Virus record (IMG/VR): IMGVR_UViG_2778261420_000023 | Reading direction: 5' to 3' (one strand) | Source: a virus | Taxonomy: Duplodnaviria; Heunggongvirae; Uroviricota; Caudoviricetes | DNA length: 14,121 nucleotides | Shown here: one piece after another, positions 1 through 14,121 of the stretch | Layout of the letters: each line of letters opens with the position of its first letter | Position numbering within the stretch: position 1 is the first letter of the stretch | Position numbers and translations under genes: made by a program | Notes under the pieces: generated by a model | Database searches by the model: none | What the model was told of the DNA's origin: nothing | What the model saw: the letters and a program-made list of their open reading frames with translations, nothing else

Positions 1-30
1 ACACCCACTCTATTTAAATACCGTCTTTTT

Positions 31-75
31 GTCACTGTGTGTCACTGGTTGTCACTCTCCGTCACGGTATGTCAC
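31..75. repeat. Five direct GTCAC repeats at exact 10-bp spacing (starts 31, 41, 51, 61, 71), just downstream of the last minus-strand gene
   Basis: Read directly: gtcactgtgt / gtcactggtt / gtcactctcc / gtcacggtat / gtcacc. One copy per helical turn suggests a protein-binding array. Confidence 0.6.
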
Positions 76-81
76 CACAAG

Positions 82-375
82 TTAACGTCGTAACCGCTCC
101 GGCTTCTTCCAGTGGTAAGTAATTTTTTCTTTCTCCTGGTACATCTCCACGCGGCGACGATATGACAACAACTCCAGAACTCTGGTGCGTATATTGCGTA
201 TATCCACGCCGTTAAGCTCGATACCGTCACGGCGCATCACCTCAGCCACCACACGCGCGTAATTTTCGGCTATCACGCTGTCCGGCTGCGTGGCCTCCTG
301 TTTGCCTGCTTCCTGGCTGATTCCGGTAACGCGACGGATTATTTTTAGTAGTTCGGTTTCGCTCATTCTCGTCAT
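82..375 (-). CDS. Hypothetical small protein, last gene of the packaging operon (possibly a head-tail adaptor/joining protein)
   Basis: 97-aa ORF; ATG at 375 overlaps the terL stop (ATGA), indicating translational coupling; a second in-frame ATG lies at 366. No motif recognised; the function is a guess from position. Confidence 0.45.
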   Translation of the reverse strand: MTRMSETELLKIIRRVTGISQEAGKQEATQPDSVIAENYARVVAEVMRRDGIELNGVDIRNIRTRVLELLSYRRRVEMYQEKEKITYHWKKPERLRR

Positions 376-2033
376 ACCCCATCAAACGCCGCAAGCCGCT
401 CTTTGTGGCTGTCGCTTATATCAAATGCAAATTCCTCATGTTCTGCCTGGAATGTGCCAAACGCCATCAGAGCCGCAACGCTCGGGTCTATCTTGTTGGA
501 TGATTTTTTCTTGTTCGGCTTGATATTGGCGTTCGCGTCACTCTGCATCACAACATTACTCATTGACCAGGTCAGCACCGGATCGCCACGATGCACAATC
601 ACCTTCCGGTTAACAAAAACTTCGAACGATTTCGCCGCCGGACTGAAACGAAGGTATGTTTGCGGGAACGGCTCCACCTCAAATCCTGCCCCCTGTAGCT
701 GCGTCCTCAGGTGCGTGGCGTTCCATGTATCGAAGCCCACCAGCCTGATATTGAAATTCTCTGCATCCGCCATGATGTCATCACGGATACGGTCATAATC
801 AATGCAGTCACCCGGTGTTGTGCGTATCCAGCCCGCCTTTACCCACTGGCGATAGATGGCGCGGTTTTTATTGGCGGGGTTCTGTAGCTGAAATTCCGGC
901 AGATAGTGACGGGAAACCAGCATAATCTTTTTACCGACCGGAAAGGCATAGCACACGCTGGAAATATCGCTGGTTGATGATAAGTCCAGCCCCGCGTAGC
1001 ACTCCTGACCGTATAAATCCGCCTCCGCGAACGTTCCGGCGCACTCCGCCCATGCACCGTTACCCATCCACGGCGTAGCCCCCTGACACCAGATATTGAA
1101 TCGCTTGGTGAGCATTTCCACCCACTGCGACGGAATACCCCGCGCTTTCTGGATGGTTGAGGCCAGTTTTTCACGATCGACGGAAACATCGATATTGGGA
1201 TTCGCCTTTATCCACATCGCCGGATCGTCAACCTCGCTTTCATCATCCAGCTCGTAAATCAGCACGAACATGGATTCGTTCACCTCTTCACCATCCAGTA
1301 TCTGGCAGCAATAGTCATAGTGTTGTTTACAGGCTGAAACAACGTTGCTCCCCGATGTGGTGATGGCAAATAACAGCCCCTCCGGACGCGCCCCCATTCC
1401 CAGTTCAAGCGCGGAATAAACCCCGTTGTCAGGGTGCAGGTGATATTCATCCACAATGGCAAGACTCGGGTTTGTACCTTCAATGGTTGCCGCTTTTGCT
1501 GCCAGTGGCTTTAACAGGCTGTTGGTTTTCGGGTGTATCACCTTGTGTGCCTGAATATTTACCCGCTTTCGTAACGGTCGGGATAAAAGGCACATCTGAC
1601 GCGCATCATCAAACACGATCCGCGCCTGATCACGACTCACGGCGGCGGTGTAAATATCCTGCTGCCCGTTTTCCATAACCAGAAACCAGTTAGCCAGGAT
1701 AGCGGCGACCGTGGATTTGGCATTTTTTCGCGGCACTTCAATGAATGCGCTGGTGTATTTGCGCCGTCCGGTGGCCTTAACCTTAAAGCCCAGGATGCAC
1801 GCAAAGGTGAACTGCTGCCACGGCTCCAGCTCAATGGGGCTACCGCGCATTGCGCCTTTTACGTGCGGACACACCCTGGAAAAGGCAATAAACCGCTCCA
1901 CGACCTCCGGATCGAACGTGTAAAGGGGGTTTTCAAGGTCAGAAAAATACCGTTTAACGGCCTGTTTCAGTCGTTTACAGGCCGTAATTTTGCCGTTTTT
2001 TACGCCTTCTGCGTACTCATGCCAAGCGGTCAA
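372..2033 (-). CDS. terL: Terminase large subunit (TerL)
   Basis: 553-aa ORF with a Terminase_1-like N-terminus (LEPWQQF...) and a P-loop-like VPRKNAKST motif. The start at 2033 is TTG (the track's M), overlapping the terS 3' end by 17 nt; start codon choice is uncertain. Confidence 0.88.
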   Translation of the reverse strand: MTAWHEYAEGVKNGKITACKRLKQAVKRYFSDLENPLYTFDPEVVERFIAFSRVCPHVKGAMRGSPIELEPWQQFTFACILGFKVKATGRRKYTSAFIEVPRKNAKSTVAAILANWFLVMENGQQDIYTAAVSRDQARIVFDDARQMCLLSRPLRKRVNIQAHKVIHPKTNSLLKPLAAKAATIEGTNPSLAIVDEYHLHPDNGVYSALELGMGARPEGLLFAITTSGSNVVSACKQHYDYCCQILDGEEVNESMFVLIYELDDESEVDDPAMWIKANPNIDVSVDREKLASTIQKARGIPSQWVEMLTKRFNIWCQGATPWMGNGAWAECAGTFAEADLYGQECYAGLDLSSTSDISSVCYAFPVGKKIMLVSRHYLPEFQLQNPANKNRAIYRQWVKAGWIRTTPGDCIDYDRIRDDIMADAENFNIRLVGFDTWNATHLRTQLQGAGFEVEPFPQTYLRFSPAAKSFEVFVNRKVIVHRGDPVLTWSMSNVVMQSDANANIKPNKKKSSNKIDPSVAALMAFGTFQAEHEEFAFDISDSHKERLAAFDGV

Positions 2034-2373
2034 GCTCGTCCTCTTCCTCTGTTTCCGGTGGATTTCTGCGGCGACTTACCGGGTCAAAACCCAGCAAAGA
2101 AGCCATTTTGATCATTATTCTTTCAGCGTCAGCCTTTGCGCTCAGGGCGGGGTTTCTGCTCTCGCTGCCCTGACTGTTAACAATGCTGAACCCGCGCGTG
2201 GCAAGGTCTTCGACGGCTTTGCGGTATATGGAGTAGTTAACGCAATACAGCTCCAGATTGCTCCAGTCGGCGGGGGTAAGGTCTTCCCGTCCGGAAAGCT
2301 GGCGCGATTTTTCCTTCCACTGCCTGACCGCGATTTCATCCAGGTAAGCGGGGGCTTTTGGTGGTCTTGCCAT
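2017..2373 (-). CDS. terS: Terminase small subunit, P27 family
   Basis: MARPPKAPAYLD...LTPADWSNLELYCVNYSIY...NPALSAKADAERIMIKMASLLGFDPVSRRR matches the P27-family TerS pattern. I place the start at the internal ATG 2373 (M48 of the track ORF 2017..2514); the upstream extension is probably not translated. Confidence 0.78.
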   Translation of the reverse strand: MARPPKAPAYLDEIAVRQWKEKSRQLSGREDLTPADWSNLELYCVNYSIYRKAVEDLATRGFSIVNSQGSESRNPALSAKADAERIMIKMASLLGFDPVSRRRNPPETEEEDELDRLA

Positions 2374-2661
2374 GTTCTTTTTTCGCCCAATTATTTTCAA
2401 AAAAATTCCCGTGCACAAAAATTTGAGGAGGCGGTCGGTGTCCGGCAGGGACGGTTTCGTCCTGAAAACCACCCCCACCCCCTCTGACGGCCTCACCAGC
2501 GATTGCGAAAACATTCCATGACCTCGCGGTCACGGTCGGTTAATTGCTTCGCTGTGGTGCGTTCTGTGCGCCCTGTCCTGTTGGCTTTGTGCCCTGTCTC
2601 CTGTGTCTTCCATAAGTCACGCTGCCTTATCAGTCCACGTATCAGCCTGGTTTGCTCCTGT
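2374..2661. other. Candidate cos / terminase recognition region between HNH and terS
   Basis: 288-bp non-coding gap where HK97-like cos phages carry cos. Contains a C-rich tract (ccacccccaccccctc, ~2470-2486), a 5-bp-stem hairpin (ggacg gttt cgtcc, ~2449-2462) and an imperfect direct repeat TGTGC(G)CCCTGTC(TC)CTG at 2565-2580 and 2588-2603. Confidence 0.35.
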
Positions 2662-3102
2662 TCAGTCATCATCGCCATACATCCAGTCGTTACGGTGTGC
2701 TGCCCGTTCTTCCTGCTCGCGATACATGCCCGCCTTACGGTTCGCTTTCGTGGCTGGATCTTCCCGTGTCGTCTTACGGTTGTGGCACGTCTGGCACAAT
2801 GCCTGGTGGTTCCACTCAGGCCAGAAGAGAACATCACCGCCGCCATTGATGGGGATGATGTGATCCACCACAAGAGCTGGCGTATAAATCCCCTTAGCCA
2901 GACAACGCACGCATAACGGGTTTTTGCTCAGGTACAGGGCGCGGTATTTGTCCCACTGTCGGGAATACCCGCGCGCGCGGCGGTGTCCCCGTCTGGCATC
3001 CTCTGCACGCCATACAGCCCGTCTGTGCTCTTCACACTTGCCGGACTTCACGCGCTTATTACAGCCCGGCTCAGTGCATCGCCTTAATGGTTGCCACGGC
3101 AT
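2662..3102 (-). CDS. HNH homing-type endonuclease (phage packaging-associated HNH)
   Basis: 146 aa with Cys pairs (CTEPGC, CEEH) and the HNH core VVDHIIPINGGG...NHQALCQTCHNRKT. ATG at 3102 overlaps the connector stop (ATGA); GGGGG-type SD upstream. Confidence 0.88.
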   Translation of the reverse strand: MPWQPLRRCTEPGCNKRVKSGKCEEHRRAVWRAEDARRGHRRARGYSRQWDKYRALYLSKNPLCVRCLAKGIYTPALVVDHIIPINGGGDVLFWPEWNHQALCQTCHNRKTTREDPATKANRKAGMYREQEERAAHRNDWMYGDDD

Positions 3103-3404
3103 CAGTACACCCCCACATCACGATAAACCGACCAGAGCGCAGAAATAGCCATAGGCAGTTCAGACTGCTTCACTGGTGAAACTGCTTCCCTGTTCTCGTA
3201 CAGGAAAGCGATGTACATCAGGCAACCAACACGCATTGCCGGGGTAAATTCCAGCCCGTCTTCAAAACGTTTCCCGATATGCTTCTGGCAGGCTTCCAGC
3301 GCCGCATCGGTATACATTTTCAGAAGTTCGCCTTCACCGGATAAATCATCATCAAGTCGAAGATGTGCCCTGACTTCATCAGGTGTAATTCTGGCTTCAC
3401 TCAT
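3102..3404 (-). CDS. Head-tail connector protein (gp6-like)
   Basis: MSEARITPDEVRAHLRLDDD...ELLKMYTDAALEACQKHIGKRF matches the gp6-like connector pattern. Start set at ATG 3404 (M22 of the track ORF), preceded by AGGGAGAAAAG SD; overlaps the portal stop by 8 nt. Confidence 0.7.
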   Translation of the reverse strand: MSEARITPDEVRAHLRLDDDLSGEGELLKMYTDAALEACQKHIGKRFEDGLEFTPAMRVGCLMYIAFLYENREAVSPVKQSELPMAISALWSVYRDVGVY

Positions 3405-4611
3405 CTTTTCTCCCTTTAATTTCCACAGTCTGTTTCCATGCCTGGCTGAACTCATCACCACCTTCACGCGGCGGCATACCCTCGCGTTCGCGAGCTTCGT
3501 TCGGATTCATGATCCCGCTCTTAATCCCTTTCTCATACGTGGCATAACGTTCGGTGGGTGTGGCGCGCAGTAAATCGGCTGAATCAAACTCAACCAGATA
3601 ACGGGTACCAGGTACGGGAGAAGTCACCAGCAAAGCGGCCTTGATTTGCTGTTCGAAGTTCGCCAGCCACGGGCGCATTGTCATGGTCAGAAATGCGCGG
3701 CTCGCCTCACTGAAATTGCTGTAGGTGCTGTTGCTGTATTCCTGAAGAAAAATCGGCGACACGTTGAACATCCTGGCGATGTCTTCAATGGAGAAGCGAC
3801 GGGAGGCCAGCCATTCCGCATCCTGGTTACTCATCCCCAGCTGCCTGTAATCCATGCCCCCTTCAAGGATTGGCGTTTTTCCGGCATTTTTCGCCCCCTT
3901 GTAGCGTTCCAGTGCGTCTAATGCCTGTTTACCTTTCACGCCGTCCAGCCATTCACCTGACGTGATAATCCCTGCCGCCATCATGCCATCTTTCATAATG
4001 CTGGCTCCGTGACGCTGTTGAGCAAGGCCAAGCCCCAGCGCCTCACGGCAAATCGTGACGGGGGAACGCCCCAGAAAGCCATCATCCGAGGCATAGCGGA
4101 GATGCAGAACTTCTTCCTGTAAATACGTGCGCACCGTTCCTGTACAGGGTTCGGTGATGGTATAGCGGTATTTGTGTGTGCCTGTGCGTTCCGGTACAAC
4201 ACACCCCGGCGCATAAGGATGAAGTGATTTTGGCTGCCCGTCCCGCCCCCACTCAATAACCGCATAGGCGTTACCGTTCAGCAGGCAGTGACGCATCATT
4301 GTGCGTTTAAACTGGTAAGGTGTCAGGCACGAATTAGGCTGCTCATTCAGCAGAATATCTACCGGGTGACTGTCCAGCCATTCCCGCGCCTCTCTGCCCT
4401 TATCATTGCGTACCAGATACAGGTAACACGGCATCGTGGCCACCGCCTCAGCGATGACAGAAACCGCGTTCATCACAGCAGGCAATGATTCAGCCGTCCC
4501 GGCAGAAACATATTCTCCGGATCCGGTATTTGGTACACCAGACAACGCCAGAAAATCATCAATGGACAGGTTACGCAGATCGCTTTTTTTACGACTAAAA
4601 GGCCACCACAT
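3397..4611 (-). CDS. Portal protein (HK97-family)
   Basis: About 400 aa, positioned between protease and connector; sequence resembles HK97-type portals by recall. Start set at ATG 4611 (M31, MWWPFSRKK...), immediately after the protease stop at 4613. Confidence 0.85.
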   Translation of the reverse strand: MWWPFSRKKSDLRNLSIDDFLALSGVPNTGSGEYVSAGTAESLPAVMNAVSVIAEAVATMPCYLYLVRNDKGREAREWLDSHPVDILLNEQPNSCLTPYQFKRTMMRHCLLNGNAYAVIEWGRDGQPKSLHPYAPGCVVPERTGTHKYRYTITEPCTGTVRTYLQEEVLHLRYASDDGFLGRSPVTICREALGLGLAQQRHGASIMKDGMMAAGIITSGEWLDGVKGKQALDALERYKGAKNAGKTPILEGGMDYRQLGMSNQDAEWLASRRFSIEDIARMFNVSPIFLQEYSNSTYSNFSEASRAFLTMTMRPWLANFEQQIKAALLVTSPVPGTRYLVEFDSADLLRATPTERYATYEKGIKSGIMNPNEAREREGMPPREGGDEFSQAWKQTVEIKGRKDE

Positions 4612-4612
4612 A

Positions 4613-5173
4613 TCACAACCCCGCCAGTTCAGCCCAGCGATGACGATTATTTCCTGCCGGGCGTAATTCAGGGTACTGTGCAAACAACGAACGGTGGGCA
4701 ATCTCCACGCCGGATTCGGGATAAGCAGGCATCGATGTTATCGTGATTTCACGGAGTTCTGCGGCGGTTACAGTACGCAGATACGGTTTTTGCGCGATAT
4801 TCCACTCCTCGCATAATGCGCGAAAGCCAAAGCTCATTCCTGTAATATCGCCACGTTCCACCAGCGTAAGCACATCTTTTCCAAGCTGGGTATTTGGCGG
4901 TGTCAGTTCAAAACGTAGCCCGGTGTTATCCTCAGTCAGTACCAGTGAGCCGGATTTGGTACGCCCCAGCAGTTGGGTATAGTCATGCTCATACAGACAG
5001 CGCACATCATTACCTGCCGCCAGATAGTCAGCAAAAGCCCCCGGCGTGAACTGTTCGCGAAACTCGTCCCAGATAATTTCTGAAAGGCTGTTCCAGCGAA
5101 CGGCATAACCCACCAGTTTTTTATCGCTGGCGGTCAGTTCAGATGTACGGATTTCAAAATCGGTGTTTTTCAT
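4613..5173 (-). CDS. Prohead maturation protease (HK97 family)
   Basis: MKNTDFEIRTSELTASDKKLVGYAVRWNSLSEII... resembles HK97 prohead protease. Start set at ATG 5173 (M76 of the track ORF) with GGAG SD 8 nt upstream; the longer track ORF overlaps the capsid gene and is likely read-through frame only. Confidence 0.8.
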   Translation of the reverse strand: MKNTDFEIRTSELTASDKKLVGYAVRWNSLSEIIWDEFREQFTPGAFADYLAAGNDVRCLYEHDYTQLLGRTKSGSLVLTEDNTGLRFELTPPNTQLGKDVLTLVERGDITGMSFGFRALCEEWNIAQKPYLRTVTAAELREITITSMPAYPESGVEIAHRSLFAQYPELRPAGNNRHRWAELAGL

Positions 5174-5193
5174 CGGTGTACTCCATAAAGCTG

Positions 5194-5214
5194 AAAAAGG
5201 AGGCCGAAGCCCCC
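5194..5214 (-). terminator. Hairpin with UUCG loop and short U-tract between capsid and protease genes (candidate partial terminator/attenuator)
   Basis: Minus-strand RNA: GGGGGC-UUCG-GCCUCC (one G.U pair) followed by UUUUU; sits in the 49-bp gap between capsid stop (5223) and protease start (5173). Confidence 0.4.
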
Positions 5215-5222
5215 TTTGCTCA

Positions 5223-6368
5223 TTACTTGCCAGCCTGAATTTCCAGAATCTTGATGGCGTTCGAATCCACCACACCACCGCCCAGATATTTCTGGGTATA
5301 GATGTTAATGAATCCAGGCTCGCTGAAATCCGGACGGGTACGCGTACCGGTTTTATGGTCAACGATGAAATAACCGCGCTTAAAGTCACCGACTGCAATC
5401 ACACCGTCTGGCATAAATTCCAGATATTCAACCGGAAGCCCCAGCAGAGAATCAGGATCACCAGCCTGTAAACGATCGCGCCAGATGTAATCACCAGTGG
5501 CATTTTTCAGTTTTTGTGCGGAGGCGGCTGTATTTGAGTTCATCACCCATACAGCTTTTTTGCGGTACTTATTGCGCAGCGTAAATTTCAGGTCAATCAG
5601 CATATCGGCGCTGAGACTGCCAGTCACTTTTTTCGTCTGGAGCGTACCGAAAGGACGGGTTTTGTCATTATCCGTAGCGCGCGGGAAAGTCAGGAAACCT
5701 TTGGCTTTTTTCTCGCCATCACCGGAAACCAGATCCGTTTCTTCGGTATCAACGAAAGTGTCGCCAATTTCAGAAGATAACCAGCCCATAATATCGACTT
5801 CGGAAAAATCGATAATTTCCTGAGTGGTTTTCGGGTAAGCGTAGATCGGATACAGGCGGATACTGACTTCATTCAGTTTTGGGGTTGCCGTCTGGTTACG
5901 TGCCGCACCTTCTTCGCCGTGTCCCACGACCGCACCCCCGGCAGAAACCAGTTGCTTAAATTCATTACTGTGAATGGTTTTAACAGTACAGATTTTACGC
6001 ATCACCGACTCATCAGAAAGCTGACGCATAATTTCTCTGTTCAGTTCCGGGATAACCGTATAACCACCATCTGCCGGAACACTGCCGGACAGGTTGCGGG
6101 TTTCCCCGGTCAGAATGTAAGAGCGTAGCTCATTTTTGGTGATTTTATCTTCGACGGGAACACCAGGCTGGTTACGTTCTTCATCAGCCACAGACTCGAG
6201 GCGGGAAATTTCTGTGTCGAGGGAATCGGCTTTTGCACGCAGTTCATCAAACTGTTTGCCTTCGTCATCGGTTAGACTGCGGTTTTCACTGTCGGCTTTT
6301 TCCAGCAGGGATCGCATCTGGTTTTTCAGGGCGGTTTTTTGCTGGCGGAGTTCGATTAATTTCTTCAT
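5223..6368 (-). CDS. Major capsid protein (HK97 fold) with N-terminal delta/scaffold-like domain
   Basis: 381 aa; coiled-coil-like N-terminus (ELRQQKTALKNQMRSLLEKAD...ELRAKADSLDTEISRLESV) followed by a body typical of HK97-family capsids. ATG at 6368. Confidence 0.88.
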   Translation of the reverse strand: MKKLIELRQQKTALKNQMRSLLEKADSENRSLTDDEGKQFDELRAKADSLDTEISRLESVADEERNQPGVPVEDKITKNELRSYILTGETRNLSGSVPADGGYTVIPELNREIMRQLSDESVMRKICTVKTIHSNEFKQLVSAGGAVVGHGEEGAARNQTATPKLNEVSIRLYPIYAYPKTTQEIIDFSEVDIMGWLSSEIGDTFVDTEETDLVSGDGEKKAKGFLTFPRATDNDKTRPFGTLQTKKVTGSLSADMLIDLKFTLRNKYRKKAVWVMNSNTAASAQKLKNATGDYIWRDRLQAGDPDSLLGLPVEYLEFMPDGVIAVGDFKRGYFIVDHKTGTRTRPDFSEPGFINIYTQKYLGGGVVDSNAIKILEIQAGK

Positions 6369-6562
6369 GAAGGTTTTCTCGCATTGGTTAAGATTCAGGA
6401 CGTGAAACCAACACGGGGGGAGCGCCGCCCGACACTCTCGGCATCTCGCAGATCAACCCGGCATCGCGCAGGGGGTCAGGCGGCATTGTGGCGGCTCACG
6501 TCTGAGTGCCACACGCCAACATATACATAAAAATCAGTATGTAAACATCAACCAGAATCACC

Positions 6563-6589
6563 GAACAACCTGGAACAACCACGAACAAA
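6563..6589. promoter_or_regulatory. Three GAACAAC repeats at 10-bp spacing (TTGTTC on the coding strand) upstream of the capsid operon
   Basis: gaacaac at 6563-6569 and 6573-6579, gaacaaa at 6583-6589. On the minus strand they lie between the upstream terminator and the capsid start, beside a weak promoter-like stretch; candidate activator sites. Confidence 0.5.
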
Positions 6590-6603
6590 TAATTTACAAA
6601 ACC

Positions 6604-6630
6604 TGAAAAAAGACCCGGAAAAAATCCGGG
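6604..6630 (-). terminator. Rho-independent terminator separating the replication/regulation module from the capsid operon
   Basis: Minus-strand RNA: CCCGGA-UUUUU-UCCGGG hairpin (6614-6630) followed by UCUUUUUU (6604-6611); 12 nt downstream of the stop of gene 6642..6890. Confidence 0.6.
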
Positions 6631-6641
6631 CCTTTATCGCT

Positions 6642-6890
6642 TTATTGTTTCACTGGCTCCCGCATTCTGCGTCTTATTTTCCACAAATATTCGATCATCG
6701 CTTCCACCTGCTCACGGTTGGTTGCGAAAATTTCCCCGGTCAGTGAGCTACGCAGAAAATCATGATGATCCACAAAAAATAACGCATCGGAAGAAAGCAA
6801 CCGACGATATTTTTTTGCTGTCGTGGTTTCCAGATCATCAAAACCATGAAGCTTTTTATGTTGCTGAACTTCTTCAAATGTCACTGGCAT
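6642..6890 (-). CDS. Hypothetical protein
   Basis: 82-aa ORF; ATG at 6890 preceded by AAGGGGGA SD; overlaps the 3' end of the ProQ/FinO-like gene by 10 nt. Confidence 0.5.
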   Translation of the reverse strand: MPVTFEEVQQHKKLHGFDDLETTTAKKYRRLLSSDALFFVDHHDFLRSSLTGEIFATNREQVEAMIEYLWKIRRRMREPVKQ

Positions 6891-7423
6891 GTATCCCCCT
6901 TTGCTGCCCGGCGCTGGCGCTTGTGCTTCTCATTCAGCACCATCAGCCGTGTTTCTGCCTCCTGCTGTTCCTGTGGTGTCACTTCCCCACATGGCTGGCC
7001 TTTCAGGTCGTAACGTGCGCCACCAGCTATCAGGGCGCGGTAATAGCGCGGAGACTGCGCATAGGATGCCAGCGTCGCACGTAATACCCCCGACCCGAAT
7101 GCCAGCCCCCTGACGGCGATATCCTGCATCAGGTCGTCGAATATCCCCACCTTAAGCGGCTTCGGTGCTTTATGGCTGAATAAGTCAGGCCACATCTCAG
7201 TGAGGCGGTTAACGCGTCGGCGGTTTTTGCGCTGCCTTTTGGTCATATGCTGCCACGGTGTCGCCCCTGCGGTCTTCTGTTTGCGGCTCTGCTGTGCGTT
7301 CTGATTATCGGGTATCACTTTATGCGCCGATGTGGTTTTATCCTGCTCTTGCGCCGCCTGCGTCGTTTTCTGCGGCGTGCCGTAAATGCCTTTCGGCTTC
7401 CGGTTAATGGTCAGCGTTGTCAT
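6881..7423 (-). CDS. ProQ/FinO-domain RNA-binding protein (RNA chaperone-like)
   Basis: PKPLKVGIFDDLMQDIA...LRATLASYAQSPRYYRALIAGGARYDLKGQPCGEV aligns by eye with the E. coli ProQ N-terminal FinO domain (PLKIGIFQDL...LRSALRLYTSSWRYL...RVDLDGNPCGEL). Basic N- and C-terminal extensions. ATG at 7423 with GGGGGAAGG SD. Confidence 0.75.
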   Translation of the reverse strand: MTTLTINRKPKGIYGTPQKTTQAAQEQDKTTSAHKVIPDNQNAQQSRKQKTAGATPWQHMTKRQRKNRRRVNRLTEMWPDLFSHKAPKPLKVGIFDDLMQDIAVRGLAFGSGVLRATLASYAQSPRYYRALIAGGARYDLKGQPCGEVTPQEQQEAETRLMVLNEKHKRQRRAAKGDTCQ

Positions 7424-7459
7424 GCCTTCCCCCGTAATTACTCTGTTCGCTGTTGTGAA

Positions 7460-7885
7460 TTAAAACGGTATGTTATCCCCGTACGGGTCATCGTGCTGGC
7501 TTGTCTGTTGTTTTGCCCTGTTCAGTGCGTCAGTGGCCTGGCCCTGTTGACCTTTTTTGCCGCCCGGTCGCGCCGTTCGCGCACTGATTACGCTGTCTGC
7601 AATAACCTGCCAGCCCTGCCGCGTTTCCCCGTTCTGGCCTGTCCACTGGCTCACCTGCATGTTACCCGCCACGCTCACCAGTTCGCCTTTGTGGTGTTTT
7701 GCCAGTGCGTCGGCCTGTCTGCCAAACGCCAGGACAGATAACCACATCGTCGCCGTTCCGTCATCTGCCTGGCTGCACGGCAGGGGAACCGCCATACTCG
7801 CCATCGCCATTTGTGTCCCTTTGCTGGTGGTCTTTAACTGCGGGTCAGCCACCAGCCGCCCGTAAGCCGCTATCTGTGCTGTCAT
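7460..7885 (-). CDS. Single-stranded DNA-binding protein-like (divergent SSB)
   Basis: OB-fold-like pattern (IAAYGRLVADPQLK...WLSVLAFGRQADALAKHHKGELVSVAGNMQVSQWTGQNGETRQGWQVIAD) parallels E. coli SSB, with a Gly/Gln-rich linker and acidic C-terminal DNIPF tail (compare DDDIPF). ATG at 7885 with GGAGAA SD. Confidence 0.65.
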   Translation of the reverse strand: MTAQIAAYGRLVADPQLKTTSKGTQMAMASMAVPLPCSQADDGTATMWLSVLAFGRQADALAKHHKGELVSVAGNMQVSQWTGQNGETRQGWQVIADSVISARTARPGGKKGQQGQATDALNRAKQQTSQHDDPYGDNIPF

Positions 7886-7949
7886 GCTGTCTGTTCTCCG
7901 GTTTTAACGTTGATTGTTACGCTTGTTTACACCCTTACGGTGAAATTCT

Positions 7950-8072
7950 GCGGGTTATAATCGCACTTTTGCGGGTTATAACTGCCGTTTTGCGGGTTAC
8001 GTGCGGGTTATTGATTTCCTTTTTATTCATGCAGTTAATGCACTTATACACAGGATAACCCGCATAACCCGC
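7950..8072. repeat. Candidate replication origin: four direct GCGGGTTA iterons, an AT-rich spacer and two inverted copies
   Basis: Direct copies start at 7950, 7971, 7992 and 8003 (21/21/11-bp spacing); AT-rich 8011-8050; inverted ATAACCCGC at 8055-8063 and 8064-8072. Immediately 3' of the primase/helicase gene. Confidence 0.6.
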
Positions 8073-8095
8073 AACTTTTTACATCACACAGGGGG

Positions 8096-10219
8096 TTAAT
8101 CTTCTGCCTCAGGCTGGAACATCAGCACGTAAAAAACATGCTGCTTCCCCCCAATTTTGCTGAGCGCCTTTTTCTTGTAACGGCGGTCGTTCCCCTTTTC
8201 CAGCATCCCCGCCGCATCAAGCGCTCTTGCAAAATGCGACGGGTTAAATCCCTGTGCGATCTCACCTTCAAACACATGCGGGAACGTGTAAAAACGGAAC
8301 TCGTCATCTTCGTTTCTGATACTCCCCTTTCTGTATCCGGCAAGTTCTTTAATCGGTAAATCACGCTCGTCGGTGTTGGGCCACGGAAGGTATCTGCTGA
8401 ATCCGAACGACGCTAAAAAAGCCTCTGCCTGTTCAACCATCTGTTTAAATTCCCTGTTACCCGTGCCGAACTCCTTCACCCAGGCATTAAAATTATGCTG
8501 TATGGCATCGCGGCACGCCTGAACATCCCAGCCAGTAATATGACCGGACAACACTAACGCCGCCTCAAGCATGGCAAATCGCTCCCCCACACGGTGAACC
8601 TGTTCGCCGTAGCTCTCCGGTATCAGGTTGCGCCACCGTTCACGGCATGCCCTTACCGTGTCCTTTGCTTCCTGCTGGTGGTTTGCCAGCCATTTAACCC
8701 ACTCTCGACCCGCCGCCCCGTGATTTTCTGTCCAGGCATCCTTTAACGCGTCTGCGTGCGCCTTTCCGGTGCTGTATTCGTGAAACTGCGTGGCTTTTTC
8801 CATCGGCACGTTAAGCAGGCGGACAAGCTGCCCCGCCTTGACTTTTATCCCCTCCGTTTTGAGGAATGTTTCAACGTCCATTTCTCCGGTGCTGATTGCC
8901 ACCGTGCGCCAGTGTTTGATCTCCCTGTTGCCGCCGTCCTTCGCCCCCTGTAATTTCCCCGAACCGTTAAACAGCGTATAGGCTGACGTGGACACCTCCC
9001 GCGCGTTTCCGGCCTGACCTATTTCATCCAGGGGTAACAGCCCGTCATTATGCGCTTCGGCCTCGTTGGCGATACCTAACGCCGTGCCGTACCAGGTCAG
9101 CCGTTGTGCGTCCGGCTCTCCCCATAAACTGGATGCGATGTTCTGTGTGGTGGTTTTCCCTGCCGATGACTGTTCGAAAAGATGTACCCCGAAGCCGTCA
9201 GCCCCCACCAGCCCGATTAATGGTGCGGATAACGATACCGCCACACCCAGCATCATGGACGGATTACCACCAGCCAGCCGCGCCACGGTATCGCGCCAAC
9301 CCTCCGCCGTTCCTGCCACGGAATAGCCATTAACAGCAGCCGTTTTTCCGGTAAACAGGGCTGGCTTTTCGCAATCACCAATGACCGAACCGTCCGGCAT
9401 GATGTACGCGCCAAAATGCCAGCCCGTTGTTGTGCTTAACTGCCATTCCTCATGGCTTCCGCTTAACTGCATCCAGTCAGCCAGGATAGCCCTGTATTTG
9501 CCGTTAGTTGTTACGTTCAGTCCGTGGTCTTTCAGCAGCCGCCAGCCGTCACGGTCGCCAATGCCACCGCACGGAACCGCCATTGTGATGACTTCATGGT
9601 TTGCTAATTTTTTCCAGCGCATCACGCGGTAATGCTCTTTACCGATTGTTCCCGTTCCCAGTAGTTCAAGCGGGGAACATAACCACGTCTCAGGCCGGAT
9701 AATTTCGCCTGACTGCTTATCCACTTTTGGCGTTACCCAGAAAACACCATCGGCGCGACTTTCAACGCGGGGCTTTAATTCATCATCGCCCTGGCTTTCT
9801 GTAATTTTTTTCTTTAAAGGCAACACCAGACTTTCCCCGCGCTCGTATTCGTCTTTGAGGCGAGGCAACTGGTCGGATAAATCCGCCGGGCTGGTGTCAG
9901 TTATCCCCGCGTATTCGTATACGGTCTTCACGCCAGCCACAGCCAGCAACGTGACGATCTGTGTAAGGCTACGTTCAGTGATGTGCCCTGCGCGGTAAAT
10001 ACGCACACACTGACGGCTATCATCAATAATTTGATAACCGGTAATATCTTTCAGGTGTTCATCTGACAGAACGACAGGTGGCACATTGTCGGCGGCAATA
10101 TGCTTACCTGCCCATTCCTGCCACTCTTTCGCATGGCTCCACGCATCACTACCTGCAAAGATGATTACCTCCGTCATTTTGTCGGCTGGCTGGTGCTTTA
10201 AGTTTGGTGCGCGCTTCAT
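8096..10219 (-). CDS. Primase/helicase-like replication initiator with P-loop NTPase domain
   Basis: 707 aa; Walker A (EQSSAGKTTTQ) and Walker B-like (GLLPLDEIGQ) motifs; N-terminal region may be a toprim/primase-type domain (EVIIFAGSDAW, unverified). ATG at 10219 overlaps the upstream stop (ATGA). Confidence 0.75.
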   Translation of the reverse strand: MKRAPNLKHQPADKMTEVIIFAGSDAWSHAKEWQEWAGKHIAADNVPPVVLSDEHLKDITGYQIIDDSRQCVRIYRAGHITERSLTQIVTLLAVAGVKTVYEYAGITDTSPADLSDQLPRLKDEYERGESLVLPLKKKITESQGDDELKPRVESRADGVFWVTPKVDKQSGEIIRPETWLCSPLELLGTGTIGKEHYRVMRWKKLANHEVITMAVPCGGIGDRDGWRLLKDHGLNVTTNGKYRAILADWMQLSGSHEEWQLSTTTGWHFGAYIMPDGSVIGDCEKPALFTGKTAAVNGYSVAGTAEGWRDTVARLAGGNPSMMLGVAVSLSAPLIGLVGADGFGVHLFEQSSAGKTTTQNIASSLWGEPDAQRLTWYGTALGIANEAEAHNDGLLPLDEIGQAGNAREVSTSAYTLFNGSGKLQGAKDGGNREIKHWRTVAISTGEMDVETFLKTEGIKVKAGQLVRLLNVPMEKATQFHEYSTGKAHADALKDAWTENHGAAGREWVKWLANHQQEAKDTVRACRERWRNLIPESYGEQVHRVGERFAMLEAALVLSGHITGWDVQACRDAIQHNFNAWVKEFGTGNREFKQMVEQAEAFLASFGFSRYLPWPNTDERDLPIKELAGYRKGSIRNEDDEFRFYTFPHVFEGEIAQGFNPSHFARALDAAGMLEKGNDRRYKKKALSKIGGKQHVFYVLMFQPEAED

Positions 10220-10530
10220 TTTGCCTTTCCCCGTTCACGAATAATTTCACGTACTGCCTTAATGCGTTCCATTCCTGTAACGCGCATGATTCTGTCGATG
10301 TCGCTTAATTCTGCTGGTGGTGCTTTGCTTACCAGGGTGAACTCCCTTTCAAAGCGCATATGCGACGACACGCAGGGATGCGCATAACCTTCGCGGATAT
10401 AGGTCACGCGAAAATCATCGACGGTTTTAATCGTTATCGTGCTGCCGTATTTATCCCGGAAAATATCGCCGGGGCGGATTTCAGGCCGAGCGGGGCCGCT
10501 GGCAGTAAAGCCAGAATTTTTCTTTTTCAT
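10216..10530 (-). CDS. Hypothetical protein
   Basis: 104-aa ORF with ATG at 10530, translationally coupled to the primase gene; no motif recognised. Confidence 0.5.
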   Translation of the reverse strand: MKKKNSGFTASGPARPEIRPGDIFRDKYGSTITIKTVDDFRVTYIREGYAHPCVSSHMRFEREFTLVSKAPPAELSDIDRIMRVTGMERIKAVREIIRERGKAK

Positions 10531-10536
10531 ATTTTT

Positions 10537-10755
10537 TTACTCCAGAGGCAGCTTTTTAGCGGCGAGCTCAATATCAGATGTCAGAGAAACCTGTGTATTT
10601 GCCAGGTCTAACAGCAAAGAAATAAGAATTTCTTCTCTGCTATCGGATTTATCGGTGCTAAGGCTGTTCATCCACATATTGACGACTTCCCTGATTTTTT
10701 TCGCAGAGTGCAGGGCTTCAAATGCCAGGTCTTCAATATCATGTTTATTTCGCAT
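10537..10755 (-). CDS. Hypothetical small protein
   Basis: Start placed at ATG 10755 (MRNKHDIEDL...), preceded by GGCGGGGGCG; overlaps the upstream gene by 11 nt. Alternative starts at 10770 and 10785. Confidence 0.4.
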   Translation of the reverse strand: MRNKHDIEDLAFEALHSAKKIREVVNMWMNSLSTDKSDSREEILISLLLDLANTQVSLTSDIELAAKKLPLE

Positions 10756-10990
10756 AATCGCCCCCGCCATTTTCACAATCAGCAATCAGGATGGCTTTAG
10801 CCTCATTCAGCGCCATATCAGCGGTAAGCTGTGCGTAAGCCAGCGAATGCGGGATTATCGCCCCTGTATATTCCGGCTCTCTGGTAATGTGTTTTTCTGC
10901 GATTGCTACCGTGCATGAAATATCAATCAGCGCGTGCATCAGCGTTTTGATGGCTTCGGCGGCTGCGTCCGGACGGGTGTTATTGCACAT
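10745..10990 (-). CDS. Hypothetical small protein
   Basis: 81-aa ORF; ATG at 10990 preceded by AGGGGGTGA SD; 11-nt overlap with the upstream gene. Confidence 0.45.
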   Translation of the reverse strand: MCNNTRPDAAAEAIKTLMHALIDISCTVAIAEKHITREPEYTGAIIPHSLAYAQLTADMALNEAKAILIADCENGGGDYAK

Positions 10991-11192
10991 GTCTCACCCC
11001 CTGAATATTCGCGTTAATCATTCCGGCACGTTCTGCGAGTTCCTGTAATGATTCCCTTGTTGCGACAATGGCTTCATCTGGCAGGTGGTAATTACACACC
11101 ACGCGACCTTTATCCACATTGACCAGTAGCTGCCCGGTAAATTTCTCACGAAACTGAACGCGGTTAAGGTCGGTAAGTGACAGGTTAATCAT
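10980..11192 (-). CDS. Hypothetical small protein
   Basis: Start placed at ATG 11192 (MINLSLTDLN...), preceded by GGGGGAAG SD; 8-nt overlap (ATGATTAA) with the upstream ORF stop. Confidence 0.45.
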   Translation of the reverse strand: MINLSLTDLNRVQFREKFTGQLLVNVDKGRVVCNYHLPDEAIVATRESLQELAERAGMINANIQGVRHVQ

Positions 11193-11388
11193 GGTCTTCC
11201 CCCTGGCGAATACGGGCAGCAAATACCATCACGCAGCCATCAGGAGATTGCTGACGCGCTTCCTGTTCGCTGGTGGCCTCAATGGTAATCACGCGCGGTT
11301 GTGCCGTGCTCAGGGCGATAAAACGCCAGATGTATTTATTCAGGTTGTACGAGTCCCGCCCTTGCGGGTGTCTGGTATAATTTCTCAT
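11185..11388 (-). CDS. Hypothetical small protein, first gene of the leftward operon
   Basis: 67-aa C-terminal segment of the long track ORF, starting at ATG 11388 with GAGG SD 6-7 nt upstream; the rest of the 370-aa ORF is judged spurious. Confidence 0.35.
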   Translation of the reverse strand: MRNYTRHPQGRDSYNLNKYIWRFIALSTAQPRVITIEATSEQEARQQSPDGCVMVFAARIRQGEDHD

Positions 11389-11464
11389 AGCTGCCTCGAT
11401 ACGCTTTCTATCGTTGGTGGTTAGACGCCCTGCATGTGTGCCACCACTGCGGGGCGTTGTTGTT

Positions 11465-11514
11465 TGGTGCATTGCACCATTCGGTTTTAACCTATCAATA
11501 AGTGAATCGCACTT
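11465..11514. promoter_or_regulatory. Palindromic operator-like sites in the divergent control region
   Basis: TGGTGCA-T-TGCACCA (11465-11479) and AAGTG-AATCG-CACTT (11500-11514); the core TGAATCGCAC recurs at 11548-11557 overlapping a TATACT -10-like hexamer (11543-11548) upstream of the plus-strand RHH gene. Confidence 0.5.
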
Positions 11515-11578
11515 CAAGCCTTTCTCTGAAATTTTTTTTGTGTATACTGAATCGCACCAACTTAGAGAGGATTCAGTA

Positions 11579-11758
11579 ATGGCAACAGGTTCAACAAATA
11601 ATAAGTCGCAACAGTTAAATGCCAGATTCCCGCATGATGTTGTTGCAGACTTAGAAAAAAATTTAGATGAAGGTGAAAGCAAGGCGCAATTTATAGTTAC
11701 TGCCGTTAAAGGTGAGATCAAACGCCGCCAGCGCCGCAAGGCCAAAGAGCAGGAGTAA
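11579..11758 (+). CDS. Small ribbon-helix-helix-like DNA-binding protein (candidate repressor/switch protein)
   Basis: 59 aa (MATGSTNNKSQQLNARFPHDVVADLEKNLDEGESKAQFIVTAVKGEIKRRQRRKAKEQE): beta-strand-then-helices pattern typical of Arc/MetJ/CopG proteins, basic tail. ATG at 11579 with GAGAGG SD 8 nt upstream. One of only two plus-strand genes called. Confidence 0.5.
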   Translation: MATGSTNNKSQQLNARFPHDVVADLEKNLDEGESKAQFIVTAVKGEIKRRQRRKAKEQE

Positions 11759-11815
11759 CCATCACCAGCGCCGTGGTGTAAGGTATTACGGCGCATTGCT
11801 ATGCAGGACAACACA

Positions 11816-11989
11816 ATGACCGATAAAGAATTGACCAAAACATTATCACCGACACGGAAAAGACGGCGCAGAAAGATAGAGCATGAATCAGAAAGATTCG
11901 CGCCATGTGCTTTTGCCCTTGAGCAATTCCTTAAAGAGTACAGGGAAAAGCGCTCATTGCAGGTATGGCAACGAACTGAACCAGACTGA
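11816..11989 (+). CDS. Hypothetical small basic protein
   Basis: 57 aa from ATG 11816 (AGGA 8 nt upstream), downstream of the RHH gene and upstream of a plus-strand terminator; no motif recognised. Confidence 0.3.
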   Translation: MTDKELTKTLSPTRKRRRRKIEHESERFAPCAFALEQFLKEYREKRSLQVWQRTEPD

Positions 11990-12055
11990 TTGCATTGCCC
12001 ACCAGCCGCAAATGTGGCATTGTTGGTGATGCTTTTGTTTTCCCTTGTTCCCACT

Positions 12056-12085
12056 GGCGACCCTTTTGCGGTCGCCTTTGTTTTG
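12056..12085 (+). terminator. Rho-independent terminator of the short plus-strand unit
   Basis: GGCGACC-cttttgc-GGTCGCC stem-loop (12056-12076) followed by TTTGTTTTG. Confidence 0.55.
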
Positions 12086-12122
12086 CCTGTTATCCGGCAA
12101 TAGTGGCGCTTCACCACACGGT

Positions 12123-12208
12123 TGATATAATTCCCCTGCACTGATCCATTTTTTTCGCAGCAGGTTAATTGTTCAGAAAGGCGGTTCCTTATCGGGGCCG
12201 CTTTTTTT
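12123..12208 (+). ncRNA. Candidate small RNA unit: extended -10 promoter plus intrinsic terminator with no ORF between
   Basis: TGATATAAT at 12123-12131 matches extended -10 consensus TGnTATAAT; an 8-bp-stem hairpin (12181-12201, two G.U pairs) is followed by seven T (12202-12208). Predicted transcript about 70 nt, antisense to read-through from alpA. Confidence 0.3.
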
Positions 12209-12349
12209 ATGCCTGAAAATACCCGATAACATGGCTTTTTAGTTTCACCAGGACGAACGAAGCCCCGCCCCTGTTCGGGCGTATATCCAGTATTCATGGT
12301 TAGATCTCTGTGTTAGTGGATGGGTGGCGGCGGTGCGCCGCCAGCCTGA

Positions 12350-12553
12350 TTAGTGAACTGCCTCGCGGCTGTCCTTCCATGCCAGAACTTCGGATAAAGA
12401 CCAGCCAACGGAACGACCGCCGAGTTTACGCCGTGATGGGAATTGTCCAGTCTTCTCCAGGCGATACCGACATGAGCGGCTCAGGCCTGTAAGTTGCTGA
12501 CATTCTTTTTCACGTATAAAGCGATCAGCGCTTAACACTATTGCCTCCGTCAT
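12350..12553 (-). CDS. alpA: AlpA-family transcriptional regulator / excisionase-like protein
   Basis: 67 aa; LTGLSRSCRYRLEKTGQFPSRRKLGGRSVGWSLSEVLAWK matches the AlpA helix-turn-helix signature (TGLSRSTIYRL..G.FP....LG.R.VGW...E...W). Confidence 0.85.
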   Translation of the reverse strand: MTEAIVLSADRFIREKECQQLTGLSRSCRYRLEKTGQFPSRRKLGGRSVGWSLSEVLAWKDSREAVH

Positions 12554-12570
12554 TTCTCAAAGAGTCATTT

Positions 12571-12600
12571 GGTGTCTTATTGTGTCGTATTGTTCCCGCT
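12571..12600. promoter_or_regulatory. Three 10-bp-phased TGTSTC/TTGTTCC repeats 18-47 bp upstream of the alpA start codon
   Basis: ggtgtcttat / tgtgtcgtat / tgttcccgct; same motif family as the arrays at 12811-12870 and 6563-6589. Confidence 0.45.
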
Positions 12601-12810
12601 AGAGTGATGAATGGCAAATATTGGTGACGGTCGTTTTACAGATATGGGGTAATTAGAATAAAAATACTTTTAATTCATTGTGATGTAGTAGCGTAAAATT
12701 TTGCTTTTACGCCTTTTTTACATATTTTTAAGAGTGATTCGCCAGTGTATAAAAAAACAGTATACATATAAAAATCAAATGGTTATGAATGAGTTTGATT
12801 TTTAATCCGC

Positions 12811-12870
12811 TTGTCCCATTTTGTTCCTTGTTGTTCGTCGTTGTGTCTCGTTGTTCCACGTTGTGTCCGT
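12811..12870. repeat. Six tandem degenerate 10-bp units (TTGTYCNNNN) just 3' of the integrase stop
   Basis: ttgtcccatt / ttgttccttg / ttgttcgtcg / ttgtgtctcg / ttgttccacg / ttgtgtccgt, exact 10-bp register. Confidence 0.6.
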
Positions 12871-12891
12871 TCTGAAAAATCACGAAAAAAA

Positions 12892-14121
12892 TTATATTTC
12901 TCTGGCTATTGGCAGTGTGGTTACGTTTTCGTGAGTACCTGCCAGTATCTCTAACCGCTCTGTCCACATGTCCAGCGCATTACGTTTCGCATCGAGATAA
13001 CGGGAGTGGTTATAGACTCGCTGCATCCCTGGCATCTGGTGAGCGGTGAGTTGTTCGACAATATGCGGATCCACGCCTAAATCATTCAGCATCGTGGTAA
13101 ACGTGCGCCGTATATCGTGTAGTGACCAGTGCGGATGGTTTAATTTTTTGTGCGTGAATCTGCCGTATTGCGACACGCTGGCTTCCTGTTTCAGTTCCCC
13201 GAGTAATAGCCCTGTGTGTCGGTTCTGCTCCACCAGCCGTGTGACGAACGGTAAAATGCTTTCCGGTATTGGCCTGAATATGGCTACCTTCGTTTTGCTG
13301 TGCTCCTTCGGTACTGTCCAGAGCATTTCCTTAAAATCCCACTCCCTGATCTCCGACAGCCTCAGTTCTCCGGTTCGGCAACCAAACACAATCAGGAGGC
13401 GGATTAGTGCGCTGTAGTAGGGCGGGAATATTTTTTTATCCAGCGCCTGTAATAATTCGCCCAGTTCTTTGTTACTAAGCACGCGTTCGCTTATGCCTGG
13501 TTTTTTACCAACGTCCACCACGTTGAGATCATCCAGAGCGTTACTGACGGCATAGCGGCGTTTACGACAGAATTTAAGCGCCTGTTTGCACGCCTGCATC
13601 ATGTGACCAGACGTTACGGGGGATTTTTTGCGTATCCGGTCAAAACAGGCCAGCCAGTGACGTAATTCGCATTTATCCAGTGGCATGTTACCGATGTGCT
13701 GTATGACGTGATTATTCAGGCGACTTTTCAGGCATACATAATCGACACGGTTTTCCTTTACGTGCGTTTCCAGCCAGTAACTGATCGCATCGCCAACCGT
13801 TACGGGTTTTAACGCTTCCTGCACAGTGTAGTTCAGTTCATGACGTGGGTTTTTCCCTTCTGCCAGCCATGCACGACACTTTGCGGCTTTTTCCCTGGCT
13901 GCTTTAAGGCTCAGATCGGGATAGTTTCCCAGCTTCAGACGTTCCGGTGTGGTATCCCTTCCCGTTCCAGCCCTGTAGGTGAAGTACCAGGTCAATTTAC
14001 CTGATGTTAAATATTTCACGCTCAGATTACCGCCATCGCTATAGAACGTATTTTTCTCCGCTGGCTTACCATAAAGTTTTCTTAACAATGTATCGTTCAG
14101 TTTGTTAAGCGCTCTGCTCAC
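12892..14121 (-). CDS. int: Tyrosine site-specific integrase, P4-type with N-terminal arm-binding domain
   Basis: 409 aa; N-terminus resembles the DUF4102 arm-binding region of CP4-57 IntA; catalytic signature present (GCRTGELR, HDIRRT, LTAHQ, RVYNHSRYL). The start is GTG at 14121..14119 on the window edge, so the true start may lie beyond the window. Confidence 0.88.
   Translation of the reverse strand: MSRALNKLNDTLLRKLYGKPAEKNTFYSDGGNLSVKYLTSGKLTWYFTYRAGTGRDTTPERLKLGNYPDLSLKAAREKAAKCRAWLAEGKNPRHELNYTVQEALKPVTVGDAISYWLETHVKENRVDYVCLKSRLNNHVIQHIGNMPLDKCELRHWLACFDRIRKKSPVTSGHMMQACKQALKFCRKRRYAVSNALDDLNVVDVGKKPGISERVLSNKELGELLQALDKKIFPPYYSALIRLLIVFGCRTGELRLSEIREWDFKEMLWTVPKEHSKTKVAIFRPIPESILPFVTRLVEQNRHTGLLLGELKQEASVSQYGRFTHKKLNHPHWSLHDIRRTFTTMLNDLGVDPHIVEQLTAHQMPGMQRVYNHSRYLDAKRNALDMWTERLEILAGTHENVTTLPIAREI

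Follow-up and report, generated by a model that had tools for sequence, protein, structure and literature searches.

A phased GTCAC array in a capsid-forming phage satellite of Escherichia coli is a candidate orphan iteron cassette

Loci that act by iteron titration or handcuffing, and origin-derived phage resistance, are known, with P1 incA and lactococcal 'Per' as examples. Repeats that bind an initiator can also be part of the gene that encodes it. In phage SPP1, gp38 binds direct repeats that are situated inside its own gene (PMC6316719). In phage lambda, iterons supplied in trans (ITN3-4 on a plasmid) inhibit rep-lambda phages (PMC3349717). The origin of a PICI has iterons that flank an AT-rich region and is found immediately 3' of rep (PMC6092414). 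The conflict between satellites and their helper phages is now explained by proteins, i.e., by capsid remodelling, by Rpp/Ppi packaging redirection and by the defence genes of accessory hot-spots.

The window analyzed here is 14,121 nt in length (IMG/VR record IMGVR_UViG_2778261420_000023) and is an exact match to E. coli chromosomes. The host island in NZ_CP024223.1 is 15.06 kb and is inserted in yifB/comM. It is bounded by the 16-bp direct repeats ATCCGCTATT(T/G)ATAAT, which split yifB/comM. All of the island genes are on the - strand. They encode an integrase, an AlpA-like HTH regulator, an Icd-like protein, a DUF4222 protein, a DUF927 primase, an SSB, a ProQ/FinO-family protein, a major capsid protein, a prohead protease, a portal protein, a head-tail connector, an HNH endonuclease, a P27-family TerS, a TerL and a protein of 97 aa. 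Capsid-forming PICIs have such a gene content (10.1101/2022.09.08.507074), and the window belongs to this class of satellites in E. coli. The first nucleotide of the window is 697 bp inside the island.

Positions 31–75 of the window (+ strand) contain five copies of GTCAC that begin at positions 31, 41, 51, 61 and 71. The five copies and their exact 10-bp spacing had been pointed out in the original prediction, and the positions and the simulations described here agree with it. The 10-nt units are, in order, TGTCACTGTG, TGTCACTGGT, TGTCACTCTC, CGTCACGGTA and TGTCACCACA, and four of the five have the hexamer TGTCAC. GTCAC is read on the strand opposite to that of the island operon; the operon strand reads GTGACA or GTGACG. 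There is no overall enrichment of the pentamer, with 29 matches in the whole window vs 23.7 expected. Other 5-mers in the window show at most two in-register copies at periods of 6 to 15. Five phased copies of GTCAC are observed, and none of 2000 first-order Markov simulations gave more than three. The GTCAC signal in the window is confirmed as a phased cluster that is far beyond chance. GTCAC does not recur in phase elsewhere in the island. A search of approximately 0.98 Mb of related satellite loci shows arrays of at least three units only at the orf97-distal position described here and at one other site, in the satellite locus L148. The L148 array (positions 6648–6683) is a second, GTCACG-type array in mid-island non-coding DNA and reads GTCACGGCAC GTCACGATAT GTCACTATCAC GTCACG. 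It is independent of the orf97-distal array and its orientation is reversed relative to the operon.

The gene that adjoins the array is the last gene of the operon, the 97-aa ORF (orf97, positions 82–375, - strand), which belongs to phrog_1561 and has no assigned function. Its stop codon (positions 82–84) is separated from the array by 6 nt. The array had been described as following the last packaging gene; it is near the end of the operon as proposed, but its neighbor is this ORF without a known function. On the other side of the array is a conserved flank at positions 20–30 (+ strand), ACCGTCTTTTT, or AAAAAGACGGT on the operon strand. It forms part of a 47-bp common block and is retained in array types A, B and C. 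Positions 1–19 (- strand) consist of an AT-rich palindrome, TATTTAAATA, and the beginning of a hairpin (GGGTGTTTAATACCC + CCCGTTTTTT) that a scan picked out as terminator-like. The hairpin (positions 16006–15992 of the island locus L001, - strand) runs past the window start and is about 25 nt beyond the array along the operon strand. An AT-rich stretch always adjoins the array, either as TATTTAAATA...TTTTT or as GATTTTTAATGG...TTTTT. A promoter scan of the distal block revealed nothing significant and only one weak promoter-like match; the -35 of this match would be the last GTGACA, and the match is not kept in the other flank type.

The location of the array on the operon strand, between a stop codon and a terminator-like hairpin, would suit an RNA element in a 3' UTR, where (GUGAC-N5)n could act as a sponge for a protein, influence stability or give rise to a small RNA. 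The array is predicted to be largely unstructured, and in the predicted fold the segment AAAAAGACGG that trails it pairs with CCGUUUUUUU, the U-tract of the downstream terminator. However, RNA folding is no better than that of shuffled sequences (z = -0.75 and -1.33), the Rfam and tRNA scans of the distal block gave no significant match, and the L148 array is reversed relative to the operon. The strict 10-nt phasing, together with the presence of identical arrays inside phage genes (see below), argues for recognition of duplex DNA. An RNA element is therefore a very improbable explanation.

The distribution of the array was surveyed in 63 scorable satellites that carry an orf97 homolog. Its taxonomic range is that of an optional cassette of E. 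coli and Shigella satellites. Conservation of the array position across related islands, a check put forward with the original prediction, is found in part: the array is always downstream of an orf97 homolog, at a distance of 6–400 nt, but it is present in only 27 of the 63 satellites, as a GTGAC array of 3–5 units, and is absent in 36. A comparison of 11 array alleles shows that none of the 25 core columns is variable vs 10 of the 25 spacer columns (Fisher p = 6e-4). The five spacers inside one array are mutually unrelated. Copy number varies from three to five by the loss of whole units, with different units lost in different alleles, and a divergent three-unit allele (L127) has its cores intact. 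The 47-bp block (window positions 20–66) is the only stretch held in common with the satellite loci L002 and L084–L089, and it joins satellites that have unrelated flanks on both sides. The islands with an array vary in integrase, att site and replicase, which may be of the DUF927, RepA-helicase or primase type, and some of them have no terminase. The invariant pentamer and the helical phase imply a constraint, as expected for cooperative binding of protein to duplex DNA. The array is a discrete, selectively maintained and exchangeable cassette.

In O157:H7 genomes the match to the query is limited to the arm region (query positions 54–218) and the array is not matched. The prototype capsid-forming PICI of O157:H7 probably has no array, since only its arm region matches; this would explain why the published deletions do not bear on the array. 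In the papers on capsid-forming PICIs that were consulted, no mapping of cos, ori or a GTCAC array was found.

The array always follows an orf97 homolog, with a terminator-like hairpin directly after it, and this could point to a binder closer at hand, either a protein of the island (orf97, the DUF4222 protein or the AlpA-like regulator) or a regulator of the host, with a local role at the operon end such as termination control, autoregulation or a roadblock. Direct repeats of the form pentamer-N5 are typical of the binding sites of OmpR-family response regulators, which is a point in favor of this type of binder. Several results are against it. Two satellites (L098 and L100) have an orf97 that is 99–100% identical and have no array. 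The AF2 model of orf97 has a pLDDT of 69 and is all-helical, with no PDB match at E < 1. Pfam shows no match to orf97 and assigns it to no DNA-binding family, its relatives in a deep profile search make up a narrow family only, and the isolated-phage collection has no orf97 homologs. None of the protein clusters formed at 35%, 80% or 95% identity is positively associated with the array; the only strong association is a negative one, with PerC, and PerC is a lineage marker. GTCAC is nowhere else in phase within the island. Binding by an island protein or a host regulator is thus unlikely. Among host proteins, MatP recognizes matS, which has GTGAC as its half-site. As matS is a 13-bp palindrome, unlike the direct repeats of the array, MatP/matS was set aside.

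There is also a similarity to integrase arm sites. The lambda sites P'1–P'3 contain GTCACT, are direct repeats and are 10 bp apart, and the island Int does have an arm-binding domain. The array had been proposed to represent arm-type sites of Int near the distal att junction, and it could also consist of mimics of lambda-type Int arm sites. Arm-type sites should be no more than about 200 bp away from the crossover core, in the arms of att; those of the lambda type lie within ~150 bp of it and are integrase-specific. Recovery of the flank had been put forward as a check with the original prediction, and its outcome is against arm-type sites. The att core is at L001 positions 15304–15319 and the array at L001 positions 16031–16075, a distance of 712 bp, the window having its start 697 bp within the island. 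The distance is 450–715 bp in other islands, with unrelated DNA in between. At least four integrase/att types (yifB, thiM/rcnR, tRNA-Pro and clpS) are represented among the islands that share the array. The arm-binding domain of the island Int is Pfam Arm-DNA-bind_3, and this domain is carried by P4-type integrases. No phased GTCAC is present near the int-proximal att core.

The arm positions at both ends of the island hold other repeats. RACTACACC is present in two copies (12-bp spacing) and GGAACAA/GAACAA in two to three copies, at L001 positions 15388–15441 and 30203–30266, which places them 70–165 bp from both att cores. In related islands, GAACAA is present in three copies at 10-bp spacing, and this is the sole other regular array of the distal region. 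The RACTACACC, GGAACAA and GAACAA repeats are likely the Int and excisionase arm sites, and they are probably the 'GRACAA arrays' from which the GTCAC array had been distinguished. On the basis of distance, integrase independence and the presence of other repeats in the arms, Int arm sites were rejected; the array can hardly be of this type.

The position at the end of the packaging operon is also consistent with recognition sites for packaging, e.g., cosB- or pac-like sites for TerS, and this had been a further proposal. One unrelated group of phages has TGTCACCGTT tandem repeats upstream of the portal gene. The conservation data are not in agreement with a packaging role. Of 80 cross-genus islands with a TerL that is 70–92% identical, 79 are missing the array and the exception is from Shigella. 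Some satellites with neither TerS nor TerL nevertheless have the array, and orf97 is found in satellites without a terminase as well. A non-coding block of about 50 bp upstream of terS is a better candidate for cos. It is at window positions 2391–2444 (- strand), upstream of terS by 18–71 nt (the gene starts at 2373), and it is conserved at 81–91% between the islands of E. coli and those of Proteus, Xenorhabdus, Pasteurellaceae and Gilliamella. The block has no GTCAC repeat. Because it is conserved above the level of neighboring sequence, it is the probable cos of capsid-forming PICIs. Terminase sites were rejected on these grounds, and it is most improbable that the array is used in packaging.

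Two related arrangements were also considered. Rpp proteins are 139–154 aa and the associated cos is upstream of rpp (PMC9026076); the array locus differs from the Rpp/PICI-cos arrangement in both size and topology, and this arrangement was rejected. A cosB role by way of lambda cosN-like strings, which were found by eye in the distal block, was dropped as the spacing between these strings and the array is variable (~70, 180 and 430 bp). The TGTCACCGTT repeats mentioned above are perfect tandem repeats of 4–7 copies just upstream of the portal gene (L177, positions 542–577; also L203, L257 and L270). The contigs are from metagenomic phages, and the GTCAC array is here in a packaging and not a replication context.

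The island has an origin of its own. The iterons, TAACCCGC, are at window positions 7938–8060, immediately 3' of the DUF927 primase gene, with four on the - strand, an AT-rich gap and two on the + strand. In other satellites that have the array, the replicase genes are followed by CCCCAC, TCTACC or CCCAC iterons. All of these sets, TAACCCGC included, fit the published PICI layout. GTCAC is absent from the island origin, and the array does not have the properties of a cognate ori or crr of the PICI or P4 type. In P4, by comparison, ori and crr have identical iterons, and these are bound by the alpha primase-helicase that P4 itself encodes. The P4 crr is located after the terminator of the alpha operon and beside the attP arms, and the distal block of the island has the same topology. 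The type-1 iterons of P4 (GGTGAACAG), which are 10–11 bp apart, differ from the (A/G)GTGACA of the array by one inserted base. The P4-like duplication in the island consists, however, of the TAACCCGC blocks and not of the GTCAC array. The second iteron/AT-rich/iteron block is at L001 positions 15676–15828, outside of the window and ~200 bp from the array; it is not found in L083, the distal region of which is otherwise similar.

RefSeq has a 111-aa hypothetical protein, WP_235777884.1, at L001 positions 15750–16085 (+ strand), and this overlaps window positions 1–85. The ORF extends across both the iteron repeats and the GTCAC repeats. As it has no family match and the DNA is not conserved as a unit, it is probably not a true gene.

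Phage genomes present a closer parallel. IMG/VR was scanned for the pattern GTCAC-N5-GTCAC-N5-GTCAC, and many contigs from temperate phages were found to have two arrays, 260–300 bp apart, within one ORF. The first array is in the N-terminal coding region. The second is in a linker, and a (GATAAAGATA)n tract comes after it. The ORF belongs to phrog_3729, 'replication initiation protein', and its annotation in Escherichia phages is either 'replisome organiser' or 'DNA replication protein O' (e.g., in vB_EcoS-640R1, ON470612); the N-terminal domain is ~70% identical in Pseudomonas and Aeromonas phages. An iterative HMM search with this domain showed GTCAC arrays in 64 of 65 viral loci that encode it. 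Of 112 pairs of array and initiator, 111 have the array within the initiator gene itself, in the orientation of the coding strand. The consensus, (T)GTCAC(G), was derived from 115 distinct arrays with 444 units in total; the period is 10, sometimes 11, and there are 3–6 copies. The in-gene layout parallels that of SPP1 gp38 and oriL (PMC6316719). From sequence comparisons, we infer that the phage GTCAC arrays represent the binding sites of the initiator. Among 5426 complete E. coli genomes, 2078 (~38%) have this initiator module and its arrays. Two GTCAC(G) arrays, which are independent of reading frame, are found in the replisome-organiser gene of L173 (positions 1336–2412) and in those of ~60 similar loci. 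A description of the iterons of these genes was not found in the searchable literature.

Arrays of the same format are associated with other replication genes. In divergent contigs, replication-initiator and replisome-organiser PHROG families account for six of eight further in-gene arrays. With TGTCACT-type arrays, seven of the eight large ORFs that adjoin them are primase or helicase proteins, with D5_N+DUF5906, Prim-Pol, Toprim, VapE-like and AAA_25 domains. At two loci (L368 and L321) the array was read as being within a few bases of the 3' end of the primase/helicase gene, which is the position of the PICI and P4 origins (PMC6092414; P4 annotation). The in-gene initiator arrays and the arrays beside primase-helicase genes together suggest that GTCAC at a spacing of one helical turn is a widespread origin-iteron design.

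The satellite array has the format of these iterons, i.e., 3–5 direct repeats exactly 10 bp apart, and is identical to the iterons of phage O/G38P-like proteins in the GTCAC core, the 10-bp phase, the copy number (3–6 in phages) and the preference for T before the core. There are also differences. The satellite array is intergenic and has no cognate initiator in cis, whereas the phage arrays are in-gene. It has an AT-rich flank of 20–25 bp without a periodic tract; the second phage array is accompanied by (GATAAAGATA)n or a similar tract. Phage iterons most often have G directly after the core (61%) and T is the rarest base there (8%), but T is present in three units of the satellite array. 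Spacers of satellite and phage arrays have similarity at chance level, and a BLAST search of the 47-bp block against phages showed no relative. Common descent from phage arrays was rejected, as the spacers are at chance and the single 17-nt identity (TGTCACGGCGTGTCACT) is too little to support it. As a consequence, the link between satellite and phage arrays is one of a 5–6 bp core, the period and the copy number. Since GTCAC arrays are found with several unrelated classes of initiator, the identity of the binder is ambiguous.

When the N-terminal domain of the phage initiator was compared with the island ORFs and with six-frame ORFs of the window, there was no match. The array is thus an orphan, in that the island origin uses other iterons and a matching initiator is not encoded. 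The explanation that we favor, with a probability of roughly 40%, is that the array may represent a selected cassette of orphan, initiator-type iterons that would be bound in trans by the initiator of a helper phage or of a co-resident element. An initiator of this kind would bind cooperatively, on one helix face, by means of its origin-binding domain. The best candidate is a replisome organiser of temperate E. coli phages that is similar to lambda O and SPP1 G38P. Of the roles that had been suggested for a phased protein-binding array, the general concept is retained without the integrase and terminase sites, and binding by a helper protein has survived in a narrower form, with a phage replication initiator as the candidate on the basis of the motif match to phage arrays.

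What such binding would accomplish is a separate question. Binding could serve in titration or handcuffing of the phage initiator after amplification of the satellite, or could provide a barrier to replication forks or transcription at the operon end. Alternatively, the array may be an auxiliary origin that is fired by the helper, where the phage initiator would open the AT-rich DNA and the helper machinery would replicate the satellite or the integrated island. The motif evidence is the same for an auxiliary origin as for binding in trans, an AT-rich stretch is always beside the array, and the second iteron/AT-rich/iteron block of the island is close by. The short-period tract of the phage type is absent on both sides of the array, however, and every island with the array has its own replicase and origin. 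An auxiliary origin is accordingly a rather unlikely function. As there is no periodic unwinding tract and the islands already have complete replicons, a role in binding only is favored for the orphan iterons.

A decoy is more probable than an auxiliary origin. Satellites would then carry iterons, without any protein, that mimic the origin used by a very common family of temperate-phage replication initiators and that titrate or handcuff such an initiator once the satellite has been amplified. The effect could be a throttling of the replication of the helper or of a competitor phage, or a change in its timing to the benefit of the satellite. The decoy would be a protein-free module of interference or defence in the PICI accessory hot-spot. 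This more specific proposal is considerably less likely than not. There is a precedent in the 'inhibition phenotype' of lambda, where repeats that bind the initiator are present in trans without a functional origin (PMC3349717). The architecture of an orphan array that lacks a periodic unwinding tract is compatible with an iteron decoy or incompatibility locus of this kind. The incA, Per and lambda cases differ from the array in that they represent copy control of the same replicon or laboratory constructs; the array is natural and would be directed at another element. No other iteron-mimic cassettes are present in the hot-spot, where the only other regular array is that of the att-proximal GAACAA repeats, and the decoy reading therefore has no general pattern behind it.

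The concept of orphan iterons has several implications. Iterons directed at the initiator of another element would, if this is correct, be a layer of interference or exploitation that is encoded purely in DNA, and would link the incompatibility logic of plasmids to phage satellites. Any effect may be ecologically relevant, as the candidate target module is present in more than a third of complete E. coli genomes. Initiator iterons are well known; their apparent carriage by phage satellites in an orphaned and exchangeable form would be a new aspect. Even if the array is not a decoy, it is a mobile non-coding element that is clearly under selection, in islands of a family that has been studied well, and GTCAC arrays with 10-bp spacing are documented here, at the level of sequence, as an apparently widespread design of phage origins.

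The region that surrounds the array has additional features. Between orf97 and attR, the first ~700 nt downstream of the orf97 homolog in the satellite loci L093–L172, which correspond to the DNA just outside window position 1, are a mosaic of hairpin units of 45–50 bp, an example of which is CTGATATTTTCGGAAACCTCAATTTGAGGAAGTCGGCGCGGTAAC. The ends of the units copy the 3' end of orf97 (..CGGCGGTAACT). This stretch looks like a hot-spot of cassette exchange with repeated boundary sequences. An alternative cassette, GGAATGACCGAAGGCGGAAATTCGCC...GAAACTACGGAAACTACCCGTAGTTTGGGTAGT, is situated ~200–330 nt downstream of orf97 in several satellites (L113, L118, L132, L157 and others). It is present in 14 of the 36 array-negative satellites vs none of the 27 array-positive ones, and it has direct and inverted repeats of its own.

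Follow-up and report, generated by a model that had tools for sequence, protein, structure and literature searches.

The window, the whole stretch of 14,121 nucleotides that was analysed, encodes at one end a P4-like tyrosine integrase (12892..14121, minus strand; Pfam Arm-DNA-bind_3 5.6e-18, Phage_integrase 1.3e-16) with an N-terminal arm-binding domain and a catalytic domain. By blastp the integrase was 84% identical to that of EcCIEDL933, the experimentally proven prototype of those phage-inducible chromosomal islands that form capsids (cf-PICIs), from E. coli O157:H7 EDL933 (bioRxiv 10.1101/2022.09.08.507074; 10.1101/2025.02.11.637232). An AlpA-family regulator (12350..12553, minus strand; Pfam Phage_AlpA 3.4e-18) was 87% identical to the EcCIEDL933 AlpA (blastp); a mutant phenotype shows that alpA of EcCIEDL933 is needed for helper-dependent induction (Alqurainy et al., bioRxiv 10.1101/2022.09.08.507074). 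A repeat search of the int-alpA intergenic region (12554..12891) found TTGT(T/G)NC repeats with 10-bp periodicity at 12570-12596 and 12811-12860, which are probably binding sites of a recombinase or a regulator; an imperfect 76-nt repeat related to them was present at the two ends of the island in L001. A promoter-like site lay upstream of alpA at 12617-12589; such sites were no commoner than expected by chance. The leader and accessory region (11536..12349) contained two small plus-strand genes, a YlcI/YnfO-family gene (11579-11758; NCBIfam YlcI_YnfO_N 1.5e-17) and a 62-aa ORF (11801-11989), followed by a terminator-like hairpin (12056-12076, plus strand). A 370-aa minus-strand ORF in this region is probably not a real gene: its reading frame is annotated as a pseudogene in a relative (H1). 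It was 56% identical to a "247-aa hypothetical" of EcCIEDL933, and 11766-12007 shared 98.8% identical bases with EcCIEDL933. An Icd-like homologue of host cell-division inhibitors followed (11185..11535, minus strand; NCBIfam phage_ICD_like 2.7e-19).

Four small overlapping minus-strand genes (10216..11192), encoding proteins of 70, 81, 72 and 104 aa, preceded the replication gene. The 104-aa protein matched Pfam DUF4222 (3.4e-19), the small genes matched PHROGs without assigned function, and PADLOC gave no matches to defence systems among them. The replication initiator/helicase (Rep; 8096..10219, minus strand; Pfam DUF927 1.4e-45) was 83% identical to the EcCIEDL933 rep product (blastp) and matched the "Pathogenicity island protein" PDB 8TCH (1.8e-14) and the SCCmec helicase 5DGK. 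The first-pass annotation had called it a primase/helicase; the helicase, of SaPI Rep-like DUF927 type, was borne out, and no primase domain was detected in Pfam and PDB comparisons of the protein. The replication origin (7946..8072) lay immediately downstream of rep; an origin adjacent to this gene had been proposed. The iteron GCGGGTTA occurred six times in the window, four forward and two inverted, all at 7950-8072 and flanking an AT-rich spacer of ~45 bp; about 0.5 copies were expected by chance, and six were reached in 0 of 200 shuffles. Next came a single-stranded DNA-binding protein (7460..7885; Pfam SSB 4e-16), an accessory ProQ/FinO-family RNA-binding protein (6881..7423; Pfam ProQ 8.5e-24; NCBIfam FinO/ProQ) and an 82-aa protein without assigned function (6642..6890; phrog_1957 4e-36), all on the minus strand; the last was 40% identical (blastp) to a 74-aa gene that in EcCIEDL933 lies upstream of capsid.

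The remaining genes, also on the minus strand, formed a head and packaging module in the order capsid, protease, portal, connector, HNH, TerS, TerL. The HK97-fold major capsid protein (MCP; 5223..6368; Pfam Phage_capsid 7e-61) was 74% identical to the EcCIEDL933 MCP and matched PDB 9GYI, the EcCIEDL933 capsid as solved by cryo-EM, with E = 1e-184. The "connector loop" region of the prototype (residues 227-248) aligned without gaps. The EcCIEDL933 MCP forms T=4 shells (He et al., bioRxiv 10.1101/2025.02.11.637232). An HK97-family prohead serine protease (4613..5173; Pfam Peptidase_S78 1.2e-44) and a portal protein (3397..4611; Pfam Phage_portal 2e-91) were 61% and 80% identical to their EcCIEDL933 counterparts. 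The gp6-like head-tail connector Ad1 (3102..3404; Phage_connect_1; PHROG 40 "head-tail adaptor Ad1" 1.5e-28; TIGR01560) overlapped the portal stop and abutted the gene of an HNH endonuclease (2662..3102; Pfam HNH 8.8e-10), which was 84% identical to its counterpart. In HK97-type cos packaging, HNH is a terminase accessory factor.

A 61-aa ORF (2493..2678, minus strand; phrog_3173 9e-28) was 78% identical (blastp) to a 60-aa ORF that occupies the same place in EcCIEDL933 and is probably "gene 1792", numbering from the capsid gene as 1786 and following gene order. Mutation of gene 1792 severely lowered EcCIEDL933 transfer (Alqurainy et al.). The non-coding gap upstream of terS (2374..2492) is a candidate cos region. 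By analogy with the related linear record LR881103, whose ends lie between the small ORF and terS, with the right end aligning at about position 2459, cos is likely within this gap, although the ends of that record may be arbitrary. The P27-family small terminase subunit TerS (2017..2373; Pfam Terminase_4 4e-23; TIGR01558) and the large subunit TerL, with ATPase and nuclease domains (372..2033; Pfam TerL_ATPase 3.7e-26, TerL_nuclease 2.4e-52), were 88% and 93% identical to those of EcCIEDL933. The last gene of the operon encoded a 97-aa protein without assigned function (82..375, minus strand; phrog_1561 8.7e-50), which shared 77% identity with the 93-aa gene that follows terL in EcCIEDL933 (blastp). 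The integrase, AlpA and the head and packaging genes named in the first-pass annotation were thus found where it had placed them, with strong Pfam, NCBIfam and PHROGs profile matches that included the capsid and terminase families, and the nearly single-stranded organization with overlapping genes was as it had described. In agreement with its account, profile searches of the window proteins gave no match to any tail, baseplate, fibre or lysis family.

Window positions 1-12033 were 100% identical to contig NORX01000057.1 (NCBI GCA_002521845.1), on which the sequence past terL and the 97-aa gene held only ~700 bp of non-coding DNA, followed by a 3' yifB fragment, maoP and hdfR. Tail or lysis genes were absent beyond terL on this contig, which is the window's own. 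In every locus with an identical integrase, the sequence past that gene held a 5' fragment of yifB together with the ilv operon. A 16-bp direct repeat, ATCCGCTATT(T/G)ATAAT, was present at both yifB junctions and bounded an island of ~15.0 kb. The island reached ~700 bp past position 1 and ~200 bp past position 14121, and both att sites therefore lay outside the window. The window is ~94% of a ~15.0-kb cf-PICI (a type of element whose description dates from 2023) inserted in E. coli yifB; its gene content, gene order, homology, boundaries and origin repeats were observed directly. Relatives of the island were carried by ~10% of complete E. coli genomes.

The gene order agreed with the published layout of Proteobacteria cf-PICIs and, gene for gene, with EcCIEDL933. 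Both elements have int, alpA, an icd-like gene, small ORFs, DUF4222, DUF927 rep, origin iterons, ssb and a small ORF on the left, and capsid, protease, portal, connector, HNH, a ~60-aa ORF, TerS, TerL and a ~95-aa ORF on the right. The iteron motif GCGGGTTA was the same in EcCIEDL933, and the sizes were similar (15.4-15.5 kb for EcCIEDL933 and ~15.0 kb for the island). Protein identity over the packaging module was 56-93%, in keeping with the 50-90% reported for the cf-PICI family. The island thus joins the known cf-PICI family, as the first-pass annotation had proposed; the yifB flanks, the profile matches and the synteny with EcCIEDL933 support this assignment. The two elements differed in several respects. 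The att site was in yifB in the island, whereas EcCIEDL933 occupies the phoQ-roxA interval; EcCIEDL933 has a PerC regulator where the island has ProQ/FinO; the plus-strand YlcI/YnfO gene set the island apart; and a second iteron cluster, which in EcCIEDL933 stands in tandem next to rep, was located at the island's terL end.

The element is very probably a cf-PICI, integrated into yifB by its P4-like integrase, that would follow an EcCIEDL933-type cycle. By analogy with the prototype, a helper phage would trigger AlpA expression and the island would then excise. The DUF927 Rep helicase would replicate it from the iteron origin beside rep. The single minus-strand operon would supply capsid protein, protease, portal and connector for a small T=4 head, which the HNH-TerS-TerL terminase of the island would fill with unit-length island DNA, starting at a cos site that probably lies close upstream of terS. 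Tails would be supplied by the helper phage. The account of induction, capsid size and tail theft is inferred from EcCIEDL933.

The one unusual point of the island is the absence of a head-completion gene. In EcCIEDL933 the portal and connector genes are separated by a Phage_HCP gene, number 1789 judging by its position, so that the prototype has two neck genes and the connector is the only one in the island. The DNA alignment to EcCIEDL933 showed a clean ~350-bp gap at this position, and a search of the entire island, translated in all six frames, gave no HCP homologue (the best E was 1.7, whereas the control reached 8e-64). The head set had been described as complete; the genes named in it were confirmed, but completeness relative to the prototype was not. 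According to Alqurainy et al., EcCIEDL933 transfer requires every packaging-module gene except 1792; judged by position, the required genes would include 1789. The island might accordingly be a decaying cf-PICI, in which HCP loss disabled particle maturation, transfer was lost and only vertical persistence remains. The transfer-abolishing mutations in the prototype module are in line with such decay, as are the pseudogene-like reading frame in the region after alpA and a clearly degraded relative (L013, strain DSM 103263) that has no capsid and rep genes and a truncated protease. However, the ten remaining core genes were all intact, and the connector was a distinct allele, ~56-57% identical to EcCIEDL933 gene 1790, and not a simple deletion scar. 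Of 5,426 E. coli genomes, 143 carried the one-connector module, which was found at no fewer than three att sites with differing integrases and replication modules; this implies that mobility and recombination went on after HCP loss. Among one-connector islands with 5-20% synonymous difference, dN/dS was 0.02-0.25 over connector, portal, capsid, HNH and TerL; in three diverged islands it was 0.09-0.25 for the connector, 0.04-0.06 for the portal, 0.08 for the capsid and 0.07-0.13 for TerL. Because of the 143 genomes, the at least three integration sites and the purifying selection, the one-connector version is probably functional, as judged from sequence, and decay is unlikely. In a functional cf-PICI that lacks this stopper, either the helper would supply the protein along with the tail, or the connector allele would work alone.

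The structural genes all belonged to families of HK97-type phages, and the module could in principle be the head and packaging part of an ordinary HK97-like prophage with its tail and lysis genes outside the window. HK97-like E. coli prophages (flanking islands in loci L003 and L012) and phages SfI, SfII and phiP27 have the same head and packaging protein families, and P27-family TerS is common to the island and the HK97-like phages/phiP27 group. This explanation was refuted by the host genes, which lay ~700 bp past the last gene on the window's own contig and in every close relative, in the place where contiguous tail or lysis genes would have spoken against a cf-PICI. The direct repeats in yifB also argued against it. 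HK97-like prophages and phages run terS-terL-portal-protease-capsid-Ad1-Hc1 and then tail genes, whereas the island has the reversed, capsid-first and terminase-last order of cf-PICIs; the first-pass annotation had read this order correctly, and the prophages at L003 and L012 have the opposite one. Connector identity to HK97-like prophages and true phages was only 26-37%, with 32-37% for the true phages. True phages showed no DNA similarity: just four of 50,697 phage-collection records matched at the DNA level, including two satellite-sized (LR881103, 16.5 kb) or fragmentary records and a 106-kb Klebsiella record matched at its end. An ordinary prophage is thus extremely improbable.

A P4-like satellite or a classical PICI, which forms no capsid and instead remodels those of its helper, would likewise carry a P4-type integrase, AlpA, an Icd-like gene and a left half of the type common in classical E. 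coli PICIs, but is hardly credible here, since MCP, protease, portal, connector and TerL are all encoded by the island itself, and the Psu, Sid and Delta families were unmatched in Pfam scans. Classical PICIs have no capsid, portal or TerL genes. The replication modules are alike: Rep is homologous to the solved SaPI protein 8TCH, and in SaPIs and classical PICIs, as in the island, an iteron origin surrounds an AT-rich spacer next to rep. For the cf-PICI assignment, the island had 10 of the 11 core components of the SatelliteFinder cfPICI class and no tail or holin genes, and its size and protein count were near the medians, 14 kb and 19 proteins, of that class (de Sousa et al., NAR 2023, PMC10085698). 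Because one core component is missing, the predicted call from the core-component count is probably Type B (10/11), the class with the most members (459 of 969 elements; de Sousa et al.).

The identification of the window as a capsid-forming phage-inducible chromosomal island (cf-PICI) in the first-pass annotation is correct, and the island is largely ordinary. ORF listing and profile searches of the whole window gave one long minus-strand gene array. The predicted P4-type integrase was confirmed as a tyrosine integrase with an Arm-DNA-bind_3 N-terminus and a Phage_integrase domain (12892–14121; Pfam), and AlpA was found beside it (12350–12553; Pfam Phage_AlpA, 3.4e-18). The array also encodes an Icd-like protein (11185–11535), three small ORFs (10537–11192), a DUF4222 protein (10216–10530), a 707-aa DUF927 protein, Rep (8096–10219; Pfam), SSB (7460–7885), a ProQ/FinO-family protein (6881–7423), and an 82-aa ORF (6642–6890); the Icd-like, DUF4222, SSB, and ProQ/FinO assignments came from profile searches. 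HMM searches also matched the capsid and terminase families. The head and packaging genes are the HK97-type major capsid protein (5223–6368; Pfam; PDB 9GYI, E = 1e-184), S78 prohead protease (4613–5173; Pfam), portal (3397–4611; Pfam), gp6/Ad1-type connector (3102–3404; Phage_connect_1, PHROG 40, TIGR01560), HNH endonuclease (2662–3102; Pfam HNH), a 61-aa ORF (2493–2678), P27-family TerS (2017–2373; Pfam Terminase_4), TerL (372–2033; Pfam TerL_ATPase and TerL_nuclease), and a 97-aa ORF (82–375). Nearly all genes are on one strand, as had been noted; just two small genes, YlcI/YnfO (11579–11758) and a 62-aa ORF (11801–11989), are on the plus strand.

A 370-aa ORF at 11185–12297 is very unlikely to be a real gene, since it shares sequence with the Icd-like gene and both plus-strand genes, has an odd composition, and is a pseudogene in the annotation of the closest genome. 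The window contains no tRNA gene. An Rfam scan of the whole window (E ≤ 0.1) returned no family, and no C4/CI-type RNA was recognisable ahead of the Icd-like gene; a PADLOC scan of ten small or accessory proteins returned no defence family. A sigma-70 consensus scan of the window found fewer promoter-like sites than in shuffled sequences, and terminator-like sites were barely more numerous than in shuffles; operon boundaries are therefore not claimed from the scan.

The boundaries of the island were determined from related loci. The window TerL protein had an exact match on contig NORX01000057.1 (GCA_002521845.1), which is 100% identical to window positions 1–12033. Past window position 1, this contig has about 700 bp without a recognisable gene, followed by the 3′ 455 codons of yifB, maoP, and hdfR. 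On the int side, a 5′ yifB fragment and the ilv operon were found at every locus encoding an identical integrase. The two closest complete genomes have the same host flanks on both sides, and the host flank is 97.7–98.4% identical to E. coli chromosomes. A search for att repeats in the extended flanks, which had been proposed, found a 16-bp direct repeat, ATCCGCTATT(T/G)ATAAT, exactly at both yifB junctions (window coordinates about −700 and +14308). The att-bounded island is about 15.0 kb, of which the window covers 94%. The description of cf-PICIs calls for an attachment site that prophages do not use; here the site lies inside yifB, and a literature search found no paper linking yifB with PICIs.

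An HK97-like temperate phage would have contiguous tail, tail-fibre, and lysis modules, and the presence of such genes past terL had been named as the result that would count against a satellite. Since yifB, maoP, and hdfR lie past terL on the window's own contig, the outcome for that side is negative; host genes flank both sides of the island, and no window ORF matched a tail or lysis family (Pfam, PHROGs), as the first reading had stated. A P4-like satellite would carry a Psu-Delta-Sid operon and use the P2 capsid and terminase. No such family appeared in Pfam scans of all ORFs, and the island has capsid and terminase genes of its own. A classical Gram-negative PICI of the EcCICFT073 type has no portal, connector, capsid, or TerL and uses helper capsid proteins; the island encodes all four.

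The published layout of Proteobacteria cf-PICIs is int-alpA-rep, capsid-protease-portal-head connectors, and hnh-terS-terL, with no tail or lysis genes (bioRxiv 10.1101/2022.09.08.507074). The gene order of the window in the ORF map, capsid-protease-portal-connector-hnh-terS-terL, is the same as this order and as that of EcCIEDL933, the prototype cf-PICI, so the suggested comparison with published islands agreed. The sequence of EcCIEDL933 was taken from strain EDL933 and compared gene by gene by blastp. Identity was 93% for TerL, 88% for TerS, 87% for AlpA, 84% for Int and HNH, 83% for Rep, 80% for portal, 78% for the 61-aa ORF, 77% for the 97-aa ORF, 74% for capsid, 69% for SSB, 61% for protease, and 56% for the connector. 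The structure 9GYI is the EcCIEDL933 capsid, a T=4 shell of 47.5 nm (bioRxiv 10.1101/2025.02.11.637232); its "connector loop" (residues 227–248) aligned with the window capsid without gaps.

The island has int at one end, AlpA beside int, Rep with an origin, and its own capsid, protease, portal, connector, HNH, TerS, and TerL. Its size, about 15.0 kb, falls in the cf-PICI range (about 10–15 kb), and between the att sites it carries neither tail nor holin nor lysis genes. The sole tested core feature that was absent is the head-tail adaptor, or head-completion protein (HCP), and the head and packaging set described earlier as complete contains every other member. The cfPICI model of SatelliteFinder has 11 core components, accepts 9–11 of them (as Types A, B, and C), and does not allow tails or holins (PMC10085698), so an island with 10 of 11 remains within the family quorum. 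By comparison with the published component list, the island is a cfPICI with 10 of 11 core components and probably belongs to Type B, the commonest class (459 of 969; PMC10085698).

Two neck genes separate portal and HNH in EcCIEDL933: an HCP (112 aa; Pfam Phage_HCP, E = 7e-23) and a gp6-like connector, numbered 1789 ("head-tail adaptor") and 1790 in the papers. In contrast, the window has the connector alone between portal and HNH. In the DNA alignment with EcCIEDL933, the portal end and the connector gene were conserved, and about 350 bp were cleanly absent between them. No HCP match was found in the island by tblastn. All six reading frames across the full island were also searched with an HMM built from three HCPs; the best E was 1.7, compared with 8e-64 in the positive control. 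The 97-aa, 82-aa, and 61-aa ORFs were considered as HCP substitutes and rejected, since EcCIEDL933 has all three together with HCP. The connector of the window is a distinct allele, 57% identical to the connectors of islands carrying both neck genes; the absence of HCP therefore looks, from the sequences compared, like a cassette exchange and not a fresh deletion. A phage-like connector N-terminus, which would have pointed to pairing with the HCP of a helper, was not supported: about 13 of 43 positions were identical to prophage Ad1 and about 20 of 43 to cf-PICI connectors, with alignment columns counted by hand.

The two-gene form is more widespread and occurs in EcCIEDL933-type islands, the island of E. 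coli Evo1, LR881103, and a Pasteurella element. In EcCIEDL933, mutating any gene of the packaging module except 1792 is reported to have abolished transfer (bioRxiv 10.1101/2022.09.08.507074); by its position the HCP gene belongs to this set, and it appears to be essential in the prototype. The neck genes set the tail compatibility and host range of cf-PICIs (He et al., bioRxiv 10.1101/2025.02.11.637232).

The portal-connector-HNH junction of the window was present at full length in 143 E. coli genomes with 94–99.8% identity, and the annotated genes were intact. A portal-to-capsid relative was present in 534 of 5,426 complete E. coli genomes; of the 534 with this capsid family, 143, roughly one in four, have the version without HCP. 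The one-connector form occupies at least three insertion sites: yifB, the inside of a prophage terL (E. coli KFu019), and the fis–yhdJ interval (E. coli DSM 103263, degraded). Pairwise Nei-Gojobori dN/dS among three one-connector islands (dS 0.05–0.29) was 0.09–0.25 for the connector, 0.04–0.06 for portal, 0.08 for capsid, 0.02–0.03 for HNH, and 0.07–0.13 for TerL. The number of genomes, the insertion sites, and the low dN/dS, the last from three sequences, argue for continued function and mobility after HCP loss.

One-connector cf-PICIs may be a functional sub-lineage that gave up its own HCP (stopper), a tentative reading to which we give somewhat less than even weight. The helper would then supply a head-closing protein together with the tail, or the diverged connector allele would both seal the portal and dock the tail. 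Under either option the head-tail interface would have changed, and one-connector islands might fail to release the stable tail-less DNA-filled capsids described for other cf-PICIs. Completion of such capsids with tails in vitro has been carried out for EcCIEDL933 and KpCIDSM30104. A search of paper texts on cf-PICI head closure found no discussion of particle completion without HCP.

The island is a clean, well-delimited representative of a satellite family whose members build their own capsids, borrow tails, and in this way carry DNA from one enterobacterial species to another. The result is mostly confirmatory. Near-identical copies are present in E. coli genomes already released, and current software would probably report the island as a cfPICI; the gene content of cf-PICI variants without HCP is already catalogued. 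The useful new point is comparative: HCP is absent in about one quarter of carriers, yet purifying selection acts on the remaining genes of the module. Since neck proteins decide which phage tails are usable, a natural one-protein neck is a direct handle on the minimal head-tail interface, and also on which further helper components a satellite can exploit.

The DUF927 protein is assigned as a Rep-type initiator/helicase from its homology to a SaPI protein of known structure (8TCH, E = 2e-14) and to the helicase of SCCmec. Profile searches detected no primase domain in it, so of the proposed primase/helicase with adjacent origin, the helicase and the origin were retained. The origin consists of six copies of GCGGGTTA, all within 7950–8072 between the rep stop codon and ssb, four of them in direct and two in inverted orientation, flanking an AT-rich spacer. 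The chance expectation for the window is about 0.5 copies, and six were reached in 0 of 200 shuffles. Among islands that share the integrase, att site, and packaging module, the replication protein is one of three unrelated types: DUF927 (707 aa), AAA_25 (468 aa), or a D5_N/DUF5906/Pox_D5 primase (604 aa). On this sequence comparison, replication genes are exchanged between islands as a cassette.

Outside the window, on the terL side of the island, there is a second GCGGGTTA cluster, which spans about −420 to −260 relative to window position 1 (NORX01000057.1, 12207–12360; 7676–7828 in L001, a close relative carrying the whole island). This cluster has three direct and three or four inverted copies around an AT-rich spacer. 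In another island at the same att site (L004), with a D5/Pox_D5-type primase in place of the DUF927 Rep, the terL-end cluster is present and the rep-proximal cluster is absent, which links the terL-end cluster to the packaging end and not to the rep gene. EcCIEDL933 has two iteron clusters in tandem adjoining rep, whereas the window's island has one by rep and one at the terL end.

The sequence itself shows the integration site, the modules, the repeats of the origin, and the relationship to an experimentally proven system; from the prototype we infer the following life cycle. A helper phage would activate alpA, the island would excise, and Rep-driven replication would start from the iterons. 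The major capsid protein, protease, and portal would assemble a T=4 procapsid, HNH-TerS-TerL would carry out cos-type packaging of the 15-kb unit, and the connector would attach before a helper tail is joined. Helper-dependent AlpA induction, T=4 capsids, exclusive self-packaging, and helper-tail dependence have been shown only for EcCIEDL933 and a few others (bioRxiv 10.1101/2022.09.08.507074; 10.1101/2025.02.11.637232). The cos site is tentatively placed in the 119-bp gap upstream of terS, its probable position; the ends of LR881103 are suggestive of this placement only, as that record may have been opened at an arbitrary point, and the window is about 60 bases longer at this place.

The 61-aa ORF lies between HNH and terS, overlapping the end of HNH and bordering the presumed cos region. 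Its homologue in EcCIEDL933 is a 60-aa ORF, probably gene 1792. Among three islands compared, the 61-aa ORF had 4–5 non-synonymous and 0 synonymous differences, unlike all neighbour genes, and these numbers are small. Short TTGT(T/G)NC repeats with 10-bp spacing were observed in the alpA-int interval (12570–12596 and 12811–12860), and an imperfect 76-nt repeat of related sequence (78% identity) occurs at each end of the island, just within the boundary (7383–7458 and 22198–22273 in L001). Both are probably arm-type recombinase sites. The stretch 11766–12007 (242 bp) is 98.8% identical to EcCIEDL933 (20467–20708 of the EDL933 locus), while the flanking genes are just 80–87% identical. It contains the plus-strand 62-aa ORF and is followed by a plus-strand terminator-like hairpin at 12056–12076; Rfam gave no match to this stretch or the hairpin region.

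The whole window had just four DNA-level matches in a phage collection: LR881103 (satellite-sized, 16.5 kb, deposited as a phage), two fragments, and a 106-kb Klebsiella record matching at its end. The true phages SfI, SfII, and phiP27 had a connector identity of just 32–37%. At least 80% of the whole window was found in 12 complete E. coli genomes, with up to 98.6% identity. Bases 1–11459 match strain AST217 at 99.5% identity, and the int end matches strains E500002 and E203449 at 99.3–99.4%; by these alignments, the window is a mosaic of known relatives.

Other islands were observed in the same searches. cf-PICIs with a different integrase lie inside HK97-like prophage terL in the Evo1 locus (5594–20426) and the KFu019 locus (5003–20080), splitting the gene into N- and C-terminal pseudogene fragments, and a satellite thus occupies a packaging gene of what may be a helper. 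The Evo1 island has head closure and connector genes, and the KFu019 island has a single connector, as in the window. The position of the accessory ProQ/FinO gene is occupied by a PerC-family regulator in the EcCIEDL933, Evo1, and KFu019 islands. Two records deposited as phages have the cf-PICI layout: LR881103.1, "Escherichia phage vB_KppS-Ant" (16.5 kb), with a 766-aa gene after terL annotated in the record as a tape measure protein, and OR544139.1, "Pasteurella phage Pmp8" (15.3 kb), with an annotated "tail terminator" upstream of the capsid gene. The one-connector island between fis and yhdJ in the DSM 103263 locus (6136–15368) is degraded; capsid, rep, and ssb are lost, the protease is truncated, and the portal-to-TerL block is intact.

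Follow-up and report, generated by a model that had tools for sequence, protein, structure and literature searches.

The window, i.e. the whole stretch of 14,121 nt analysed here, carries all its genes on the minus strand. It showed 100% identity to an island of approximately 15 kb located in a yifB-like gene of E. coli 700481 (NZ_CM129038.1). PGAP annotation of this identical locus revealed the same gene set as in the window and no tail genes. The combination of Pfam and PGAP identified genes for capsid, protease, portal, connector, HNH endonuclease, TerS, TerL, primase and integrase, which together with the lack of tail genes is the gene content that defines capsid-forming PICIs (cf-PICIs). 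The genes for connector, portal, prohead protease and major capsid protein are located upstream of the HNH gene, followed further on by those for primase and integrase. The window is a cf-PICI integrated in yifB of E. coli. The interrupted yifB/comM-like Mg-chelatase gene is split into two pseudogene halves (window 12892-14121) and lies beside an rrn-tRNA cluster.

cf-PICIs are recently described and widespread satellites, which possess their own capsids and move between species. Their capsids are small and self-made, and the packaging of their DNA relies on HNH, TerS and TerL proteins encoded by the satellite itself (bioRxiv 10.1101/2022.09.08.507074). In the case of KpCIDSM30104, the packaged DNA was reported to have cohesive ends (bioRxiv 10.1101/2025.02.11.637232). 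Exclusive self-packaging of cf-PICIs depends on cos, which is mentioned but left unmapped in the accessible papers, and no mapped cos position or sequence for any cf-PICI was found in the searchable literature.

The interval between the HNH gene and terS (2374-2661) had been described in the first-pass annotation as an intergenic gap of 288 bp. This description is wrong, as an ORF of 61 amino acids fills most of the interval and only 2374-2492 (119 bp) is non-coding. The 61-aa product matched phrog_3173 with an E-value of 9e-28 over the full profile, and the Klebsiella element encodes a counterpart of 50 amino acids which also belongs to phrog_3173. Protein alignment showed conservation of the small protein across E. 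coli, Erwinia, Rahnella and Winslowiella, including its C-terminus RDRE(L/V)(R/M)ECFRNR. The phrog_3173 protein is basic, and in the enterobacterial relatives examined its gene is found between the HNH gene and the G-box of the cos element (Table 1). It could be a packaging accessory.

Many gene callers predict a TerS of 165 amino acids with a start at 2514 (window 2374-2514, minus strand), the reading frame of which translates the cos core. This longer version was rejected as an over-extension. In the Klebsiella lineage, an in-frame TAA is present two codons upstream of the ATG, hence the 118-aa TerS is the correct one. As a consequence for annotation, the 165-aa calls run across the cos core.

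Table 1. Genes and sequence elements around the HNH-terS interval of the window (distances are given relative to the predicted cut).
Feature	Position	Strand	Remarks
terL, large terminase (ATPase and RNase-H-type nuclease)	372..2033	-	overlaps the terS stop; Pfam TerL_nuclease E = 2.4e-52, TerL_ATPase E = 3.7e-26
terS, P27-family small terminase, 118 aa	2017..2373	-	Pfam Terminase_4 E = 1.6e-23; PGAP start
terS leader and ribosome-binding region, TTGGGCGAAAAAAGAAC	2374..2390	-	variable; weakly conserved columns between GAAAATAA and ATG
T7-GAAAATAA box	2391..2405	-	+23..+37; unique in the window
Left-end flank, CTCAAATTTTTGTGCACGGGAA	2406..2427	-	AATTTTT invariant, GCAC/GG nearly invariant
Predicted 10-nt 3' cohesive end, 5'-CGACCGCCTC-3', C-rich	2428..2437	-	from gap-free alignment to the ends of relatives
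Variable spacer of fixed length	2438..2458	-	sequence variable; holds most of a lineage-specific hairpin
G-box block, GGGGGTGGGGGTGGTTTTCAGGAC	2459..2482	-	about -55..-32; GGGG core invariant
Conserved small protein (phrog_3173), 61 aa	2493..2678	-	PGAP CDS WP_072126739.1; overlaps the HNH stop
HNH endonuclease, packaging accessory of HK97-type terminases	2662..3102	-	Pfam HNH E = 8.8e-10; phrog_144 E = 7e-45

Read on the coding strand, the non-coding part (2374-2492) consists of the TGA stop of the small ORF, GGCCGTCAGA, GGGGGTGGGGGTGGTTTTCAGGAC, GAAACCGTCCCTGCCGGACAC, CGACCGCCTC, CTCAAATTTTTGTGCACGGGAA, TTTTTTTGAAAATAA, TTGGGCGAAAAAAGAAC and the ATG of terS. The first-pass annotation had proposed a cos site between HNH and terS and had pointed to three features in the interval, namely a C-rich tract (around 2470-2486), a small hairpin and an imperfect direct repeat (2565-2603). 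All three are present at about these positions, and they turned out to be of unequal value. The C-rich tract is real and part of a conserved element, since positions 2472-2482 of the plus strand are the complement of GGGGGTGGGGG. The stem of the hairpin also exists (GGACG-AAAC-CGTCC, around 2449-2462), but it is at chance level and not conserved: a perfect stem of 5 bp was reached in 219 out of 300 dinucleotide shuffles of the region, and the hairpin, which sits in the spacer of non-conserved sequence, is absent from the relatives. The general proposal of a cos site at this place is sustained by a conserved non-coding element in which the assembly ends of two relatives are located, while the details given for the repeat and the hairpin are not.

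Relatives of the element were gathered via TerS, which yielded 80 loci from IMG/VR and 71 loci from GTDB species representatives. The hosts include Klebsiella, Citrobacter, Serratia, Erwinia, Xenorhabdus, Photorhabdus, Aeromonas, Gilliamella, Haemophilus and Rodentibacter, and the architecture of the element was present in almost all of these loci. An alignment of 26 diverse sequences contained almost no indels. No variation was seen in the GGGG of the G-box, in ACC, in AATTTTT, in the T-run or in GAAA-TA, and conservation exceeded 90% in the C-rich block and in GCA-GG. The T7-GAAAATAA box is invariant or nearly so in the same 26 relatives. The distance between the G-box and T7 was 74-75 nt in 158 of 172 unique sequences. 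Within the window both core motifs are single-copy. The G-box taken alone is not unusual, as at least one match was obtained in 125 of 200 shuffles of the window; in the relatives, its sequence hardly varies and its distance from the T-run is constant. In Xenorhabdus hominickii, the G-box has grown to a tandem (GGGGTA)x5 array (locus positions 2869-2900), and the rest of the core keeps its spacing to terS.

The core of 51 nt displayed 76-86% identity to the window in 14 relatives from Enterobacterales, Aeromonas, Gilliamella and Pasteurellaceae. The third positions of terS codons at conserved residues were only 28-58% identical in these relatives. This comparison shows strong purifying selection on the non-coding core, which together with the fixed spacing fits a site of protein-DNA assembly. 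More likely candidates for terminase recognition than the direct repeat are the G-box, the block CTCAAATTTTTGTGCACGG and, next to terS, the T7-GAAAATAA box.

Among 5,426 complete E. coli genomes, 534 contained the sequence of the gap (2380-2495), in every case on the chromosome and with at most five copies per genome. The island itself is carried with an identity of 99% or more by 36 genomes, E. coli 700481 being one of them. A search at blastn sensitivity in 50,697 phage records, which is an indirect check of the earlier idea that a satellite needs a cos distinct from that of its helper, found no bona fide phage with the element; all entries that carried it were derived from cf-PICIs. One record, PQ569648.1 (Klebsiella phage P12620-1, 106,503 bp), has the capsid-to-HNH genes of a cf-PICI at its end, stopping inside the small ORF, and a cf-PICI terS approximately 15 kb away from this block. 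This 'complete phage genome' has the appearance of a chimera or of a wrongly joined assembly.

Two independent assemblies of relatives display the gene order of an excised and cos-linearised form, and the ends of both are located inside the element. The first is the 'Escherichia phage vB_KppS-Ant' (LR881103.1, 16,548 bp), which was published as a filamentous ssDNA induced prophage. Lysate DNA was sequenced with Nextera XT (reads in PRJEB40148) and assembled with SPAdes; according to its authors, the sequence is more than 99% identical to that of K. pneumoniae DSM 30104 (PMC8006926). Comparison with the chromosomal island of K. pneumoniae ATCC 13883 (= DSM 30104) showed 600 identical bases out of 600 on each flank. 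The gene content comprises capsid, portal, HNH, terS, terL, integrase and primase. What was recorded as the 'phage' vB_KppS-Ant is in fact KpCIDSM30104, the cf-PICI found in K. pneumoniae DSM 30104/ATCC 13883, which has to be considered in its annotation. The record starts 22 nt ahead of terS and breaks off shortly past the G-box. It lacks the 69 bp spanning the core, GAACACGAGGGCGCCAGGCAC-CACCCGCCCC-CTCAAATTTTTTCGCACGGTGATTTTTTTGAAAATAAA, from after the G-box block through GAAAATAAA. Terminal sequence is known to be lost in Nextera libraries (PMC5557969).

The second assembly is the IMG/VR contig 3300022664_000095 (15,518 bp), the genes of which are arranged in the order terS, terL, integrase (internal), primase, capsid, portal, HNH and small ORF. 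The contig starts with CTCAAATTTTTACGCACGG (CTCAAATTTTTACGCACGGTGATTTTTTTGAAAATAA...), i.e. exactly at the bases aligned to the left-end flank of the window, and ends with CAAGGCAC (...GGGGTGGGGGAGGTTTTCAGGACAAAACCCAAGCCGCAAGGCAC). As in vB_KppS-Ant, the G-box block is kept at the right end. In the relatives with matching flanks, the end and start sequences of this contig were exactly 10 nt apart in all cases (29/29), with CACCCGCCCC being the most common intervening sequence. End-repair during library preparation fills in 5' overhangs, which are then duplicated at both contig ends, and removes 3' overhangs (PMC5557969). As a result, the contig limits of an assembled 3'-cos genome coincide with its termini, minus the overhang (PMC5557969). 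The lack of exactly this 10-mer in the contig fits a 3' overhang of 10 nt. By contrast, the arrangement expected from a lambda-type 5'-cos was not observed, as the contig ends share no terminal sequence and the 10 nt are absent rather than duplicated. Scans of IMG/VR for further contigs ending at the site returned this one contig only, and a single metagenome, scanned for the E. coli-type left end, contained 22 matches, all of them internal and none at a contig end.

Headful packaging, which yields circularly permuted and terminally redundant DNA and would lead to assemblies closing into a circle, was considered and rejected. Both ends of the two linear assemblies lie in the same interval of 69 bp with sequence missing in between, and such fixed ends in two relatives, together with the cohesive ends reported for KpCIDSM30104, contradict a pac-type mechanism.

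The conserved architecture and the ends of these excised-form assemblies were observed directly, and the interval between HNH and terS very likely contains the packaging cut site, in the form of a conserved non-coding element of approximately 90 bp adjoining terS. More specifically, we estimate with a probability of about 0.8 that positions 2391-2482 of the window (minus strand) represent an HK97-type cos site of the cf-PICI. Gap-free alignment predicts that the 10-mer at 2428-2437 is the equivalent of the 10 nt missing in the relatives. Transferred in this way to the element of the window, the nicks are predicted between 2428 and 2427 on the minus strand and between 2438 and 2437 on the plus strand, with a 3' polarity deduced from the missing bases. 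The left-end flank would then comprise the first double-stranded bases of the packaged genome, and is predicted to be a candidate flank for nick recognition by terminase or HNH. The T7-GAAAATAA box is a candidate TerS binding site equivalent to cosB, judging from its conservation and position. The G-box block is a candidate for the right-end, termination element similar to cosQ.

Three other explanations were weighed against the HK97-type cos. It is unlikely that the cos site is located here with another geometry of the cut, in which overhang length or polarity differ or the nicks are shifted by several bases, the 10-nt gap being an artefact of assembly or trimming. The ends at base level do come from one assembly (contig 3300022664_000095) of unknown library chemistry, the Nextera-based record of vB_KppS-Ant brackets the site only to 69 bp, and the overhang sequence varies among lineages. 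Nevertheless, the constant gap has precisely the length of the HK97 overhang, the register aligned on the cuts was the best of 81 when compared to HK97, and the duplication at both contig ends that filling-in of a 5' overhang would have left (PMC5557969) was not seen. An interpretation of the element as a control region of terS-terL transcription or translation (promoter, operator, terminator/antiterminator or RNA structure), with the DNA ends being elsewhere, is quite improbable. The element lies directly upstream of terS, the G-box and the C-box are partly complementary and paired in single-sequence folds, and a weak terminator-like site overlaps the G-box. On the other hand, no sigma-70-like promoter was found on the coding strand and the terminator-like sites were only marginal. 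An RNA or DNA structure formed by the G-box and C-box was rejected, as the folds were no better than those of shuffled sequences (z-scores of -0.75 for DNA and -1.47 for RNA), the consensus structure reached only -5.7 kcal/mol with almost no covariation (term of -0.42), and no family of Rfam matched the element. A control region would also leave the two assembly ends inside the element unexplained. A regulatory role could coexist with the function as cos.

The third explanation retains a cos site in the interval and assigns TerS binding to the imperfect direct repeat, as suggested by the first-pass annotation. Such a repeat does exist (2565-2581 and 2588-2604, 17 nt with 76% identity), and TerS sites occur as repeats in other cos phages, e.g. 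the R sites of lambda cosB. Among relatives sharing the terminase, one would expect such sites as conserved and non-coding repeats, whereas this repeat lies entirely inside the conserved 61-aa coding ORF. Protein alignment revealed that one copy belongs to an in-frame insertion of seven codons restricted to the E. coli/Shigella lineage; the insertion is absent from EDL933-like, Klebsiella, Kluyvera, Erwinia and Rahnella relatives, which nevertheless keep the cos core. An equal ungapped score was obtained in 38 of 300 shuffles, thus the repeat does not exceed chance. Moreover, it is located approximately 130-175 bp from the predicted cut on the side where packaging ends, while the TerS site of HK97 is on the terS side. 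Being coding, lineage-specific and within chance, the repeat is a very improbable TerS binding site.

According to the HK97-type cos model, the island would be excised and replicated, and its own TerS would bind, just upstream of terS, the T7-GAAAATAA box of the resulting concatemer together with the conserved block next to it. TerL, with the help of HNH, would introduce staggered nicks flanking the C-rich 10-mer (2428-2437), which would leave 3' cohesive ends of 10 nt (5'-CGACCGCCTC-3' on the coding strand). Packaging would proceed from the cut into terS-terL and around the genome of approximately 15 kb, and would stop at the next cos. The right end of the packaged genome would then consist of the HNH gene, the 61-aa ORF and the G-box. 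The attribution of individual proteins to individual boxes in this scheme is derived from position and conservation.

The predicted overhang differs by 1-3 bases among lineages (CACCCGCCCC, CGCCCGCCCC, CGACCGCCTC, CGCCTGCCCC and others), while the flanking CTCAAATTTTT and T7-GAAAATAA are fixed. These differences could limit the annealing of ends between lineages. Where several cf-PICIs with near-identical cos cores share a host, they could compete or cross-package. It is tempting, albeit rather doubtful, to regard the core of approximately 90 bp (G-box, fixed spacer, C-rich 10-mer, CTCAAATTTTT-ACGCACGG and T7-GAAAATAA) as a universal packaging signal of cf-PICIs across at least four orders of Gammaproteobacteria. 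If this was the case, the terminase of each cf-PICI could package the DNA of all others as well as every replicon bearing the element, and islands residing in the same E. coli genome (up to five copies) could cross-package, with the 1-3 nt differences in the overhang deciding which ends anneal. The G-box would then be a cosQ-like termination element in common with HK97. A prediction at base level (cut at 2428-2437; boxes at 2391-2427 and 2459-2482) makes packaging specificity directly testable. The motif, which is kept from E. coli to Haemophilus, offers in addition a compact marker for finding cf-PICIs, and could be used in cosmid-like vectors for cf-PICI capsids.

The cos site of lambda (cosQ-cosN-cosB) is tripartite: its nick site is flanked by one element on the side where packaging ends and by a TerS site on the side facing the terS gene (Nu1). 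The site in the window is also tripartite in its layout. Lambda has a 5' overhang of 12 nt as well as IHF and R sites, and no HNH protein. The cf-PICI differs from it in the overhang, which is missing from the contig ends instead of being duplicated.

A closer resemblance in layout is given by HK97, the reference 3'-cos phage (PMC5557969), which has an overhang of 10 nt and a minimal TerS site at +15..+29 including an A-tract (bioRxiv 10.1101/2023.07.17.549218). The site lies in both elements between the HNH gene and terS, and that of the window is directly upstream of terS, downstream of the HNH gene and within the terS-terL module. The HK97 junction reads GGGCAGGGGGGGGG, N32, CGCCGCCAAA, the cut and GTTTGAATTTAACGCTAACCCGATTTTTTTAGTTTTAAGG. 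With the alignment anchored on the cuts (experimental for HK97, inferred from contig ends for the cf-PICI), the ungapped identity between HK97 and the window was 49/120 (41%), register 0 being the best of the 81 registers tested. This score was reached in none of 5000 full shuffles and in 89 of 5000 block shuffles that keep the local composition. In this register, G-run, C-rich overhang (a predicted one in the window) and T7 run differ in position by no more than 1-2 nt. Both sites display a G-run approximately 45-55 nt before the cut, a C-rich overhang of 10 nt (predicted in the window) and a T7/A-tract (+24..+30 in HK97, +23..+29 in the window), followed by an A/T-rich stretch and terS. HK97 requires HNH (gp74), TerS (gp1) and TerL (gp2); an HNH partner is present in the window, and gp2 matches TerL_nuclease and TerL_ATPase, the two Pfam families of the window TerL.

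The small terminases are clearly different. The TerS of the window belongs to the P27/Terminase_4 family, and no sequence homology to HK97 gp1 or to any solved structure was detected. AlphaFold models (pLDDT of 69 and 73) displayed only a weak and equivocal similarity to HK97 TerS. ST64B, considered as a second P27-family cos reference, was uninformative as its record is circular with an arbitrary start. Further differences are the distance from the cut to the start of terS (49 nt in HK97, 55 nt in the window) and the small phrog_3173 ORF located between HNH and cos in the window.

Also among the nearest known systems are the cf-PICIs EcCIEDL933 and KpCIDSM30104. They differ from the window in the overhang (CGACCGCCTC in the window vs CACCCGCCCC), in GTGCACGGGAA, which is replaced by ACGCACGGTGA, and in the seven-codon insertion of the small ORF found in the window. 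Their gene set and gene order are the same as in the window, and their cos cores are 84-86% identical to it. Self-packaging and cohesive ends have been reported for these elements (Alqurainy et al. 2022 preprint; He et al. 2025 preprint).

Follow-up and report, generated by a model that had tools for sequence, protein, structure and literature searches.

A helically phased repeat array ahead of the capsid operon of a capsid-forming PICI, and AlpA as its candidate binding protein

The window and the region ahead of its capsid operon

Capsid-forming PICIs (cf-PICIs) make their own capsids and are transferred between species. The window, by which is meant the whole stretch of 14,121 nucleotides analysed here, has a gene order matching that of a cf-PICI, namely int, alpA, a DUF927 rep gene and SSB, then the genes from capsid to TerL (the reference order being taken from bioRxiv 10.1101/2022.09.08.507074), and every real gene lies on the minus strand. 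In transcription order, alpA is followed by a DUF4222 gene, rep, SSB, a ProQ/FinO-family gene and an 82-aa ORF; beyond the major capsid gene the capsid operon continues with prohead protease, portal, connector, HNH, TerS and TerL, ending at 372. The genes to which the argument refers most often are:

14121-12892, minus strand: int, first gene in transcription order
12350-12553, minus strand: alpA, 67 aa, Pfam Phage_AlpA PF05930 (E = 3e-18), a predicted excisionase-like winged helix-turn-helix protein and the proposed binder of the repeats
10219-8096, minus strand: rep, DUF927 primase/helicase-like
5223-6368, minus strand: major capsid protein gene, which opens the operon that the array precedes

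A close relative is the island at locus L002, located within yifB in E. coli O169:H41; the window is 99.5% identical to it over 11.5 kb (94% in the int-alpA part), and the 273-bp spacer ahead of the capsid gene (6369-6641) is identical in the two. Since the window stops at the int start codon, all evidence concerning the att arms comes from relatives. A 370-aa minus-strand ORF at 11185-12297, for which there is no Pfam match, is probably not a real gene; it covers a stretch annotated in relatives as a pseudogene fragment, an Icd-like gene and a divergent YlcI/YnfO-family gene (window 11414-11758, plus strand).

Read in the direction of transcription, the region of interest comprises the stop codon of the 82-aa ORF, a terminator, the element TTGTAAATTA, three repeat units, a 17-nt spacer and the -35 hexamer; downstream of the -10 hexamer comes a GC-rich leader of about 150 nt and then the capsid ATG. 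The individual features are:

6606-6635, minus strand: intrinsic terminator, an 11-bp hairpin (6635-6625 / 6619-6609) and U run, closing the replication/accessory module
6590-6599, minus strand: TTGTAAATTA, nearly invariant, at the 5' edge of the packaging module
6563-6589, minus strand: three 10-bp-phased units, TTTGTTC (6589-6583), GTTGTTC (6579-6573) and GTTGTTC (6569-6563), the proposed AlpA array
6518-6545, minus strand: predicted sigma-70 promoter of the capsid/packaging operon, -35 TTTACA (6545-6540), 16 nt, -10 TATGTT (6523-6518)
6488-6512, minus strand: highly conserved hairpin GTGGCACTCAGACGTGAGCCGCCAC, where the transcript of the capsid operon is predicted to begin

On the plus strand the repeats are seen as exact copies of GAACAAC at 6563-6569 and 6573-6579 and as GAACAAA at 6583-6589, with start-to-start distances of exactly 10 bp; because all the genes are on the minus strand, the motif in the direction of transcription is (T/G)TTGTTC. 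The initial annotation had reported three copies spaced 10 bp apart, and this is borne out (GAACAAC twice and GAACAAA, starting at 6563, 6573 and 6583). It had, however, treated the array as a triplet only, whereas the three units are preceded by the universally conserved TTGTAAATTA (6599-6590), which contains TTGT at 6599, 11 bp upstream of unit 1, and which may be a fourth (TTGT) unit or else a site for some common factor; a check by eye against the consensus sequences of the host factors Fis, IHF, Lrp, CpxR and OmpR gave no convincing match.

The likelihood of such an arrangement arising fortuitously was assessed by counting any 7-mer triple at 10-bp spacing, defined as one exact pair together with a further copy having at most one mismatch. 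Such triples occur at three places in the window (30-56, 6562-6589 and 12838-12865) and in 0 of 300 dinucleotide-preserving shuffles, while at periods of 8, 9, 11, 12 and 13 bp the window contains none. The GAACAAC triple is not due to chance.

A separate 10-bp-phased array is present downstream of the last gene, at 30-76 on the plus strand, and consists of three to four copies of TGTCACT (minus strand: AGTGACA). With 0 of 300 shuffles yielding such a triple, it is no more likely to be a product of chance than the GAACAAC repeats, and it also occurs at 18160-18206 in L092, a classical PICI with the same int and alpA.

That an intrinsic terminator ends the replication module, as had been proposed earlier, holds good: the minus-strand RNA from 6645 to 6596 folds with a predicted energy of -21.6 kcal/mol (z = -5.3), and the hairpin also appears in the inverted-repeat listing (as I8), though a simple pattern scan for terminators missed it. 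On the minus strand downstream of the repeats there is one sigma-70-like site, matching at 9 of 12 hexamer positions (5/6 in the -35 and 4/6 in the -10). A promoter described beforehand as weak is thus found where it was expected, but its strength would appear to be moderate rather than very weak; the core promoter of this island may be moderate to fairly good and, because its -35 is good, may not strictly need an activator. Many relatives have a terminator T run (TTTTCT) in place of the -35. Taking the predicted transcription start at about 6511, the array extends from about -52 to -78, with the units centred at approximately -55, -65 and -75.

Among some 40 distinct cf-PICI leaders the flanking sequence varies, but the hairpin GTGGCACTCAGACGTGAGCCGCCAC is almost unchanged, and compensatory variants (GTGACACTCCGACGGGAGCCGTCAC in L087, GTGGTGCCAGGACGCTGGGGCCAC in loci of the L001 type) preserve its GACG loop; an Rfam search of the window, this hairpin included, returned zero matches. 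Further into the leader, the minus-strand sequence GGGCGGCGCTCC (6430-6419) is identical at 10 of 12 positions to the lambda cohesive-end sequence GGGCGGCGACCT, which is itself found intact in L092 at about 17060-17071.

Conservation of the element among related islands

The spacer is matched in 523 E. coli genomes, and in some 390 of these the match is limited to window positions 6558/6563-6619, that is, to the repeat block, the flanks being different. A profile scan of IMG/VR viral contigs yielded 80 cf-PICI loci with capsid identities of 67-99% (a scan of genome contigs using the capsid protein alone had given one close relative only), and these loci were aligned on TGTAAAT. Upstream of TGTAAAT the sequences of different loci are unrelated, and TTGTAAAT(TA) is nearly invariant; likewise, TTGTAAATTA is present in almost all loci despite the unrelated sequence upstream of the element. 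The layout of TTGTAAAT, three 10-bp-phased units and then a -10 hexamer is found in the roughly 80 related islands and in the E. coli loci, and persists although both the flanks and the units themselves differ.

The block in the form seen in the window is conserved in about 25 related loci, and in the others variant units occur in the same phase. The blocks can be grouped into types, of which type A is TTTGTTCgtgGTTGTTCcagGTTGTTC, type B TTTGTACtcaTGTTTACccgTGATTACccc and type C TTTGTTCtccTGTTTTCgctGCTGTTTgcg, and further types exist. What is common to all of them is no more than a degenerate T-x-T-(G/T)-T-(T/A)-C at 10-bp phase, yet within any one block the units share a common flavour (xTAC in type B, xTTC in other types), as would be expected of a site read by a sequence-specific protein. 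The units are followed either by a TTTACA or TTTACT -35 or, in many types, by a terminator hairpin with its T run at the -35 position. The distance from TGTAAAT to the -10 (TATCTT or TATGTT) is 75-76 nt in 48 of 49 distinct sequences, which implies that array and promoter are locked in their relative positions and that the array is a marker of the packaging module's 5' edge. The initial annotation saw here the layout of an activator-dependent late promoter, and an array held at a fixed distance from a conserved -10 in some 50 distinct sequences lends support to that suggestion. The element occurs also in islands having unrelated replication genes, namely a RepA helicase in L003 and a primase in L004.

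In L005 (3950-3990) and in many loci of types B, E and G, an intrinsic terminator hairpin lies between the phased units and the -10; changes in its stem are compensatory between loci, and its T run takes the place of the -35. In loci of these types the stop codon of the upstream gene abuts TTGTAAAT, and the array is there transcribed as 3' UTR.

Related arrays near alpA and at the island ends

The motif had been said to recur near alpA, and an array is indeed found there, but it has six units and is inverted relative to the capsid block:

12809-12868, minus strand: six-unit 10-bp-phased array in the int-alpA spacer, inverted: GGACACAAC, GGAACAAC, GACACAAC, CGAACAAC, GGAACAAA, GGGACAAG

It lies about 250-320 bp from the alpA start codon, and a corresponding six-unit array is present in the classical PICI EcCICFT073 (L095, 24185-24244). 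In L001 and L025, which are EcCIEDL933-like, 24 of 27 bases are shared between the capsid block and the inverted int-alpA array, and in L031 the capsid block agrees with an island-end array, again at 24 of 27, as against about 17 of 27 for unrelated block types. When second copies of each island's own capsid block were sought by ungapped search, significant copies were found only for islands with an AlpA of class I, the LTGLSRSCRY form.

In L029 (AlpA allele LTGVCRTTRY) a TTGTTC-type triple is situated directly downstream of alpA, at -5601 from the capsid start, which suggests that the alpA-proximal array is mobile in position. The int-alpA spacer of the window also contains, at 12691-12712 on the plus strand, a terminator-like hairpin with a T run, whose stem differences in L001 are compensatory; it may give rise to a small antisense or immunity RNA, or terminate transcription in both directions.

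At the island ends, TTGTTC-type arrays directly adjoin doubled 12-bp repeats of arm type on both arms in L002, L001, L092 (the classical PICI of strain 042) and L095. The end arrays of L002 are at 16860-16905 and about 2055-2090. Just upstream of int, in the direction of transcription, L002 has CTTGTTCcagCTTGTTCcacGTTGTACcccCTTGTGCaat, then 4 bp, then GGTGTAGTCACT GGTGTAGTCATT; at the far end it has TTGTGTCtaTTTGTTCcacGTTGTTTc followed by GGTGTAGTTACT GGTGTAGTCATT, and in the circular form the att core AATAGCGGAT sits between the two arrangements. The doubled repeats consist of two co-oriented copies of GGTGTAGTCAYT on each arm, at 16834-16857 and 2019-2042 in L002 and at 22884-22907 and 34104-34127 in L095. 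Co-oriented doubled repeats of 10-12 bp are found at the ends of many of the islands and fall into seven sequence classes; they are natural candidates for integrase arm-type sites. They resemble the "doubled motif" of HE-PICI attP sites, described as unique to those elements (PMC10111431), and the likeness implies that this architecture is more widespread. TTGTTC arrays are found, in addition, 6-8 kb from att, at two promoter-proximal places.

A position matrix derived from the capsid-promoter blocks alone was used to score phased triples in the approximately 40 nt upstream of each doubled repeat. By this measure 83% of 46 distinct arm windows exceed the 99th percentile of the background, and Mann-Whitney comparisons gave p ~5e-29 against random windows and 6e-27 against AT-rich windows; relatedness among the sequences means that these values overstate independence, yet the effect is a large one. 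Scanning whole loci with the phased matrix is noisy, and gave a false positive within the coding sequence of the YlcI/YnfO gene.

The flavour of the island-end arrays follows the class of AlpA. Taking the best match within a 20-nt window between att-arm arrays and capsid blocks, the results were as follows:

Att-arm arrays, AlpA LTGLSRSCRY / LTGVCRTTRY: best blocks A/A', 15-18 of 20; blocks B-E, 10-13
Att-arm arrays, AlpA LTGICRTTRY: best blocks V/H/S, 14-17
Att-arm arrays, AlpA ITSLSRSSRW: best block E, 18; blocks Q/B/C, 14-15

Matches within a class are 15-18 of 20, as against 10-13 of 20 between classes. Clustering of the island proteins by all-against-all BLAST revealed no allele that tracks block type A or B perfectly, the best partial associations with type A being those of the Int and AlpA alleles. 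For type C, one small upstream ORF is present in 8 of 9 loci and in 0 of 55 others, but this is not independent evidence, because those islands share most of their genes. The GTTGTTC block (type A) is paired with at least three other int/alpA modules (L014-L020, L015, L018). In L018, L019 and L038 a type A block occurs together with an AlpA of class II, the ITSLSRSSRW form, or with att-arm arrays of class II type, and these mosaics represent either relaxed specificity or mismatched combinations. In the classical PICIs L092 and L095, which have the same AlpA, the array is absent ahead of the late genes.

Candidate binders and comparison with known systems

AlpA is the sole excisionase-like protein of the island. 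Its closest solved structure is the GIsul2 transposon excisionase (PDB 8c3t, sequence E = 7e-7), which is also the best match to its predicted fold (TM 0.73/0.84), the RdfS and TorI excisionases being among the further matches; the predicted fold is excisionase-like. Factors of this type recognise directly repeated sites that are separated by one helical turn, at promoters as well as at att sites (PMC7498355). The AlpA of PICIs is needed for excision and for expression of the PICI lytic genes (PMC6092414, PMC11773190). The helix-turn-helix of the EcCICFT073 AlpA is identical to that encoded in the window, and in EcCICFT073 plasmid-supplied AlpA activates a reporter carrying the alpA promoter region (PMC6092414, whose available text omits the limits of the fragment and leaves it unstated whether int was absent). 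For EcCIEDL933, overexpression of alpA has been used to drive reproduction for particle purification (bioRxiv 10.1101/2025.02.11.637232).

What has to be accounted for is the repeats, their phasing, conservation and fixed spacing to the promoter, and their recurrence at three other places. Three properties that might be looked for in an array of the excisionase class were found, namely helical phasing, co-location with arm-type repeats (in the relatives) and a cognate excisionase-like protein. The interpretation we favour, to which we would give a somewhat better than even chance of being correct, is that the triplet together with TTGTAAATTA is a head-to-tail array of predicted AlpA binding sites, acting as an upstream activating array; both that AlpA is the binder and that its binding activates transcription we infer. 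On this basis, helper-phage induction would raise the level of AlpA, which would assemble into oligomers along the phased sites, whose centres lie near -55, -65 and -75 (and -85), and from there activate the sigma-70 promoter of the capsid/packaging operon, the upstream terminator presumably insulating the operon from transcription originating further upstream. AlpA would also occupy the related arrays that adjoin the arm-type sites of the integrase at either end of the island, leading to excision, and the array in the int-alpA spacer, leading to auto-activation. With AlpA at all of these arrays, a single regulator would couple excision, its own amplification and capsid production, and this is what we propose. 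It had been suggested at the outset that one regulator, possibly AlpA, controls both excision/regulation and capsid expression, and the presence of the motif in the int-alpA spacer of EcCICFT073 and at both island ends speaks in favour of that suggestion.

A more ambitious version, which must be regarded as distinctly tentative, is that a portable late-switch cassette, independent of the helper, is made up of TTGTAAAT, the phased array, the -10 at its fixed distance and the invariant 5' hairpin, and that this cassette would define the 5' edge of the cf-PICI packaging module. AlpA would then read four arrays in each island (on both att arms, in its own upstream region and at the capsid promoter), timing excision, self-amplification and capsid synthesis, and co-evolution of AlpA alleles with array flavours would determine which packaging modules islands can exchange. 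The searchable literature yielded no account of how the packaging operon of cf-PICIs is turned on, and no description of AlpA sites in PICIs or of a cf-PICI capsid promoter. If the units are indeed AlpA boxes, they would constitute a concrete and easily tested cis-element for the cf-PICI late switch and a consensus for locating AlpA targets in other islands; they would explain how one small protein can co-ordinate excision with capsid production, and they would show which piece of the promoter to keep or alter when engineering PICIs as delivery vehicles.

It is possible, though unlikely, that the array is a regulatory site for some other protein, such as the divergently encoded, ribbon-helix-helix-like YlcI/YnfO protein, another small protein of the island, a protein of the helper phage, or a response regulator of the host that recognises direct repeats at 10-bp spacing. 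Phased direct repeats are recognised by ribbon-helix-helix proteins and by regulators of the OmpR family as well; moreover, a YlcI/YnfO gene is annotated in L001-L004, L092 and L095, and the type A block occurs with several AlpA alleles. However, members of the motif family adjoin the arm-type repeats of both att arms, the flavour of an array goes with the class of AlpA, and no protein allele associates better with the blocks than those of AlpA or Int. In EcCICFT073, furthermore, the motif is found in the int-alpA spacer, and the alpA promoter region is activated by AlpA in a reporter (PMC6092414), while the use of alpA overexpression to drive EcCIEDL933 reproduction (10.1101/2025.02.11.637232) argues against a factor supplied by the helper alone.

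Somewhat less probable again is that the units matter only as DNA and have no dedicated protein, being either a curved, T-phased UP-like element or a junction for recombinational exchange of modules. The fact that the block types share only a degenerate 10-bp-phased pattern would suit this, as would the position of the element exactly at a module boundary, with unrelated sequence upstream, and the existence of mosaic combinations. It would not explain why the block and distant arrays in the same island are near-identical (24/27), why the similarity to att-arm arrays is class-specific, why the enrichment beside arm-type repeats holds against AT-rich controls, or why units share a flavour within a block (xTAC in type B, xTTC in the others).

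The units could alternatively be arm-type sites for the integrase, recognised by the arm-binding domain at the N terminus of Int and mediating Int-dependent regulation or recombination, a reading we consider quite improbable. We know of no role for arm sites 6-8 kb from the core and ahead of a capsid promoter, and this counts against it. It is true that Int has an Arm-DNA-bind_3 domain, that there are arrays on both att arms, and that the Int allele associates with type A about equally as well as does AlpA. The doubled 12-bp repeats, of which there are two per arm, making four co-oriented half-sites, are nevertheless a better fit to arm sites; they differ between integrase classes, whereas the TTGTTC arrays are retained, and the int-alpA spacer has an array but lacks the doubled motif. 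Covariation with the integrase together with confinement to the att arms, as expected of an arm-type motif, is not the pattern of the TTGTTC arrays. As to published work, PMC10111431 leaves open what binds the repeats at PICI attP sites, which leaves room for Int, but the alpA promoter region responds to plasmid-supplied AlpA (PMC6092414).

Very little probability attaches to the idea of a cosB-like array for the small terminase of the island, associated with a cos site in the GC-rich leader. Small terminases do bind repeated sites, the element is tied to the packaging module, and GGGCGGCGCTCC in the leader resembles a lambda cohesive end; but the motif family occurs also at att arms and in the int-alpA spacer, including those of classical PICIs without this terminase, and the fixed spacing is to the promoter -10. 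In HNH-dependent cos phages, moreover, the cos site lies next to terS.

Finally, that the units are replication iterons, forming a second cis-replication region like P4 crr and bound by the DUF927 primase/helicase, is almost certainly wrong and was rejected: the occurrence of one short repeat in two widely separated sets, one being next to an AT-rich stretch, does recall P4 ori/crr, but the window has an origin directly after rep at about 7945-8075 (GCGGGTTAT twice, an AT-rich spacer and TAACCCGC four times) whose iterons differ in sequence from GAACAAC, islands with unrelated replication genes (L003, L004) keep the capsid-promoter element, and a second set of origin iterons was found elsewhere in L002.

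Returning to AlpA as the predicted binder, several known systems bear comparison. The type I iterons of P4 ori/crr, like those of PICI origins, are also short phased direct repeats at two distant places in a satellite. In the present island the iterons TAACCCGC/GCGGGTTA flank an AT-rich spacer after rep, the GAACAAC units being a separate family; since the Rep iterons (TAACCCGC) differ in sequence, the GAACAAC array is not an origin. The organisation at 7945-8075 matches that of Gram-negative PICI origins as described in PMC6092414. At the far end of the L002 island (2308-2460), beyond the limits of the window, there is a second set of origin iterons, three and three around an AT-rich stretch, and the two origin-like regions of L002 recall P4 ori/crr.

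The AlpA of P. aeruginosa shares its name with the protein considered here and, in common with lambdoid Q, likewise turns on a late or lysis operon. It acts, however, at a single 6-bp site, GGGACG, between -35 and -10, with a sigma-dependent pause and a downstream terminator (PMC9371919). In the window the order in the direction of transcription is terminator, array, -35, and the protein has 67 aa; antitermination of this type was rejected, the protein being a different and larger one and the site geometry different.

A further comparison is with excisionases that bind co-operatively and head-to-tail on phased repeats, as lambda Xis does at X1-X1.5-X2 between arm site and core. To our knowledge, lambda Xis does not activate a late operon. 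RdfS of ICEMlSymR7A, also of excisionase type, binds phased repeats in the same co-operative, head-to-tail fashion as is proposed here (PMC11963761). The present arrays differ from those of both proteins in lying on both arms.

Some excisionases are also transcription regulators. P2 Cox activates the P4 PLL promoter from upstream sites. Both P2 Cox and Apl of coliphage 186 are, like AlpA, small winged-helix proteins that bind direct repeats spaced by one turn at att and at promoters (PMC7498355, PMC3936717), but the AlpA family (PF05930) and the motif are different, the present target is a satellite's operon for capsid and packaging, each element having four arrays, and Apl mainly represses, unlike the activation proposed for AlpA. 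Auto-activation by the AlpA of EcCICFT073 involves an identical helix-turn-helix and the same six-unit GAACAAC-type int-alpA array, and AlpA is required there for induction (PMC6092414); in contrast to the window, however, the lambda-like late genes of EcCICFT073 are not preceded by an array of this kind.

Among the dual-function excisionases compared, the closest by analogy would seem to be Vis of satellite P4, whose part in both excision and late-promoter modulation was reportedly the subject of studies by Polo in 1996 and Cali in 2004. Vis is an AlpA homologue encoded next to int, is essential for excision and modulates the late promoters PLL and Psid (PMC6092414). The P4 late promoters differ in depending chiefly on activators of the Ogr/Delta type, and P4 is without a capsid gene of its own.

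Follow-up and report, generated by a model that had tools for sequence, protein, structure and literature searches.

A capsid-forming phage-inducible chromosomal island (cf-PICI) of E. coli was found to carry, at the distal end of what looks like its replication operon, a gene for a 180-aa FinO-domain protein beside a gene for a 141-aa single-stranded-DNA-binding protein (SSB). The FinO-like gene was outside the replication core, uncoupled from the SSB gene and without an RNA gene of its own; it was dispensable within the island family and under purifying selection. Both genes are new instances of known families and were already named in RefSeq, and the finding is a correct annotation that will not surprise a specialist.

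Plasmid FinO-domain proteins are textbook examples of RNA-based control of the spread of mobile elements, and for Gram-negative phage satellites the explanations given so far invoke protein regulators (AlpA, PerC, Rpp) almost exclusively. A FinO-type gene which is selected but dispensable and present in about one fifth of E. coli genomes is an entry point to the question of whether satellites use RNA chaperones, and gives a way to ask what effect such a protein has on host ProQ networks during induction.

Island identity and setting of the two genes

The DNA that was analysed, a stretch of 14,121 nucleotides referred to throughout as the window, is a cf-PICI of E. coli. Islands of this type are about 10–18 kb long and contain an integrase, regulation and replication modules, and their own capsid, protease, portal, connector, HNH, TerS and TerL genes, with no tail or lysis genes. 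Pfam matches were obtained in the window for int, AlpA, primase, capsid, prohead protease, portal, HNH, TerS and TerL; the head-tail connector, which was not among the Pfam matches, was named by the RefSeq annotation, and no tail or lysis ORF was found among the ORFs of the window. With yifB as the insertion site and an element length of about 14.4 kb, the window agreed with this description in gene content and size. The features surrounding the two genes were as follows.

6611..6633, minus strand: intrinsic terminator, AGGCCCGGAUUUUUUCCGGGUCU then UUUUU, just 3' of orf82 (hairpin plus U-tail scan)
6642..6890, minus strand: 82-aa ORF (orf82), function unassigned (phrog_1957, E 4e-36)
6881..7423, minus strand: FinO-domain protein gene, 180 aa (Pfam, PDB sequence matches, AF2 and Foldseek, dN/dS)
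7460..7885, minus strand: single-stranded-DNA-binding protein gene, 141 aa (Pfam, TIGRFAM, PHROG and PDB SSB matches, dN/dS)
7886..8095, no strand assigned: putative replication origin between primase-helicase and SSB (repeat search)
8096..10219, minus strand: DUF927 primase-helicase, 707 aa, core replication gene upstream of SSB (Pfam PF06048, E 1.4e-45; PHROG 1139 DNA primase, E 3e-174)

Read along the operon strand, the order was icd-like gene, small ORFs, DUF4222, DUF927 primase-helicase, iteron origin, ssb, FinO-like gene, orf82 and terminator. An earlier, sequence-only reading of the window had placed the FinO-domain and SSB-like genes together inside the replication module. Both ORFs were indeed present on the minus strand where it had located them, on the same strand as the primase-helicase, 3' of the primase and origin and ahead of the capsid module, so that their location after the primase and origin was confirmed. 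The FinO-like gene was nonetheless found to be outside the core and not tied to SSB, since islands exist which contain either gene alone.

The putative origin contained four direct TGCGGGTTAT iterons at 7949–8011 (spacing 21/21/11) and an AT-rich stretch followed by two inverted iteron copies at 8055–8073, and this region was 94% conserved in islands L002–L007. ORFs of the operon had good Shine-Dalgarno sites and were arranged with overlaps or short gaps. The ATG of orf82 overlapped the last codons of the FinO-like gene, which suggests translational coupling. Orf82 is part of the cf-PICI backbone rather than of the FinO cassette, because it was found after SSB in island L019, which has no FinO gene. 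The possibility that orf82 was a cryptic PerC was rejected, as it showed no BLASTP similarity to the PerC which occupies the same slot elsewhere and gave no Pfam match.

Promoter-like sites on the operon strand were observed only upstream of alpA, icd and the capsid gene, and such sites were no commoner than chance (7 found vs 13.6 expected). The strong terminator at 6611..6633, which separates the operon from the capsid genes, gave the best value on the operon strand in our custom hairpin plus U-tail scan (-15.8 kcal/mol), and the icd...primase-ssb-FinO-orf82 transcript probably ends there. This terminator also has the generic shape of a FinO-type ligand.

Family, fold and conserved residues of the two proteins

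The assignment of the 180-aa protein to the ProQ/FinO family and of the 141-aa protein to the SSB family is almost certainly correct. HMM searches against the two families, which the sequence-only reading had proposed as a check, were both significant (PF04352, E 8.5e-24; PF00436, E 4e-16). The PF04352 match scored 84.1 bits (cut-off 27) over residues 68–172 and covered model positions 5–108 of 109, which is the whole domain. A phmmer search of the PDB returned the NTD of E. coli ProQ (7.7e-12) and FinO (6.4e-11), and also NMB1681 and RocC. The protein had been described as matching the FinO-domain core of ProQ closely; the homology is real, but "closely" overstated a relationship of 38% identity over 88 aa (BLASTP to E. 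coli ProQ, E 2e-15).

The FinO-domain protein consisted of a disordered basic N-terminal tail (residues 1–60), the FinO domain (approximately 62–148) and a long C-terminal helix (150–176) after which the protein ended, with no linker and no Tudor domain. In the AF2 model the block-mean pLDDT was at least 88 over residues 61–170, and helices 62–77, 94–105, 111–122 and 125–133, strands 136–138 and 144–147 and helix 150–176 reproduced the helical bowl and two-stranded beta hairpin of the FinO fold. The best Foldseek match was FinO (1dvo, E 1e-6), with NMB1681 and RocC next, and at E <1e-4 only FinO-domain structures were matched. Scores against the NCBIfam models for the ProQ equivalog (NF003434, 59 bits) and FinO (NF010317, 67.9 bits) were below the respective cut-offs of 127 and 136, although FinO was all the same the best NCBIfam match. 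In build the 180-aa protein is FinO-like, not ProQ-like.

Pairwise alignment gave K91, G93, R115, Y127 and R137 as the counterparts of ProQ K35, G37, R58, Y70 and R80. Among 23 homologues with 55–92% identity K91 was invariant and the other four residues were nearly so. ProQ K35, R58, Y70 and R80 are important residues (PMC7192607), as is the Gly-turn of RocC (PMC9674577), and the pocket for the RNA 3' end (ProQ Y70, R80, G37; RocC Y87, R97, G52) was kept as Y127, R137 and G93. From family and residues, the island protein is predicted to bind RNA. The Ser-Lys helix N-cap (ProQ S53-K54; RocC S70-K71) was replaced by F109-G110-S111-G112, with no Lys, and position 111 was variable among homologues. 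This N-cap, which binds the hairpin backbone and matters for RNA binding (PMC7192607, PMC9674577), is no defining requirement of the Pfam ProQ/FinO family, yet its replacement by F-G-S-G is a real deviation and the binding mode or specificity may therefore differ.

The neighbouring protein had been read as SSB-like from an OB fold and acidic tail, and this was borne out. It is made up of the OB fold, a short linker and a C-terminal DDPYGDNIPF tip, and it scored 59.4 bits against PF00436 (cut-off 26), 62.7 bits against TIGR00621 (cut-off 53.95) and E 1.5e-39 against PHROG 44 SSB. Identity to the OB fold of E. coli SSB was 26%; in the alignment W54, F60 and W88 had W48, F54 and W81 as counterparts while the W40 region failed to align. 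The C-terminus (...HDDPYGDNIPF) carries an acidic stretch with IPF at the end; of eight island SSBs compared, seven had a tip ending in IPF and the Salmonella copy ended in DDDVPF. Gram-negative PICIs are already described as having SSB, along with primase and origin, among their replication genes (PMC10111431).

The FinO-like gene as an optional cassette and its candidate RNA partners

Comparison with L019, the cf-PICI of strain KFu014, defined the extent of the cassette.

6907..7460, no strand assigned: FinO-gene cassette, as an indel (blastn against L019)

The FinO gene was a clean 554-bp indel without non-coding DNA of its own. When window positions 6300–8100 were compared with L019 by blastn, 6626–6906 and 7461–7918 matched at 91–95% with no match between them, and positions 6906 and 7461 were only 4 bp apart in L019 (4676 and 4681), where the 82-aa ORF comes almost immediately after SSB. 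No ProQ gene was present in the L019 annotation. The window island and the KFu014 island are thus a natural isogenic-like pair that differ by the FinO gene, which makes for a simple experiment.

SSB without the FinO gene was observed in L015, L016, L018, L019 and L020, islands of this kind including EcCICFT073 and the near-identical cf-PICI of KFu014; the FinO gene without SSB was observed in L013 and L022, and in L011 a PerC gene was located between the two. FinO-like gene and SSB are thus no obligate pair. The slot of the FinO gene was constant in many islands despite differing cargo and even different primases, and in several islands PerC-family genes adjoined, and often overlapped, the FinO-like gene, which is an optional, horizontally shuffled add-on.

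The FinO-like gene was present in 1095 of 5426 complete E. coli genomes (~20%), at 1565 places which were all chromosomal, with none on plasmids and up to nine matching places in a genome. Close relatives of the protein were confined to seven clusters at E <= 1e-30 in a representative search, and a scan of GTDB genomes for distant FinO-gene loci returned two Escherichia loci only. Across islands dN/dS was approximately 0.28 for the FinO-like gene (0.22–0.43 in 21 of 21 pairs) and 0.16 for the SSB gene, values well below 1, indicating that both are real genes and not chance ORFs. The FinO-like gene is under purifying selection.

No dedicated RNA partner of the FinO-like gene was found, and no RNA co-varied with the gene among the islands compared. 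An Rfam scan of the whole window at E up to 1 gave no match, and so no known sRNA in or near the ssb and FinO genes. A partner carried along with the gene was ruled out because the gene is a precise ORF-only indel against L019; homology among gene-bearing islands began about 18 bp upstream of the FinO-gene ATG. One conserved element was located in the regulatory region of the island.

11990..12085, plus strand: conserved element of ~95 nt, antisense to the main operon, with stem-loop 1, linker and terminator GGCGACC...GGUCGCC UUUGUUUU

This element lies where the plus-strand ylcI/ynfO-orf62 unit ends and was present in 15 of 15 distinct islands sampled. In its terminator stem one change was compensatory, six were one-sided and none broke the stem, and the folding z was -4.1 for the plus strand vs -1.85 for the minus strand; there was no Rfam match. 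The opposite strand of the element also contains a Chi site that is invariant, and since much of the invariant sequence is this Chi site, conservation alone is no proof of an RNA role. As a dedicated FinO partner the element was ruled out, being present in five gene-less islands and absent from gene-bearing L013. We regard it and the terminator at 6611..6633 as candidate FinO-type ligands only.

Antisense terminator-like hairpins were also seen within ssb and the FinO gene on the plus strand at 7219, 7483 and 7529. These were weak (-7 to -8 kcal/mol), and the one at 7219 overlies the conserved basic peptide motif. A FinP-like RNA opposite the alpA leader (hairpin 12691–12712, plus strand) was rejected, as the hairpin was weak and AT-rich with no convincing promoter; it was conserved only within the same island type.

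Possible roles of the FinO-like protein and comparison with known systems

RNA-based control by the FinO-like protein, at which the sequence-only reading had hinted, is a reasonable but unproven extension of its family membership. The suggested tie to a small RNA of the island received no support from co-occurrence, the best candidate element being shared with gene-less islands. We tentatively put forward post-transcriptional tuning of the island's own transcripts as the most likely job of the protein. FinO-family proteins of mobile elements typically serve an antisense RNA of the same element (PMC9977716; FopA paper), and we prefer this explanation because of the functional analogy with FopA and PcnR.

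In the scheme that we propose, SSB would be a replication accessory which after induction coats the single-stranded DNA opened by the island helicase at the origin, its host-like IPF tip presumably docking it onto host replisome and repair proteins. The FinO-like protein would use its retained pocket to grip the 3'-terminal nucleotide of a hairpin-plus-U-tail RNA and, once the operon is on, would bind and so protect terminator 3' ends. Alternatively, it may promote the pairing of antisense transcripts in the alpA/ylcI regulatory region, where transcription is convergent. The result would be a feedback loop akin to FinO-FinP-traJ; here we infer both the targets and the direction of the effect. 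EcCICFT073 is described in the literature as one model for Gram-negative PICIs (PMC10111431), and as this characterised island has no FinO-like gene any role of the gene would be modulatory.

It is conceivable, though doubtful, that the protein represents a narrow but abundant satellite-specific FinO-domain lineage which is on only upon helper induction and acts on a defined RNA. That RNA might come from the island itself, as an antisense or terminator RNA governing the induction switch, or from the helper or the host. If this were true, the enterobacterial FinO-domain regulators ProQ, FinO, FopA and PcnR would be joined by another class, and phage-satellite biology would gain its first known RNA chaperone.

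A possible but doubtful alternative to tuning of the island's own transcripts is that the protein acts outward on host or helper-phage RNAs, the gene being cargo like the neighbouring PerC. It might compete with or supplement chromosomal ProQ, or bind antisense or immunity RNAs of the helper, and the satellite could in this way reprogramme host physiology or virulence or manipulate its helper. An optional ORF-only cassette with no cis RNA, which adjoins and often overlaps PerC-family genes, is consistent with this, and PICI PerC homologues can affect LEE expression (PMC11773190). FinO domains see a generic terminator shape, numerous RNAs of chromosomal and prophage origin are bound by ProQ and FopA (PMC9977716; FopA paper), and a recent survey classes the gene as a host-interaction accessory (PMC13612085). 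However, the gene belongs to the replication operon that is switched on by induction, and no separate promoter-like site serves it, so the protein would be made mainly post-induction, near lysis, and no host or helper target was identified. A defence-system role was rejected, as PADLOC gave no match to its defence-system models for any of the three proteins searched.

We consider it improbable that the protein serves as chaperone in an immunity RNA system of the P4 type (C4/CI-like RNA with isrK/seqA-like targets) controlling transcription read-through into the island replication operon, with the window copy a leftover after RNA loss. Rfam matches to C4 and isrK were located between alpA and icd in L008, L009, L014 and L021, which all have the FinO-like gene, and none was found in the five gene-less islands searched; relatives of both RNAs are present in the Bro zones of Gram-negative PICIs (PMC10111431). 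They were, however, absent from at least five distinct gene-bearing island types (the window, L002, L003, L011, L013), and the association, which concerns a minority of gene-bearing islands in a small sample and was not significant, was rejected as evidence. Moreover, isrK is catalogued as an Hfq-binding RNA, and purifying selection acts on the gene in islands without C4/isrK.

Joint handling of nucleic-acid strands by SSB and the FinO-like protein in replication or recombination, for example FinO annealing or strand exchange on primer RNA or ssDNA at the origin, appears highly improbable. In most gene-bearing islands the FinO gene is directly after or near ssb and a few hundred bp from the iteron origin, and FinO-family proteins have, according to a review, been tied repeatedly to DNA metabolism (PMC9977716), but the two genes occur independently (five islands with SSB alone, two with FinO alone), the conserved pocket specifically recognises an end with a 3'-OH ribose (PMC9674577) and the FinO fold has no documented DNA-related activity. 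That the gene is a passenger in decay which no longer has a function, as might be suggested by its frameshift in APEC IMT5155, by the many sister islands which lack it and by numerous truncated entries in databases, is hardly credible given the dN/dS range in all 21 pairs, key residues invariant or nearly so across the 23 homologues, a strong Shine-Dalgarno site with an intact ORF, and the 1095 complete genomes which carry it.

Of the known systems, F-plasmid FinO (1dvo) was the best structural match and its model the best NCBIfam match. Both proteins have a basic N-terminal extension and a FinO domain with no Tudor domain, and both are encoded on a mobile element near the distal end of an operon with an upstream activator, traJ in F and alpA in the island. 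They differ in sequence (~30% identity, and a score of about half the FinO cut-off), in the always chromosomal location of the island gene, in the Ser-x-Lys N-cap region of FinO, which is Gly-Ser-Gly in the island protein, and in that no FinP-like partner was found for the island gene by the Rfam scan. FopA (YafB, of the IncI plasmid pCol1B9) and PcnR are likewise small, have a FinO domain and a basic N-terminal region of their own, and are encoded by mobile elements. They control replication of their own element via antisense RNA, whereas in the island no antisense RNA was found against the primase or origin region and the FinO-like gene is optional within the element family.

In E. coli and Salmonella the chromosomal ProQ has a homologous FinO domain whose K35, G37, R58, Y70 and R80 have counterparts in the island protein. 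The latter is without the linker and Tudor C-terminal domain and without a K54 counterpart, and its gene is island-borne and present in only ~20% of genomes. Legionella RocC (RocC/RocR, PDB 7rgu) matched in fold at ~25% identity and has other extensions; its Ser70-Lys71 N-cap is not kept in the island protein, but Y87, R97 and G52 have conserved counterparts, so that recognition of terminator hairpins is expected.

The island SSB differs from E. coli SSB in its low identity, in a much shorter linker (protein of 141 vs 178 aa) and in W40 and H55, for which the alignment gave no conserved counterparts; it shares with E. coli SSB and with plasmid and phage SSBs the OB fold, apparent counterparts of three of four DNA-stacking aromatics and an acidic tip ending IPF. 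The replication zone of EcCICFT073 has another primase type and no FinO-like gene, and the window has a full capsid and packaging module besides, but the two islands have the same gene order around the origin and an SSB of the same family with a ...DDPYGDDIPF-type tip in EcCICFT073.

Family assignment of the two proteins

The 180-aa protein matched the Pfam ProQ/FinO family over the entire domain (E 8.5e-24, 84 bits, threshold 27), and a sequence search of solved structures recovered every solved FinO-domain structure (ProQ NTD, FinO, NMB1681, Lpp1663 and RocC). An AlphaFold model based on an alignment of 23 homologues was confident at residues ~60-176, and Foldseek with this model returned FinO-domain structures only, with F-plasmid FinO as the top match (E 1e-6). 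Identity to E. coli ProQ was 38% over 88 residues. The adjacent 141-aa protein cleared both SSB thresholds (Pfam and TIGRFAM), shared three of four stacking aromatics with the E. coli SSB OB fold in an alignment, and ended in DDPYGDNIPF, an acidic IPF tip; bacterial SSBs recruit partner proteins through such a tip. The sequence-only reading had proposed a ProQ/FinO family protein next to an SSB-like protein with an acidic tail, and had named HMM searches against the two families as the means of refuting it; both searches gave significant matches, and we regard the two assignments as close to certain. As annotation they are not new: all listed genomes carry the RefSeq names "ProQ/FINO family protein" and "single-stranded DNA-binding protein" for the two genes.

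In the AlphaFold model the FinO domain occupies residues 62-148 and is followed by a long helix (150-176). Disorder is predicted for residues 1-54, a K/R/Q-rich stretch with conservation across the family (MTxLTINRKPKGIYG ... TPWRHMTKRQRKNRRR in the homologue alignment). The ProQ-type linker and Tudor domain were absent from the protein, which fell under the cut-off of both the NCBIfam ProQ and FinO models. A representative search found 2110 FinO-domain clusters at E <= 0.001 and only 7 at E <= 1e-30, so the clade is narrow; it is a separate clade, with a build nearer to FinO and FopA.

Residues K91, G93, R115, Y127 and R137 are the equivalents of ProQ K35, G37, R58, Y70 and R80, and among the 23 homologues K91 was invariant and the other four nearly so. 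Mutation of ProQ K35, R58, Y70 or R80 weakens or abolishes RNA binding (PMC7192607), and the equivalent Tyr, Arg and Gly of RocC make up the pocket that receives the 3'-terminal nucleotide of a terminator (PMC9674577). One deviation was observed, F-G-S-G at the position of the Ser-Lys N-cap motif (ProQ S53-K54, RocC S70-K71), which in ProQ and RocC contacts the hairpin backbone. The FinO-like protein probably binds 3' hairpin-tail structures of RNA.

Island layout and transcription units

The ORF map indicated that the minus strand encodes nearly everything transcribed in the window. In transcription order the features are:

12892-14121, minus strand: tyrosine integrase (Pfam)
12350-12553, minus strand: AlpA (Pfam)
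between AlpA and DUF4222, minus strand: icd-like ORF and several small ORFs
10216-10530, minus strand: DUF4222 protein (Pfam)
8096-10219, minus strand: DUF927 primase-helicase, 707 aa (Pfam)
between primase-helicase and 141-aa ORF: 210-bp gap
7460-7885, minus strand: 141-aa ORF, SSB (Pfam)
6881-7423, minus strand: 180-aa ORF, FinO-like (Pfam)
6642-6890, minus strand: 82-aa ORF, orf82
after orf82: major capsid, prohead protease, portal, HNH, TerS and TerL (Pfam)
between portal and HNH: head-tail connector (RefSeq annotation, without Pfam confirmation)

No tail or lysis genes were found among the window ORFs, and by the published working definition the window is a capsid-forming PICI. Strain E700025 carries the same element (~14.4 kb) as a yifB insertion adjoining the ilv operon.

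A repeat search of the primase-ssb gap found the TGCGGGTTAT iteron in four direct copies, along with an AT-rich stretch and two copies in inverted orientation, which is the typical PICI origin layout, and this putative origin region is 94% conserved in other islands. A 2023 paper (PMC10111431) assigns SSB, together with the primase, to the Gram-negative PICI replication zone. The SSB described here likely serves island replication. A strong Shine-Dalgarno sequence was seen for all three distal genes (ssb, FinO-like and orf82), the start of orf82 overlaps the FinO-like gene stop, and the best hairpin with a U-tail on the operon strand lies directly 3' of orf82 (6611-6633, -15.8 kcal/mol). Promoter-like sites on this strand were located upstream of alpA, icd and the capsid gene, with one more inside portal and one at the window edge; they are only suggestive because such sites were overall no commoner than chance. 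A promoter-like site at 6545-6518 on the minus strand (TTTACA, 16 nt, TATGTT), in the 273-bp gap from the operon terminator to the capsid gene, is consistent with separate control of the packaging operon. On the simplest interpretation, ssb and the FinO-like gene form the distal end of the induced replication operon, apart from the packaging operon.

A 370-aa ORF (11185-12297, minus strand), annotated in RefSeq as a pseudogene, appears to be an artefact. Its conserved start (MNTGYTPEQGRG...) is that of the AntA antirepressor gene in the sister islands L002 and L003, where Bro-N is next; AntA and Bro-N are deleted in the window, leaving a stub fused in frame, via non-coding/antisense sequence, to the icd-like ORF (~11185-11535). 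The common E. coli PICIs L002-L007 share the primase-SSB-FinO backbone, and in the position of the window's capsid module (L002-L007, 10.5-18 kb) they carry three very large genes (~840, 600-690 and 820-920 aa) that match nothing in Pfam and may form a system for defence or another cargo function. Chi sites (GCTGGTGG) number 12 over the 14.1 kb of the window, where dinucleotide shuffles predict 0.5 (shuffle maximum 4); they lie at 737, 4858, 7020, 7823, 7849, 8674, 9205, 9267, 10313, 11269, 11999 and 13230, eight of them on the operon strand; the excess may protect linear/concatemeric satellite DNA against RecBCD.

Distribution and dispensability of the FinO-like gene

Islands were compared using exact-sequence look-ups of three FinO-like homologues, plus other loci. 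The common backbone consisted of int, alpA, a variable Bro/AntA zone, icd, DUF4222, primase (DUF927 or D5-type across islands with the FinO-like gene), origin, SSB and the FinO-like gene. Beyond the latter, the common E. coli islands had large genes without Pfam matches, Salmonella islands had PerC plus miscellaneous genes, and the window and E. ruysiae had a capsid module.

Eight islands were sampled via an unrelated conserved element, and hence without bias towards the FinO-like gene. SSB occurred without the FinO-like gene in five (EcCICFT073, O157 Z1835, ETEC4091, KFu014 and RIVM_C036204), the reverse was found in SCU-316, and BHD6 had both genes. In APEC IMT5155 (L017) the FinO-like gene (4054-4571) is frameshifted and SSB is not annotated; blastn matches to ssb there were fragments only, beneath an annotated frameshifted hypothetical ORF. 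The capsid-forming island of KFu014 (L019) matches the window at 91-95% identity to either side of the FinO-like gene (blastn), and window 6906 and 7461 correspond to L019 4676 and 4681, 4 bp apart, so that the gene amounts to an ORF-only indel of 554 bp at the ssb/orf82 junction. From this indel and the SSB-only and FinO-only islands it follows that ssb and the FinO-like gene are modules independent of each other, in a variable post-origin slot. The basic satellite life cycle does not need the FinO-like gene. The earlier placement of both genes in a replication module agrees with their position at the distal end of the operon, but not with their independence or with the dispensability of the FinO-like gene; the observation was correct and its interpretation partly so.

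The FinO-like gene is maintained though dispensable; across all 21 pairs its dN/dS ranged from 0.22 to 0.43, with a median of 0.28, and the median for ssb was 0.16. In complete E. coli genomes blastn located it in 1095 of 5426, at 1565 places, all chromosomal, with a maximum of 9 places per genome. KFu014 has an opposite-strand 168-aa gene (L019 3873-4379) inserted exactly at the window's operon-terminator site (window 6601-6626), which, like the ssb/orf82 junction, behaves as a hot spot for insertion. The natural presence/absence pairs for the FinO-like gene provide clean material for experiments. Two papers on capsid-forming PICIs make no mention of ProQ, FinO or SSB, and no functional study of these genes was found in the literature; the FinO-like genes form an abundant but uncharacterised clade within a well-known family, which has not been studied in this setting.

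Candidate RNA partners and possible role

Rfam searches of the window at E up to 1 gave zero matches. In a plus-strand unit between alpA and icd, a YlcI/YnfO-family gene and a 62-aa ORF precede a conserved element:

11579-11758, plus strand: YlcI/YnfO-family gene, between alpA and icd
11990-12085, plus strand: stem-loop, linker and terminator element, ~95 nt, 3' end of the ylcI/ynfO unit

The YlcI/YnfO-family protein had no Pfam match and by eye is a possible ribbon-helix-helix protein. Its gene stands back to back with the icd-primase operon, where promoter-like sites overlap (~11598-11625, minus strand), and is convergent with alpA; the ylcI/icd-primase layout resembles a repressor and operon switch. 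Some relatives have isrK and C4 RNAs on the operon strand in place of this module.

The 95-nt element, which belongs to no Rfam family, folded far better than its shuffles on the plus strand (z -4.1, compared with -1.85 on the other), and its terminator stem showed one compensatory and six one-sided substitutions with zero breaks. It was present in 15 of 15 distinct PICIs sampled, and in relatives lies at L002 4716-4845, L008 3823-3959, L015 9991-10121 and elsewhere. The invariant core in its 5' half is complementary to a Chi site, so that the selected feature may be either the RNA or the DNA. The element has the shape of a FinO-domain ligand and is convergent with the alpA transcript, making a FinO-FinP-traJ-like loop conceivable. 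Against a dedicated partnership, islands without the FinO-like gene have the element too, island L013 has the gene without the element, and the invariant core is Chi on the other strand.

In the alpA-icd interval of four related islands (L008 4791-4878, L009 4065-4758, L014 6236-6424 and L021 8742-8930), each with the FinO-like gene, Rfam detected C4 antisense RNA and isrK, which are relatives of CI and seqA, the immunity RNAs of P4. These RNAs were confined to gene-bearing islands, yet to a minority of those, and are absent from the window. Rfam also placed an int-alpA RNA motif in L002 and L013. No dedicated RNA partner of the FinO-like protein was identified by the Rfam, 95-nt element or C4/isrK comparisons.

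Action of the FinO-like protein outward, on host or helper RNAs, is in our opinion unlikely. Our best-supported guess, offered tentatively, is that it would tune island transcripts by 3'-end protection or by antisense pairing in the regulatory region, a proposal made mainly because of its operon position and the analogy with FinO, FopA and PcnR.

Follow-up and report, generated by a model that had tools for sequence, protein, structure and literature searches.

The repeat array at positions 7949-8073 of the window (the whole 14,121-bp stretch of DNA that was analysed) is very probably the vegetative replication origin of a capsid-forming PICI (cf-PICI) located in yifB/comM of E. coli, where it would be used by a DUF927 Rep protein of 707 amino acids. 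This reading, which comes from sequence comparison, is well supported because Rep homology, the published rule for such islands and three independent comparative tests all bear on it. An earlier note on this DNA had already interpreted the array as an origin, and Rep homology, the published layout, the conservation of the repeats and their co-variation with the Rep C-terminal domain (CTD) each speak for that interpretation. Given that the layout matches published PICI and SaPI origins, the origin is of an already known kind, and the new points are modest: a strictly conserved geometry, a specificity that natural domain swaps appear to map to the last ~110 residues of Rep, the lack of a recognisable primase domain and a conserved DnaA box.

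The whole window has an identical counterpart in the chromosome of E. coli E700025, where an island of ~15 kb splits yifB/comM. Inspection of the island reveals genes for an integrase, an HTH/AlpA-like regulator and Icd-like, DUF4222, DUF927, SSB and ProQ/FinO proteins, together with genes for a major capsid protein, a prohead protease, a portal, a head-tail connector, an HNH protein, TerS and TerL. The annotation of this identical locus thus contains what defines a PICI, namely an integrase, an AlpA-type regulator, rep, unidirectional genes and a specific att site, and on its gene content the element is assigned as an E. coli cf-PICI in yifB/comM. The O157:H7 island (L002) has the same gene order and is sited next to roxA/pepT. 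EcCIEDL933, which represents the O157:H7 island type, has been described as the prototype capsid-forming PICI (bioRxiv 10.1101/2022.09.08.507074), in a report where iterons are not mentioned and no origin is mapped.

The features of the replication module are as follows, with coordinates in the window.

7460-7885, - strand: ssb, which follows rep in the replication module (Pfam SSB, E 4e-16)
7949-7957, + strand: distal iteron 1, TGCGGGTTA, the farthest from rep (exact copy; invariant in 8 E. coli variants)
7970-7978, + strand: distal iteron 2, 21 bp past iteron 1 (exact copy)
7991-7999, + strand: distal iteron 3, 21 bp past iteron 2 (exact copy)
8002-8010, + strand: distal iteron 4, 11 bp past iteron 3 (exact copy)
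8011-8055, no strand: AT-rich spacer of 45 bp, 69% A+T, the presumed strand-opening site (composition and nearest-neighbour stability)
8044-8052, + strand: DnaA-box consensus TTATACACA in the spacer, 3 nt from the proximal iterons (read from the sequence)
8056-8064, - strand: proximal iteron, inverted (exact copy)
8065-8073, - strand: second proximal iteron, inverted, 9 bp from the other (exact copy)
8096-10219, - strand: rep, a DUF927 initiator-helicase of the SaPIbov1 Rep / Cch family (Pfam DUF927, E 1.4e-45)
8099-8419, - strand: C-terminal domain, Rep residues about 601-707, the inferred determinant of iteron specificity (domain swap, co-variation)

Six exact copies of the octamer GCGGGTTA occur in the 14,121-bp window, and all fall within 7950-8072, four on the + strand (7950, 7971, 7992 and 8003) and two on the - strand (8056-8063 and 8065-8072). 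By chance 0.50 copies would be expected (sd 0.77), and in 200 shuffles that preserved dinucleotides the count never came to six. These exact positions bear out the earlier description of four direct copies at 21/21/11 bp and two inverted copies, where the + strand spacings correspond to two, two and one helical turns. Two details of that description required correction. The full repeated unit spans 9-10 nt, TGCGGGTTA(T), rather than 8 nt, with + strand starts at 7949, 7970, 7991 and 8002, and the AT-rich spacer, although real, measures 45 bp rather than ~40 bp. Across 7940-8080 the sequence reads ...cTGCGGGTTAtaatcgcacttt TGCGGGTTAtaactgccgtttTGCGGGTTAcgTGCGGGTTAt-(45 bp)-aTAACCCGCATAACCCGCAa..., and no second iteron cluster was found anywhere in the window. 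Copies with one mismatch lie at 6095, 7839 and 10278, which is the level expected by chance. The 7839 copy was a candidate for a seventh site but was discarded: it belongs to ssb coding sequence and is placed outside the array because the same coding sequence is present in an E. albertii locus (L007) whose iterons differ.

The array occupies most of a gap of 210 bp that separates the SSB gene, which starts at 7885, from the 707-aa gene, which stops at 8096; both genes are on the - strand. It begins 22-23 nt from the rep stop codon, in agreement with its earlier placement directly 3' of the initiator gene. A scan of 7400-8600 for promoters and terminators found no promoter-like site, and the terminator-like sites lay outside the gap and were no commoner than in shuffles; neither kind of site was found in 7886-8095. 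A reading of the array as an autonomous promoter or operator is therefore without support, and ssb is probably read through from rep across the origin. At gathering thresholds, Rfam gave no match in the window.

To describe the presumed initiator, sequence and structure searches were performed with the 707-aa Rep. Its sequence matches PDB 8tch_A (E 1.8e-14, residues 213-599) and also 5dgk_A, as well as the NCBIfam model for the SCCmec Cch helicase. The 8tch entry is deposited as 'Initiation of replication protein with helicase activity encoded by Pathogenicity Island SaPIBov1'. When the AlphaFold model of Rep, which is poor overall (mean pLDDT 56; below 50 in the ATPase domain and in the CTD), was searched against the PDB using Foldseek, the only significant matches were again 5dgk (Cch, E 1.4e-8) and 8tch (E 4.8e-7). 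The Walker A residues G354, K355 and T356 and the Walker B residues D398 and E399 are invariant in 39 homologues. Rep had previously been called a primase/helicase, and the helicase half of that name agrees with the 8tch/Cch homology. The primase half does not hold up, as there is no recognisable primase domain and residues 1-162 have no Pfam match even at E values up to 10; Rep is thus better described as an initiator-helicase than as a demonstrable primase/helicase.

The N-terminal part of Rep varies among its relatives. In several of them (e.g. L015), a primase module of Zn_Ribbon_Prim and Toprim_3 replaces the N-terminal domain, and the presence of this Zn-ribbon and Toprim primase in other relatives suggests that the N-terminal domain is exchanged without regard to the helicase and CTD. 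The N-terminal ~130 residues of the window Rep are also found in the otherwise unrelated P4-type Pri-Rep of EcCICFT073 (L006 9242-9640), where identity is strong over roughly the first 100 residues (window 9740-10219 encodes Rep residues 1-160). AlphaFold predicts residues 17-130 as a confident alpha/beta domain.

Published work on related islands provides the rule against which the array was compared. According to Fillol-Salom et al. 2018 (PMC6092414), PICI origins are situated directly 3' of the gene for the replication initiator, and in both Gram-negative PICI and SaPI origins two iteron sets flank an AT-rich region (PMC6092414, PMC9371898). A pri-rep-ori segment of EcCICFT073 maintains a plasmid, and maintenance is lost or reduced on deletion of rep or ori (PMC6092414). 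The SaPI origin lies directly downstream of rep and comprises six to twelve iterons with an AT-rich centre (Qiao et al. 2022, PMC9371898). Each side holds two or more iterons, and the two sides point in opposite directions; the winged helix of the SaPI Rep CTD recognises the iterons, and probably one hexamer is loaded per side (PMC9371898). The array in the window agrees with every sequence-level part of this published PICI/SaPI description, which is the sense in which its earlier likening to the rep-ori layout of phage satellites stands.

Inspection of the individual systems reveals where the likeness ends. EcCICFT073 shares host species and island type with the window element and carries two iteron sets round an AT-rich region 3' of rep, followed by ssb. 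Its Rep, in contrast, is a 584-aa protein of the P4-type primase family (TIGR01613) rather than DUF927, its iterons are GGTAGACAG-like, and its origin was shown in plasmids, whereas the window origin is a prediction from sequence. The window Rep is a homologue in both sequence and fold of SaPIbov1 Rep (8tch) and SCCmec Cch (5dgk), and SaPI origins, like that in the window, are adjacent to rep, with an AT-rich centre flanked on either side by two or more iterons, the two sides being oppositely oriented. Relative to the SaPIs, the window element has a Gram-negative host, iterons of 9-10 nt rather than 5-6 nt, an extra N-terminal domain of ~160 residues in Rep, a DnaA box in the spacer and capsids of its own making. 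The iteron plasmids pSC101, F, P1, R6K and RK2 (reviewed in PMC4980987) share with the window ~21-bp phased direct repeats, an AT-rich region and a DnaA box. They differ in that their initiator, of the Rep_3 winged-helix type, recruits DnaB, whereas the window encodes a homologue of self-loading helicases, and in that the window repeats are inverted across both sides of the AT-rich region. Within the window Rep, Pfam finds DUF927 alone and no Rep_3-type initiator.

Of the four published Pri-Rep alleles, three (those of CFT073, O42 and RM13514) are not DUF927 proteins. EcCIO42 has a RepA-type helicase with a AAGTGAGG-like motif downstream, while EcCIRM13514 has a primase-family Rep followed by the motif TGTTCACC (L029 8055-8330). 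That is to say, each type of PICI Rep has its own downstream motif, which suggests that the rep-iteron layout is general to these islands and that initiator/iteron pairs are interchangeable. We take TGTTCACC, the iteron downstream of EcCIRM13514 rep, to be the type I iteron of satellite phage P4. P4 is an enterobacterial phage satellite with two sites, ori and crr, and a multi-domain alpha protein whose C-terminal domain binds octamer-like iterons. The Zn-ribbon and Toprim primase module of P4 alpha is found in some relatives of the window Rep and not in the window Rep itself, whose helicase, unlike that of P4 alpha, is of the DUF927 / SaPIbov1 Rep / Cch family. The P4 type I iteron TGTTCACC also differs from the window iteron TGCGGGTTA, and P4 has two cis sites, where many relatives have two iteron clusters and the window has one.

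Conservation was first considered within E. coli, where the 210-bp gap has matches in 252 genomes. Homology to the O157 type starts exactly at window position 7948, at the first iteron, and extends to the rep stop, and the genes beyond differ. The coincidence of this edge with the first iteron suggests that rep and the iterons travel as one module. Among eight E. coli variants, variation affects 11% of iteron columns (6/54), compared with 47% of inter-iteron columns and 70% of columns in the flanks, and the variable iteron columns are mostly those where one subtype carries an extra copy. Fisher tests on this conservation are indicative only, as the compared sequences are related.

Conservation across genera was addressed with a scan of one genome per species, which gave 20 loci encoding Rep relatives (56-87% identity) from Escherichia albertii, Winslowiella, Cedecea, Serratia, Rahnella, Pantoea, Yersinia, Citrobacter, Pectobacterium and others. 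Downstream sequence was available for 19 loci, and each of them has an 8-mer that recurs 4-12 times within 420 nt of the rep stop. The proximal set is present in all 19 relatives as two, sometimes three, copies 9 bp apart that start 22-31 nt past the rep stop, although in some relatives one proximal copy deviates from the exact core. All relatives have the AT-rich spacer in the same position, and their two sets start 53-66 nt apart. The distal copies are in opposite orientation at spacings of 11, 21 and 21 bp despite their other iteron sequences. Six iteron sequences were distinguished: TAACCCGCA (the window type), TAACCCAC, TGAACCACG, TGAACCAAC, a TGAACCG type and TGGGAYAAG.

Many relatives carry a second iteron unit downstream, while the window and several others have the first unit alone. 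The window origin, having one unit where many relatives have a second, could therefore be reduced or weaker. The second unit lies about +190 to +310 past the rep stop and consists of one copy, two inverted copies, an AT-rich stretch and 2-3 tandem copies (L002 8810-8965; also L008, L009, L012, L013, L016, L017, L020, L023 and L026). Its carriers include the O157 island of EcCIEDL933 type (L002), with which window homology ends at 7948.

Comparison of iterons with Rep sequences points to the part of Rep that would read them. The Rep of L007 (E. albertii) shares 99% identity with the window Rep in residues 1-150 and 96% in 151-590, and only 39% in 600-707; this natural swap has its breakpoint near residues 589-603 and is accompanied by iterons of sequence TGGGACAAG. 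The Reps of L002-L004 present the opposite case, with N-termini 46-52% identical to that of the window Rep, CTDs 90-96% identical and iterons identical to those of the window. Over all pairs, median CTD identity is 74% within an iteron class versus 44% between classes, whereas median identity of the helicase core is 71% both within and between classes. A change of one iteron base (G to A) accompanies a CTD of 67-68% identity. In these comparisons it is the last ~110 residues of Rep, and not the helicase core, with which the repeat class varies; this pattern is expected if those residues read the iterons.

Structural evidence on the CTD is less distinct. Nine of 20 diverse CTDs match the Pfam family HTH_56 'Cch helix turn helix', below threshold (E 1.7e-4). 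A separate AlphaFold model of the CTD (pLDDT 46) presents a helix-helix-hairpin pattern too uncertain for a winged-helix call, and a profile search of PDB sequences with the CTD returned chance matches only (E > 0.4).

The spacer at 8011-8055 is richer in A+T than the window as a whole (69% versus 49%), and only 0.8% of 45-bp windows have a nearest-neighbour stability as low. The int-alpA intergenic region (around 12634-12800) nonetheless has a lower stability than the spacer. The most AT-rich and least stable DNA of the window (12600-12900) is the gap between the genes for the integrase and the HTH (AlpA-like) regulator.

Within the spacer, TTATACACA at 8044-8052 fits the DnaA-box consensus TTATNCACA. 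The eight E. coli variants carry TTATACACA, TTATGCACA or TTATCCACA there, such that the box, TTAT(A/G/C)CACA, varies solely at the degenerate position, and the spacer outside it is strongly divergent between E. coli subtypes. Perfect DnaA boxes number four in first origin units versus 0.2 expected, and all four belong to the TGCGGGTTA class. One class-B relative has a box with one mismatch in the same place, and none was found in the remaining iteron classes, which come from other genera; family-wide, boxes with at most one mismatch are not enriched (6 observed versus 5.4 expected). We tentatively consider host DnaA as a co-factor of the E. coli TGCGGGTTA-class origins, an idea that on balance we doubt. 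The box may reflect a role of host DnaA in the TGCGGGTTA lineage or a lineage-specific accident. Were the former true, the origin would be a hybrid in which a self-loading, MCM-like initiator-helicase of a satellite acts jointly with the chromosomal initiator of the host or is gated by it. DnaA boxes are not mentioned in the PICI paper PMC6092414, and the co-factor idea was not found in the PICI literature searched. The main conclusion on the origin does not depend on the DnaA box.

Several other functions could be proposed for the repeats. They might be Rep sites of mainly regulatory function, serving as a roadblock or operator on read-through from rep into the ssb, capsid and packaging genes, in copy control by handcuffing or as an enhancer like P4 crr, with initiation taking place elsewhere. 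Rep bound to an array that lies between co-oriented genes and has no promoter or terminator of its own would indeed meet transcription, the second iteron cluster of relatives recalls the two-site ori/crr arrangement generally known from P4, and co-variation with the Rep CTD speaks for binding as such rather than for initiation in particular. We nevertheless regard a mainly regulatory role as unlikely: with a sole iteron cluster in the window, the island offers no alternative Rep-dependent origin, and two inverted sets round an AT-rich spacer form the layout needed for replication of EcCICFT073 and the SaPIs (PMC6092414, PMC9371898). A regulatory side-effect of the array is compatible with origin function.

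It is highly improbable that the repeats bind another regulator, whether AlpA-like, PerC-like or a host protein, or that they represent a non-functional local duplication. The 21-bp units do share flanking bases (family D2), as they would after tandem duplication, but the iteron cores are invariant while the spacers diverge, the geometry is kept across genera despite differing repeat sequences, and the repeats co-vary with the Rep CTD and not with neighbouring genes. The conservation pattern of the repeats thus excludes chance or neutral duplication. A recognition site (cos or pac) for packaging by the HNH-TerS-TerL machinery of the island is scarcely credible. The island encodes its own terminase and an HNH protein, and terminase small subunits often bind repeated sites; against this, the array is located >5 kb from terS, on the packaging side the O157 homology extends no further than the first iteron, and iteron class tracks the Rep CTD rather than the packaging genes. 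In addition, L004 has the same iterons and Rep CTD with no capsid or terminase genes in the 4 kb downstream of rep.

With the array read as an origin, a sequence of events can be proposed. Induction of the island by a helper phage would lead to its excision and to production of the 707-aa DUF927 Rep. The C-terminal ~110 residues of Rep are predicted to recognise the TGCGGGTTA iterons, four on one side at spacings of one or two helical turns and two on the opposite side, and Rep oligomers might then assemble on both sides of the spacer, as two-sided loading would entail. The 45-bp AT-rich spacer would presumably open, and Rep would load itself as the replicative helicase. The island SSB, encoded next, would coat the single strands, and host enzymes would probably prime and extend.

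This reading pinpoints the origin of a widespread cf-PICI lineage to 125 bp of sequence. It further predicts that ~110 residues of Rep set origin specificity, which would be useful for orthogonal PICI-based replicons or delivery vectors and would help explain the replication compatibility of several islands that share a cell. The current understanding of satellite replication is unchanged by these results.

Two minor observations concern other genes of the window. A listed ORF of 370 aa at 11185-12297 is probably no gene; the identical RefSeq locus has in this span two genes, one Icd-like and one of the YlcI/YnfO type on the other strand, and a truncated pseudogene. At 6881-7423, flanked by ssb and the capsid gene, lies a gene for an RNA chaperone of the ProQ/FinO family (180 aa, Pfam E 8.5e-24), and its placement is the same in L003 and EcCIRM13514.

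Follow-up and report, generated by a model that had tools for sequence, protein, structure and literature searches.

What are the five small, tightly packed open reading frames (ORFs) that precede the primase gene of this element, and to what kind of system do they belong? We addressed this question within the whole 14,121-nucleotide stretch of DNA that carries them, hereafter the window. By gene content and order, the window is an E. coli capsid-forming PICI (cf-PICI). Pfam searches identified an integrase, AlpA and a DUF927 primase, in the int, alpA and replicase order of PICIs, along with SSB, ProQ and the element's own head and packaging proteins (major capsid, prohead protease, portal, head–tail connector, HNH, TerS and TerL), the set that marks cf-PICIs of ~15 kb. 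A ~14.6-kb island that is 98–99% identical to the window is inserted in yifB in nine E. coli genomes, and no tail genes lie within the bounds of the split yifB. The satellite context proposed in a preliminary description of the window is thereby confirmed. We consider it likely that the five ORFs form the promoter-proximal half of the cf-PICI early/replication operon, with a layout like that of the P4 left operon and a mode of action as outlined below. Overall, this is an ordinary, poorly characterised satellite early operon: ORF1 and ORF5 belong to known families, and the middle genes, ORF2–4, are swappable and satellite-only.

Table 1. Features of the early operon and its regulatory region (window coordinates).
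Feature	Coordinates	Strand	Evidence
ORF1, 67 aa, Icd-like/P4 Kil-like, first early-operon gene	11185–11388	−	NF033153, E 9.7e-20
ORF2, 70 aa, family F5	10980–11192	−	phrog_340, E 6e-23
ORF3, 81 aa, family F2 (phrog_5146/2512)	10745–10990	−	phrog_5146, E 4e-26
ORF4, 72 aa, family F4	10537–10755	−	weak PHROG matches only
ORF5, 104 aa, DUF4222/RgdR family	10216–10530	−	PF13973, E 3.4e-19
Replicase, DUF927 primase/helicase, 707 aa	8096–10219	−	PF06048, E 1e-45; phrog_1139, E 3e-174
ORF1 leader, conserved	11394–11456	−	alignment of loci and RNAalifold (7 loci)
Putative internal P4 PLE-like promoter and flanking repeats	11489–11557	−	alignment, direct repeat
Eta-like long open frame, 3′ end is ORF1	11185–12312	−	first ATG 12297, 370 codons
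ylcI/ynfO-family gene, 59 aa, antisense within eta-like frame, candidate repressor	11579–11758	+	NF041551, E 1.5e-17
62-aa ORF downstream of ylcI	11801–11989	+	phrog_21027, E 1.5e-15
alpA, P4 vis homologue, PICI master activator	12350–12553	−	PF05930, E 3e-18

All five ORFs start with ATG. Strong Shine–Dalgarno (SD) sites precede ORF1 to ORF4 (GAGG, GGGGGAAG, GGGGGTGAG and GGCGGGGGCG, in that order), and ORF5 has GGAG 9 nt upstream. ORF1 and ORF2 overlap by 8 nt (ATGATTAA), ORF2 and ORF3 by 11 nt, ORF3 and ORF4 by another 11 nt; the end of ORF5 shares 4 nt (ATGA) with the start of the primase gene. The same junction pattern recurs in eight diverged loci, with GGAGG or GGGGG 5–8 nt 5′ of the ATG, overlaps of 8 or 11 nt, and a gap of 5–6 nt before the DUF4222 gene. 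RefSeq (PGAP) annotates the same five CDS in a 99%-identical island, and pN was lower than pS for every ORF when compared with its homologues (dN/dS ~0.15–0.7), a sign of purifying selection on each. On the strength of the RefSeq annotation, the recurring junctions and the pN/pS values, we conclude that the five ORFs are more than chance. That some of them merely happen to be open, within a leader that encodes no protein, is extremely improbable: the ORFs are small, three of them fall in no curated family and very few proteins make up the ORF4 family, but strong SDs, conserved starts and stops, pN below pS, homologues in several genera and PGAP calls for all five weigh against it. The preliminary description was therefore right to place five minus-strand genes here, and its reading of them as co-translated is supported by stop/start overlaps kept across loci. 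Its statement that each overlaps its neighbour by 4–11 nt holds for every junction except one, as ORF4 and ORF5 are separated by 6 nt.

The same description had recognised no motif in any of the five, which proved wrong for ORF1 and ORF5. ORF1 matches the Icd-like NCBIfam profile NF033153 over residues 19–62 with 70.4 bits (cut-off 25), and the P4 eta/kil ORF matches it with 73.9 bits (E 7.8e-21). The kinship comes from this profile; ORF1 and P4 Kil are too diverged for BLASTP (E 6.5), and tblastn of ORF1 against a phage collection expected to contain P1 returned no P1 match. The family was founded under the name 'Icd-like'. By homology, ORF1 is predicted to be a host cell-division inhibitor. 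The Icd-like gene comes first in all ten compared loci, its dN/dS and pN/pS range from 0.22 to 0.53 and from 0.24 to 0.58, and its internal Met and GAGG SD are kept across aligned loci. Its conserved leader comprises a hairpin (11456–11426) and an invariant C-rich 18-mer (11425–11408), and a leader stem (11414–11398) pairs into the GAGG (11397–11394). Across seven loci, RNAalifold revealed compensatory changes at two pairs; the stem next to the SD does not vary, in contrast to its loop.

An alternative reading is that ORF1 is a toxin and a neighbouring small ORF its antidote, stabilising the island or limiting Kil toxicity during induction. Overexpressed P4 Kil is lethal to cells (PMC10111431). 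The adjacent gene is tightly co-translated with ORF1, and in the ECOR61 cluster described below, insertions in the downstream ORFs suppressed death too. However, the gene after the Icd-like gene varies by locus (families F5, F2, F6, F7, F8 or F9) and is therefore unlike a cognate antitoxin, and searches of Pfam, NCBIfam, PHROG and PADLOC gave no toxin–antitoxin family match. We regard such a pair as very doubtful.

ORF1 does not stand alone as a small ORF: upstream of it the frame remains open for ~370 codons, and ORF1 occupies the 3′ end of this longer frame, whose start lies past the alpA/vis homologue. An unexpected aspect of this arrangement is that ORF1 forms the tail of a frame running antisense through a ylcI/ynfO gene. 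The five ORFs do precede the replicase, as had been described, but the 'control region' assigned to their other side lies inside this long frame, which looks translated and includes ORF1. The eta-like frame is open over 319–396 codons in nine of 11 loci, where the other two frames hold 15–26 stops; it is interrupted in L006 and L010. The probability of encountering no stop was 1e-6 to 1e-8 per locus, and none of 1,000 shuffles was stop-free. The frame also holds its phase across indels and differing antisense ylcI alleles, and it is open in Serratia and Rouxiella. Within the parts that are not antisense to plus-strand genes, pN/pS is ~1 and the codon-position profile is flat. The eta-like frame is thus kept stop-free while its amino-acid sequence is unconstrained. 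In P4, eta/kil translation blocks Rho termination, and there is coupling between eta and the homologue of alpA (PMC10111431, citing Forti 1999). By analogy, the frame described here appears to mirror P4 eta/kil. Coupling to alpA is not evident in the window, since the first ATG (12297) lacks a good SD, and 53 nt that include a GC-rich hairpin separate it from the stop codon of alpA. The role of alpA in PICIs is treated elsewhere (10.1101/2022.09.08.507074).

Upstream of ~11460, the regulatory cassette of the window is unlike that of its nearest relatives. The ylcI/ynfO-family gene, which RefSeq annotates in related loci, sits where P4 and L010 carry C4 and isrK RNAs. Rfam returned no CI/C4 or isrK/seqA match across the window at E ≤ 1 or in 11150–12420 at E ≤ 10; the RNAs of P4 and L010 were detected under identical conditions. 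A C4/CI antisense RNA acting on a seqA/isrK target is not part of the window, and because these RNAs are absent the regulatory logic of P4 cannot simply be copied. Terminator-like hairpins follow the 62-aa ORF downstream of ylcI, with a terminator-like site at 12056–12076 on the plus strand. The putative internal promoter consists of TTGAAG (11517–11512), a 17-nt spacer and TAGGTT (11494–11489), and is flanked by two GTGCGATTCA repeats (11512–11503 and 11557–11548). In an eight-locus alignment, the TTGACA/TTGAAG box is kept and the flanking repeat sequence changes with each ylcI allele.

Novel activities had been expected in this region. The homology searches assigned ORF1 and ORF5 to known families, so that these two are not novel, and ORF2–4 only to families that are restricted to enterobacteria and carry no functional assignment. 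Locus comparison indicates that ORF2–4 are cassettes taken from a limited set of families that occur only in enterobacterial satellites. Across the ten loci compared, one to four cassettes lie between the Icd-like gene and the DUF4222 gene; their number, order and copy number vary among islands, and they join at near-identical, stereotyped SD-ATG-stop junctions. PADLOC, Pfam, NCBIfam and PDB yielded no match for any of ORF2–4. The ORF2 family, F5, comprised only 34 protein clusters, all from Escherichia and all 'hypothetical', with distant copies in Serratia and Rouxiella directly 5′ of the DUF4222 gene. The ORF3 family, F2, is the most frequent cassette (nine copies in seven of ten loci, sometimes duplicated) and occurs on either side of F5; its 177 clusters, from E. 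coli, Salmonella and Citrobacter, are all hypothetical and without Pfam domains, and ORF3 has a dN/dS of ~0.4. The ORF4 family, F4, had nine representatives among 1.84 billion proteins. It is present in seven of ten loci, including one from Klebsiella (L005), and in Pantoea, and where present it always adjoins the DUF4222 gene on the upstream side.

Their position raises the idea that one of these cassettes is an analogue of P4 epsilon, an anti-repressor that would derepress or manipulate the helper prophage. ORF2 takes the exact epsilon position, next after kil with an 8-nt overlap, and the cassettes vary among islands, as expected of helper-specific factors. Yet BLASTP detected no similarity of any cassette to P4 epsilon, orf151 or orf106, and models and structure searches of ORF2–4 offered no structural clues (the AF2 model of ORF2, with a pLDDT of 54.6, was unusable). 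Moreover, according to 10.1101/2022.09.08.507074, the helper induces E. coli PICIs via alpA and can reproduce without being blocked by them. We judge an epsilon analogue to be improbable.

ORF5 matches Pfam PF13973 (DUF4222) over residues 16–67 with 68.6 bits (gathering score 27). The family includes RgdR, or ECs1581, an experimentally studied pleiotropic regulator encoded in O-island 51 (OI-51) of E. coli O157:H7 (Flockhart et al. 2012, PMC3378721), which activates LEE1, represses motility and binds DNA at low affinity, and in which the RGD tripeptide at residues 20–22 is important for activation of T3S (PMC3378721). ORF5 is 53% identical to this OI-51 protein over 71 aa of the conserved core, and the two share DUF4222, a similar size, a basic C-terminus and the slot just upstream of the island's replicase. 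They differ in the C-terminal helix variant and in the tripeptide: where the O157 protein in L002 has T19-R20-G21-D22, ORF5 has I18-R19-P20-G21-D22 and so lacks the RGD motif from which RgdR takes its name, as do all of 120 close homologues. The AF2 model of ORF5 (pLDDT 77) predicts an SH3/Tudor/KOW-like barrel followed by C-terminal helices. ORF5 is thus a basic protein of ~100 aa on a P4/PICI-like island, directly 5′ of the replicase. This placement is general: the DUF4222 gene is the last small gene and adjoins the replicase, of which there are four types, in nine of nine E. coli loci, and in six other genera it lies upstream of the replicase in eight loci, directly so in seven.

We propose the following sequence of events. 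In the integrated state, the internal promoter with its allele-specific repeats would be kept silent, with the YlcI-family protein as the probable repressor, and the ORF1 SD would be partly buried in the conserved leader stem. A helper phage would then switch on alpA, and ribosomes would translate the eta-like frame, which, as for P4 eta, may shield the transcript from Rho-dependent termination. Stop/start coupling could pass translation from ORF1 through ORF2 and ORF3 to ORF4, with re-initiation at ORF5 after the 6-nt gap and continuation into the primase. ORF1 would arrest host cell division, by analogy with P1 Icd and P4 Kil; ORF5, as a basic SH3-like predicted DNA-binding protein, may work together with the replicase or affect transcription in the host; and ORF2–4 may supply island-specific host or helper interactions.

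The Icd-like gene, small ORFs and primase might instead constitute a phage-sensing abortive-infection module that serves superinfection exclusion rather than the island's own replication: the trigger for the cluster would be an accessory protein of the phage, and cell death or arrest would be the work of the Icd-like protein. In ECOR61, growth arrest triggered by phage orf24 was suppressed by transposon insertions that hit an Icd-like gene and a pair of small ORFs downstream of it (10.1101/2023.04.06.535777, Silas et al.). Compared by architecture alone, that cluster resembles the window, down to the 8-nt overlap after the Icd-like gene, and PICIs are known to carry defence genes. However, none of the proteins has a match among the PADLOC models, and the ECOR61 phenotype reads equally well as a phage protein inducing a satellite early operon, which is what the ECOR61 'Icd-like cell-death system' may be. 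We consider a dedicated abortive-infection module unlikely, although it is compatible with the early-operon explanation and does not exclude it.

Building on the early-operon explanation, we tentatively offer a joint reading for this large class of enterobacterial PICIs, as a less probable possibility. P4-type RNA immunity (CI/C4 with seqA) would have been replaced by a protein switch, with a YlcI/YnfO-family repressor encoded antisense inside the eta-like frame and allele-specific operator repeats conferring island-specific immunity. The eta-like frame would serve purely as a translated spacer, stop-free but sequence-free, that carries ribosomes from alpA to kil and defeats Rho. ORF2–4 would be exchangeable translational-coupling cassettes recombining at SD-ATG-stop junctions, at least one of them sensing phage proteins together with the Kil-like protein, as in the ECOR61 cluster.

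Parts of the operon region occur in more than 1,500 of 5,426 complete E. coli genomes (more than a quarter), most commonly the Icd-like gene. Within DUF4222, one member, RgdR, modulates EHEC virulence genes. The P4-like frame suggests roles for several of the parts, namely Kil-type division arrest, translation-dependent antitermination and a replicase-coupled, SH3-like predicted DNA-binding protein, and among the parts ORF2–4 make good candidates when new activities directed at host or helper are sought.

The immI region of phage P1 consists of c4 RNA, icd and ant, with icd translation coupled to the downstream gene; the window shares the Icd-like family with it but has neither a C4 RNA nor an ant homologue. 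The left operon of P4 runs vis, eta/kil, cI RNA, epsilon, orf151, orf106 and alpha. The window repeats this order, from an AlpA/Vis homologue through a long frame with a nested Kil/Icd-like gene of ~65 aa to small overlapping ORFs and a primase. The 8-nt overlap of kil with epsilon recurs between ORF1 and ORF2, and in P4 the helper-derepression gene epsilon directly follows kil, a position equivalent to that of ORF2. In contrast to P4, the window has an antisense ylcI/ynfO gene in the long frame in place of the C4/CI and isrK/seqA RNAs, lacks homologues of epsilon, orf151 and orf106, and encodes a DUF927-type replicase; the island is also without sid, delta and psu and carries its own capsid and packaging genes. 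The genes that define P4-like satellites, namely sid, delta, psu, epsilon and a primase of the alpha type, are thus not what the window carries. Given its capsid and terminase genes and the missing similarity to epsilon, orf151 and orf106, we describe the operon as working like the P4 left operon and not as a member of the P4 family. With the Gram-negative PICIs and cf-PICIs (EcCICFT073, EcCIEDL933; Fillol-Salom 2018, Alqurainy 2023), the window shares int, alpA, and replicase with SSB, followed by head and packaging genes. The model in PMC10111431 divides PICIs into four zones, Integration, Bro, Replication and Late. The papers on Gram-negative PICIs and cf-PICIs do not dissect the function of the small ORFs that precede the replicase on the side of the regulatory zone. 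Other E. coli PICIs, O157 OI-51 among them, carry the same array, from an Icd-like gene to DUF4222 and the replicase.

The five small ORFs upstream of the primase gene (ORF1–ORF5) are genes rather than chance frames. RefSeq annotates exactly these coding sequences in an island that is 99% identical across this region, and pN is lower than pS for all five against homologues from other islands (dN/dS roughly 0.15–0.7). Both results bear out the preliminary description, which had proposed five ORFs of 67–104 aa, each preceded by a G-rich SD; a purine/G-rich site indeed lies 5–9 nt before every ATG. Its statement that each ORF overlaps its neighbour by 4–11 nt is right at ORF1/ORF2 (8 nt, ATGATTAA), ORF2/ORF3 and ORF3/ORF4 (11 nt each) and ORF5/primase (707 aa; 4 nt, ATGA), and is wrong for one junction because a 6-nt gap lies between ORF4 and ORF5. 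Genes in the window lie on the minus strand, apart from a ylcI/ynfO gene and a 62-aa ORF.

Coordinates of the small ORFs and of the features upstream of and antisense to them
Feature	Position	Strand	Remarks
ORF1–ORF5	11388 to 10216	minus	67, 70, 81, 72 and 104 aa; each ATG-initiated
SD-proximal stem	11414–11398	minus	stem invariant, loop variable; pairs into the ORF1 GAGG SD
C-rich 18-mer	11425–11408	minus	invariant in alignment
ORF1 leader hairpin	11456–11426	minus	two compensatory pairs
Putative promoter	TTGAAG 11517–11512; TAGGTT 11494–11489	minus	17-nt spacer; eight-locus alignment
Direct repeats GTGCGATTCA	11557–11548 and 11512–11503		around the TTGAAG box
ylcI/ynfO-family gene	11579–11758	plus	NF041551, E 1.5e-17; antisense inside the eta-like frame
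62-aa ORF	11801–11989	plus	antisense inside the eta-like frame

The suggestion that this region belongs to a satellite proved correct in outline. Pfam searches identified an integrase, AlpA, a DUF927 primase/helicase, SSB and a ProQ/FinO protein, together with an HK97-type capsid, prohead protease, portal, head-tail connector, HNH, TerS and TerL, and no tail genes were among the genes identified in this way. This content is the defining set of capsid-forming PICIs (cf-PICIs; 10.1101/2022.09.08.507074). The ProQ/FinO-family RNA chaperone gene (6881–7423) sits between SSB and the capsid module, a position held in related islands by a PerC-family regulator. A near-identical island of about 14.6 kb interrupts yifB beside ilv in nine E. 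coli genomes. About 1500–1900 of 5426 complete E. coli genomes carry some part of the region, the Icd-like gene being the most widely shared piece. Searching the region against phages by blastn gave no match, and tblastn of ORF1, ORF2 and ORF5 against 50,697 phage records returned nothing besides one Klebsiella cf-PICI filed as a phage. This sole exception (LR881103.1, 'Escherichia phage vB_KppS-Ant', 16.5 kb) carries int, a regulator, a 324-aa Icd-like ORF, small ORFs, primase, capsid, portal and TerS/TerL, which is cf-PICI content. The record, which oddly also has one gene labelled 'tail length tape measure protein', probably represents a satellite and not a phage. We conclude that the region is the early operon of a Gram-negative PICI with P4-like left-operon logic, and that this operon is widespread, annotated in RefSeq and largely uncharacterised.

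The middle of this operon behaves as a cassette slot. Ten loci were set side by side, nine from E. coli plus the Klebsiella element, and BLASTP sorted their small proteins into a few families. The Icd-like family of ORF1 comes first in every locus. The DUF4222 family of ORF5 comes last in all nine E. coli loci, directly preceding four kinds of replicase (DUF927, RepA-type helicase, 'DNA primase family' and primase-like DNA-binding), and is absent from the Klebsiella element. Between them lies a slot of one to four genes: the ORF4 family, found in 7 of the 10 loci, always immediately precedes DUF4222 when present, and the families of ORF2 and ORF3 vary in order and can be duplicated. Junctions are stereotyped, with CAGG(A/G)GG, 5–6 nt and then ATG, and an 8- or 11-nt overlap with the preceding stop; the gap before DUF4222 is 5–6 nt. 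A wider scan of one genome per species placed DUF4222 directly 5' of the replicase in Pseudocitrobacter, Mangrovibacter, Serratia, Pantoea and Rouxiella; in Erwinia about 220 nt separate the two. Icd-like genes or genes resembling ORF2 or ORF4 lie upstream of DUF4222 in these genera.

The preliminary description had recognised no motif in any of the five ORFs. This does not hold for ORF1, which is Icd-like, or for ORF5, which matches Pfam DUF4222 (E 3e-19). ORF2, ORF3 and ORF4 match solely PHROG families of unknown function. Their homologues, annotated as 'hypothetical proteins' and found only within Enterobacteriaceae, form 34 clusters for ORF2 and 177 for ORF3, and number 9 representatives among 1.84 billion proteins for ORF4. 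PADLOC gave 0 matches for 8 proteins, and sequence and profile searches of the PDB with ORF1, ORF2 (A3), ORF3 (A2), ORF4 and ORF5 returned only noise (E>0.3). Structure prediction yielded a fold for ORF5 and an unusable ORF2 model (AF2, 18 homologues, pLDDT 54.6) that we left out of the fold search. ORF2–ORF4 are modular, limited to Enterobacterales satellites and under purifying selection, and we consider their cassette-like shuffling one of the two most interesting points of this analysis.

The DUF4222 proteins, to which ORF5 belongs, include RgdR (ECs1581) from O-island 51 (OI-51) of E. coli O157:H7. This 99-aa protein is an activator of LEE1 and type III secretion and a repressor of motility, and its DNA binding is weak and non-specific (PMC3378721). 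Its homologue C1493, from the CFT073 PICI, is likewise active (PMC3378721; PMC10877973). We fetched the O157 locus, which lies between phoQ and roxA, matching the placement of OI-51, and found RGD at residues 20–22 of its DUF4222 protein. ORF5 is 53% identical to this protein over the core but reads R19-P20-G21-D22, and therefore lacks the name-giving RGD. We did not equate OI-51 with the cf-PICI prototype EcCIEDL933, because the OI-51 island of strain F6667, which has capsid, decoration and TerS genes, lacks portal and TerL.

In an AlphaFold model (pLDDT 77), ORF5 forms an SH3/Tudor/KOW-like barrel of five strands, with basic helices after it. Its fixed position and ATGA coupling to any replicase that follows suggest a role tied to replication or replicase expression. 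The two C-terminal variants of DUF4222 were tested for co-variation with replicase type and showed none: the 104-aa variant accompanies DUF927 and RepA, the 99-aa variant RepA, primase and DUF927. By hhalign, DUF4222 showed no relation to P4 ORF106 (DUF5375). Separately, primase residues 1–103 (9911–10219) are 59% identical to the N-terminus of the RepA-family helicase of O157 OI-51 (2932–3237 of that locus). Other replicase types begin with similar N-terminal domains (phrog_2850), and this shared module adjoins DUF4222 in all those replicases.

In the stretch ahead of ORF1, a TTGACA/TTGAAG box is conserved across eight aligned loci. Repeats near the divergent ylcI/ORF1 promoters differ from island to island (GTGCGATTCA in the window, GTGCGCACA in compared loci L001 and L009, GTGTAAGAC in L003, L004 and L008), and the repeat sequence switches together with the ylcI allele (window; L001, L003, L004 and L007–L009). 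Such allele-linked repeats behave as operators of a cognate repressor would. The TTGAAG region may thus be an internal PLE-like promoter with island-specific operators, and these predicted operators plausibly serve the YlcI-family protein. The structured leader would limit ORF1 translation, and its C-rich 18-mer is a possible rut or standby site. Identity of 99% to the nearest E. coli islands stops at 11459/11460, about 70 nt upstream of ORF1; beyond it, ylcI and the operator segment are of another allele, and the AlpA protein is again 97% identical. Sequence comparison points to an immunity cassette swapped by mosaic exchange. Part of the invariant leader box (ATCGTTGGTG, 11410–11419) recurs as a 10-nt direct repeat, ATTGTTGGTG (12019–12028), just past the plus-strand 62-aa ORF. 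Only 4 of 9 E. coli loci have this second copy, which was therefore dropped as a P4 seqA/seqC-like element and is probably due to chance.

The ORF1 frame itself extends upstream without a stop, over about 370 codons (12312 to 11185, minus; first ATG 12297), beginning just past the alpA stop. This eta-like frame is open for 319–396 codons in 9 of 11 loci; the remaining two same-strand frames carry 15–26 stops. The absence of stops has a probability of 1e-6 to 1e-8 per locus, and not one of 1000 shuffled versions was free of them. In-frame indels leave the frame intact, among them an insertion of 42 codons where the opposing ylcI allele is longer, and Serratia and Rouxiella loci with antisense ylcI likewise have it open. 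Wobble positions of the antisense ORFs coincide with those of the frame, and constraint was measured in the parts without an opposing plus-strand gene (12312–11990 and 11578–11389). There, pN/pS was about 0.6–1.5, mostly near 1, with substitutions even across codon positions; ORF1 itself gave 0.24–0.58. Because the frame is stop-free in 9 of 11 loci yet has pN/pS near 1 outside ORF1, its openness is selected and the sequence it encodes is indifferent to selection. Directly past the alpA stop and ahead of the first ATG lies a GC-rich inverted repeat (GGGTGGCGGCG/CGCCGCCAGCC, 12322–12346) without a T-run.

In strain ECOR61, a phage accessory protein triggers a growth arrest that is suppressed when transposons hit an Icd-like gene and the next two small ORFs, which share the same 8-nt overlap; the effect was reconstituted only with six linked genes, primase among them (10.1101/2023.04.06.535777). 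By analogy, the ECOR61 cluster (contig QOYT01000045.1) looks like a satellite early operon of a similar kind.

The closest architectural parallel is the P4 left operon. According to section 20 of PMC10111431, the start of eta lies ahead of the constitutive promoter PLE, and eta is coupled to vis, an alpA homologue; citing Forti et al. 1999, the same text gives kil (65 aa) as the terminal part of an ~198-codon eta frame, and has translation of eta (from an upstream promoter) or kil block Rho-dependent termination so that transcription reaches downstream genes. We found the NF033153 domain at the C-terminus of the P4 eta/kil ORF (E 7.8e-21), which its record annotates as 'cI gene product, transcriptional repressor'; in NC_001609 this ORF (8168–8584) appears as 'cI gene product (AA 1-137)'. 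The PHROG families of ORF1 (phrog_6196 and phrog_1743) are labelled 'transcriptional repressor', a label apparently carried over from the obsolete P4 cI annotation. P4 cI is now understood to be an RNA.

With the order vis, eta/kil, epsilon, orf151, orf106, alpha and an 8-nt kil/epsilon overlap in P4, the window shares this architecture through its eta/kil nesting, gene order and overlap. ORF2–ORF4 stand where P4 has its helper-derepression gene, but no cassette resembles epsilon, orf151 or orf106. Moreover, P4 carries C4 (CI) and isrK (seqA) RNAs inside eta, as does an E. coli locus without ylcI, and neither is found in the window or other ylcI-bearing loci. Rfam searches of the whole window, and of 11150–12420 with lax filters, gave no C4, isrK or other credible RNA, and we therefore rejected the P4 CI-RNA mechanism for this island. 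An eta-like frame that is stop-free but sequence-free, running antisense through ylcI in place of the P4 CI RNA, is the other most interesting point.

Follow-up and report, generated by a model that had tools for sequence, protein, structure and literature searches.

How do the phage-inducible chromosomal islands (PICIs) of Gram-negative bacteria stay silent? They have been reported without a known repressor, and published work places the helper signal at the transcription of alpA (PMC6092414). The stretch of DNA analysed here (14,121 nucleotides from a Caudoviricetes record, IMGVR_UViG_2778261420_000023; hereafter the window) bears on this question with a small plus-strand gene that points away from a long leftward operon. 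An initial annotation, made from the sequence alone, had read the 190 bp between the two as a repressor-operator switch of the kind that keeps satellites silent until a helper signal arrives. Comparison with related loci supports that reading, repression itself being inferred in the absence of experimental data, and the product of the small gene, a ribbon-helix-helix (RHH) protein, is likely to be an Arc/Mnt-like, element-specific immunity repressor of the Icd-like/replication/packaging operon that also represses its own gene (binding, repression and bypass are all inferred). If the RHH protein is indeed a repressor, it would explain how these islands stay silent. A search of the literature found no publication on the function of YlcI/YnfO proteins, on an RHH protein in PICIs or on this switch.

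The window is a capsid-forming PICI (cf-PICI) of the EcCIEDL933/EcCICFT073 type. It meets the criteria for membership by encoding int, alpA and primase together with its own capsid, portal, protease, connector, HNH and small and large terminase genes, and this gene content, which rests on the PGAP annotation of a 99% identical copy, agrees with that of the published cf-PICI family (10.1101/2022.09.08.507074). The copy is chromosomal, integrated in yifB of E. coli next to the ilv operon. On a single strand of the copy, PGAP annotates an integrase, an AlpA-type regulator, an Icd-like protein, small ORFs, DUF4222, primase, SSB, ProQ/FinO, major capsid, protease, portal, connector, HNH, and small and large terminase, while two small genes that separate alpA from the Icd-like gene lie on the other strand, one named "YlcI/YnfO family protein" and one hypothetical. 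The genes surrounding the putative switch, and the terminator of the rightward transcript, are located in the window as follows.

11185 to 11388, minus strand: Icd-like gene (67 aa), the first gene of the replication/packaging operon (NF033153, E = 1e-19).
11579 to 11758, plus strand: RHH gene of the YlcI/YnfO family, candidate immunity repressor (59 aa; ATG at 11579, TAA at 11756-11758).
11801 to 11989, plus strand: 62-aa ORF downstream of the RHH gene, variable cargo (phrog_21027, E = 1.5e-15).
12056 to 12084, plus strand: intrinsic terminator of the rightward (RHH) transcript, a hairpin without a T-run on the other strand.
12350 to 12553, minus strand: alpA, a known PICI activator (PMC6092414), convergent with the RHH gene (PF05930, E = 3.4e-18).

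Gene order is conserved among relatives, with the primase and Icd-like genes running leftward, then about 200 bp, the RHH gene running rightward, a variable stretch of 0.25-1.9 kb, and alpA and int running leftward. The 62-aa ORF is found only in the closest relatives and is missing from most related loci, and in compact loci there is no gene at all between the RHH gene and alpA. By DNA similarity, the RHH module is present in about a quarter of complete E. coli genomes (1515 of 5426). The prototype island EcCICFT073 has the same module, the small genes of which bear late-added locus tags.

The ORF at 11579-11758 is a real gene. It is preceded by a Shine-Dalgarno sequence (GAGAGGA, 11565-11571) seven bases 5' of the ATG, and its dN/dS of 0.03-0.14, measured against homologues with saturated synonymous sites, indicates purifying selection. 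The product matched the NCBIfam model NF041551 (YlcI_YnfO_N), for which the cut-off is 30, with a score of 63.3 bits (E = 1.5e-17), placing it in the YlcI/YnfO family, the name that PGAP also gives to its close copies. Homologues occur throughout the Enterobacterales, and the family is a small one, since an exhaustive profile search for relatives recovered just 99 representative clusters. An RHH fold is predicted by modelling: an AlphaFold monomer built from a more diverse alignment (pLDDT 88.2) has an extended segment at residues 11-18 and helices at 19-27 and 35-58, and thus meets the test for the fold, namely an N-terminal beta-strand, two helices and a G-x-S/T/N turn. An earlier monomer from a shallow alignment (pLDDT 69) had returned nothing in a Foldseek search of the PDB, and no relative emerged when PDB sequences were searched by profile.

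Profile-level links to characterised RHH families are weak. A Pfam scan of the window's RHH protein gave no match, no significant profile match was obtained to the Arc/Mnt family (PF03869), and scans of distant family members yielded a single weak match to RHH_1 (E = 0.029). Similarly, an hhalign comparison with Arc was statistically weak (P about 1e-3, probability 21-27%). The register of that alignment pairs K9, Q12, N14, R16, P18, G32 and S34 with Arc K6, Q9, N11, R13, P15, G30 and S32, so that Q12, N14 and R16 fall on the base-contacting Q9, N11 and R13 of Arc. Dimerisation and DNA binding of the protein are inferred, with indirect support from residues 12 and 14, which covary with the operator core as described below.

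Upstream of the RHH gene, three putative operator sites are present, none of which has an assigned strand.

11465 to 11479: operator O1, core GTGCATTGCAC at 11467-11477, over the start region of the predicted promoter PL (roughly +5 to +15) and present in nearly all loci.
11500 to 11514: operator O2, core GTGAATCGCAC at 11502-11512, filling the PL spacer that separates the -35 from the -10 element, at -77 from the start codon of the RHH gene.
11545 to 11559: operator O3, core CTGAATCGCAC at 11547-11557, overlapping the start site of the predicted promoter PR and the end of its -10 element, at -32.

Seen within the window, these sites appear as palindromes and a repeat. The sequence TGGTGCAtTGCACCA (11465-11479) is a perfect 7-1-7 palindrome, AAGTGaatcgCACTT (11500-11514) is a 5-5-5 palindrome that is unremarkable by itself, and TGAATCGCAC occurs twice, at 11503-11512 and 11548-11557, its second copy sharing one base with the hexamer TATACT (11543-11548) and the full 11-bp O3 sharing two. 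Among 2000 dinucleotide-type shuffles of the 190 bp, 4.4% contained a palindrome arm of at least 7 and 1.45% a direct repeat of at least 10, while none contained both. A chance origin of the repeats is therefore only moderately excluded when judged on the window alone, and it is the comparative evidence that is decisive. The motif STGMATYGCAC was found across the 14 kb only at the three sites, against 0.12 occurrences expected, with the caveat that the pattern was built from the sites themselves; a further motif, TTGTGGTTAGA, was not enriched in the window.

For comparison, 71 loci were fetched from species-representative genomes encoding a relative of the RHH protein, giving a set of 72 sequences made up of the window, a near-identical E. 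coli copy and 70 other Enterobacterales loci. The three-site layout, with O3 at -32, O2 at -77 and O1 at -99 to -112 from the start codon, was present in 64 of the 72. Each site is 11 bp long and reads (G/C)TG-N5-CAC in the window and (G/C)TG-N5-CA(C/G) across loci, with conserved flanks. The N5 core is hypervariable between elements, yet is the same across the three copies of one element. Several classes have an O1 that is reverse-complementary to O2 (e.g. TATTT and AAATA), as would be expected for an asymmetric protein-binding site. A fourth operator was sought near alpA and elsewhere in each locus, and no consistent matches were found.

The plus-strand ORF, both palindromes and the core copy at the -10-like hexamer, all noted in the initial annotation, are thus present in the sequence, and the RHH-like fold that it proposed is upheld by structure prediction, the check it had called for, the profile link to Arc being weak. 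Its description of two palindromes plus a core copy holds in part only, as these are three copies of a single asymmetric 11-bp site. Two details required correction: the leftward gene starts at 11388 and not 11389, and the region between the genes is not purely intergenic, as a long leftward ORF passes through it.

That the sites are operators of the RHH protein is supported, and remains an inference made without binding data, because the sites change in concert, their cores covary with the predicted beta-strand and they overlap promoter elements. When the O2 and O3 cores were compared across 25 beta-strand classes, 1.28 positions differed within an element and 3.35 between classes, a separation reached by none of 100000 permutations (0/100000). 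Residues 12 and 14 of the protein are constant within every operator class and R16 is invariant. For example, the beta-strand KSQQLNARFP is paired with the core AATCG, KSQMTTVRIP with AAATA, KSKKLEARVP with TCAGC, KSQKMSARVP with GCACC and KSLQVSVRLP with AACAC, and such pairings persist across different genera. EcCICFT073 likewise has its own operator, GTGTGGCCCAC (core TGGCC), and the beta-strand KSQALKARVP. The covariation of protein and operator is confounded by linkage, the two lying within 120 bp of one another, and by shared ancestry.

It is therefore necessary to consider whether the repeats could be bound by another protein, such as AlpA, the long Eta/Icd-like protein or a host factor, with the RHH association being mere linkage. 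Two observations could be taken in favour of this: the PHROG database labels Icd-like families as "transcriptional repressor", and the anti-repressor Ant is weakly similar to the product of the CFT073 long ORF. The Icd-like protein matches phrog_1743 (E = 1.6e-22), as does the P4 "cI/eta" ORF (E = 7.5e-21), and the Icd-like gene is a profile-level relative of the Kil region of P4. As the P4 "cI gene product" ORF and the Icd-like protein match the same PHROG, the label most probably derives, by inference, from the obsolete P4 annotation. Binding by the Icd-like protein is further opposed by the fact that identical Icd-like tails accompany different operators. For example, loci L004 and L063 have identical tails and differ in both operators and beta-strands, and the window and L020 have nearly identical tails with the cores AATCG and AAATA, respectively. 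Similarity in AlpA does not track operator class either, as the closest AlpA relatives bear other operators, and Pectobacterium elements carry the window's operator despite an identity of only 42-54% in the Icd-like and AlpA proteins. A host factor would leave unexplained the element-specific cores that change in concert. Binding by a protein other than the RHH protein is thus very unlikely.

Eleven genomes carried two to four modules, and none of their 21 co-resident pairs shared a class, where about 4 would be expected under random assortment within genus (P ~0.006). The absence of shared classes resembles immunity, with the caveat that the data come from draft assemblies, in which near-identical copies could collapse.

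The sites are positioned on the elements of two predicted divergent promoters, PL for the leftward operon and PR for the RHH gene.

11489 to 11494, minus strand: PL -10 element TAGGTT, 17 bp from the -35 element; TAnnnT in most loci.
11512 to 11517, minus strand: PL -35 element TTGAAG, a TTGA[ACG]G-type hexamer abutting O2; it starts with TTG in 62 of 64 loci.
11543 to 11548, plus strand: PR -10 element TATACT, (G)TATAC(T) in 52 of 64 loci, with a T-tract upstream.

A simple consensus scan of the window placed neither PL nor PR above threshold, so both assignments rest on conservation, and PR has no recognisable -35 element. Across loci, O1 directly follows the -10 element of PL or sits about 10 bp further on. 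These positions, from which function is inferred, are classical for repression of PL together with autorepression of PR. The distances between sites (35 and 45 bp) count against the model, as they lie beyond those of adjacent sites where RHH dimers usually cooperate. A 17-mer upstream of alpA that resembles the RHH promoter was not conserved in 44 other loci and was taken as chance.

A more modest alternative is that the RHH protein binds the sites and is no master switch, acting only as a local autoregulator, in the control of a small rightward unit of its own with its cargo, as a partner that counters the toxic Icd-like protein in the manner of an antitoxin, or in some other role. This is considered unlikely. 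Of the three sites, O1 and O2 fall on elements of PL and only O3 on PR. Control of cargo is at odds with the lack of conservation of the downstream ORF and with the compact loci, which have nothing between the RHH gene and alpA. Finally, the RHH gene is divergent from the Icd-like gene and is not co-transcribed with it, as the members of toxin-antitoxin pairs are. A type II toxin-antitoxin system with an RHH antitoxin was likewise rejected, since the Icd-like gene is divergent and there is no conserved, co-transcribed toxin gene downstream. Repression of PL together with autorepression remains the preferred reading.

The reading frame of the Icd-like gene extends far beyond its own start, across the whole of the putative switch.

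11185 to 12297, minus strand: long ORF (370 aa) that shares both the reading frame and the stop codon of the Icd-like gene.

This ORF begins 52 nt past the alpA stop, spans the leader, PL, PR and O1-O3, and is antisense to the whole RHH gene and to the 62-aa ORF. In the window, the Icd-like frame is open for 308 codons upstream of its ATG, in CFT073 the equivalent is open for 367 and in most loci for 130-350, compared with 0-40 in the other two frames. Many of the long ORFs have a strong Shine-Dalgarno sequence and a start that overlaps the alpA stop or lies within ~10 nt of it, and several have a common N-terminus, M..KTK. The long form often appears in databases under the names "Icd-like" or "ash family" (300-444 aa), sometimes with a Bro-N domain. 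Within the RHH gene, the antisense frame was free of stops in 67 of 70 distinct genes, compared with a mean of 28.7 and a maximum of 41 after synonymous resampling (2000 trials), indicating that it is under selection to stay open. The antisense and sense frames have their wobble positions in common there.

Such an overlap raises the possibility that the plus-strand ORF is an unexpressed by-product of a long minus-strand gene. In favour of this, third positions are common to both frames, so that conservation of one implies conservation of the other, and only the long ORF is annotated in many NCBI records. Against it, the start, stop, GGAG Shine-Dalgarno and -10 element of the plus-strand ORF are all conserved, its product has a confidently predicted RHH fold, the operators covary with its beta-strand, and the antisense translation of the same stretch is Cys-rich and unlike a protein. 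The by-product explanation can be all but set aside, and the plus-strand ORF is treated below as a functional gene within the long ORF.

Between O1 and the start of the Icd-like gene, the leftward transcript contains a leader with two predicted hairpins.

11425 to 11457, minus strand: conserved 13-bp leader hairpin, between O1 and the Icd-like start.
11397 to 11424, minus strand: small hairpin (11397-11413) and, preceding it in the transcript, the conserved single-stranded motif UCUAACCAC, just upstream of the Icd-like ribosome-binding site according to the alignment; on the plus strand the motif reads GTGGTTAGA (11417-11425).

Pairing of the leader hairpin is well supported, with 90.7% of cells paired and compensatory changes in 14 of 17 pairs; none of 500 shuffles was as good (0/500) and slid controls reached 32-44%. 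The hairpin has no U-run and matched no Rfam family, and it is possible that it affects termination, stability or translation. A search of the window (10800-12900) with the Rfam models C4, isrK and c4-a1b1 gave no match even at E <=10, and at gathering score there was none in the window or in 16 other RHH-bearing loci, whereas P4, the positive control, scored 74.9, 60.8 and 44.1 bits. A C4/CI-type RNA was accordingly rejected for this lineage.

These features bear on a further alternative, in which the main immunity factor is an RNA, as in P4, with the leader hairpin and UCUAACCAC governing termination or translation and the RHH protein playing an accessory role. The strong covariation of the hairpin, its placement like that of the P4 CI region, between an internal promoter and a kil-like start, and the ProQ/FinO-family protein encoded by the island all speak for it. 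However, no C4, isrK or c4-a1b1 RNA was found in the window or the 16 other loci, the hairpin lacks a U-run, and the operators that covary with the protein are left unexplained. We regard an RNA factor as improbable and retain the RHH protein as the candidate repressor.

The initial annotation had considered a switch of this kind unexpected alongside an AlpA-type regulator. The two do not contradict each other, and P4 offers a parallel, in which transcription from a late promoter further upstream passes through an internal promoter that is under immunity control. The left operon of P4 carries the AlpA-like orf88 followed by eta, a gene of the Bro network; eta holds a constitutive promoter and the CI immunity RNA with its targets, its truncated in-frame product is Kil, and its translation from the upstream late promoter blocks termination (PMC10111431). 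In both P4 and the window, an AlpA-like gene is followed by a long ORF with an internal promoter, then by a short toxic in-frame C-terminal product and then by the primase operon. The window meets the criterion for this P4-type nesting, in that a short toxic-type gene ends a long ORF that follows an AlpA-like gene and contains an internal promoter, and the Kil and Icd-like parts both belong to phrog_1743. By the same likeness, read-through from the upstream promoter would account for insensitivity to immunity. In contrast, the immunity factor of P4 is the C4-family CI RNA, where the window has a protein and DNA operators. A tblastn search of the phage collection with the RHH protein gave no match, and on this evidence P4 lacks a YlcI-like gene. 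Rfam finds C4-type RNAs in P4 and none in the window or the 16 other loci, and the layout can be described as P4-like, with a putative protein repressor in the place of the RNA factor.

Other immunity systems share parts of this arrangement. In immI of P22, Mnt and Arc are RHH repressors with the divergent promoters Pant and Pmnt. The window is similar in that a small RHH repressor would be divergent from the operon it controls, operators lie over back-to-back promoters, the beta-strand triad Q-x-N-x-R aligns with Q9, N11 and R13 of Arc, and the controlled operon belongs to the Ant/Bro/Icd world. Unlike P22, which has one 21-bp operator bound by a tetramer, the window has three separate 11-bp sites; its element is a satellite, its repressor gene is antisense inside the controlled gene, and it has no significant Pfam match to Arc. 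In P1 and P7, immI consists of c4 RNA, icd and ant, with the immunity factor encoded just upstream. Here the likeness lies in an Icd-type first gene (named through NF033153), the translation of which is coupled to downstream expression, while the immunity factor of P1/P7 is an antisense RNA and there is no divergent protein repressor.

Among satellites, Stl (Rpr), the master repressor of SaPIs and Gram-positive PICIs in the stl-str region, is comparable as a divergent repressor, the RHH protein being one that would silence a satellite's replication/packaging operon (PMC6092414). Stl proteins are larger, helix-turn-helix repressors. They are inactivated by direct binding of helper-phage proteins, whereas no such interaction is known or implied for the RHH protein. 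Lastly, YlcI (DLP12) and YnfO (Qin) of E. coli K-12, the founding but uncharacterised members of the family, match the same NCBIfam model and have an RHH-like sequence pattern. Only YlcI/DLP12 was examined, and unlike in the window, ylcI of this lambdoid prophage is divergent from nohD across the cos region, with no three-operator layout evident.

From these observations, a mechanism can be proposed. An RHH dimer would insert its N-terminal beta-ribbon into each of the three 11-bp sites (G/C)TG-N5-CAC, with R16 contacting the conserved outer bases and residues 12 and 14 reading the variable N5 core. Occupancy of O1 and O2 would shut PL, switching off the Icd-like/primase/capsid/terminase operon and keeping the island quiet, while occupancy of O3 would act on the -10 element and start site of PR, giving negative autoregulation of the RHH gene. 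In a naive recipient cell, PL and PR would both fire until repressor accumulates. Any repression must be bypassable, because overexpression of AlpA alone induces EcCICFT073 (PMC6092414). Induction would begin when a helper phage turns on alpA upstream, as has been published for EcCICFT073 (PMC6092414). The transcript from the alpA side would then be translated through the long ORF, antisense over the switch and ending as the Icd-like protein, and expression of the operon would in this proposal therefore originate upstream of the operators, as P4 PLL/PLE and the nested kil/eta suggest by analogy. Convergent transcription would also interfere with synthesis of the repressor. The helper is thus probably linked to the island by way of alpA and not of an anti-repressor, although this too is inferred.

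Several elements on which this model draws are shown, namely the reality of the gene, its RHH fold (as predicted by modelling), the arrangement of the sites and their covariation with the protein across relatives, the conserved promoter elements and the selection on the antisense ORF. A bolder reading is that the RHH protein and its three operators constitute the long-sought master repressor of Gram-negative PICIs, with at least 15 non-cross-reacting classes exchanged as a unit, replacing the RNA immunity of P4 and P1 and encoded antisense inside an eta-like read-through gene. Upstream, AlpA-driven transcription and translation would in that case bypass the operators and stop repressor synthesis, forming a convergent, overlapping-gene bistable switch. 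We put this reading forward tentatively, as less likely than not.

The RHH module would represent a new variant of the immunity modules known from P22 Mnt/Arc, P4 and P1 immI. If the model is correct, operator and beta-strand class together would provide an immunity typing scheme for these islands, and the classes would supply engineers with orthogonal repressor-operator pairs in a compact set. The locus would also be a clear natural case of two functional genes that overlap in antisense and share wobble positions. A related arrangement is found in vB_KppS-Ant, which was deposited as a "phage" and is really a cf-PICI: its long ORF is annotated, and a diverged RHH gene lies unannotated on the other strand.

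The gene for the YlcI/YnfO-family protein, a predicted ribbon-helix-helix (RHH) product, and the downstream 62-aa ORF are both overlapped antisense, with shared wobble positions, by a long ORF that extends the Icd-like gene, the first of the leftward operon. The long ORF and the leader within it are as follows:

11185-12297, minus strand, ORF of 370 codons that shares the reading frame of the Icd-like gene
11397-11457, minus strand, leader of the leftward transcript, with a conserved hairpin followed by UCUAACCAC and, at the ribosome-binding site, a small hairpin
12294-12304 and 11415-11425, minus-strand sense, two copies of the motif UCUAACCA

The stop-free state of the 370-codon ORF is maintained across relatives, and PGAP annotates the short form of the Icd-like ORF in some genomes and the long form in others. 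The same arrangement of genes on opposite strands occurs in 'Escherichia phage vB_KppS-Ant', a 16.5-kb capsid-forming PICI deposited as a phage:

LR881103.1 8578-9552, annotated 324-aa ORF whose C-terminal part is the Icd-like domain
LR881103.1 8982-9185, unannotated YlcI-like RHH gene on the opposite strand, hidden within the 324-aa ORF

The window's operator class is also found in Pectobacterium and Dickeya loci (L005-L012), where the long ORF is shortened to about 100-115 codons, except in L011 (244 codons). In L005 and L008, the int and alpA genes of another island lie just past the Icd-like gene. These loci appear to be orphan or tandem modules.

Many compensatory changes were found in the conserved hairpin of the leader, and the leader structure (11397-11457) matched no Rfam family. 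The island also encodes a ProQ/FinO-family protein (6881-7423, based on the annotation of a near-identical copy), which may be a partner of the structured leader RNA. Of the two UCUAACCA copies, the first immediately precedes the ATG of the long ORF and is shared with CFT073; in most other loci, the motif was not seen ahead of the long-ORF start. The second lies upstream of the Icd-like start, within the leader.

A second group of repeats comprises TTGTTCC-type sequences:

12811-12860, four 10-bp units arranged head-to-tail between int and alpA
12590-12600, single copy near the -10-like hexamer of alpA
12045-12055, single copy downstream of the 62-aa ORF

These repeats are possible binding sites for AlpA or integrase. 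The int-alpA RNA motif (Rfam RF02996), located between int and alpA in eight related loci (L003, L018, L020, L022, L029, L040, L052 and L054), is absent from the window.

The 'transcriptional repressor' label carried by the PHROGs of the Icd-like proteins is probably a historical artefact, because the phage P4 ORF at 8168-8584, still labelled 'cI gene product, transcriptional repressor' in its record, shares those PHROG families.

The founder of the YlcI family is arranged differently:

6252-6835 of the E. coli K-12 DLP12 locus, ylcI divergent from nohD with a lambda-type cos region between them

Here, the divergent neighbour is nohD, across cos, and the three-operator layout upstream of the window's RHH gene was not evident in this region. 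Nine other family members (P0079, P0124, P0128, P0131, P0139, P0145, P0152, P0155 and P0163) carry a C-terminal helical extension of 40-70 residues past the RHH domain, which might serve as an oligomerisation module.

Follow-up and report, generated by a model that had tools for sequence, protein, structure and literature searches.

Results

Gene content of the island and position of the candidate unit

The window, by which we mean the whole 14,121-nucleotide stretch of IMG/VR record IMGVR_UViG_2778261420_000023, is on its gene content a capsid-forming PICI satellite (cf-PICI). Domain matches and the annotation of L001, a 99.6% identical E. coli locus with exactly the same gene annotation, supply the cf-PICI gene set of int, alpA and primase together with capsid, protease, portal, connector, HNH and terminase genes. 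This gene set agrees with the description of EcCIEDL933 (bioRxiv 10.1101/2022.09.08.507074). AlpA has been described as the activator of PICI induction (PMC6092414). In addition to the minus-strand genes listed in Table 1, the island carries a DUF4222 gene, an SSB gene and several small ORFs on that strand.

Between alpA and the icd-like gene lies a plus-strand cassette that is opposed to the rest of the island. A preliminary description of this DNA had placed a candidate small RNA between the ribbon-helix-helix (RHH) unit and alpA, and the gene map bears out this location: along the plus strand the order is RHH, orf62, an intrinsic terminator (T1) and the candidate unit, with alpA convergent. 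The candidate unit is the point at which the plus-strand cassette and the minus-strand int-alpA operon meet head-on.

Table 1. Genes and predicted elements of the window, with the basis for each assignment
Feature	Position	Strand	Basis and remarks
int	12892-14121	-	
alpA, PICI induction activator	12350-12553	-	Pfam Phage_AlpA, E = 3.4e-18; convergent with the predicted sRNA
Stop-free frame, 370 codons	11185-12297	-	ORF list; runs from an ATG (12297) close behind alpA as far as the stop codon of icd; proposed cis target
icd-like gene (host cell division inhibitor Icd-like protein)	11185-11388	-	NCBIfam NF033153, E = 1.5e-18; PGAP annotation in L001
DUF927 primase	8096-10219	-	Domain match
ProQ/FinO-domain RNA chaperone	6881-7423	-	Pfam ProQ, E = 8.5e-24
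Second extended -10, perfect, TGGTATAAT	11373-11381	+	Overlaps icd-like start region (ATG 11388-11386)
Second predicted RNA, structured, ~80-100 nt	11373-11489 (unit)	+	Starts at the icd ATG
YlcI/YnfO-family RHH gene, first of cassette	11579-11758	+	NCBIfam NF041551, E = 1.5e-17; annotated in related genomes
orf62, second of cassette	11801-11989	+	ORF list; hypothetical protein in L001; conserved in many islands
T1 intrinsic terminator, GGCGACC-CTTTTGC-GGTCGCC then TTTGTTTTG	12056-12085	+	Terminator scan; ends the RHH-orf62 operon
Inverted repeat GTGGCG-CTT-CACCAC, possible operator	12103-12117		At the -35 position of the candidate promoter
Extended -10, perfect, TGATATAAT	12123-12131	+	Sequence; TGnTATAAT
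Predicted sRNA, ~71 nt	12138-12208	+	Start predicted 7 nt after the -10; end, U7 tail
Conserved single-stranded core CGCAGCAGGTTAATTGTTC, 19 nt	12156-12174	+	Alignment of BLAST-derived loci
T2 terminator: GCGGTTCC (12181-12188), loop TTATC, GGGGCCGC (12194-12201), T7 (12202-12208)	12181-12208	+	Sequence, folding

Anatomy of the candidate unit

The preliminary description had reported an extended -10 element followed about 50 bp later by a strong hairpin and a seven-T tract, with no coding sequence between. All of these elements are present, and the GC-rich T2 hairpin begins 50 bp past the -10. The ORF list contains no plus-strand ORF of at least 40 aa between promoter and terminator, and the sole start codon that we could read within the unit opens a 15-codon TTG frame without a Shine-Dalgarno sequence. 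Like bacterial sRNA genes in general, the unit has a Rho-independent terminator and lacks coding potential on its own strand.

The promoter is predicted mainly from its -10. The TGNTATAAT pattern has two matches in the 14-kb window where shuffled sequences lead us to expect 0.36, and at least two matches were found in 10 of 200 shuffles. The -35 match of the candidate promoter is poor (GTGGCG). It coincides with a dyad, and in L017 and L021 this dyad is swapped for TGGTC-ATTTC-GACCA with its symmetry retained. The retained symmetry suggests an operator, or else a hairpin in RNA, that changes along with the type of island.

The predicted sRNA would consist of a largely unstructured 5' part of about 37 nt containing a U7 run, followed by the core, the terminator hairpin and the U7 tail. 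The segment 12135-12210 folds at -26.8 kcal/mol (z = -3.98), and none of 200 shuffles equalled it. A simple terminator scan listed T1, at 12056-12076, and did not list T2, possibly since the A-run upstream of T2 can pair with part of its T-run. T1 lies 38 bp upstream of the candidate promoter. Judged by this arrangement, T1 insulates the candidate unit from the RHH-orf62 cassette, and the succession of terminator, promoter, about 71 nt and terminator is the layout of a stand-alone gene.

Conservation of promoter, core and hairpin

Conservation was followed in a BLAST-derived alignment of the window and ten loci that carry a 98-nt promoter-bearing piece of the unit, and in about 100 further satellite contigs found by a pattern scan of IMG/VR. 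TGATATAAT is unchanged in all 11 BLAST-derived loci. It is kept in 22 of the 23 distinct promoter-bearing versions, at a fixed distance although substitutions surround it, and the one exception (L033) has TGATATAAC. Over these 23 versions the predicted RNA is 72-76 nt long. As about 75% of the alignment columns are invariant, with a roughly estimated chance expectation of ~0.07 for an invariant 9-nt block, the invariance of the -10 would not be a decisive statistic in sequences so similar.

The core, CGCAG[C/T]AGGTTAATTGTTC, lies directly 5' of the hairpin and is invariant in the BLAST-derived alignment save for the one C/T position. The most divergent islands share only this core part of the intergenic region (query 167-222).

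Both terminators keep their structure as their sequence changes. The T1 stem covaries between islands, from GGCGACC/GGTCGCC to GGCCACC/GGTGGCC. The T2 hairpin exists in two types at the same position, the first being GCGGYTCC-loop-GGGGCCGC with T7 and the second GCGCTCCG-GCAA-CGGGGCGC with TTTTTGTTTTT. One pair of the T2 stem shows the series C-G, U-G, U-A. All 37 distinct versions of core plus hairpin give stable folds (-12.6 to -21.2 kcal/mol), and in each the stem is followed by a T-run.

In 18 of 19 distinct versions the plus-strand RNA forms the more stable hairpin, with a mean of -13.6 kcal/mol against -9.1 kcal/mol for the minus strand, because the stems use G-U pairs that become C-A mismatches on the other strand. 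This wobble asymmetry is, at the level of predicted folding, strand-specific evidence for a plus-strand RNA structure. RNAalifold predicted this single conserved hairpin and no conserved structure 5' of it, so the RNA would be a single-stranded 5' part of about 37 nt followed by a terminator. We rejected a possible conserved 5' stem, CCUGC/GCAGG, to which RNAalifold gave no pairing; it lies partly upstream of the likely start, and its compensatory change is ambiguous in register.

Distribution and island variants

Of 5426 complete E. coli genomes, 289 carry the whole 98-nt piece (12085-12182), which holds the promoter and the 5' half of the RNA, with an identity of 80-100%. The candidate unit is also present in EcCICFT073, the model Gram-negative PICI, where it occupies ~1380007-1380104 of NC_004431.1, minus strand. 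Collections of phages gave no matches and collections of plasmids gave four, all partial; a search of genome contigs of other species with AlpA gave three loci. The downstream neighbour differs among islands, being alpA, another HTH gene or a BRO-N gene, and the sequence past the T-run is unrelated.

The islands fall into several arrangements. Variant A, to which the window belongs, has T1, promoter, core and hairpin. Variants B and C, found for example in O55:H7 and Shigella, have the core and hairpin preceded by a different 62-nt piece, with no T1 and no conserved promoter; together they make up about a third of island versions. On this layout, the core and hairpin of variants B and C are simply the 3' end of the RHH-orf62 mRNA. 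A third configuration (L144) has T1 alone between the convergent operons, abutting the convergent gene.

These variants qualify two parts of the preliminary description. A self-contained plus-strand unit is supported for variant A, in which promoter, a spacing of ~72-75 nt and terminator travel together across differing flanks, T1 lies upstream and the hairpin favours the plus strand; it is not universal, as about a third of related islands lack the promoter. Likewise, the expectation that the promoter-like element would be kept in relatives holds for the promoter-bearing versions and not for the remaining third, which have no recognisable promoter.

The same variants bear on a simpler explanation, that T2 merely shields alpA from antisense transcription coming from RHH-orf62, that TGATATAAT is incidental or weak and that the short RNA has no function. 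RHH-orf62 has no other terminator than this hairpin in variants B and C, with no promoter before it, and the element always sits exactly at the junction of two convergent units; the conservation of the -10 is also statistically indecisive. However, in variant A the operon already ends at T1, and a second terminator 100 bp further on needs a start between the two. The islands with T1 alone show that T1 suffices. A perfect extended -10 at a fixed distance in nearly all promoter-bearing versions, and a 19-nt core conserved beyond the needs of a terminator, are likewise unexpected for a mere shield. We consider a terminator without an RNA function unlikely.

A conserved core and a possible trans-acting RNA

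A different explanation would make GGUUAAUUGUUC the seed of a trans-acting sRNA, directed against host or helper-phage mRNAs with the help of Hfq or a ProQ/FinO-type chaperone and made either from its own promoter (variant A) or by processing of the RHH-orf62 3' end (variants B and C). This core, just 5' of the terminator, shows the strongest conservation and is common to all variants while the flanks differ, which is the pattern of a seed region and also that of 3'-UTR sRNAs with or without a promoter of their own. The AU-rich single-stranded region, terminator and long U-tail have an Hfq-like layout.

A ProQ/FinO gene is also present in the island. In comparisons restricted to loci of 9 kb or more, homologues were found in 11 of 47 promoter-bearing loci and in none of 27 others (one-sided p ~0.004, calculated by hand and uncorrected for relatedness). 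This protein is a possible partner of the sRNA. Against a trans-acting role, most promoter-bearing islands have no ProQ gene and the island offers no convincing target. Matches to k-mers of the seed within the island are at chance level, with two 9-mers against about 1.6 expected by our own estimate. Comparison of the island's translation-initiation regions with shuffled seeds gave nothing robust after multiple testing, and duplex scans with the whole RNA within the island were uninformative. One in-island candidate, a 13-bp match with three G-U pairs between the core and the first four codons, start codon included, of the ORF after icd (AUGAUUAACCUGU, 11181-11193, minus strand), exists only where that ORF occurs and is probably due to chance. 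Overall a trans-acting RNA seems to us unlikely, with the core common to all variants and the distribution of the ProQ/FinO gene in its favour.

A long open frame opposite the cassette

The preliminary description overlooked a 370-codon minus-strand ORF that covers the whole candidate interval. This long frame is antisense to the predicted sRNA, T1, orf62 and the RHH gene; relative to it, each of the two plus-strand genes uses the antisense frame that shares its wobble positions. In 68 of 101 distinct loci the frame continues without a stop past the sRNA core, back to the end of alpA or of the BRO-N gene. Its length ranges from 334 to 820 codons where the other frames have 15-49 stops, and it stays open through non-homologous cassettes. 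Further examples lie at 2198-3142 in L002 and at 9148-11565 in L026. In the latter there are two tandem plus-strand cassettes (RHH-like and orf62-like), and an 805-codon minus-strand frame spans both.

We considered and rejected the possibility that the long frame encodes a conserved folded protein. The Icd-like domain covers residues 322-365 only; the rest has no Pfam match, and amino-acid conservation is confined to the last ~45 residues. Read in the minus frame, most substitutions in the interval alter the amino acid (C to Y, E to A, N to I, G to E, V to E). The simplest reading is that the open frame reflects selection for uninterrupted translation and not for a protein, with the translation itself something we infer from the absence of stop codons alone.

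PGAP at times annotates parts of the long frame as Icd-like or BRO-N pseudogenes. In islands of the EcCICFT073 type (L018, 1600-1869; L143, which is EcCICFT073, ~7770-8000) an internal fragment of a BRO-N gene lies between alpA and the sRNA. Over 42 aa the fragment shows 81% identity to the BRO-N gene that other islands carry intact, and it is fused in frame to the long frame. A start of the long frame at a BRO-N N-terminus was rejected, the comparison giving only this internal fragment in the EcCICFT073 type.

The predicted sRNA is complementary to codons ~30-54 of the long frame in the window and to codons ~4-28, beside the start codon, in other islands. In L013 and L026 no more than ~10-20 nt separate the start codons of the long frame from the complement of the sRNA 3' end. 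The sequence that follows the hairpin on the minus strand is UUUCUG in the window, a weak U-tract, and CUUGCG in the commoner hairpin type. The minus-strand hairpin therefore has no usable U-tract, and alpA transcripts should run through it and be complementary to the predicted sRNA. This geometry agrees with the suggestion in the preliminary description of an RNA antisense to read-through from alpA. In EcCICFT073 a reporter on ORF3, the third ORF in that island's own map, was alpA-dependent (PMC6092414).

The conserved element could instead belong to the minus strand, as part of the long frame or leader. It might serve there in pausing or processing, be bypassed by RNA polymerase that AlpA has modified, or bind a protein as DNA, and its plus-strand appearance would then be secondary. 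The frame that is stop-free across the interval in two-thirds of the loci fits such a role, as does the weak U-tract in the window. Pseudomonas AlpA is a processive antiterminator that carries transcription past an intrinsic terminator downstream (PMC9371919), which would also favour it. However, the hairpin is systematically weaker on this strand, the commoner hairpin type has no U-tract there, and no protein sequence is conserved in the interval. The seven-T run and TGnTATAAT are both plus-strand signals. We regard a minus-strand function as quite improbable.

A second plus-strand unit at the start of icd

A second perfect extended -10 lies at the other end of the cassette, over the start region of icd (Table 1). 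The RNA predicted from it is highly structured (-45.1 kcal/mol, z = -4.16), with a large hairpin at 11425-11457 followed by a U-rich stretch, and its 5' end is complementary to the Shine-Dalgarno sequence and start codon of icd. The promoter (TG[G/A]TAT[A/G]AT in most) and the large hairpin are kept in 25 distinct loci. This second unit may yield an RNA that acts on icd in cis as an antisense, or it may be the leader of the RHH operon. It lends weight to the view of the plus-strand cassette as a possible control module based on RNA.

Two direct repeats, AGTGAATCGCAC and ACTGAATCGCAC (11501-11512 and 11546-11557), flank the likely promoter region of the RHH gene, and a palindrome, TGGTGCATTGCACCA (11465-11479), overlaps a possible minus-strand promoter of icd. 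The repeats and the palindrome are candidate operators for the RHH protein.

Comparison with known RNA families

No Rfam family matched the window at gathering thresholds. With E up to 10, searches of 10900-12950, 12090-12230 and 11360-11510 gave only sub-threshold matches driven by the terminator. The best match to the candidate was ctRNA_p42d, at 20.6 bits against a threshold of 50, and involved the hairpin alone. The C4 model (RF01695) gave no match at gathering thresholds or at E up to 10, and the FinP covariance model (RF00107) gave none at E up to 10. Two named RNAs were rejected as the identity of the candidate: Esr41 lies in SpLE1, and the Pas sRNAs come from lambdoid prophages. A literature search found no paper on an RNA at this position, and a full-text search for the sequence itself gave none.

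By covariance model and by architecture, the candidate fits none of the OOP, c4, P4 CI or FinP families. It appears to be a new, hitherto unannotated sRNA gene candidate of Gram-negative PICIs.

Discussion

The anatomy of the unit, its conservation as a unit, the strand specificity of its hairpin and its distribution are direct results of the comparison. The reading that we prefer, at a probability of roughly 0.45 and so a little short of even, is that the unit is an independent sRNA gene of Gram-negative PICIs, both classical and cf-PICIs, which is antisense to alpA read-through and would curb that read-through into icd. Transcription of the unit, pairing in vivo and the regulatory outcome are the parts of this reading that we infer from sequence.

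In the mechanism that we propose, the extended -10 would start plus-strand transcription near 12138 and the Rho-independent terminator would end it at 12208. The product would be an RNA of about 71 nt with a U-rich single-stranded 5' half, followed by the core GGUUAAUUGUUC and by a terminator hairpin that ends in a U-tail. Minus-strand RNA extending beyond alpA would cross the sRNA region, bearing the long translated frame on to icd, and the sRNA would pair near the 5' end of that frame. The duplex would either stop translation or lead to cleavage, and the untranslated RNA would become accessible to Rho. Basal read-through from alpA would then fail to reach icd and the replication genes until helper-driven transcription of alpA outran the sRNA.

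Two points qualify this picture. Pairing in cis alone leaves unexplained why the 19-nt core is better conserved than its flanks. Also, reading by eye we found a possible icd promoter on the minus strand at ~11497-11466, with TTGATA, a 16-nt spacer and TGgTGCAAT. As icd may have its own promoter, the downstream operon may not depend on read-through.

A close parallel to an antisense RNA of this kind is the OOP RNA of lambda, a 77-nt antisense RNA that is convergent with cII and overlaps the 3' end of the cII coding sequence. Like OOP, the candidate would be a short RNA with its own promoter, here a predicted one, and an intrinsic terminator, convergent at the 3' side of a temperate element's small regulatory gene and fully complementary to the transcript of its operon. 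Unlike OOP, it lies 141 nt past the alpA stop (a distance that shrinks to ~27 nt in some islands), its overlap is with the 5' part of the long frame that comes next, and the two have no sequence similarity.

A second parallel is with the immunity RNAs of P1 and P4. In P1, translation of icd is needed against Rho termination before ant. Biere, Citron and Schuster (1992) reportedly found that c4 of P1 and P7, an RNA of about 77 nt, silences the operon that starts with icd by a block to translation that leads to premature Rho-dependent termination. The c4 and P4 CI RNAs are cut from the sense transcript that they control and act through short repeated complementary boxes. As in P1 c4/icd-ant (immI) and P4 CI, the island has an Icd-like gene after a long frame that would be translated, together with complementary small plus-strand RNAs. 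In contrast to c4 and CI, the candidate is on the strand opposite icd, with its own predicted promoter, and would be a true cis-antisense RNA. By analogy, the proposed logic would be common to the lambda OOP RNA and the P1 c4/icd circuit.

The candidate also invites comparison with chaperone-assisted RNAs. FinP of F-like plasmids is an antisense RNA of about 70-80 nt that works with the FinO chaperone on traJ and so governs the cascade of activators behind plasmid transfer; it has two stem-loops and overlaps the traJ ribosome-binding site. As with FinP and FinO, an RNA ending in a terminator hairpin would be borne by a mobile element that also encodes a ProQ/FinO-domain protein. Unlike FinP, the candidate has one stable hairpin, and only 11 of 47 promoter-bearing loci have the ProQ/FinO gene.

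The variants recall the 3'-UTR sRNAs of enterobacteria, which have an internal promoter (DapZ, MicL) or lack one (CpxQ, SroC), and which are chromosomal, with known trans targets and Hfq binding. Here, too, a conserved seed and a terminator lie at the end of an operon, with their own predicted promoter in variant A, whereas variants B and C have none and the module runs on directly from the mRNA upstream. The candidate module differs from these RNAs in lying in the regulatory region of a satellite.

The antisense sRNA may be one arm of an unrecognised quiescence, or immunity, module of PICIs, a doubtful extension of our reading that would draw together the elements between alpA and icd. Such a module would comprise an antisense RNA at the start of icd, the RHH protein, orf62 and the sRNA, with the cassette inside a leader of 334-820 codons. 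Ribosomes on the leader would keep Rho off the PalpA transcript, allowing it to reach icd and the replication genes, and both antisense RNAs, possibly with ProQ/FinO, would gate that translation.

Gram-negative PICIs and cf-PICIs are widespread, and these satellites mobilise genes for virulence and defence; their activator, AlpA, is known. For EcCICFT073, the authors who identified AlpA as the activator found the global repressor unclear (PMC6092414). A conserved candidate sRNA that lies head-on to the alpA operon, and that is present in EcCICFT073, provides a concrete and cheap hypothesis for the missing silencing mechanism. If the quiescence module proves true, it would supply a repressor function not yet found in these satellites. 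If the RNA works in trans, several hundred sequenced E. coli genomes would carry a regulator that is encoded by a satellite and directed at genes of the host or the helper phage. Either way, the island would hold an RNA gene candidate that genome pipelines have missed.

Follow-up and report, generated by a model that had tools for sequence, protein, structure and literature searches.

Island and Gene Content

The region between the integrase gene (int) and alpA considered here belongs to a stretch of DNA of 14,121 nucleotides, referred to below as the window, in which every gene is carried by the minus strand. Judging by its gene organisation, which matches that described for such elements (bioRxiv 10.1101/2022.09.08.507074), the window is a capsid-forming phage-inducible chromosomal island (cf-PICI). 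The int gene (12892-14121, with the stop codon at 12892-12894) encodes a tyrosine integrase consisting of an N-terminal arm-DNA-binding domain (Pfam PF13356) and a PF00589 domain; this protein is a rival candidate for binding the repeats described below. The alpA gene (12350-12538), whose product is the proposed binder, encodes 62 amino acid residues counted from a GTG at 12538 and belongs to PF05930 (E = 3e-18). Its open reading frame reaches further up, to an ATG at 12553, and RefSeq relatives start at the GTG, which is preceded by GGAGG.

A variable early region lies between alpA and the gene of a DUF927 primase-helicase (10219-8096). The latter is followed by the genes of a single-stranded DNA-binding protein (SSB) and a ProQ/FinO-like protein (6881-7423), and then by those of the capsid, prohead protease, portal, connector, HNH, TerS and TerL proteins (6368-372). 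The small proteins common to all the islands compared are a YlcI/YnfO-like protein, orf81, DUF4222 and orf97. Close relatives of the int-alpA region were found in 821 of the 5,426 complete E. coli genomes, and a search of the whole window against Rfam gave no match at gathering thresholds.

Two Arrays of Phased Units between int and alpA

Two arrays of short repeats are located between these genes. The distal array (12811-12870) is separated from the int stop codon by 21 bp and consists of six 10-bp units, which read G(G/A)(A/C)ACAA on the minus strand, in the sense of int and alpA, and TTGT(T/G)(C/T)C on the plus strand. On the latter, the individual units are TTGTCCC, TTGTTCC, TTGTTCG, TTGTGTC, TTGTTCC and TTGTGTC, starting at 12811, 12821, 12831, 12841, 12851 and 12861, respectively. 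The proximal array (12570-12599) lies 17-46 bp upstream of the ATG at 12553 and contains three units, GGGAACAAT, CGACACAAT and AGACACCAA on the minus strand, or TGGTGTC, TTGTGTC and TTGTTCC on the plus strand with starts at 12570, 12580 and 12590. The spacing is exactly 10 bp and all the units lie on one strand in each array, which fits direct repeats one helical turn apart. Tandem Repeats Finder reported a period of 10 for both arrays, with an extra row of period 20 for the distal one. Thus, the six units after the int stop codon and the three units upstream of the alpA ATG, both pointed out in an earlier note made from the letters of this DNA, were recovered, as was the AT-rich stretch between them: the spacer at 12600-12810 has 26-31% GC and includes conserved blocks.

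By count alone, the hexamer TTGTYC shows no enrichment (18 occurrences against 18.3 expected over the window), and none was obtained for TTGTKYC either. With the hexamer count at expectation, only the phasing of the units is informative. Self-matching at a lag of 10, calculated in segments of 50 nt over the whole 14 kb, gave its four highest values at 12805 (34/50), 25 (33/50), 6552 (28/50) and 12565 (25/50). In the 300 dinucleotide shuffles that served as the null, the maximum averaged 24.1 and was at most 30. The distal six-unit array is therefore far above chance and exceeds 300 out of 300 shuffles. The proximal array taken alone (25/50) is not significant against the same shuffles, though it has the motif of the distal array and is conserved.

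An independent weight matrix, trained solely on units from the attachment-site (att) arms of other loci, detected at least three phased hits in a row at just two places in the window, one being the six units of 12810-12869 and the other 6560-6589. Under this matrix, shuffled sequences gave 0.04 runs of at least three units per sequence and no runs of at least four. Two of the three proximal units scored at least 6 bits (6.0 and 8.6). A pair of similar copies at 12034-12051, which the earlier note had added to the arrays, matched itself at only 11 of 20 positions at lag 10, within the range of the null, and is treated as a chance occurrence.

Conservation of the Intergenic Region

We gathered 52 distinct int-alpA intergenic sequences, which are 67-99% identical to that of the window. 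Among 12 relatives with identities of 67-93%, the TTGT core of the distal units was conserved at 0.90 against 0.65 at the other unit positions (p = 0.0003). As judged from these alignments, the arrays are conserved with a 10-bp period. The proximal array occurs in relatives in a three- or a four-unit form, the difference being an exact 10-bp indel, and its counterpart in the island EcCICFT073 was detected as a phased run.

Short tandem repeats readily arise by slippage, and the proximal array alone is within chance, so the arrays might be considered as tandem duplications without function in a non-coding spacer. This explanation has, in our opinion, next to no probability, since conservation follows a 10-bp period in the core while the flanks of the units diverge, indels comprise whole 10-bp units, and the motif is seen again at four further functional sites in islands belonging to different genera.

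Helical phasing between the two arrays was considered too. The distance from the distal array to an invariant TTTGCCA near alpA falls into classes of 189, 200-204 and 212 bp. These classes track the number of distal units called by the matrix, and such phasing was discounted.

Recurrence of the Units at att Arms and the Capsid-Operon Promoter

The TTGTYC unit corresponds to GNNACAA on the opposite strand. When the island and its relatives were scanned for it, as the earlier note had proposed, phased runs appeared at only three kinds of places, namely both att arms, the promoter of the capsid operon and the int-alpA region. Runs of at least three units were confined to the islands in 30-kb loci that included about 15 kb of flanking chromosome. 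The far att arm has three units, the capsid-operon promoter of cf-PICIs three or four, and the int-alpA region five or six plus the proximal array, while the int-proximal arm carries two runs of four. In EcCICFT073 the runs are distributed as in other islands, with a late operon lacking such an array.

Both arms contain a module of 76 nt, the longest direct repeat of a whole island; it comprises GACTACACC twice at 12-bp spacing and then three GNNACAA units. The doubled 12-bp motif was found only at the two att arms, with no copy inside the window. Units adjoin it in both arms of the related islands L001/L005, L002-L004 and L006 and of EcCICFT073, at sites outside the window. In L006 the distance between the ATTTATAA core and the centre of the doubled motif is about 132 bp in one case and 84 bp in the other. 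Measured from the att core, the intergenic arrays are at a distance of about 1.4-1.8 kb and that of the capsid promoter at about 7-8 kb. The copies at the att arms had been overlooked in the earlier note, and with them a role of the units in the direction of recombination becomes a concrete proposal.

The capsid-operon array (6563-6599) shows GAACAA units on the plus strand; in the sense of the genes, on the minus strand, these are TTGTAAA, TTGTTCG, TTGTTCC and TTGTTCG, starting at 6599, 6588, 6578 and 6568. Relative to gene direction, the intergenic arrays are indeed inverted in comparison with this one, as had been noticed before. A block TTTGTAAAT with three TTGTTC-type units was kept in 31 distinct upstream regions, including those of islands with AlpA proteins just 51-67% identical. 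A putative late promoter of the capsid operon (6518-6545, minus strand) consists of TTTACA, a 16-bp spacer and TATGTT and is situated 17 bp downstream of the last unit. Its TTTACA is invariant across the conserved upstream regions of capsid operons, and the units start 23-54 bp upstream of it. A terminator-like hairpin lies upstream of the late promoter, at about 6604-6634.

With short repeats on both sides of an AT-rich stretch, the arrangement also resembles a replication origin in which iterons for the primase-helicase surround a melting region, as in SaPIs and PICIs. The TGTTC of the units resembles the P4 iteron TGTTCACC. The description of Gram-negative PICI origins as two repeat sets around AT-rich DNA (PMC6092414) fits superficially. 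Nevertheless, a typical PICI origin, with GCGGGTTAT iterons around AT-rich DNA, sits directly 3' of the primase gene at 7940-8075, and L001 and L006, which have another primase and TGTTCACC iterons, bear identical TTGTYC arrays. Origin iterons would also leave the copies of the units at att arms and promoters unexplained. Replication iterons were rejected on the basis of the origin at 7940-8075 and the arrays of L001 and L006, and this explanation retains only a minimal likelihood.

Covariation of the Units with AlpA and of the Doubled Motif with Integrase

Within the family of the window, Int and AlpA are too conserved for their contributions to be told apart, and more distant islands were brought in, found by scanning genomes and, a second time, viral contigs. 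A viral-contig scan with a single protein yielded only AlpA relatives at least 87% identical, with one motif throughout. A protein database search gave 19 matches, and the genome scan with an alignment gave 20 loci. The matrix trained on units of the window family detected no arrays in the distant loci among those 20. When the int-upstream regions of these distant loci were read by eye, the arm module was found to be kept with different unit sequences: just upstream of int it consists of three phased units, 13-14 bp and the doubled motif. Distant islands have two phased units just upstream of alpA too.

In a comparison of about 100 related islands, the doubled motif varies with the N-terminal domain of Int, and the phased units vary with the recognition helix of AlpA, even at a constant Int type. 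Particularly, the doubled motif GTGTAGTCA accompanies the Int N-terminal signature ..PQR, GTGCAGTCA accompanies ..SQR, and GTGTATCAC accompanies SDKKL..KLER. Phased units of the TGTTC type occur with the AlpA helix CRTTRY(M/L/I)MEK under all three Int types, and units CGTACA, TGTATA and GGTACA occur with the helix CRMHRYNLEK in L093 and L096. The doubled motif GTGTATCAC is common to L093, L096, L085, L115 and L153; since L093 and L096 share it with the other three, the change in their units is not attributable to Int. The alpA-proximal pair changes as well, TTTACA..TATAC replacing GAAC..GAAC in L093, L096 and L089. On this pattern of covariation, the phased units go with AlpA, and the doubled motif goes with Int. 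The sample with the MH-type AlpA helix is small, comprising L093 and L096, with almost identical arms, and L089 for the alpA-proximal units only; in L097, which has an MH-type helix in another context, comparable sites were not found. The group with the CRTTRYELEKK helix is heterogeneous, with GTTC-type, GAAC-type and AATATC-type sites, so residues beyond the 11-residue helix segment contribute or another factor is involved.

These data bear directly on the possibility that the N-terminal domain of Int uses the units as arm-type sites, with the intergenic copies letting Int regulate alpA or its own 3' end. Int does carry an arm-DNA-binding domain, and TTGTYC units occur near the core in both att arms. 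The lambda arm sites P'1-3 are also tandem and approximately one turn apart. Against this, the doubled motif in the arms already has the geometry of an arm site and covaries with the Int N-terminal domain, and the units are of the TGTTC type under three Int types and switch with AlpA at constant Int. Arm sites of Int are expected within a few hundred base pairs of the core, and the intergenic and capsid-promoter arrays are far outside this range. Binding of the units by Int is consequently considered very improbable.

AlpA as the Candidate Binder

In our opinion, both arrays are probably operators of the island's own AlpA, acting in the manner of Apl, Cox and Vis, with binding at the att arms, the alpA promoter and the capsid-operon promoter. 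The AlphaFold2 (AF2) model of AlpA is a winged helix-turn-helix with a pLDDT of 86.9, and its top Foldseek matches are excisionases, namely 8c3t (TM 0.83-0.89, 38% identity) and RdfS, followed by Pukovnik Xis and TorI. A sequence search also yielded 8c3t (E = 6e-7), a PDB entry for which no citing paper was found in the literature searched. According to the model, AlpA has a winged-helix fold of the excisionase type, i.e., that of recombination directionality factors. The earlier note had left the choice between an Xis/AlpA-like protein and an arm-binding protein. The former is favoured by units that track the AlpA helix, the excisionase fold and runs of at least three units one turn apart at att arms and promoters; the latter lost ground, as the doubled motif tracks Int and the units are constant over three Int types.

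Another protein might read the arrays: a conserved small island protein (YlcI/YnfO-like, orf81, DUF4222 or orf97), an inducer from the helper phage, or a host winged-helix response regulator of the PhoP/OmpR type that recognises direct repeats. Several small proteins are present in all the islands compared, and the TGTTTA and TGTTCA units of distant islands resemble PhoP half-sites. Induction of alpA depends on a helper factor (PMC6092414). On the other side, the units turn into GTAYA exactly where the AlpA helix changes, which is not expected of a conserved host factor, and their spacing of 10 bp in runs of 3-6 differs from 11-bp pairs. Moreover, units beside Int sites in both arms call for a directionality factor, and AlpA is the only such fold found in the island. 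We regard another binder as unlikely, although it deserves consideration.

Promoters and Published Experiments on EcCICFT073

A putative alpA promoter (12589-12617, minus strand) consists of TTGCCA (12617-12612), a 17-bp spacer and AACAAT (12594-12589). It is the sole sigma-70-like match in the sense of alpA in a consensus scan of 12300-13000. TTTGCCA is invariant in the 12 diverged relatives, and the three- and four-unit forms of the proximal array both hold the 17-bp spacer from it to (A/C)ACAAT, which is the first unit. The putative -10 hexamer thus coincides with the first proximal unit, and the proximal units cover this hexamer and the first 20 or so transcribed bases.

EcCICFT073 (NC_004431.1) connects these arrays with experiments. 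The accessions of its Int and AlpA proteins are those of L002, its AlpA is 95% identical to that of the window, and its int-alpA region bears both arrays. In this island, AlpA activates its own promoter (Fillol-Salom et al., PMC6092414), expression of alpA by itself leads to excision and replication, and alpA is turned on by the helper (PMC6092414). The primers published for the PalpA reporter (PMC6092414) extend from the last 30 or so nucleotides of int to the inside of alpA, and from their positions it follows that the AlpA-activated fragment of EcCICFT073 includes both arrays.

Several observations count against AlpA operators. The Pint reporter contains the att-arm arrays, and AlpA had no effect on Pint in EcCICFT073 (PMC6092414). 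The position of the proximal units over the -10 suits repression, whereas the reported effect of AlpA is activation, and the intergenic arrays, relative to their own gene, are inverted in comparison with the capsid-promoter array. The missing array of the late operon in EcCICFT073 belongs here too.

Proposed Mechanism

If AlpA is the binder, each GNNACAA unit would be occupied by one monomer, with neighbouring monomers arranged head to tail at a distance of one helical turn, and binding would be cooperative and would bend DNA, as with lambda Xis, P2 Cox and 186 Apl. In the att arms, AlpA placed beside the doubled motif, which is likely the integrase arm site, would direct excision. At its own promoter, it could set its level via the six units about 220 bp upstream and the three or four units that cover the putative -10 and the beginning of the transcribed region. 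The six-unit array may be a high-affinity nucleation site and, together with the proximal array, may remodel the AT-rich promoter region by looping or counter-silencing, giving the reported positive autoregulation; at high AlpA levels, the units over the -10 would be occupied and alpA expression would be capped. At the capsid/packaging operon, AlpA bound upstream of the promoter -35 would switch the late genes on. We infer that AlpA binds the units directly, as well as its stoichiometry, the bending of DNA and the sign of the effect at each array.

Comparison with Known Systems

The 6-bp operators of the Apl protein of phage 186 are direct repeats 10-11 bp apart, five at attP and seven between the promoters (pR-pL) (PMC7498355). 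Apl needs at least three adjacent operators, binds them cooperatively and bends DNA; in recombination directionality factors, binding is to tandem repeats spaced by one turn (PMC7498355). Like 186 Apl and P2 Cox, AlpA is a small winged-helix protein, and the island has runs of 3-6 units at the att arms and promoters, to which AlpA is predicted to bind. There are also differences. Apl and Cox repress switch promoters, whereas the AlpA of PICIs was reported as an activator (PMC6092414). Unlike Apl and Cox, AlpA belongs to PF05930 and has no sequence relationship with them, and the island has a third class of sites, upstream of the late structural operon.

In P4, Vis regulates the late promoters, and the vis gene heads the late transcript. 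Vis is a small satellite regulator that is also involved in excision and binds at att (cited in PMC7498355). The island, like P4, is a helper-dependent satellite, and the likeness of AlpA to Vis is one by description; the overall organisation of P4 and its immunity system are different. The closest solved folds to the AlpA model, RdfS of ICEMlSymR7A (8dgl) and the excisionase of GIsul2 (8c3t), come from other mobile elements. RdfS is reported to form oligomers on DNA and to govern both excision and transfer genes (PMC11963761).

In helper-embedded PICIs (HE-PICIs), a doubled attP motif, tgTGTATTGCa, occurs twice in co-orientation at 132 and 81 bp from the attP centre, and it was left open whether Int or AlpA binds it (Tommasini et al. 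2023, PMC10111431). This motif comes from the same class of Gram-negative PICI integrases and has the geometry of the doubled motif GACTACACC (about 132 and about 81-84 bp). It differs in sequence and is not a counterpart of the TTGTYC units. By our covariation data, the doubled motif is assigned to Int, and AlpA is assigned the phased units, as far as comparison of sequences allows.

The AlpA antiterminator of P. aeruginosa has more than 140 residues and a 21Q-like fold; it reads one 6-bp element located between the -35 and -10 and is loaded onto RNA polymerase (PMC9371919). By this description it looks like a namesake with another fold, and what the two proteins share is the name and the action at a promoter. 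Its mechanism was set aside for the island on account of the described size and fold and the single element, as against a 62-residue PF05930 protein with arrays.

Significance of the Assignment

AlpA is the master switch of Gram-negative PICIs, the capsid-forming ones included, and no paper defining its binding sites in PICIs was found in the literature searched. The GNNACAA units with 10-bp phasing provide a testable target map, which includes the alpA promoter, both att arms and the capsid/packaging operon. If correct, this map would explain how one 62-residue protein couples autoregulation, excision and late gene expression. The candidate AlpA sites are now separated from the doubled motif, which behaves as an integrase arm site, an assignment whose equivalent was left open by the authors of the HE-PICI study. 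The map may be used for the annotation of satellites, prediction of cross-talk between AlpA variants and engineering of PICI-based delivery vehicles. The proposed mode of action is classical, and the gain is a precise and testable assignment rather than a new principle.

A Possible Divergent Short RNA

The AT-rich spacer contains further conserved elements. One of them is TTTACAG (12635-12641, plus strand), with which the proximal units are co-oriented, starting 45-65 bp upstream of it; compared with the capsid promoter, the helical face is unchanged and the distance is two turns greater. Another is a hairpin on the plus strand (12691-12719), detected by a terminator scan, in which GCGTAAAA..TTTTACGC is followed by T6; it is situated about 50-85 nt downstream of TTTACAG. 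Among 15 variants of this hairpin, the T-run does not vary and covariation is seen at one pair (A-U in eight, G-C in four, broken in three), but the consensus energy is weak. By its sequence, the hairpin looks like an intrinsic terminator of a transcript opposite to int and alpA.

The intergenic arrays might then serve mainly not alpA itself: AlpA could drive an RNA of about 50 nt that diverges from alpA and is antisense to read-through transcripts of int, perhaps acting with the ProQ/FinO-like protein of the island. We consider this idea speculative and rather improbable. If true, such an AlpA-driven short RNA would represent an RNA layer in satellite induction.

Phased repeats near alpA in related islands

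An island locus of another family, L131, in which the tyrosine integrase gene int and the excisionase-fold regulator gene alpA are adjacent, carries three phased GAATATC units after the int stop codon (L131 1293-1317) and further AATATC copies near alpA (L131 ~1600-1640). This layout is like that of the TTGTYC arrays between int and alpA of the window, but the motif is different. The islands of loci L077-L094 and L099-L156 contain an additional ORF between int and alpA, and a terminator-like hairpin precedes alpA. The loop of this hairpin, just upstream of the gene, includes a phased pair of units, as in GCCCTCGAACTGTAACGAACGAGGGC, with a T-run after it, and from these sequences an operator and a terminator appear to be superimposed there.

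In the window, the spacer between int and alpA contains, in the region of 12635-12719, a conserved hairpin followed by T6 on the plus strand, oriented so as to terminate transcripts that run against int and alpA, with a conserved TTTACAG upstream of it. One pair of the stem covaries (A-U in 8 sequences, G-C in 4, broken in 3), and the consensus folding energy is weak. This region may encode a short antisense RNA; a gene for a ProQ/FinO-family protein is found in the same island (window 6881-7423).

Probable integrase arm sites and insertion targets

The motif GACTACACC, doubled with 12-bp spacing, was found in L006 at 15385-15405 and 30245-30265, in L001 at 16361-16380 and in the arms of L002-L004, all of them related island loci. 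It is confined to the two att arms, at distances of about 132 and 84 bp to the core, for which the candidate in L006 is ATTTATAA. Among approximately 30 distinct arms, the doubled motif covaries with the N-terminal domain of Int, being GTGTAGTCA with the PQR type, GTGCAGTCA with the SQR type and GTGTATCAC with the SDKKL..KLER type. Judging from this sequence pattern, the doubled motifs are probably integrase arm-type sites. Integrases identical by 99.5-100% are associated with two different insertion sites in the chromosome, one inside preA and one inside yifB (L006 versus L001 and L005), and the arms of these loci are the same.

Other repeats and the replication origin

Five GTGACA units with 10-bp spacing are situated at 28-76 on the minus strand (TGTCAC on the plus strand), directly beyond the final ORF of the packaging module. 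Their self-match at a 10-nt offset, 33/50, ranks second in the window and is higher than in all 300 dinucleotide shuffles. The array, whose motif is distinct from the TTGTYC units, is conserved in both L005 and L006. It may have a terminase/cos-related function or be recognised by another regulator.

A PICI-type origin, consisting of two copies of GCGGGTTAT, an AT-rich stretch and four copies of ATAACCCGC, lies at 7940-8075, adjoining the 3' end of the gene for the DUF927 primase. A second iteron set resembling it is located near the far end of the island (L005 2680-2830), a few hundred bp past window position 1, and is found in L006 too, where the primase is a different one with P4-like TGTTCACC iterons (L001 10414-10573). 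The two sets could represent a two-site arrangement, by analogy with ori/crr of P4, or a relic of module exchange.

Capsid-operon leader and overlapping reading frames

The conserved hairpin CUCA-GACG-UGAG of the capsid-operon leader (6488-6512, minus strand) has compensatory variants, CUCC..GGAG and CCAG..CUGG, in islands from several genera. The observation extends to the same leader region of L004-type loci; in these cf-PICIs an intrinsic terminator additionally sits right ahead of the start codon of the capsid gene. Antitermination or a leader RNA may thus be hinted at as a means of regulating the late operon.

A Pfam search with the 370-aa minus-strand ORF at 11185-12297 gave no match. 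It is overlapped on the plus strand by a conserved putative YlcI/YnfO-like gene of 62 aa (11801-11989), and in RefSeq relatives this stretch is variously labelled as Icd-like pseudogenes and small plus-strand genes.
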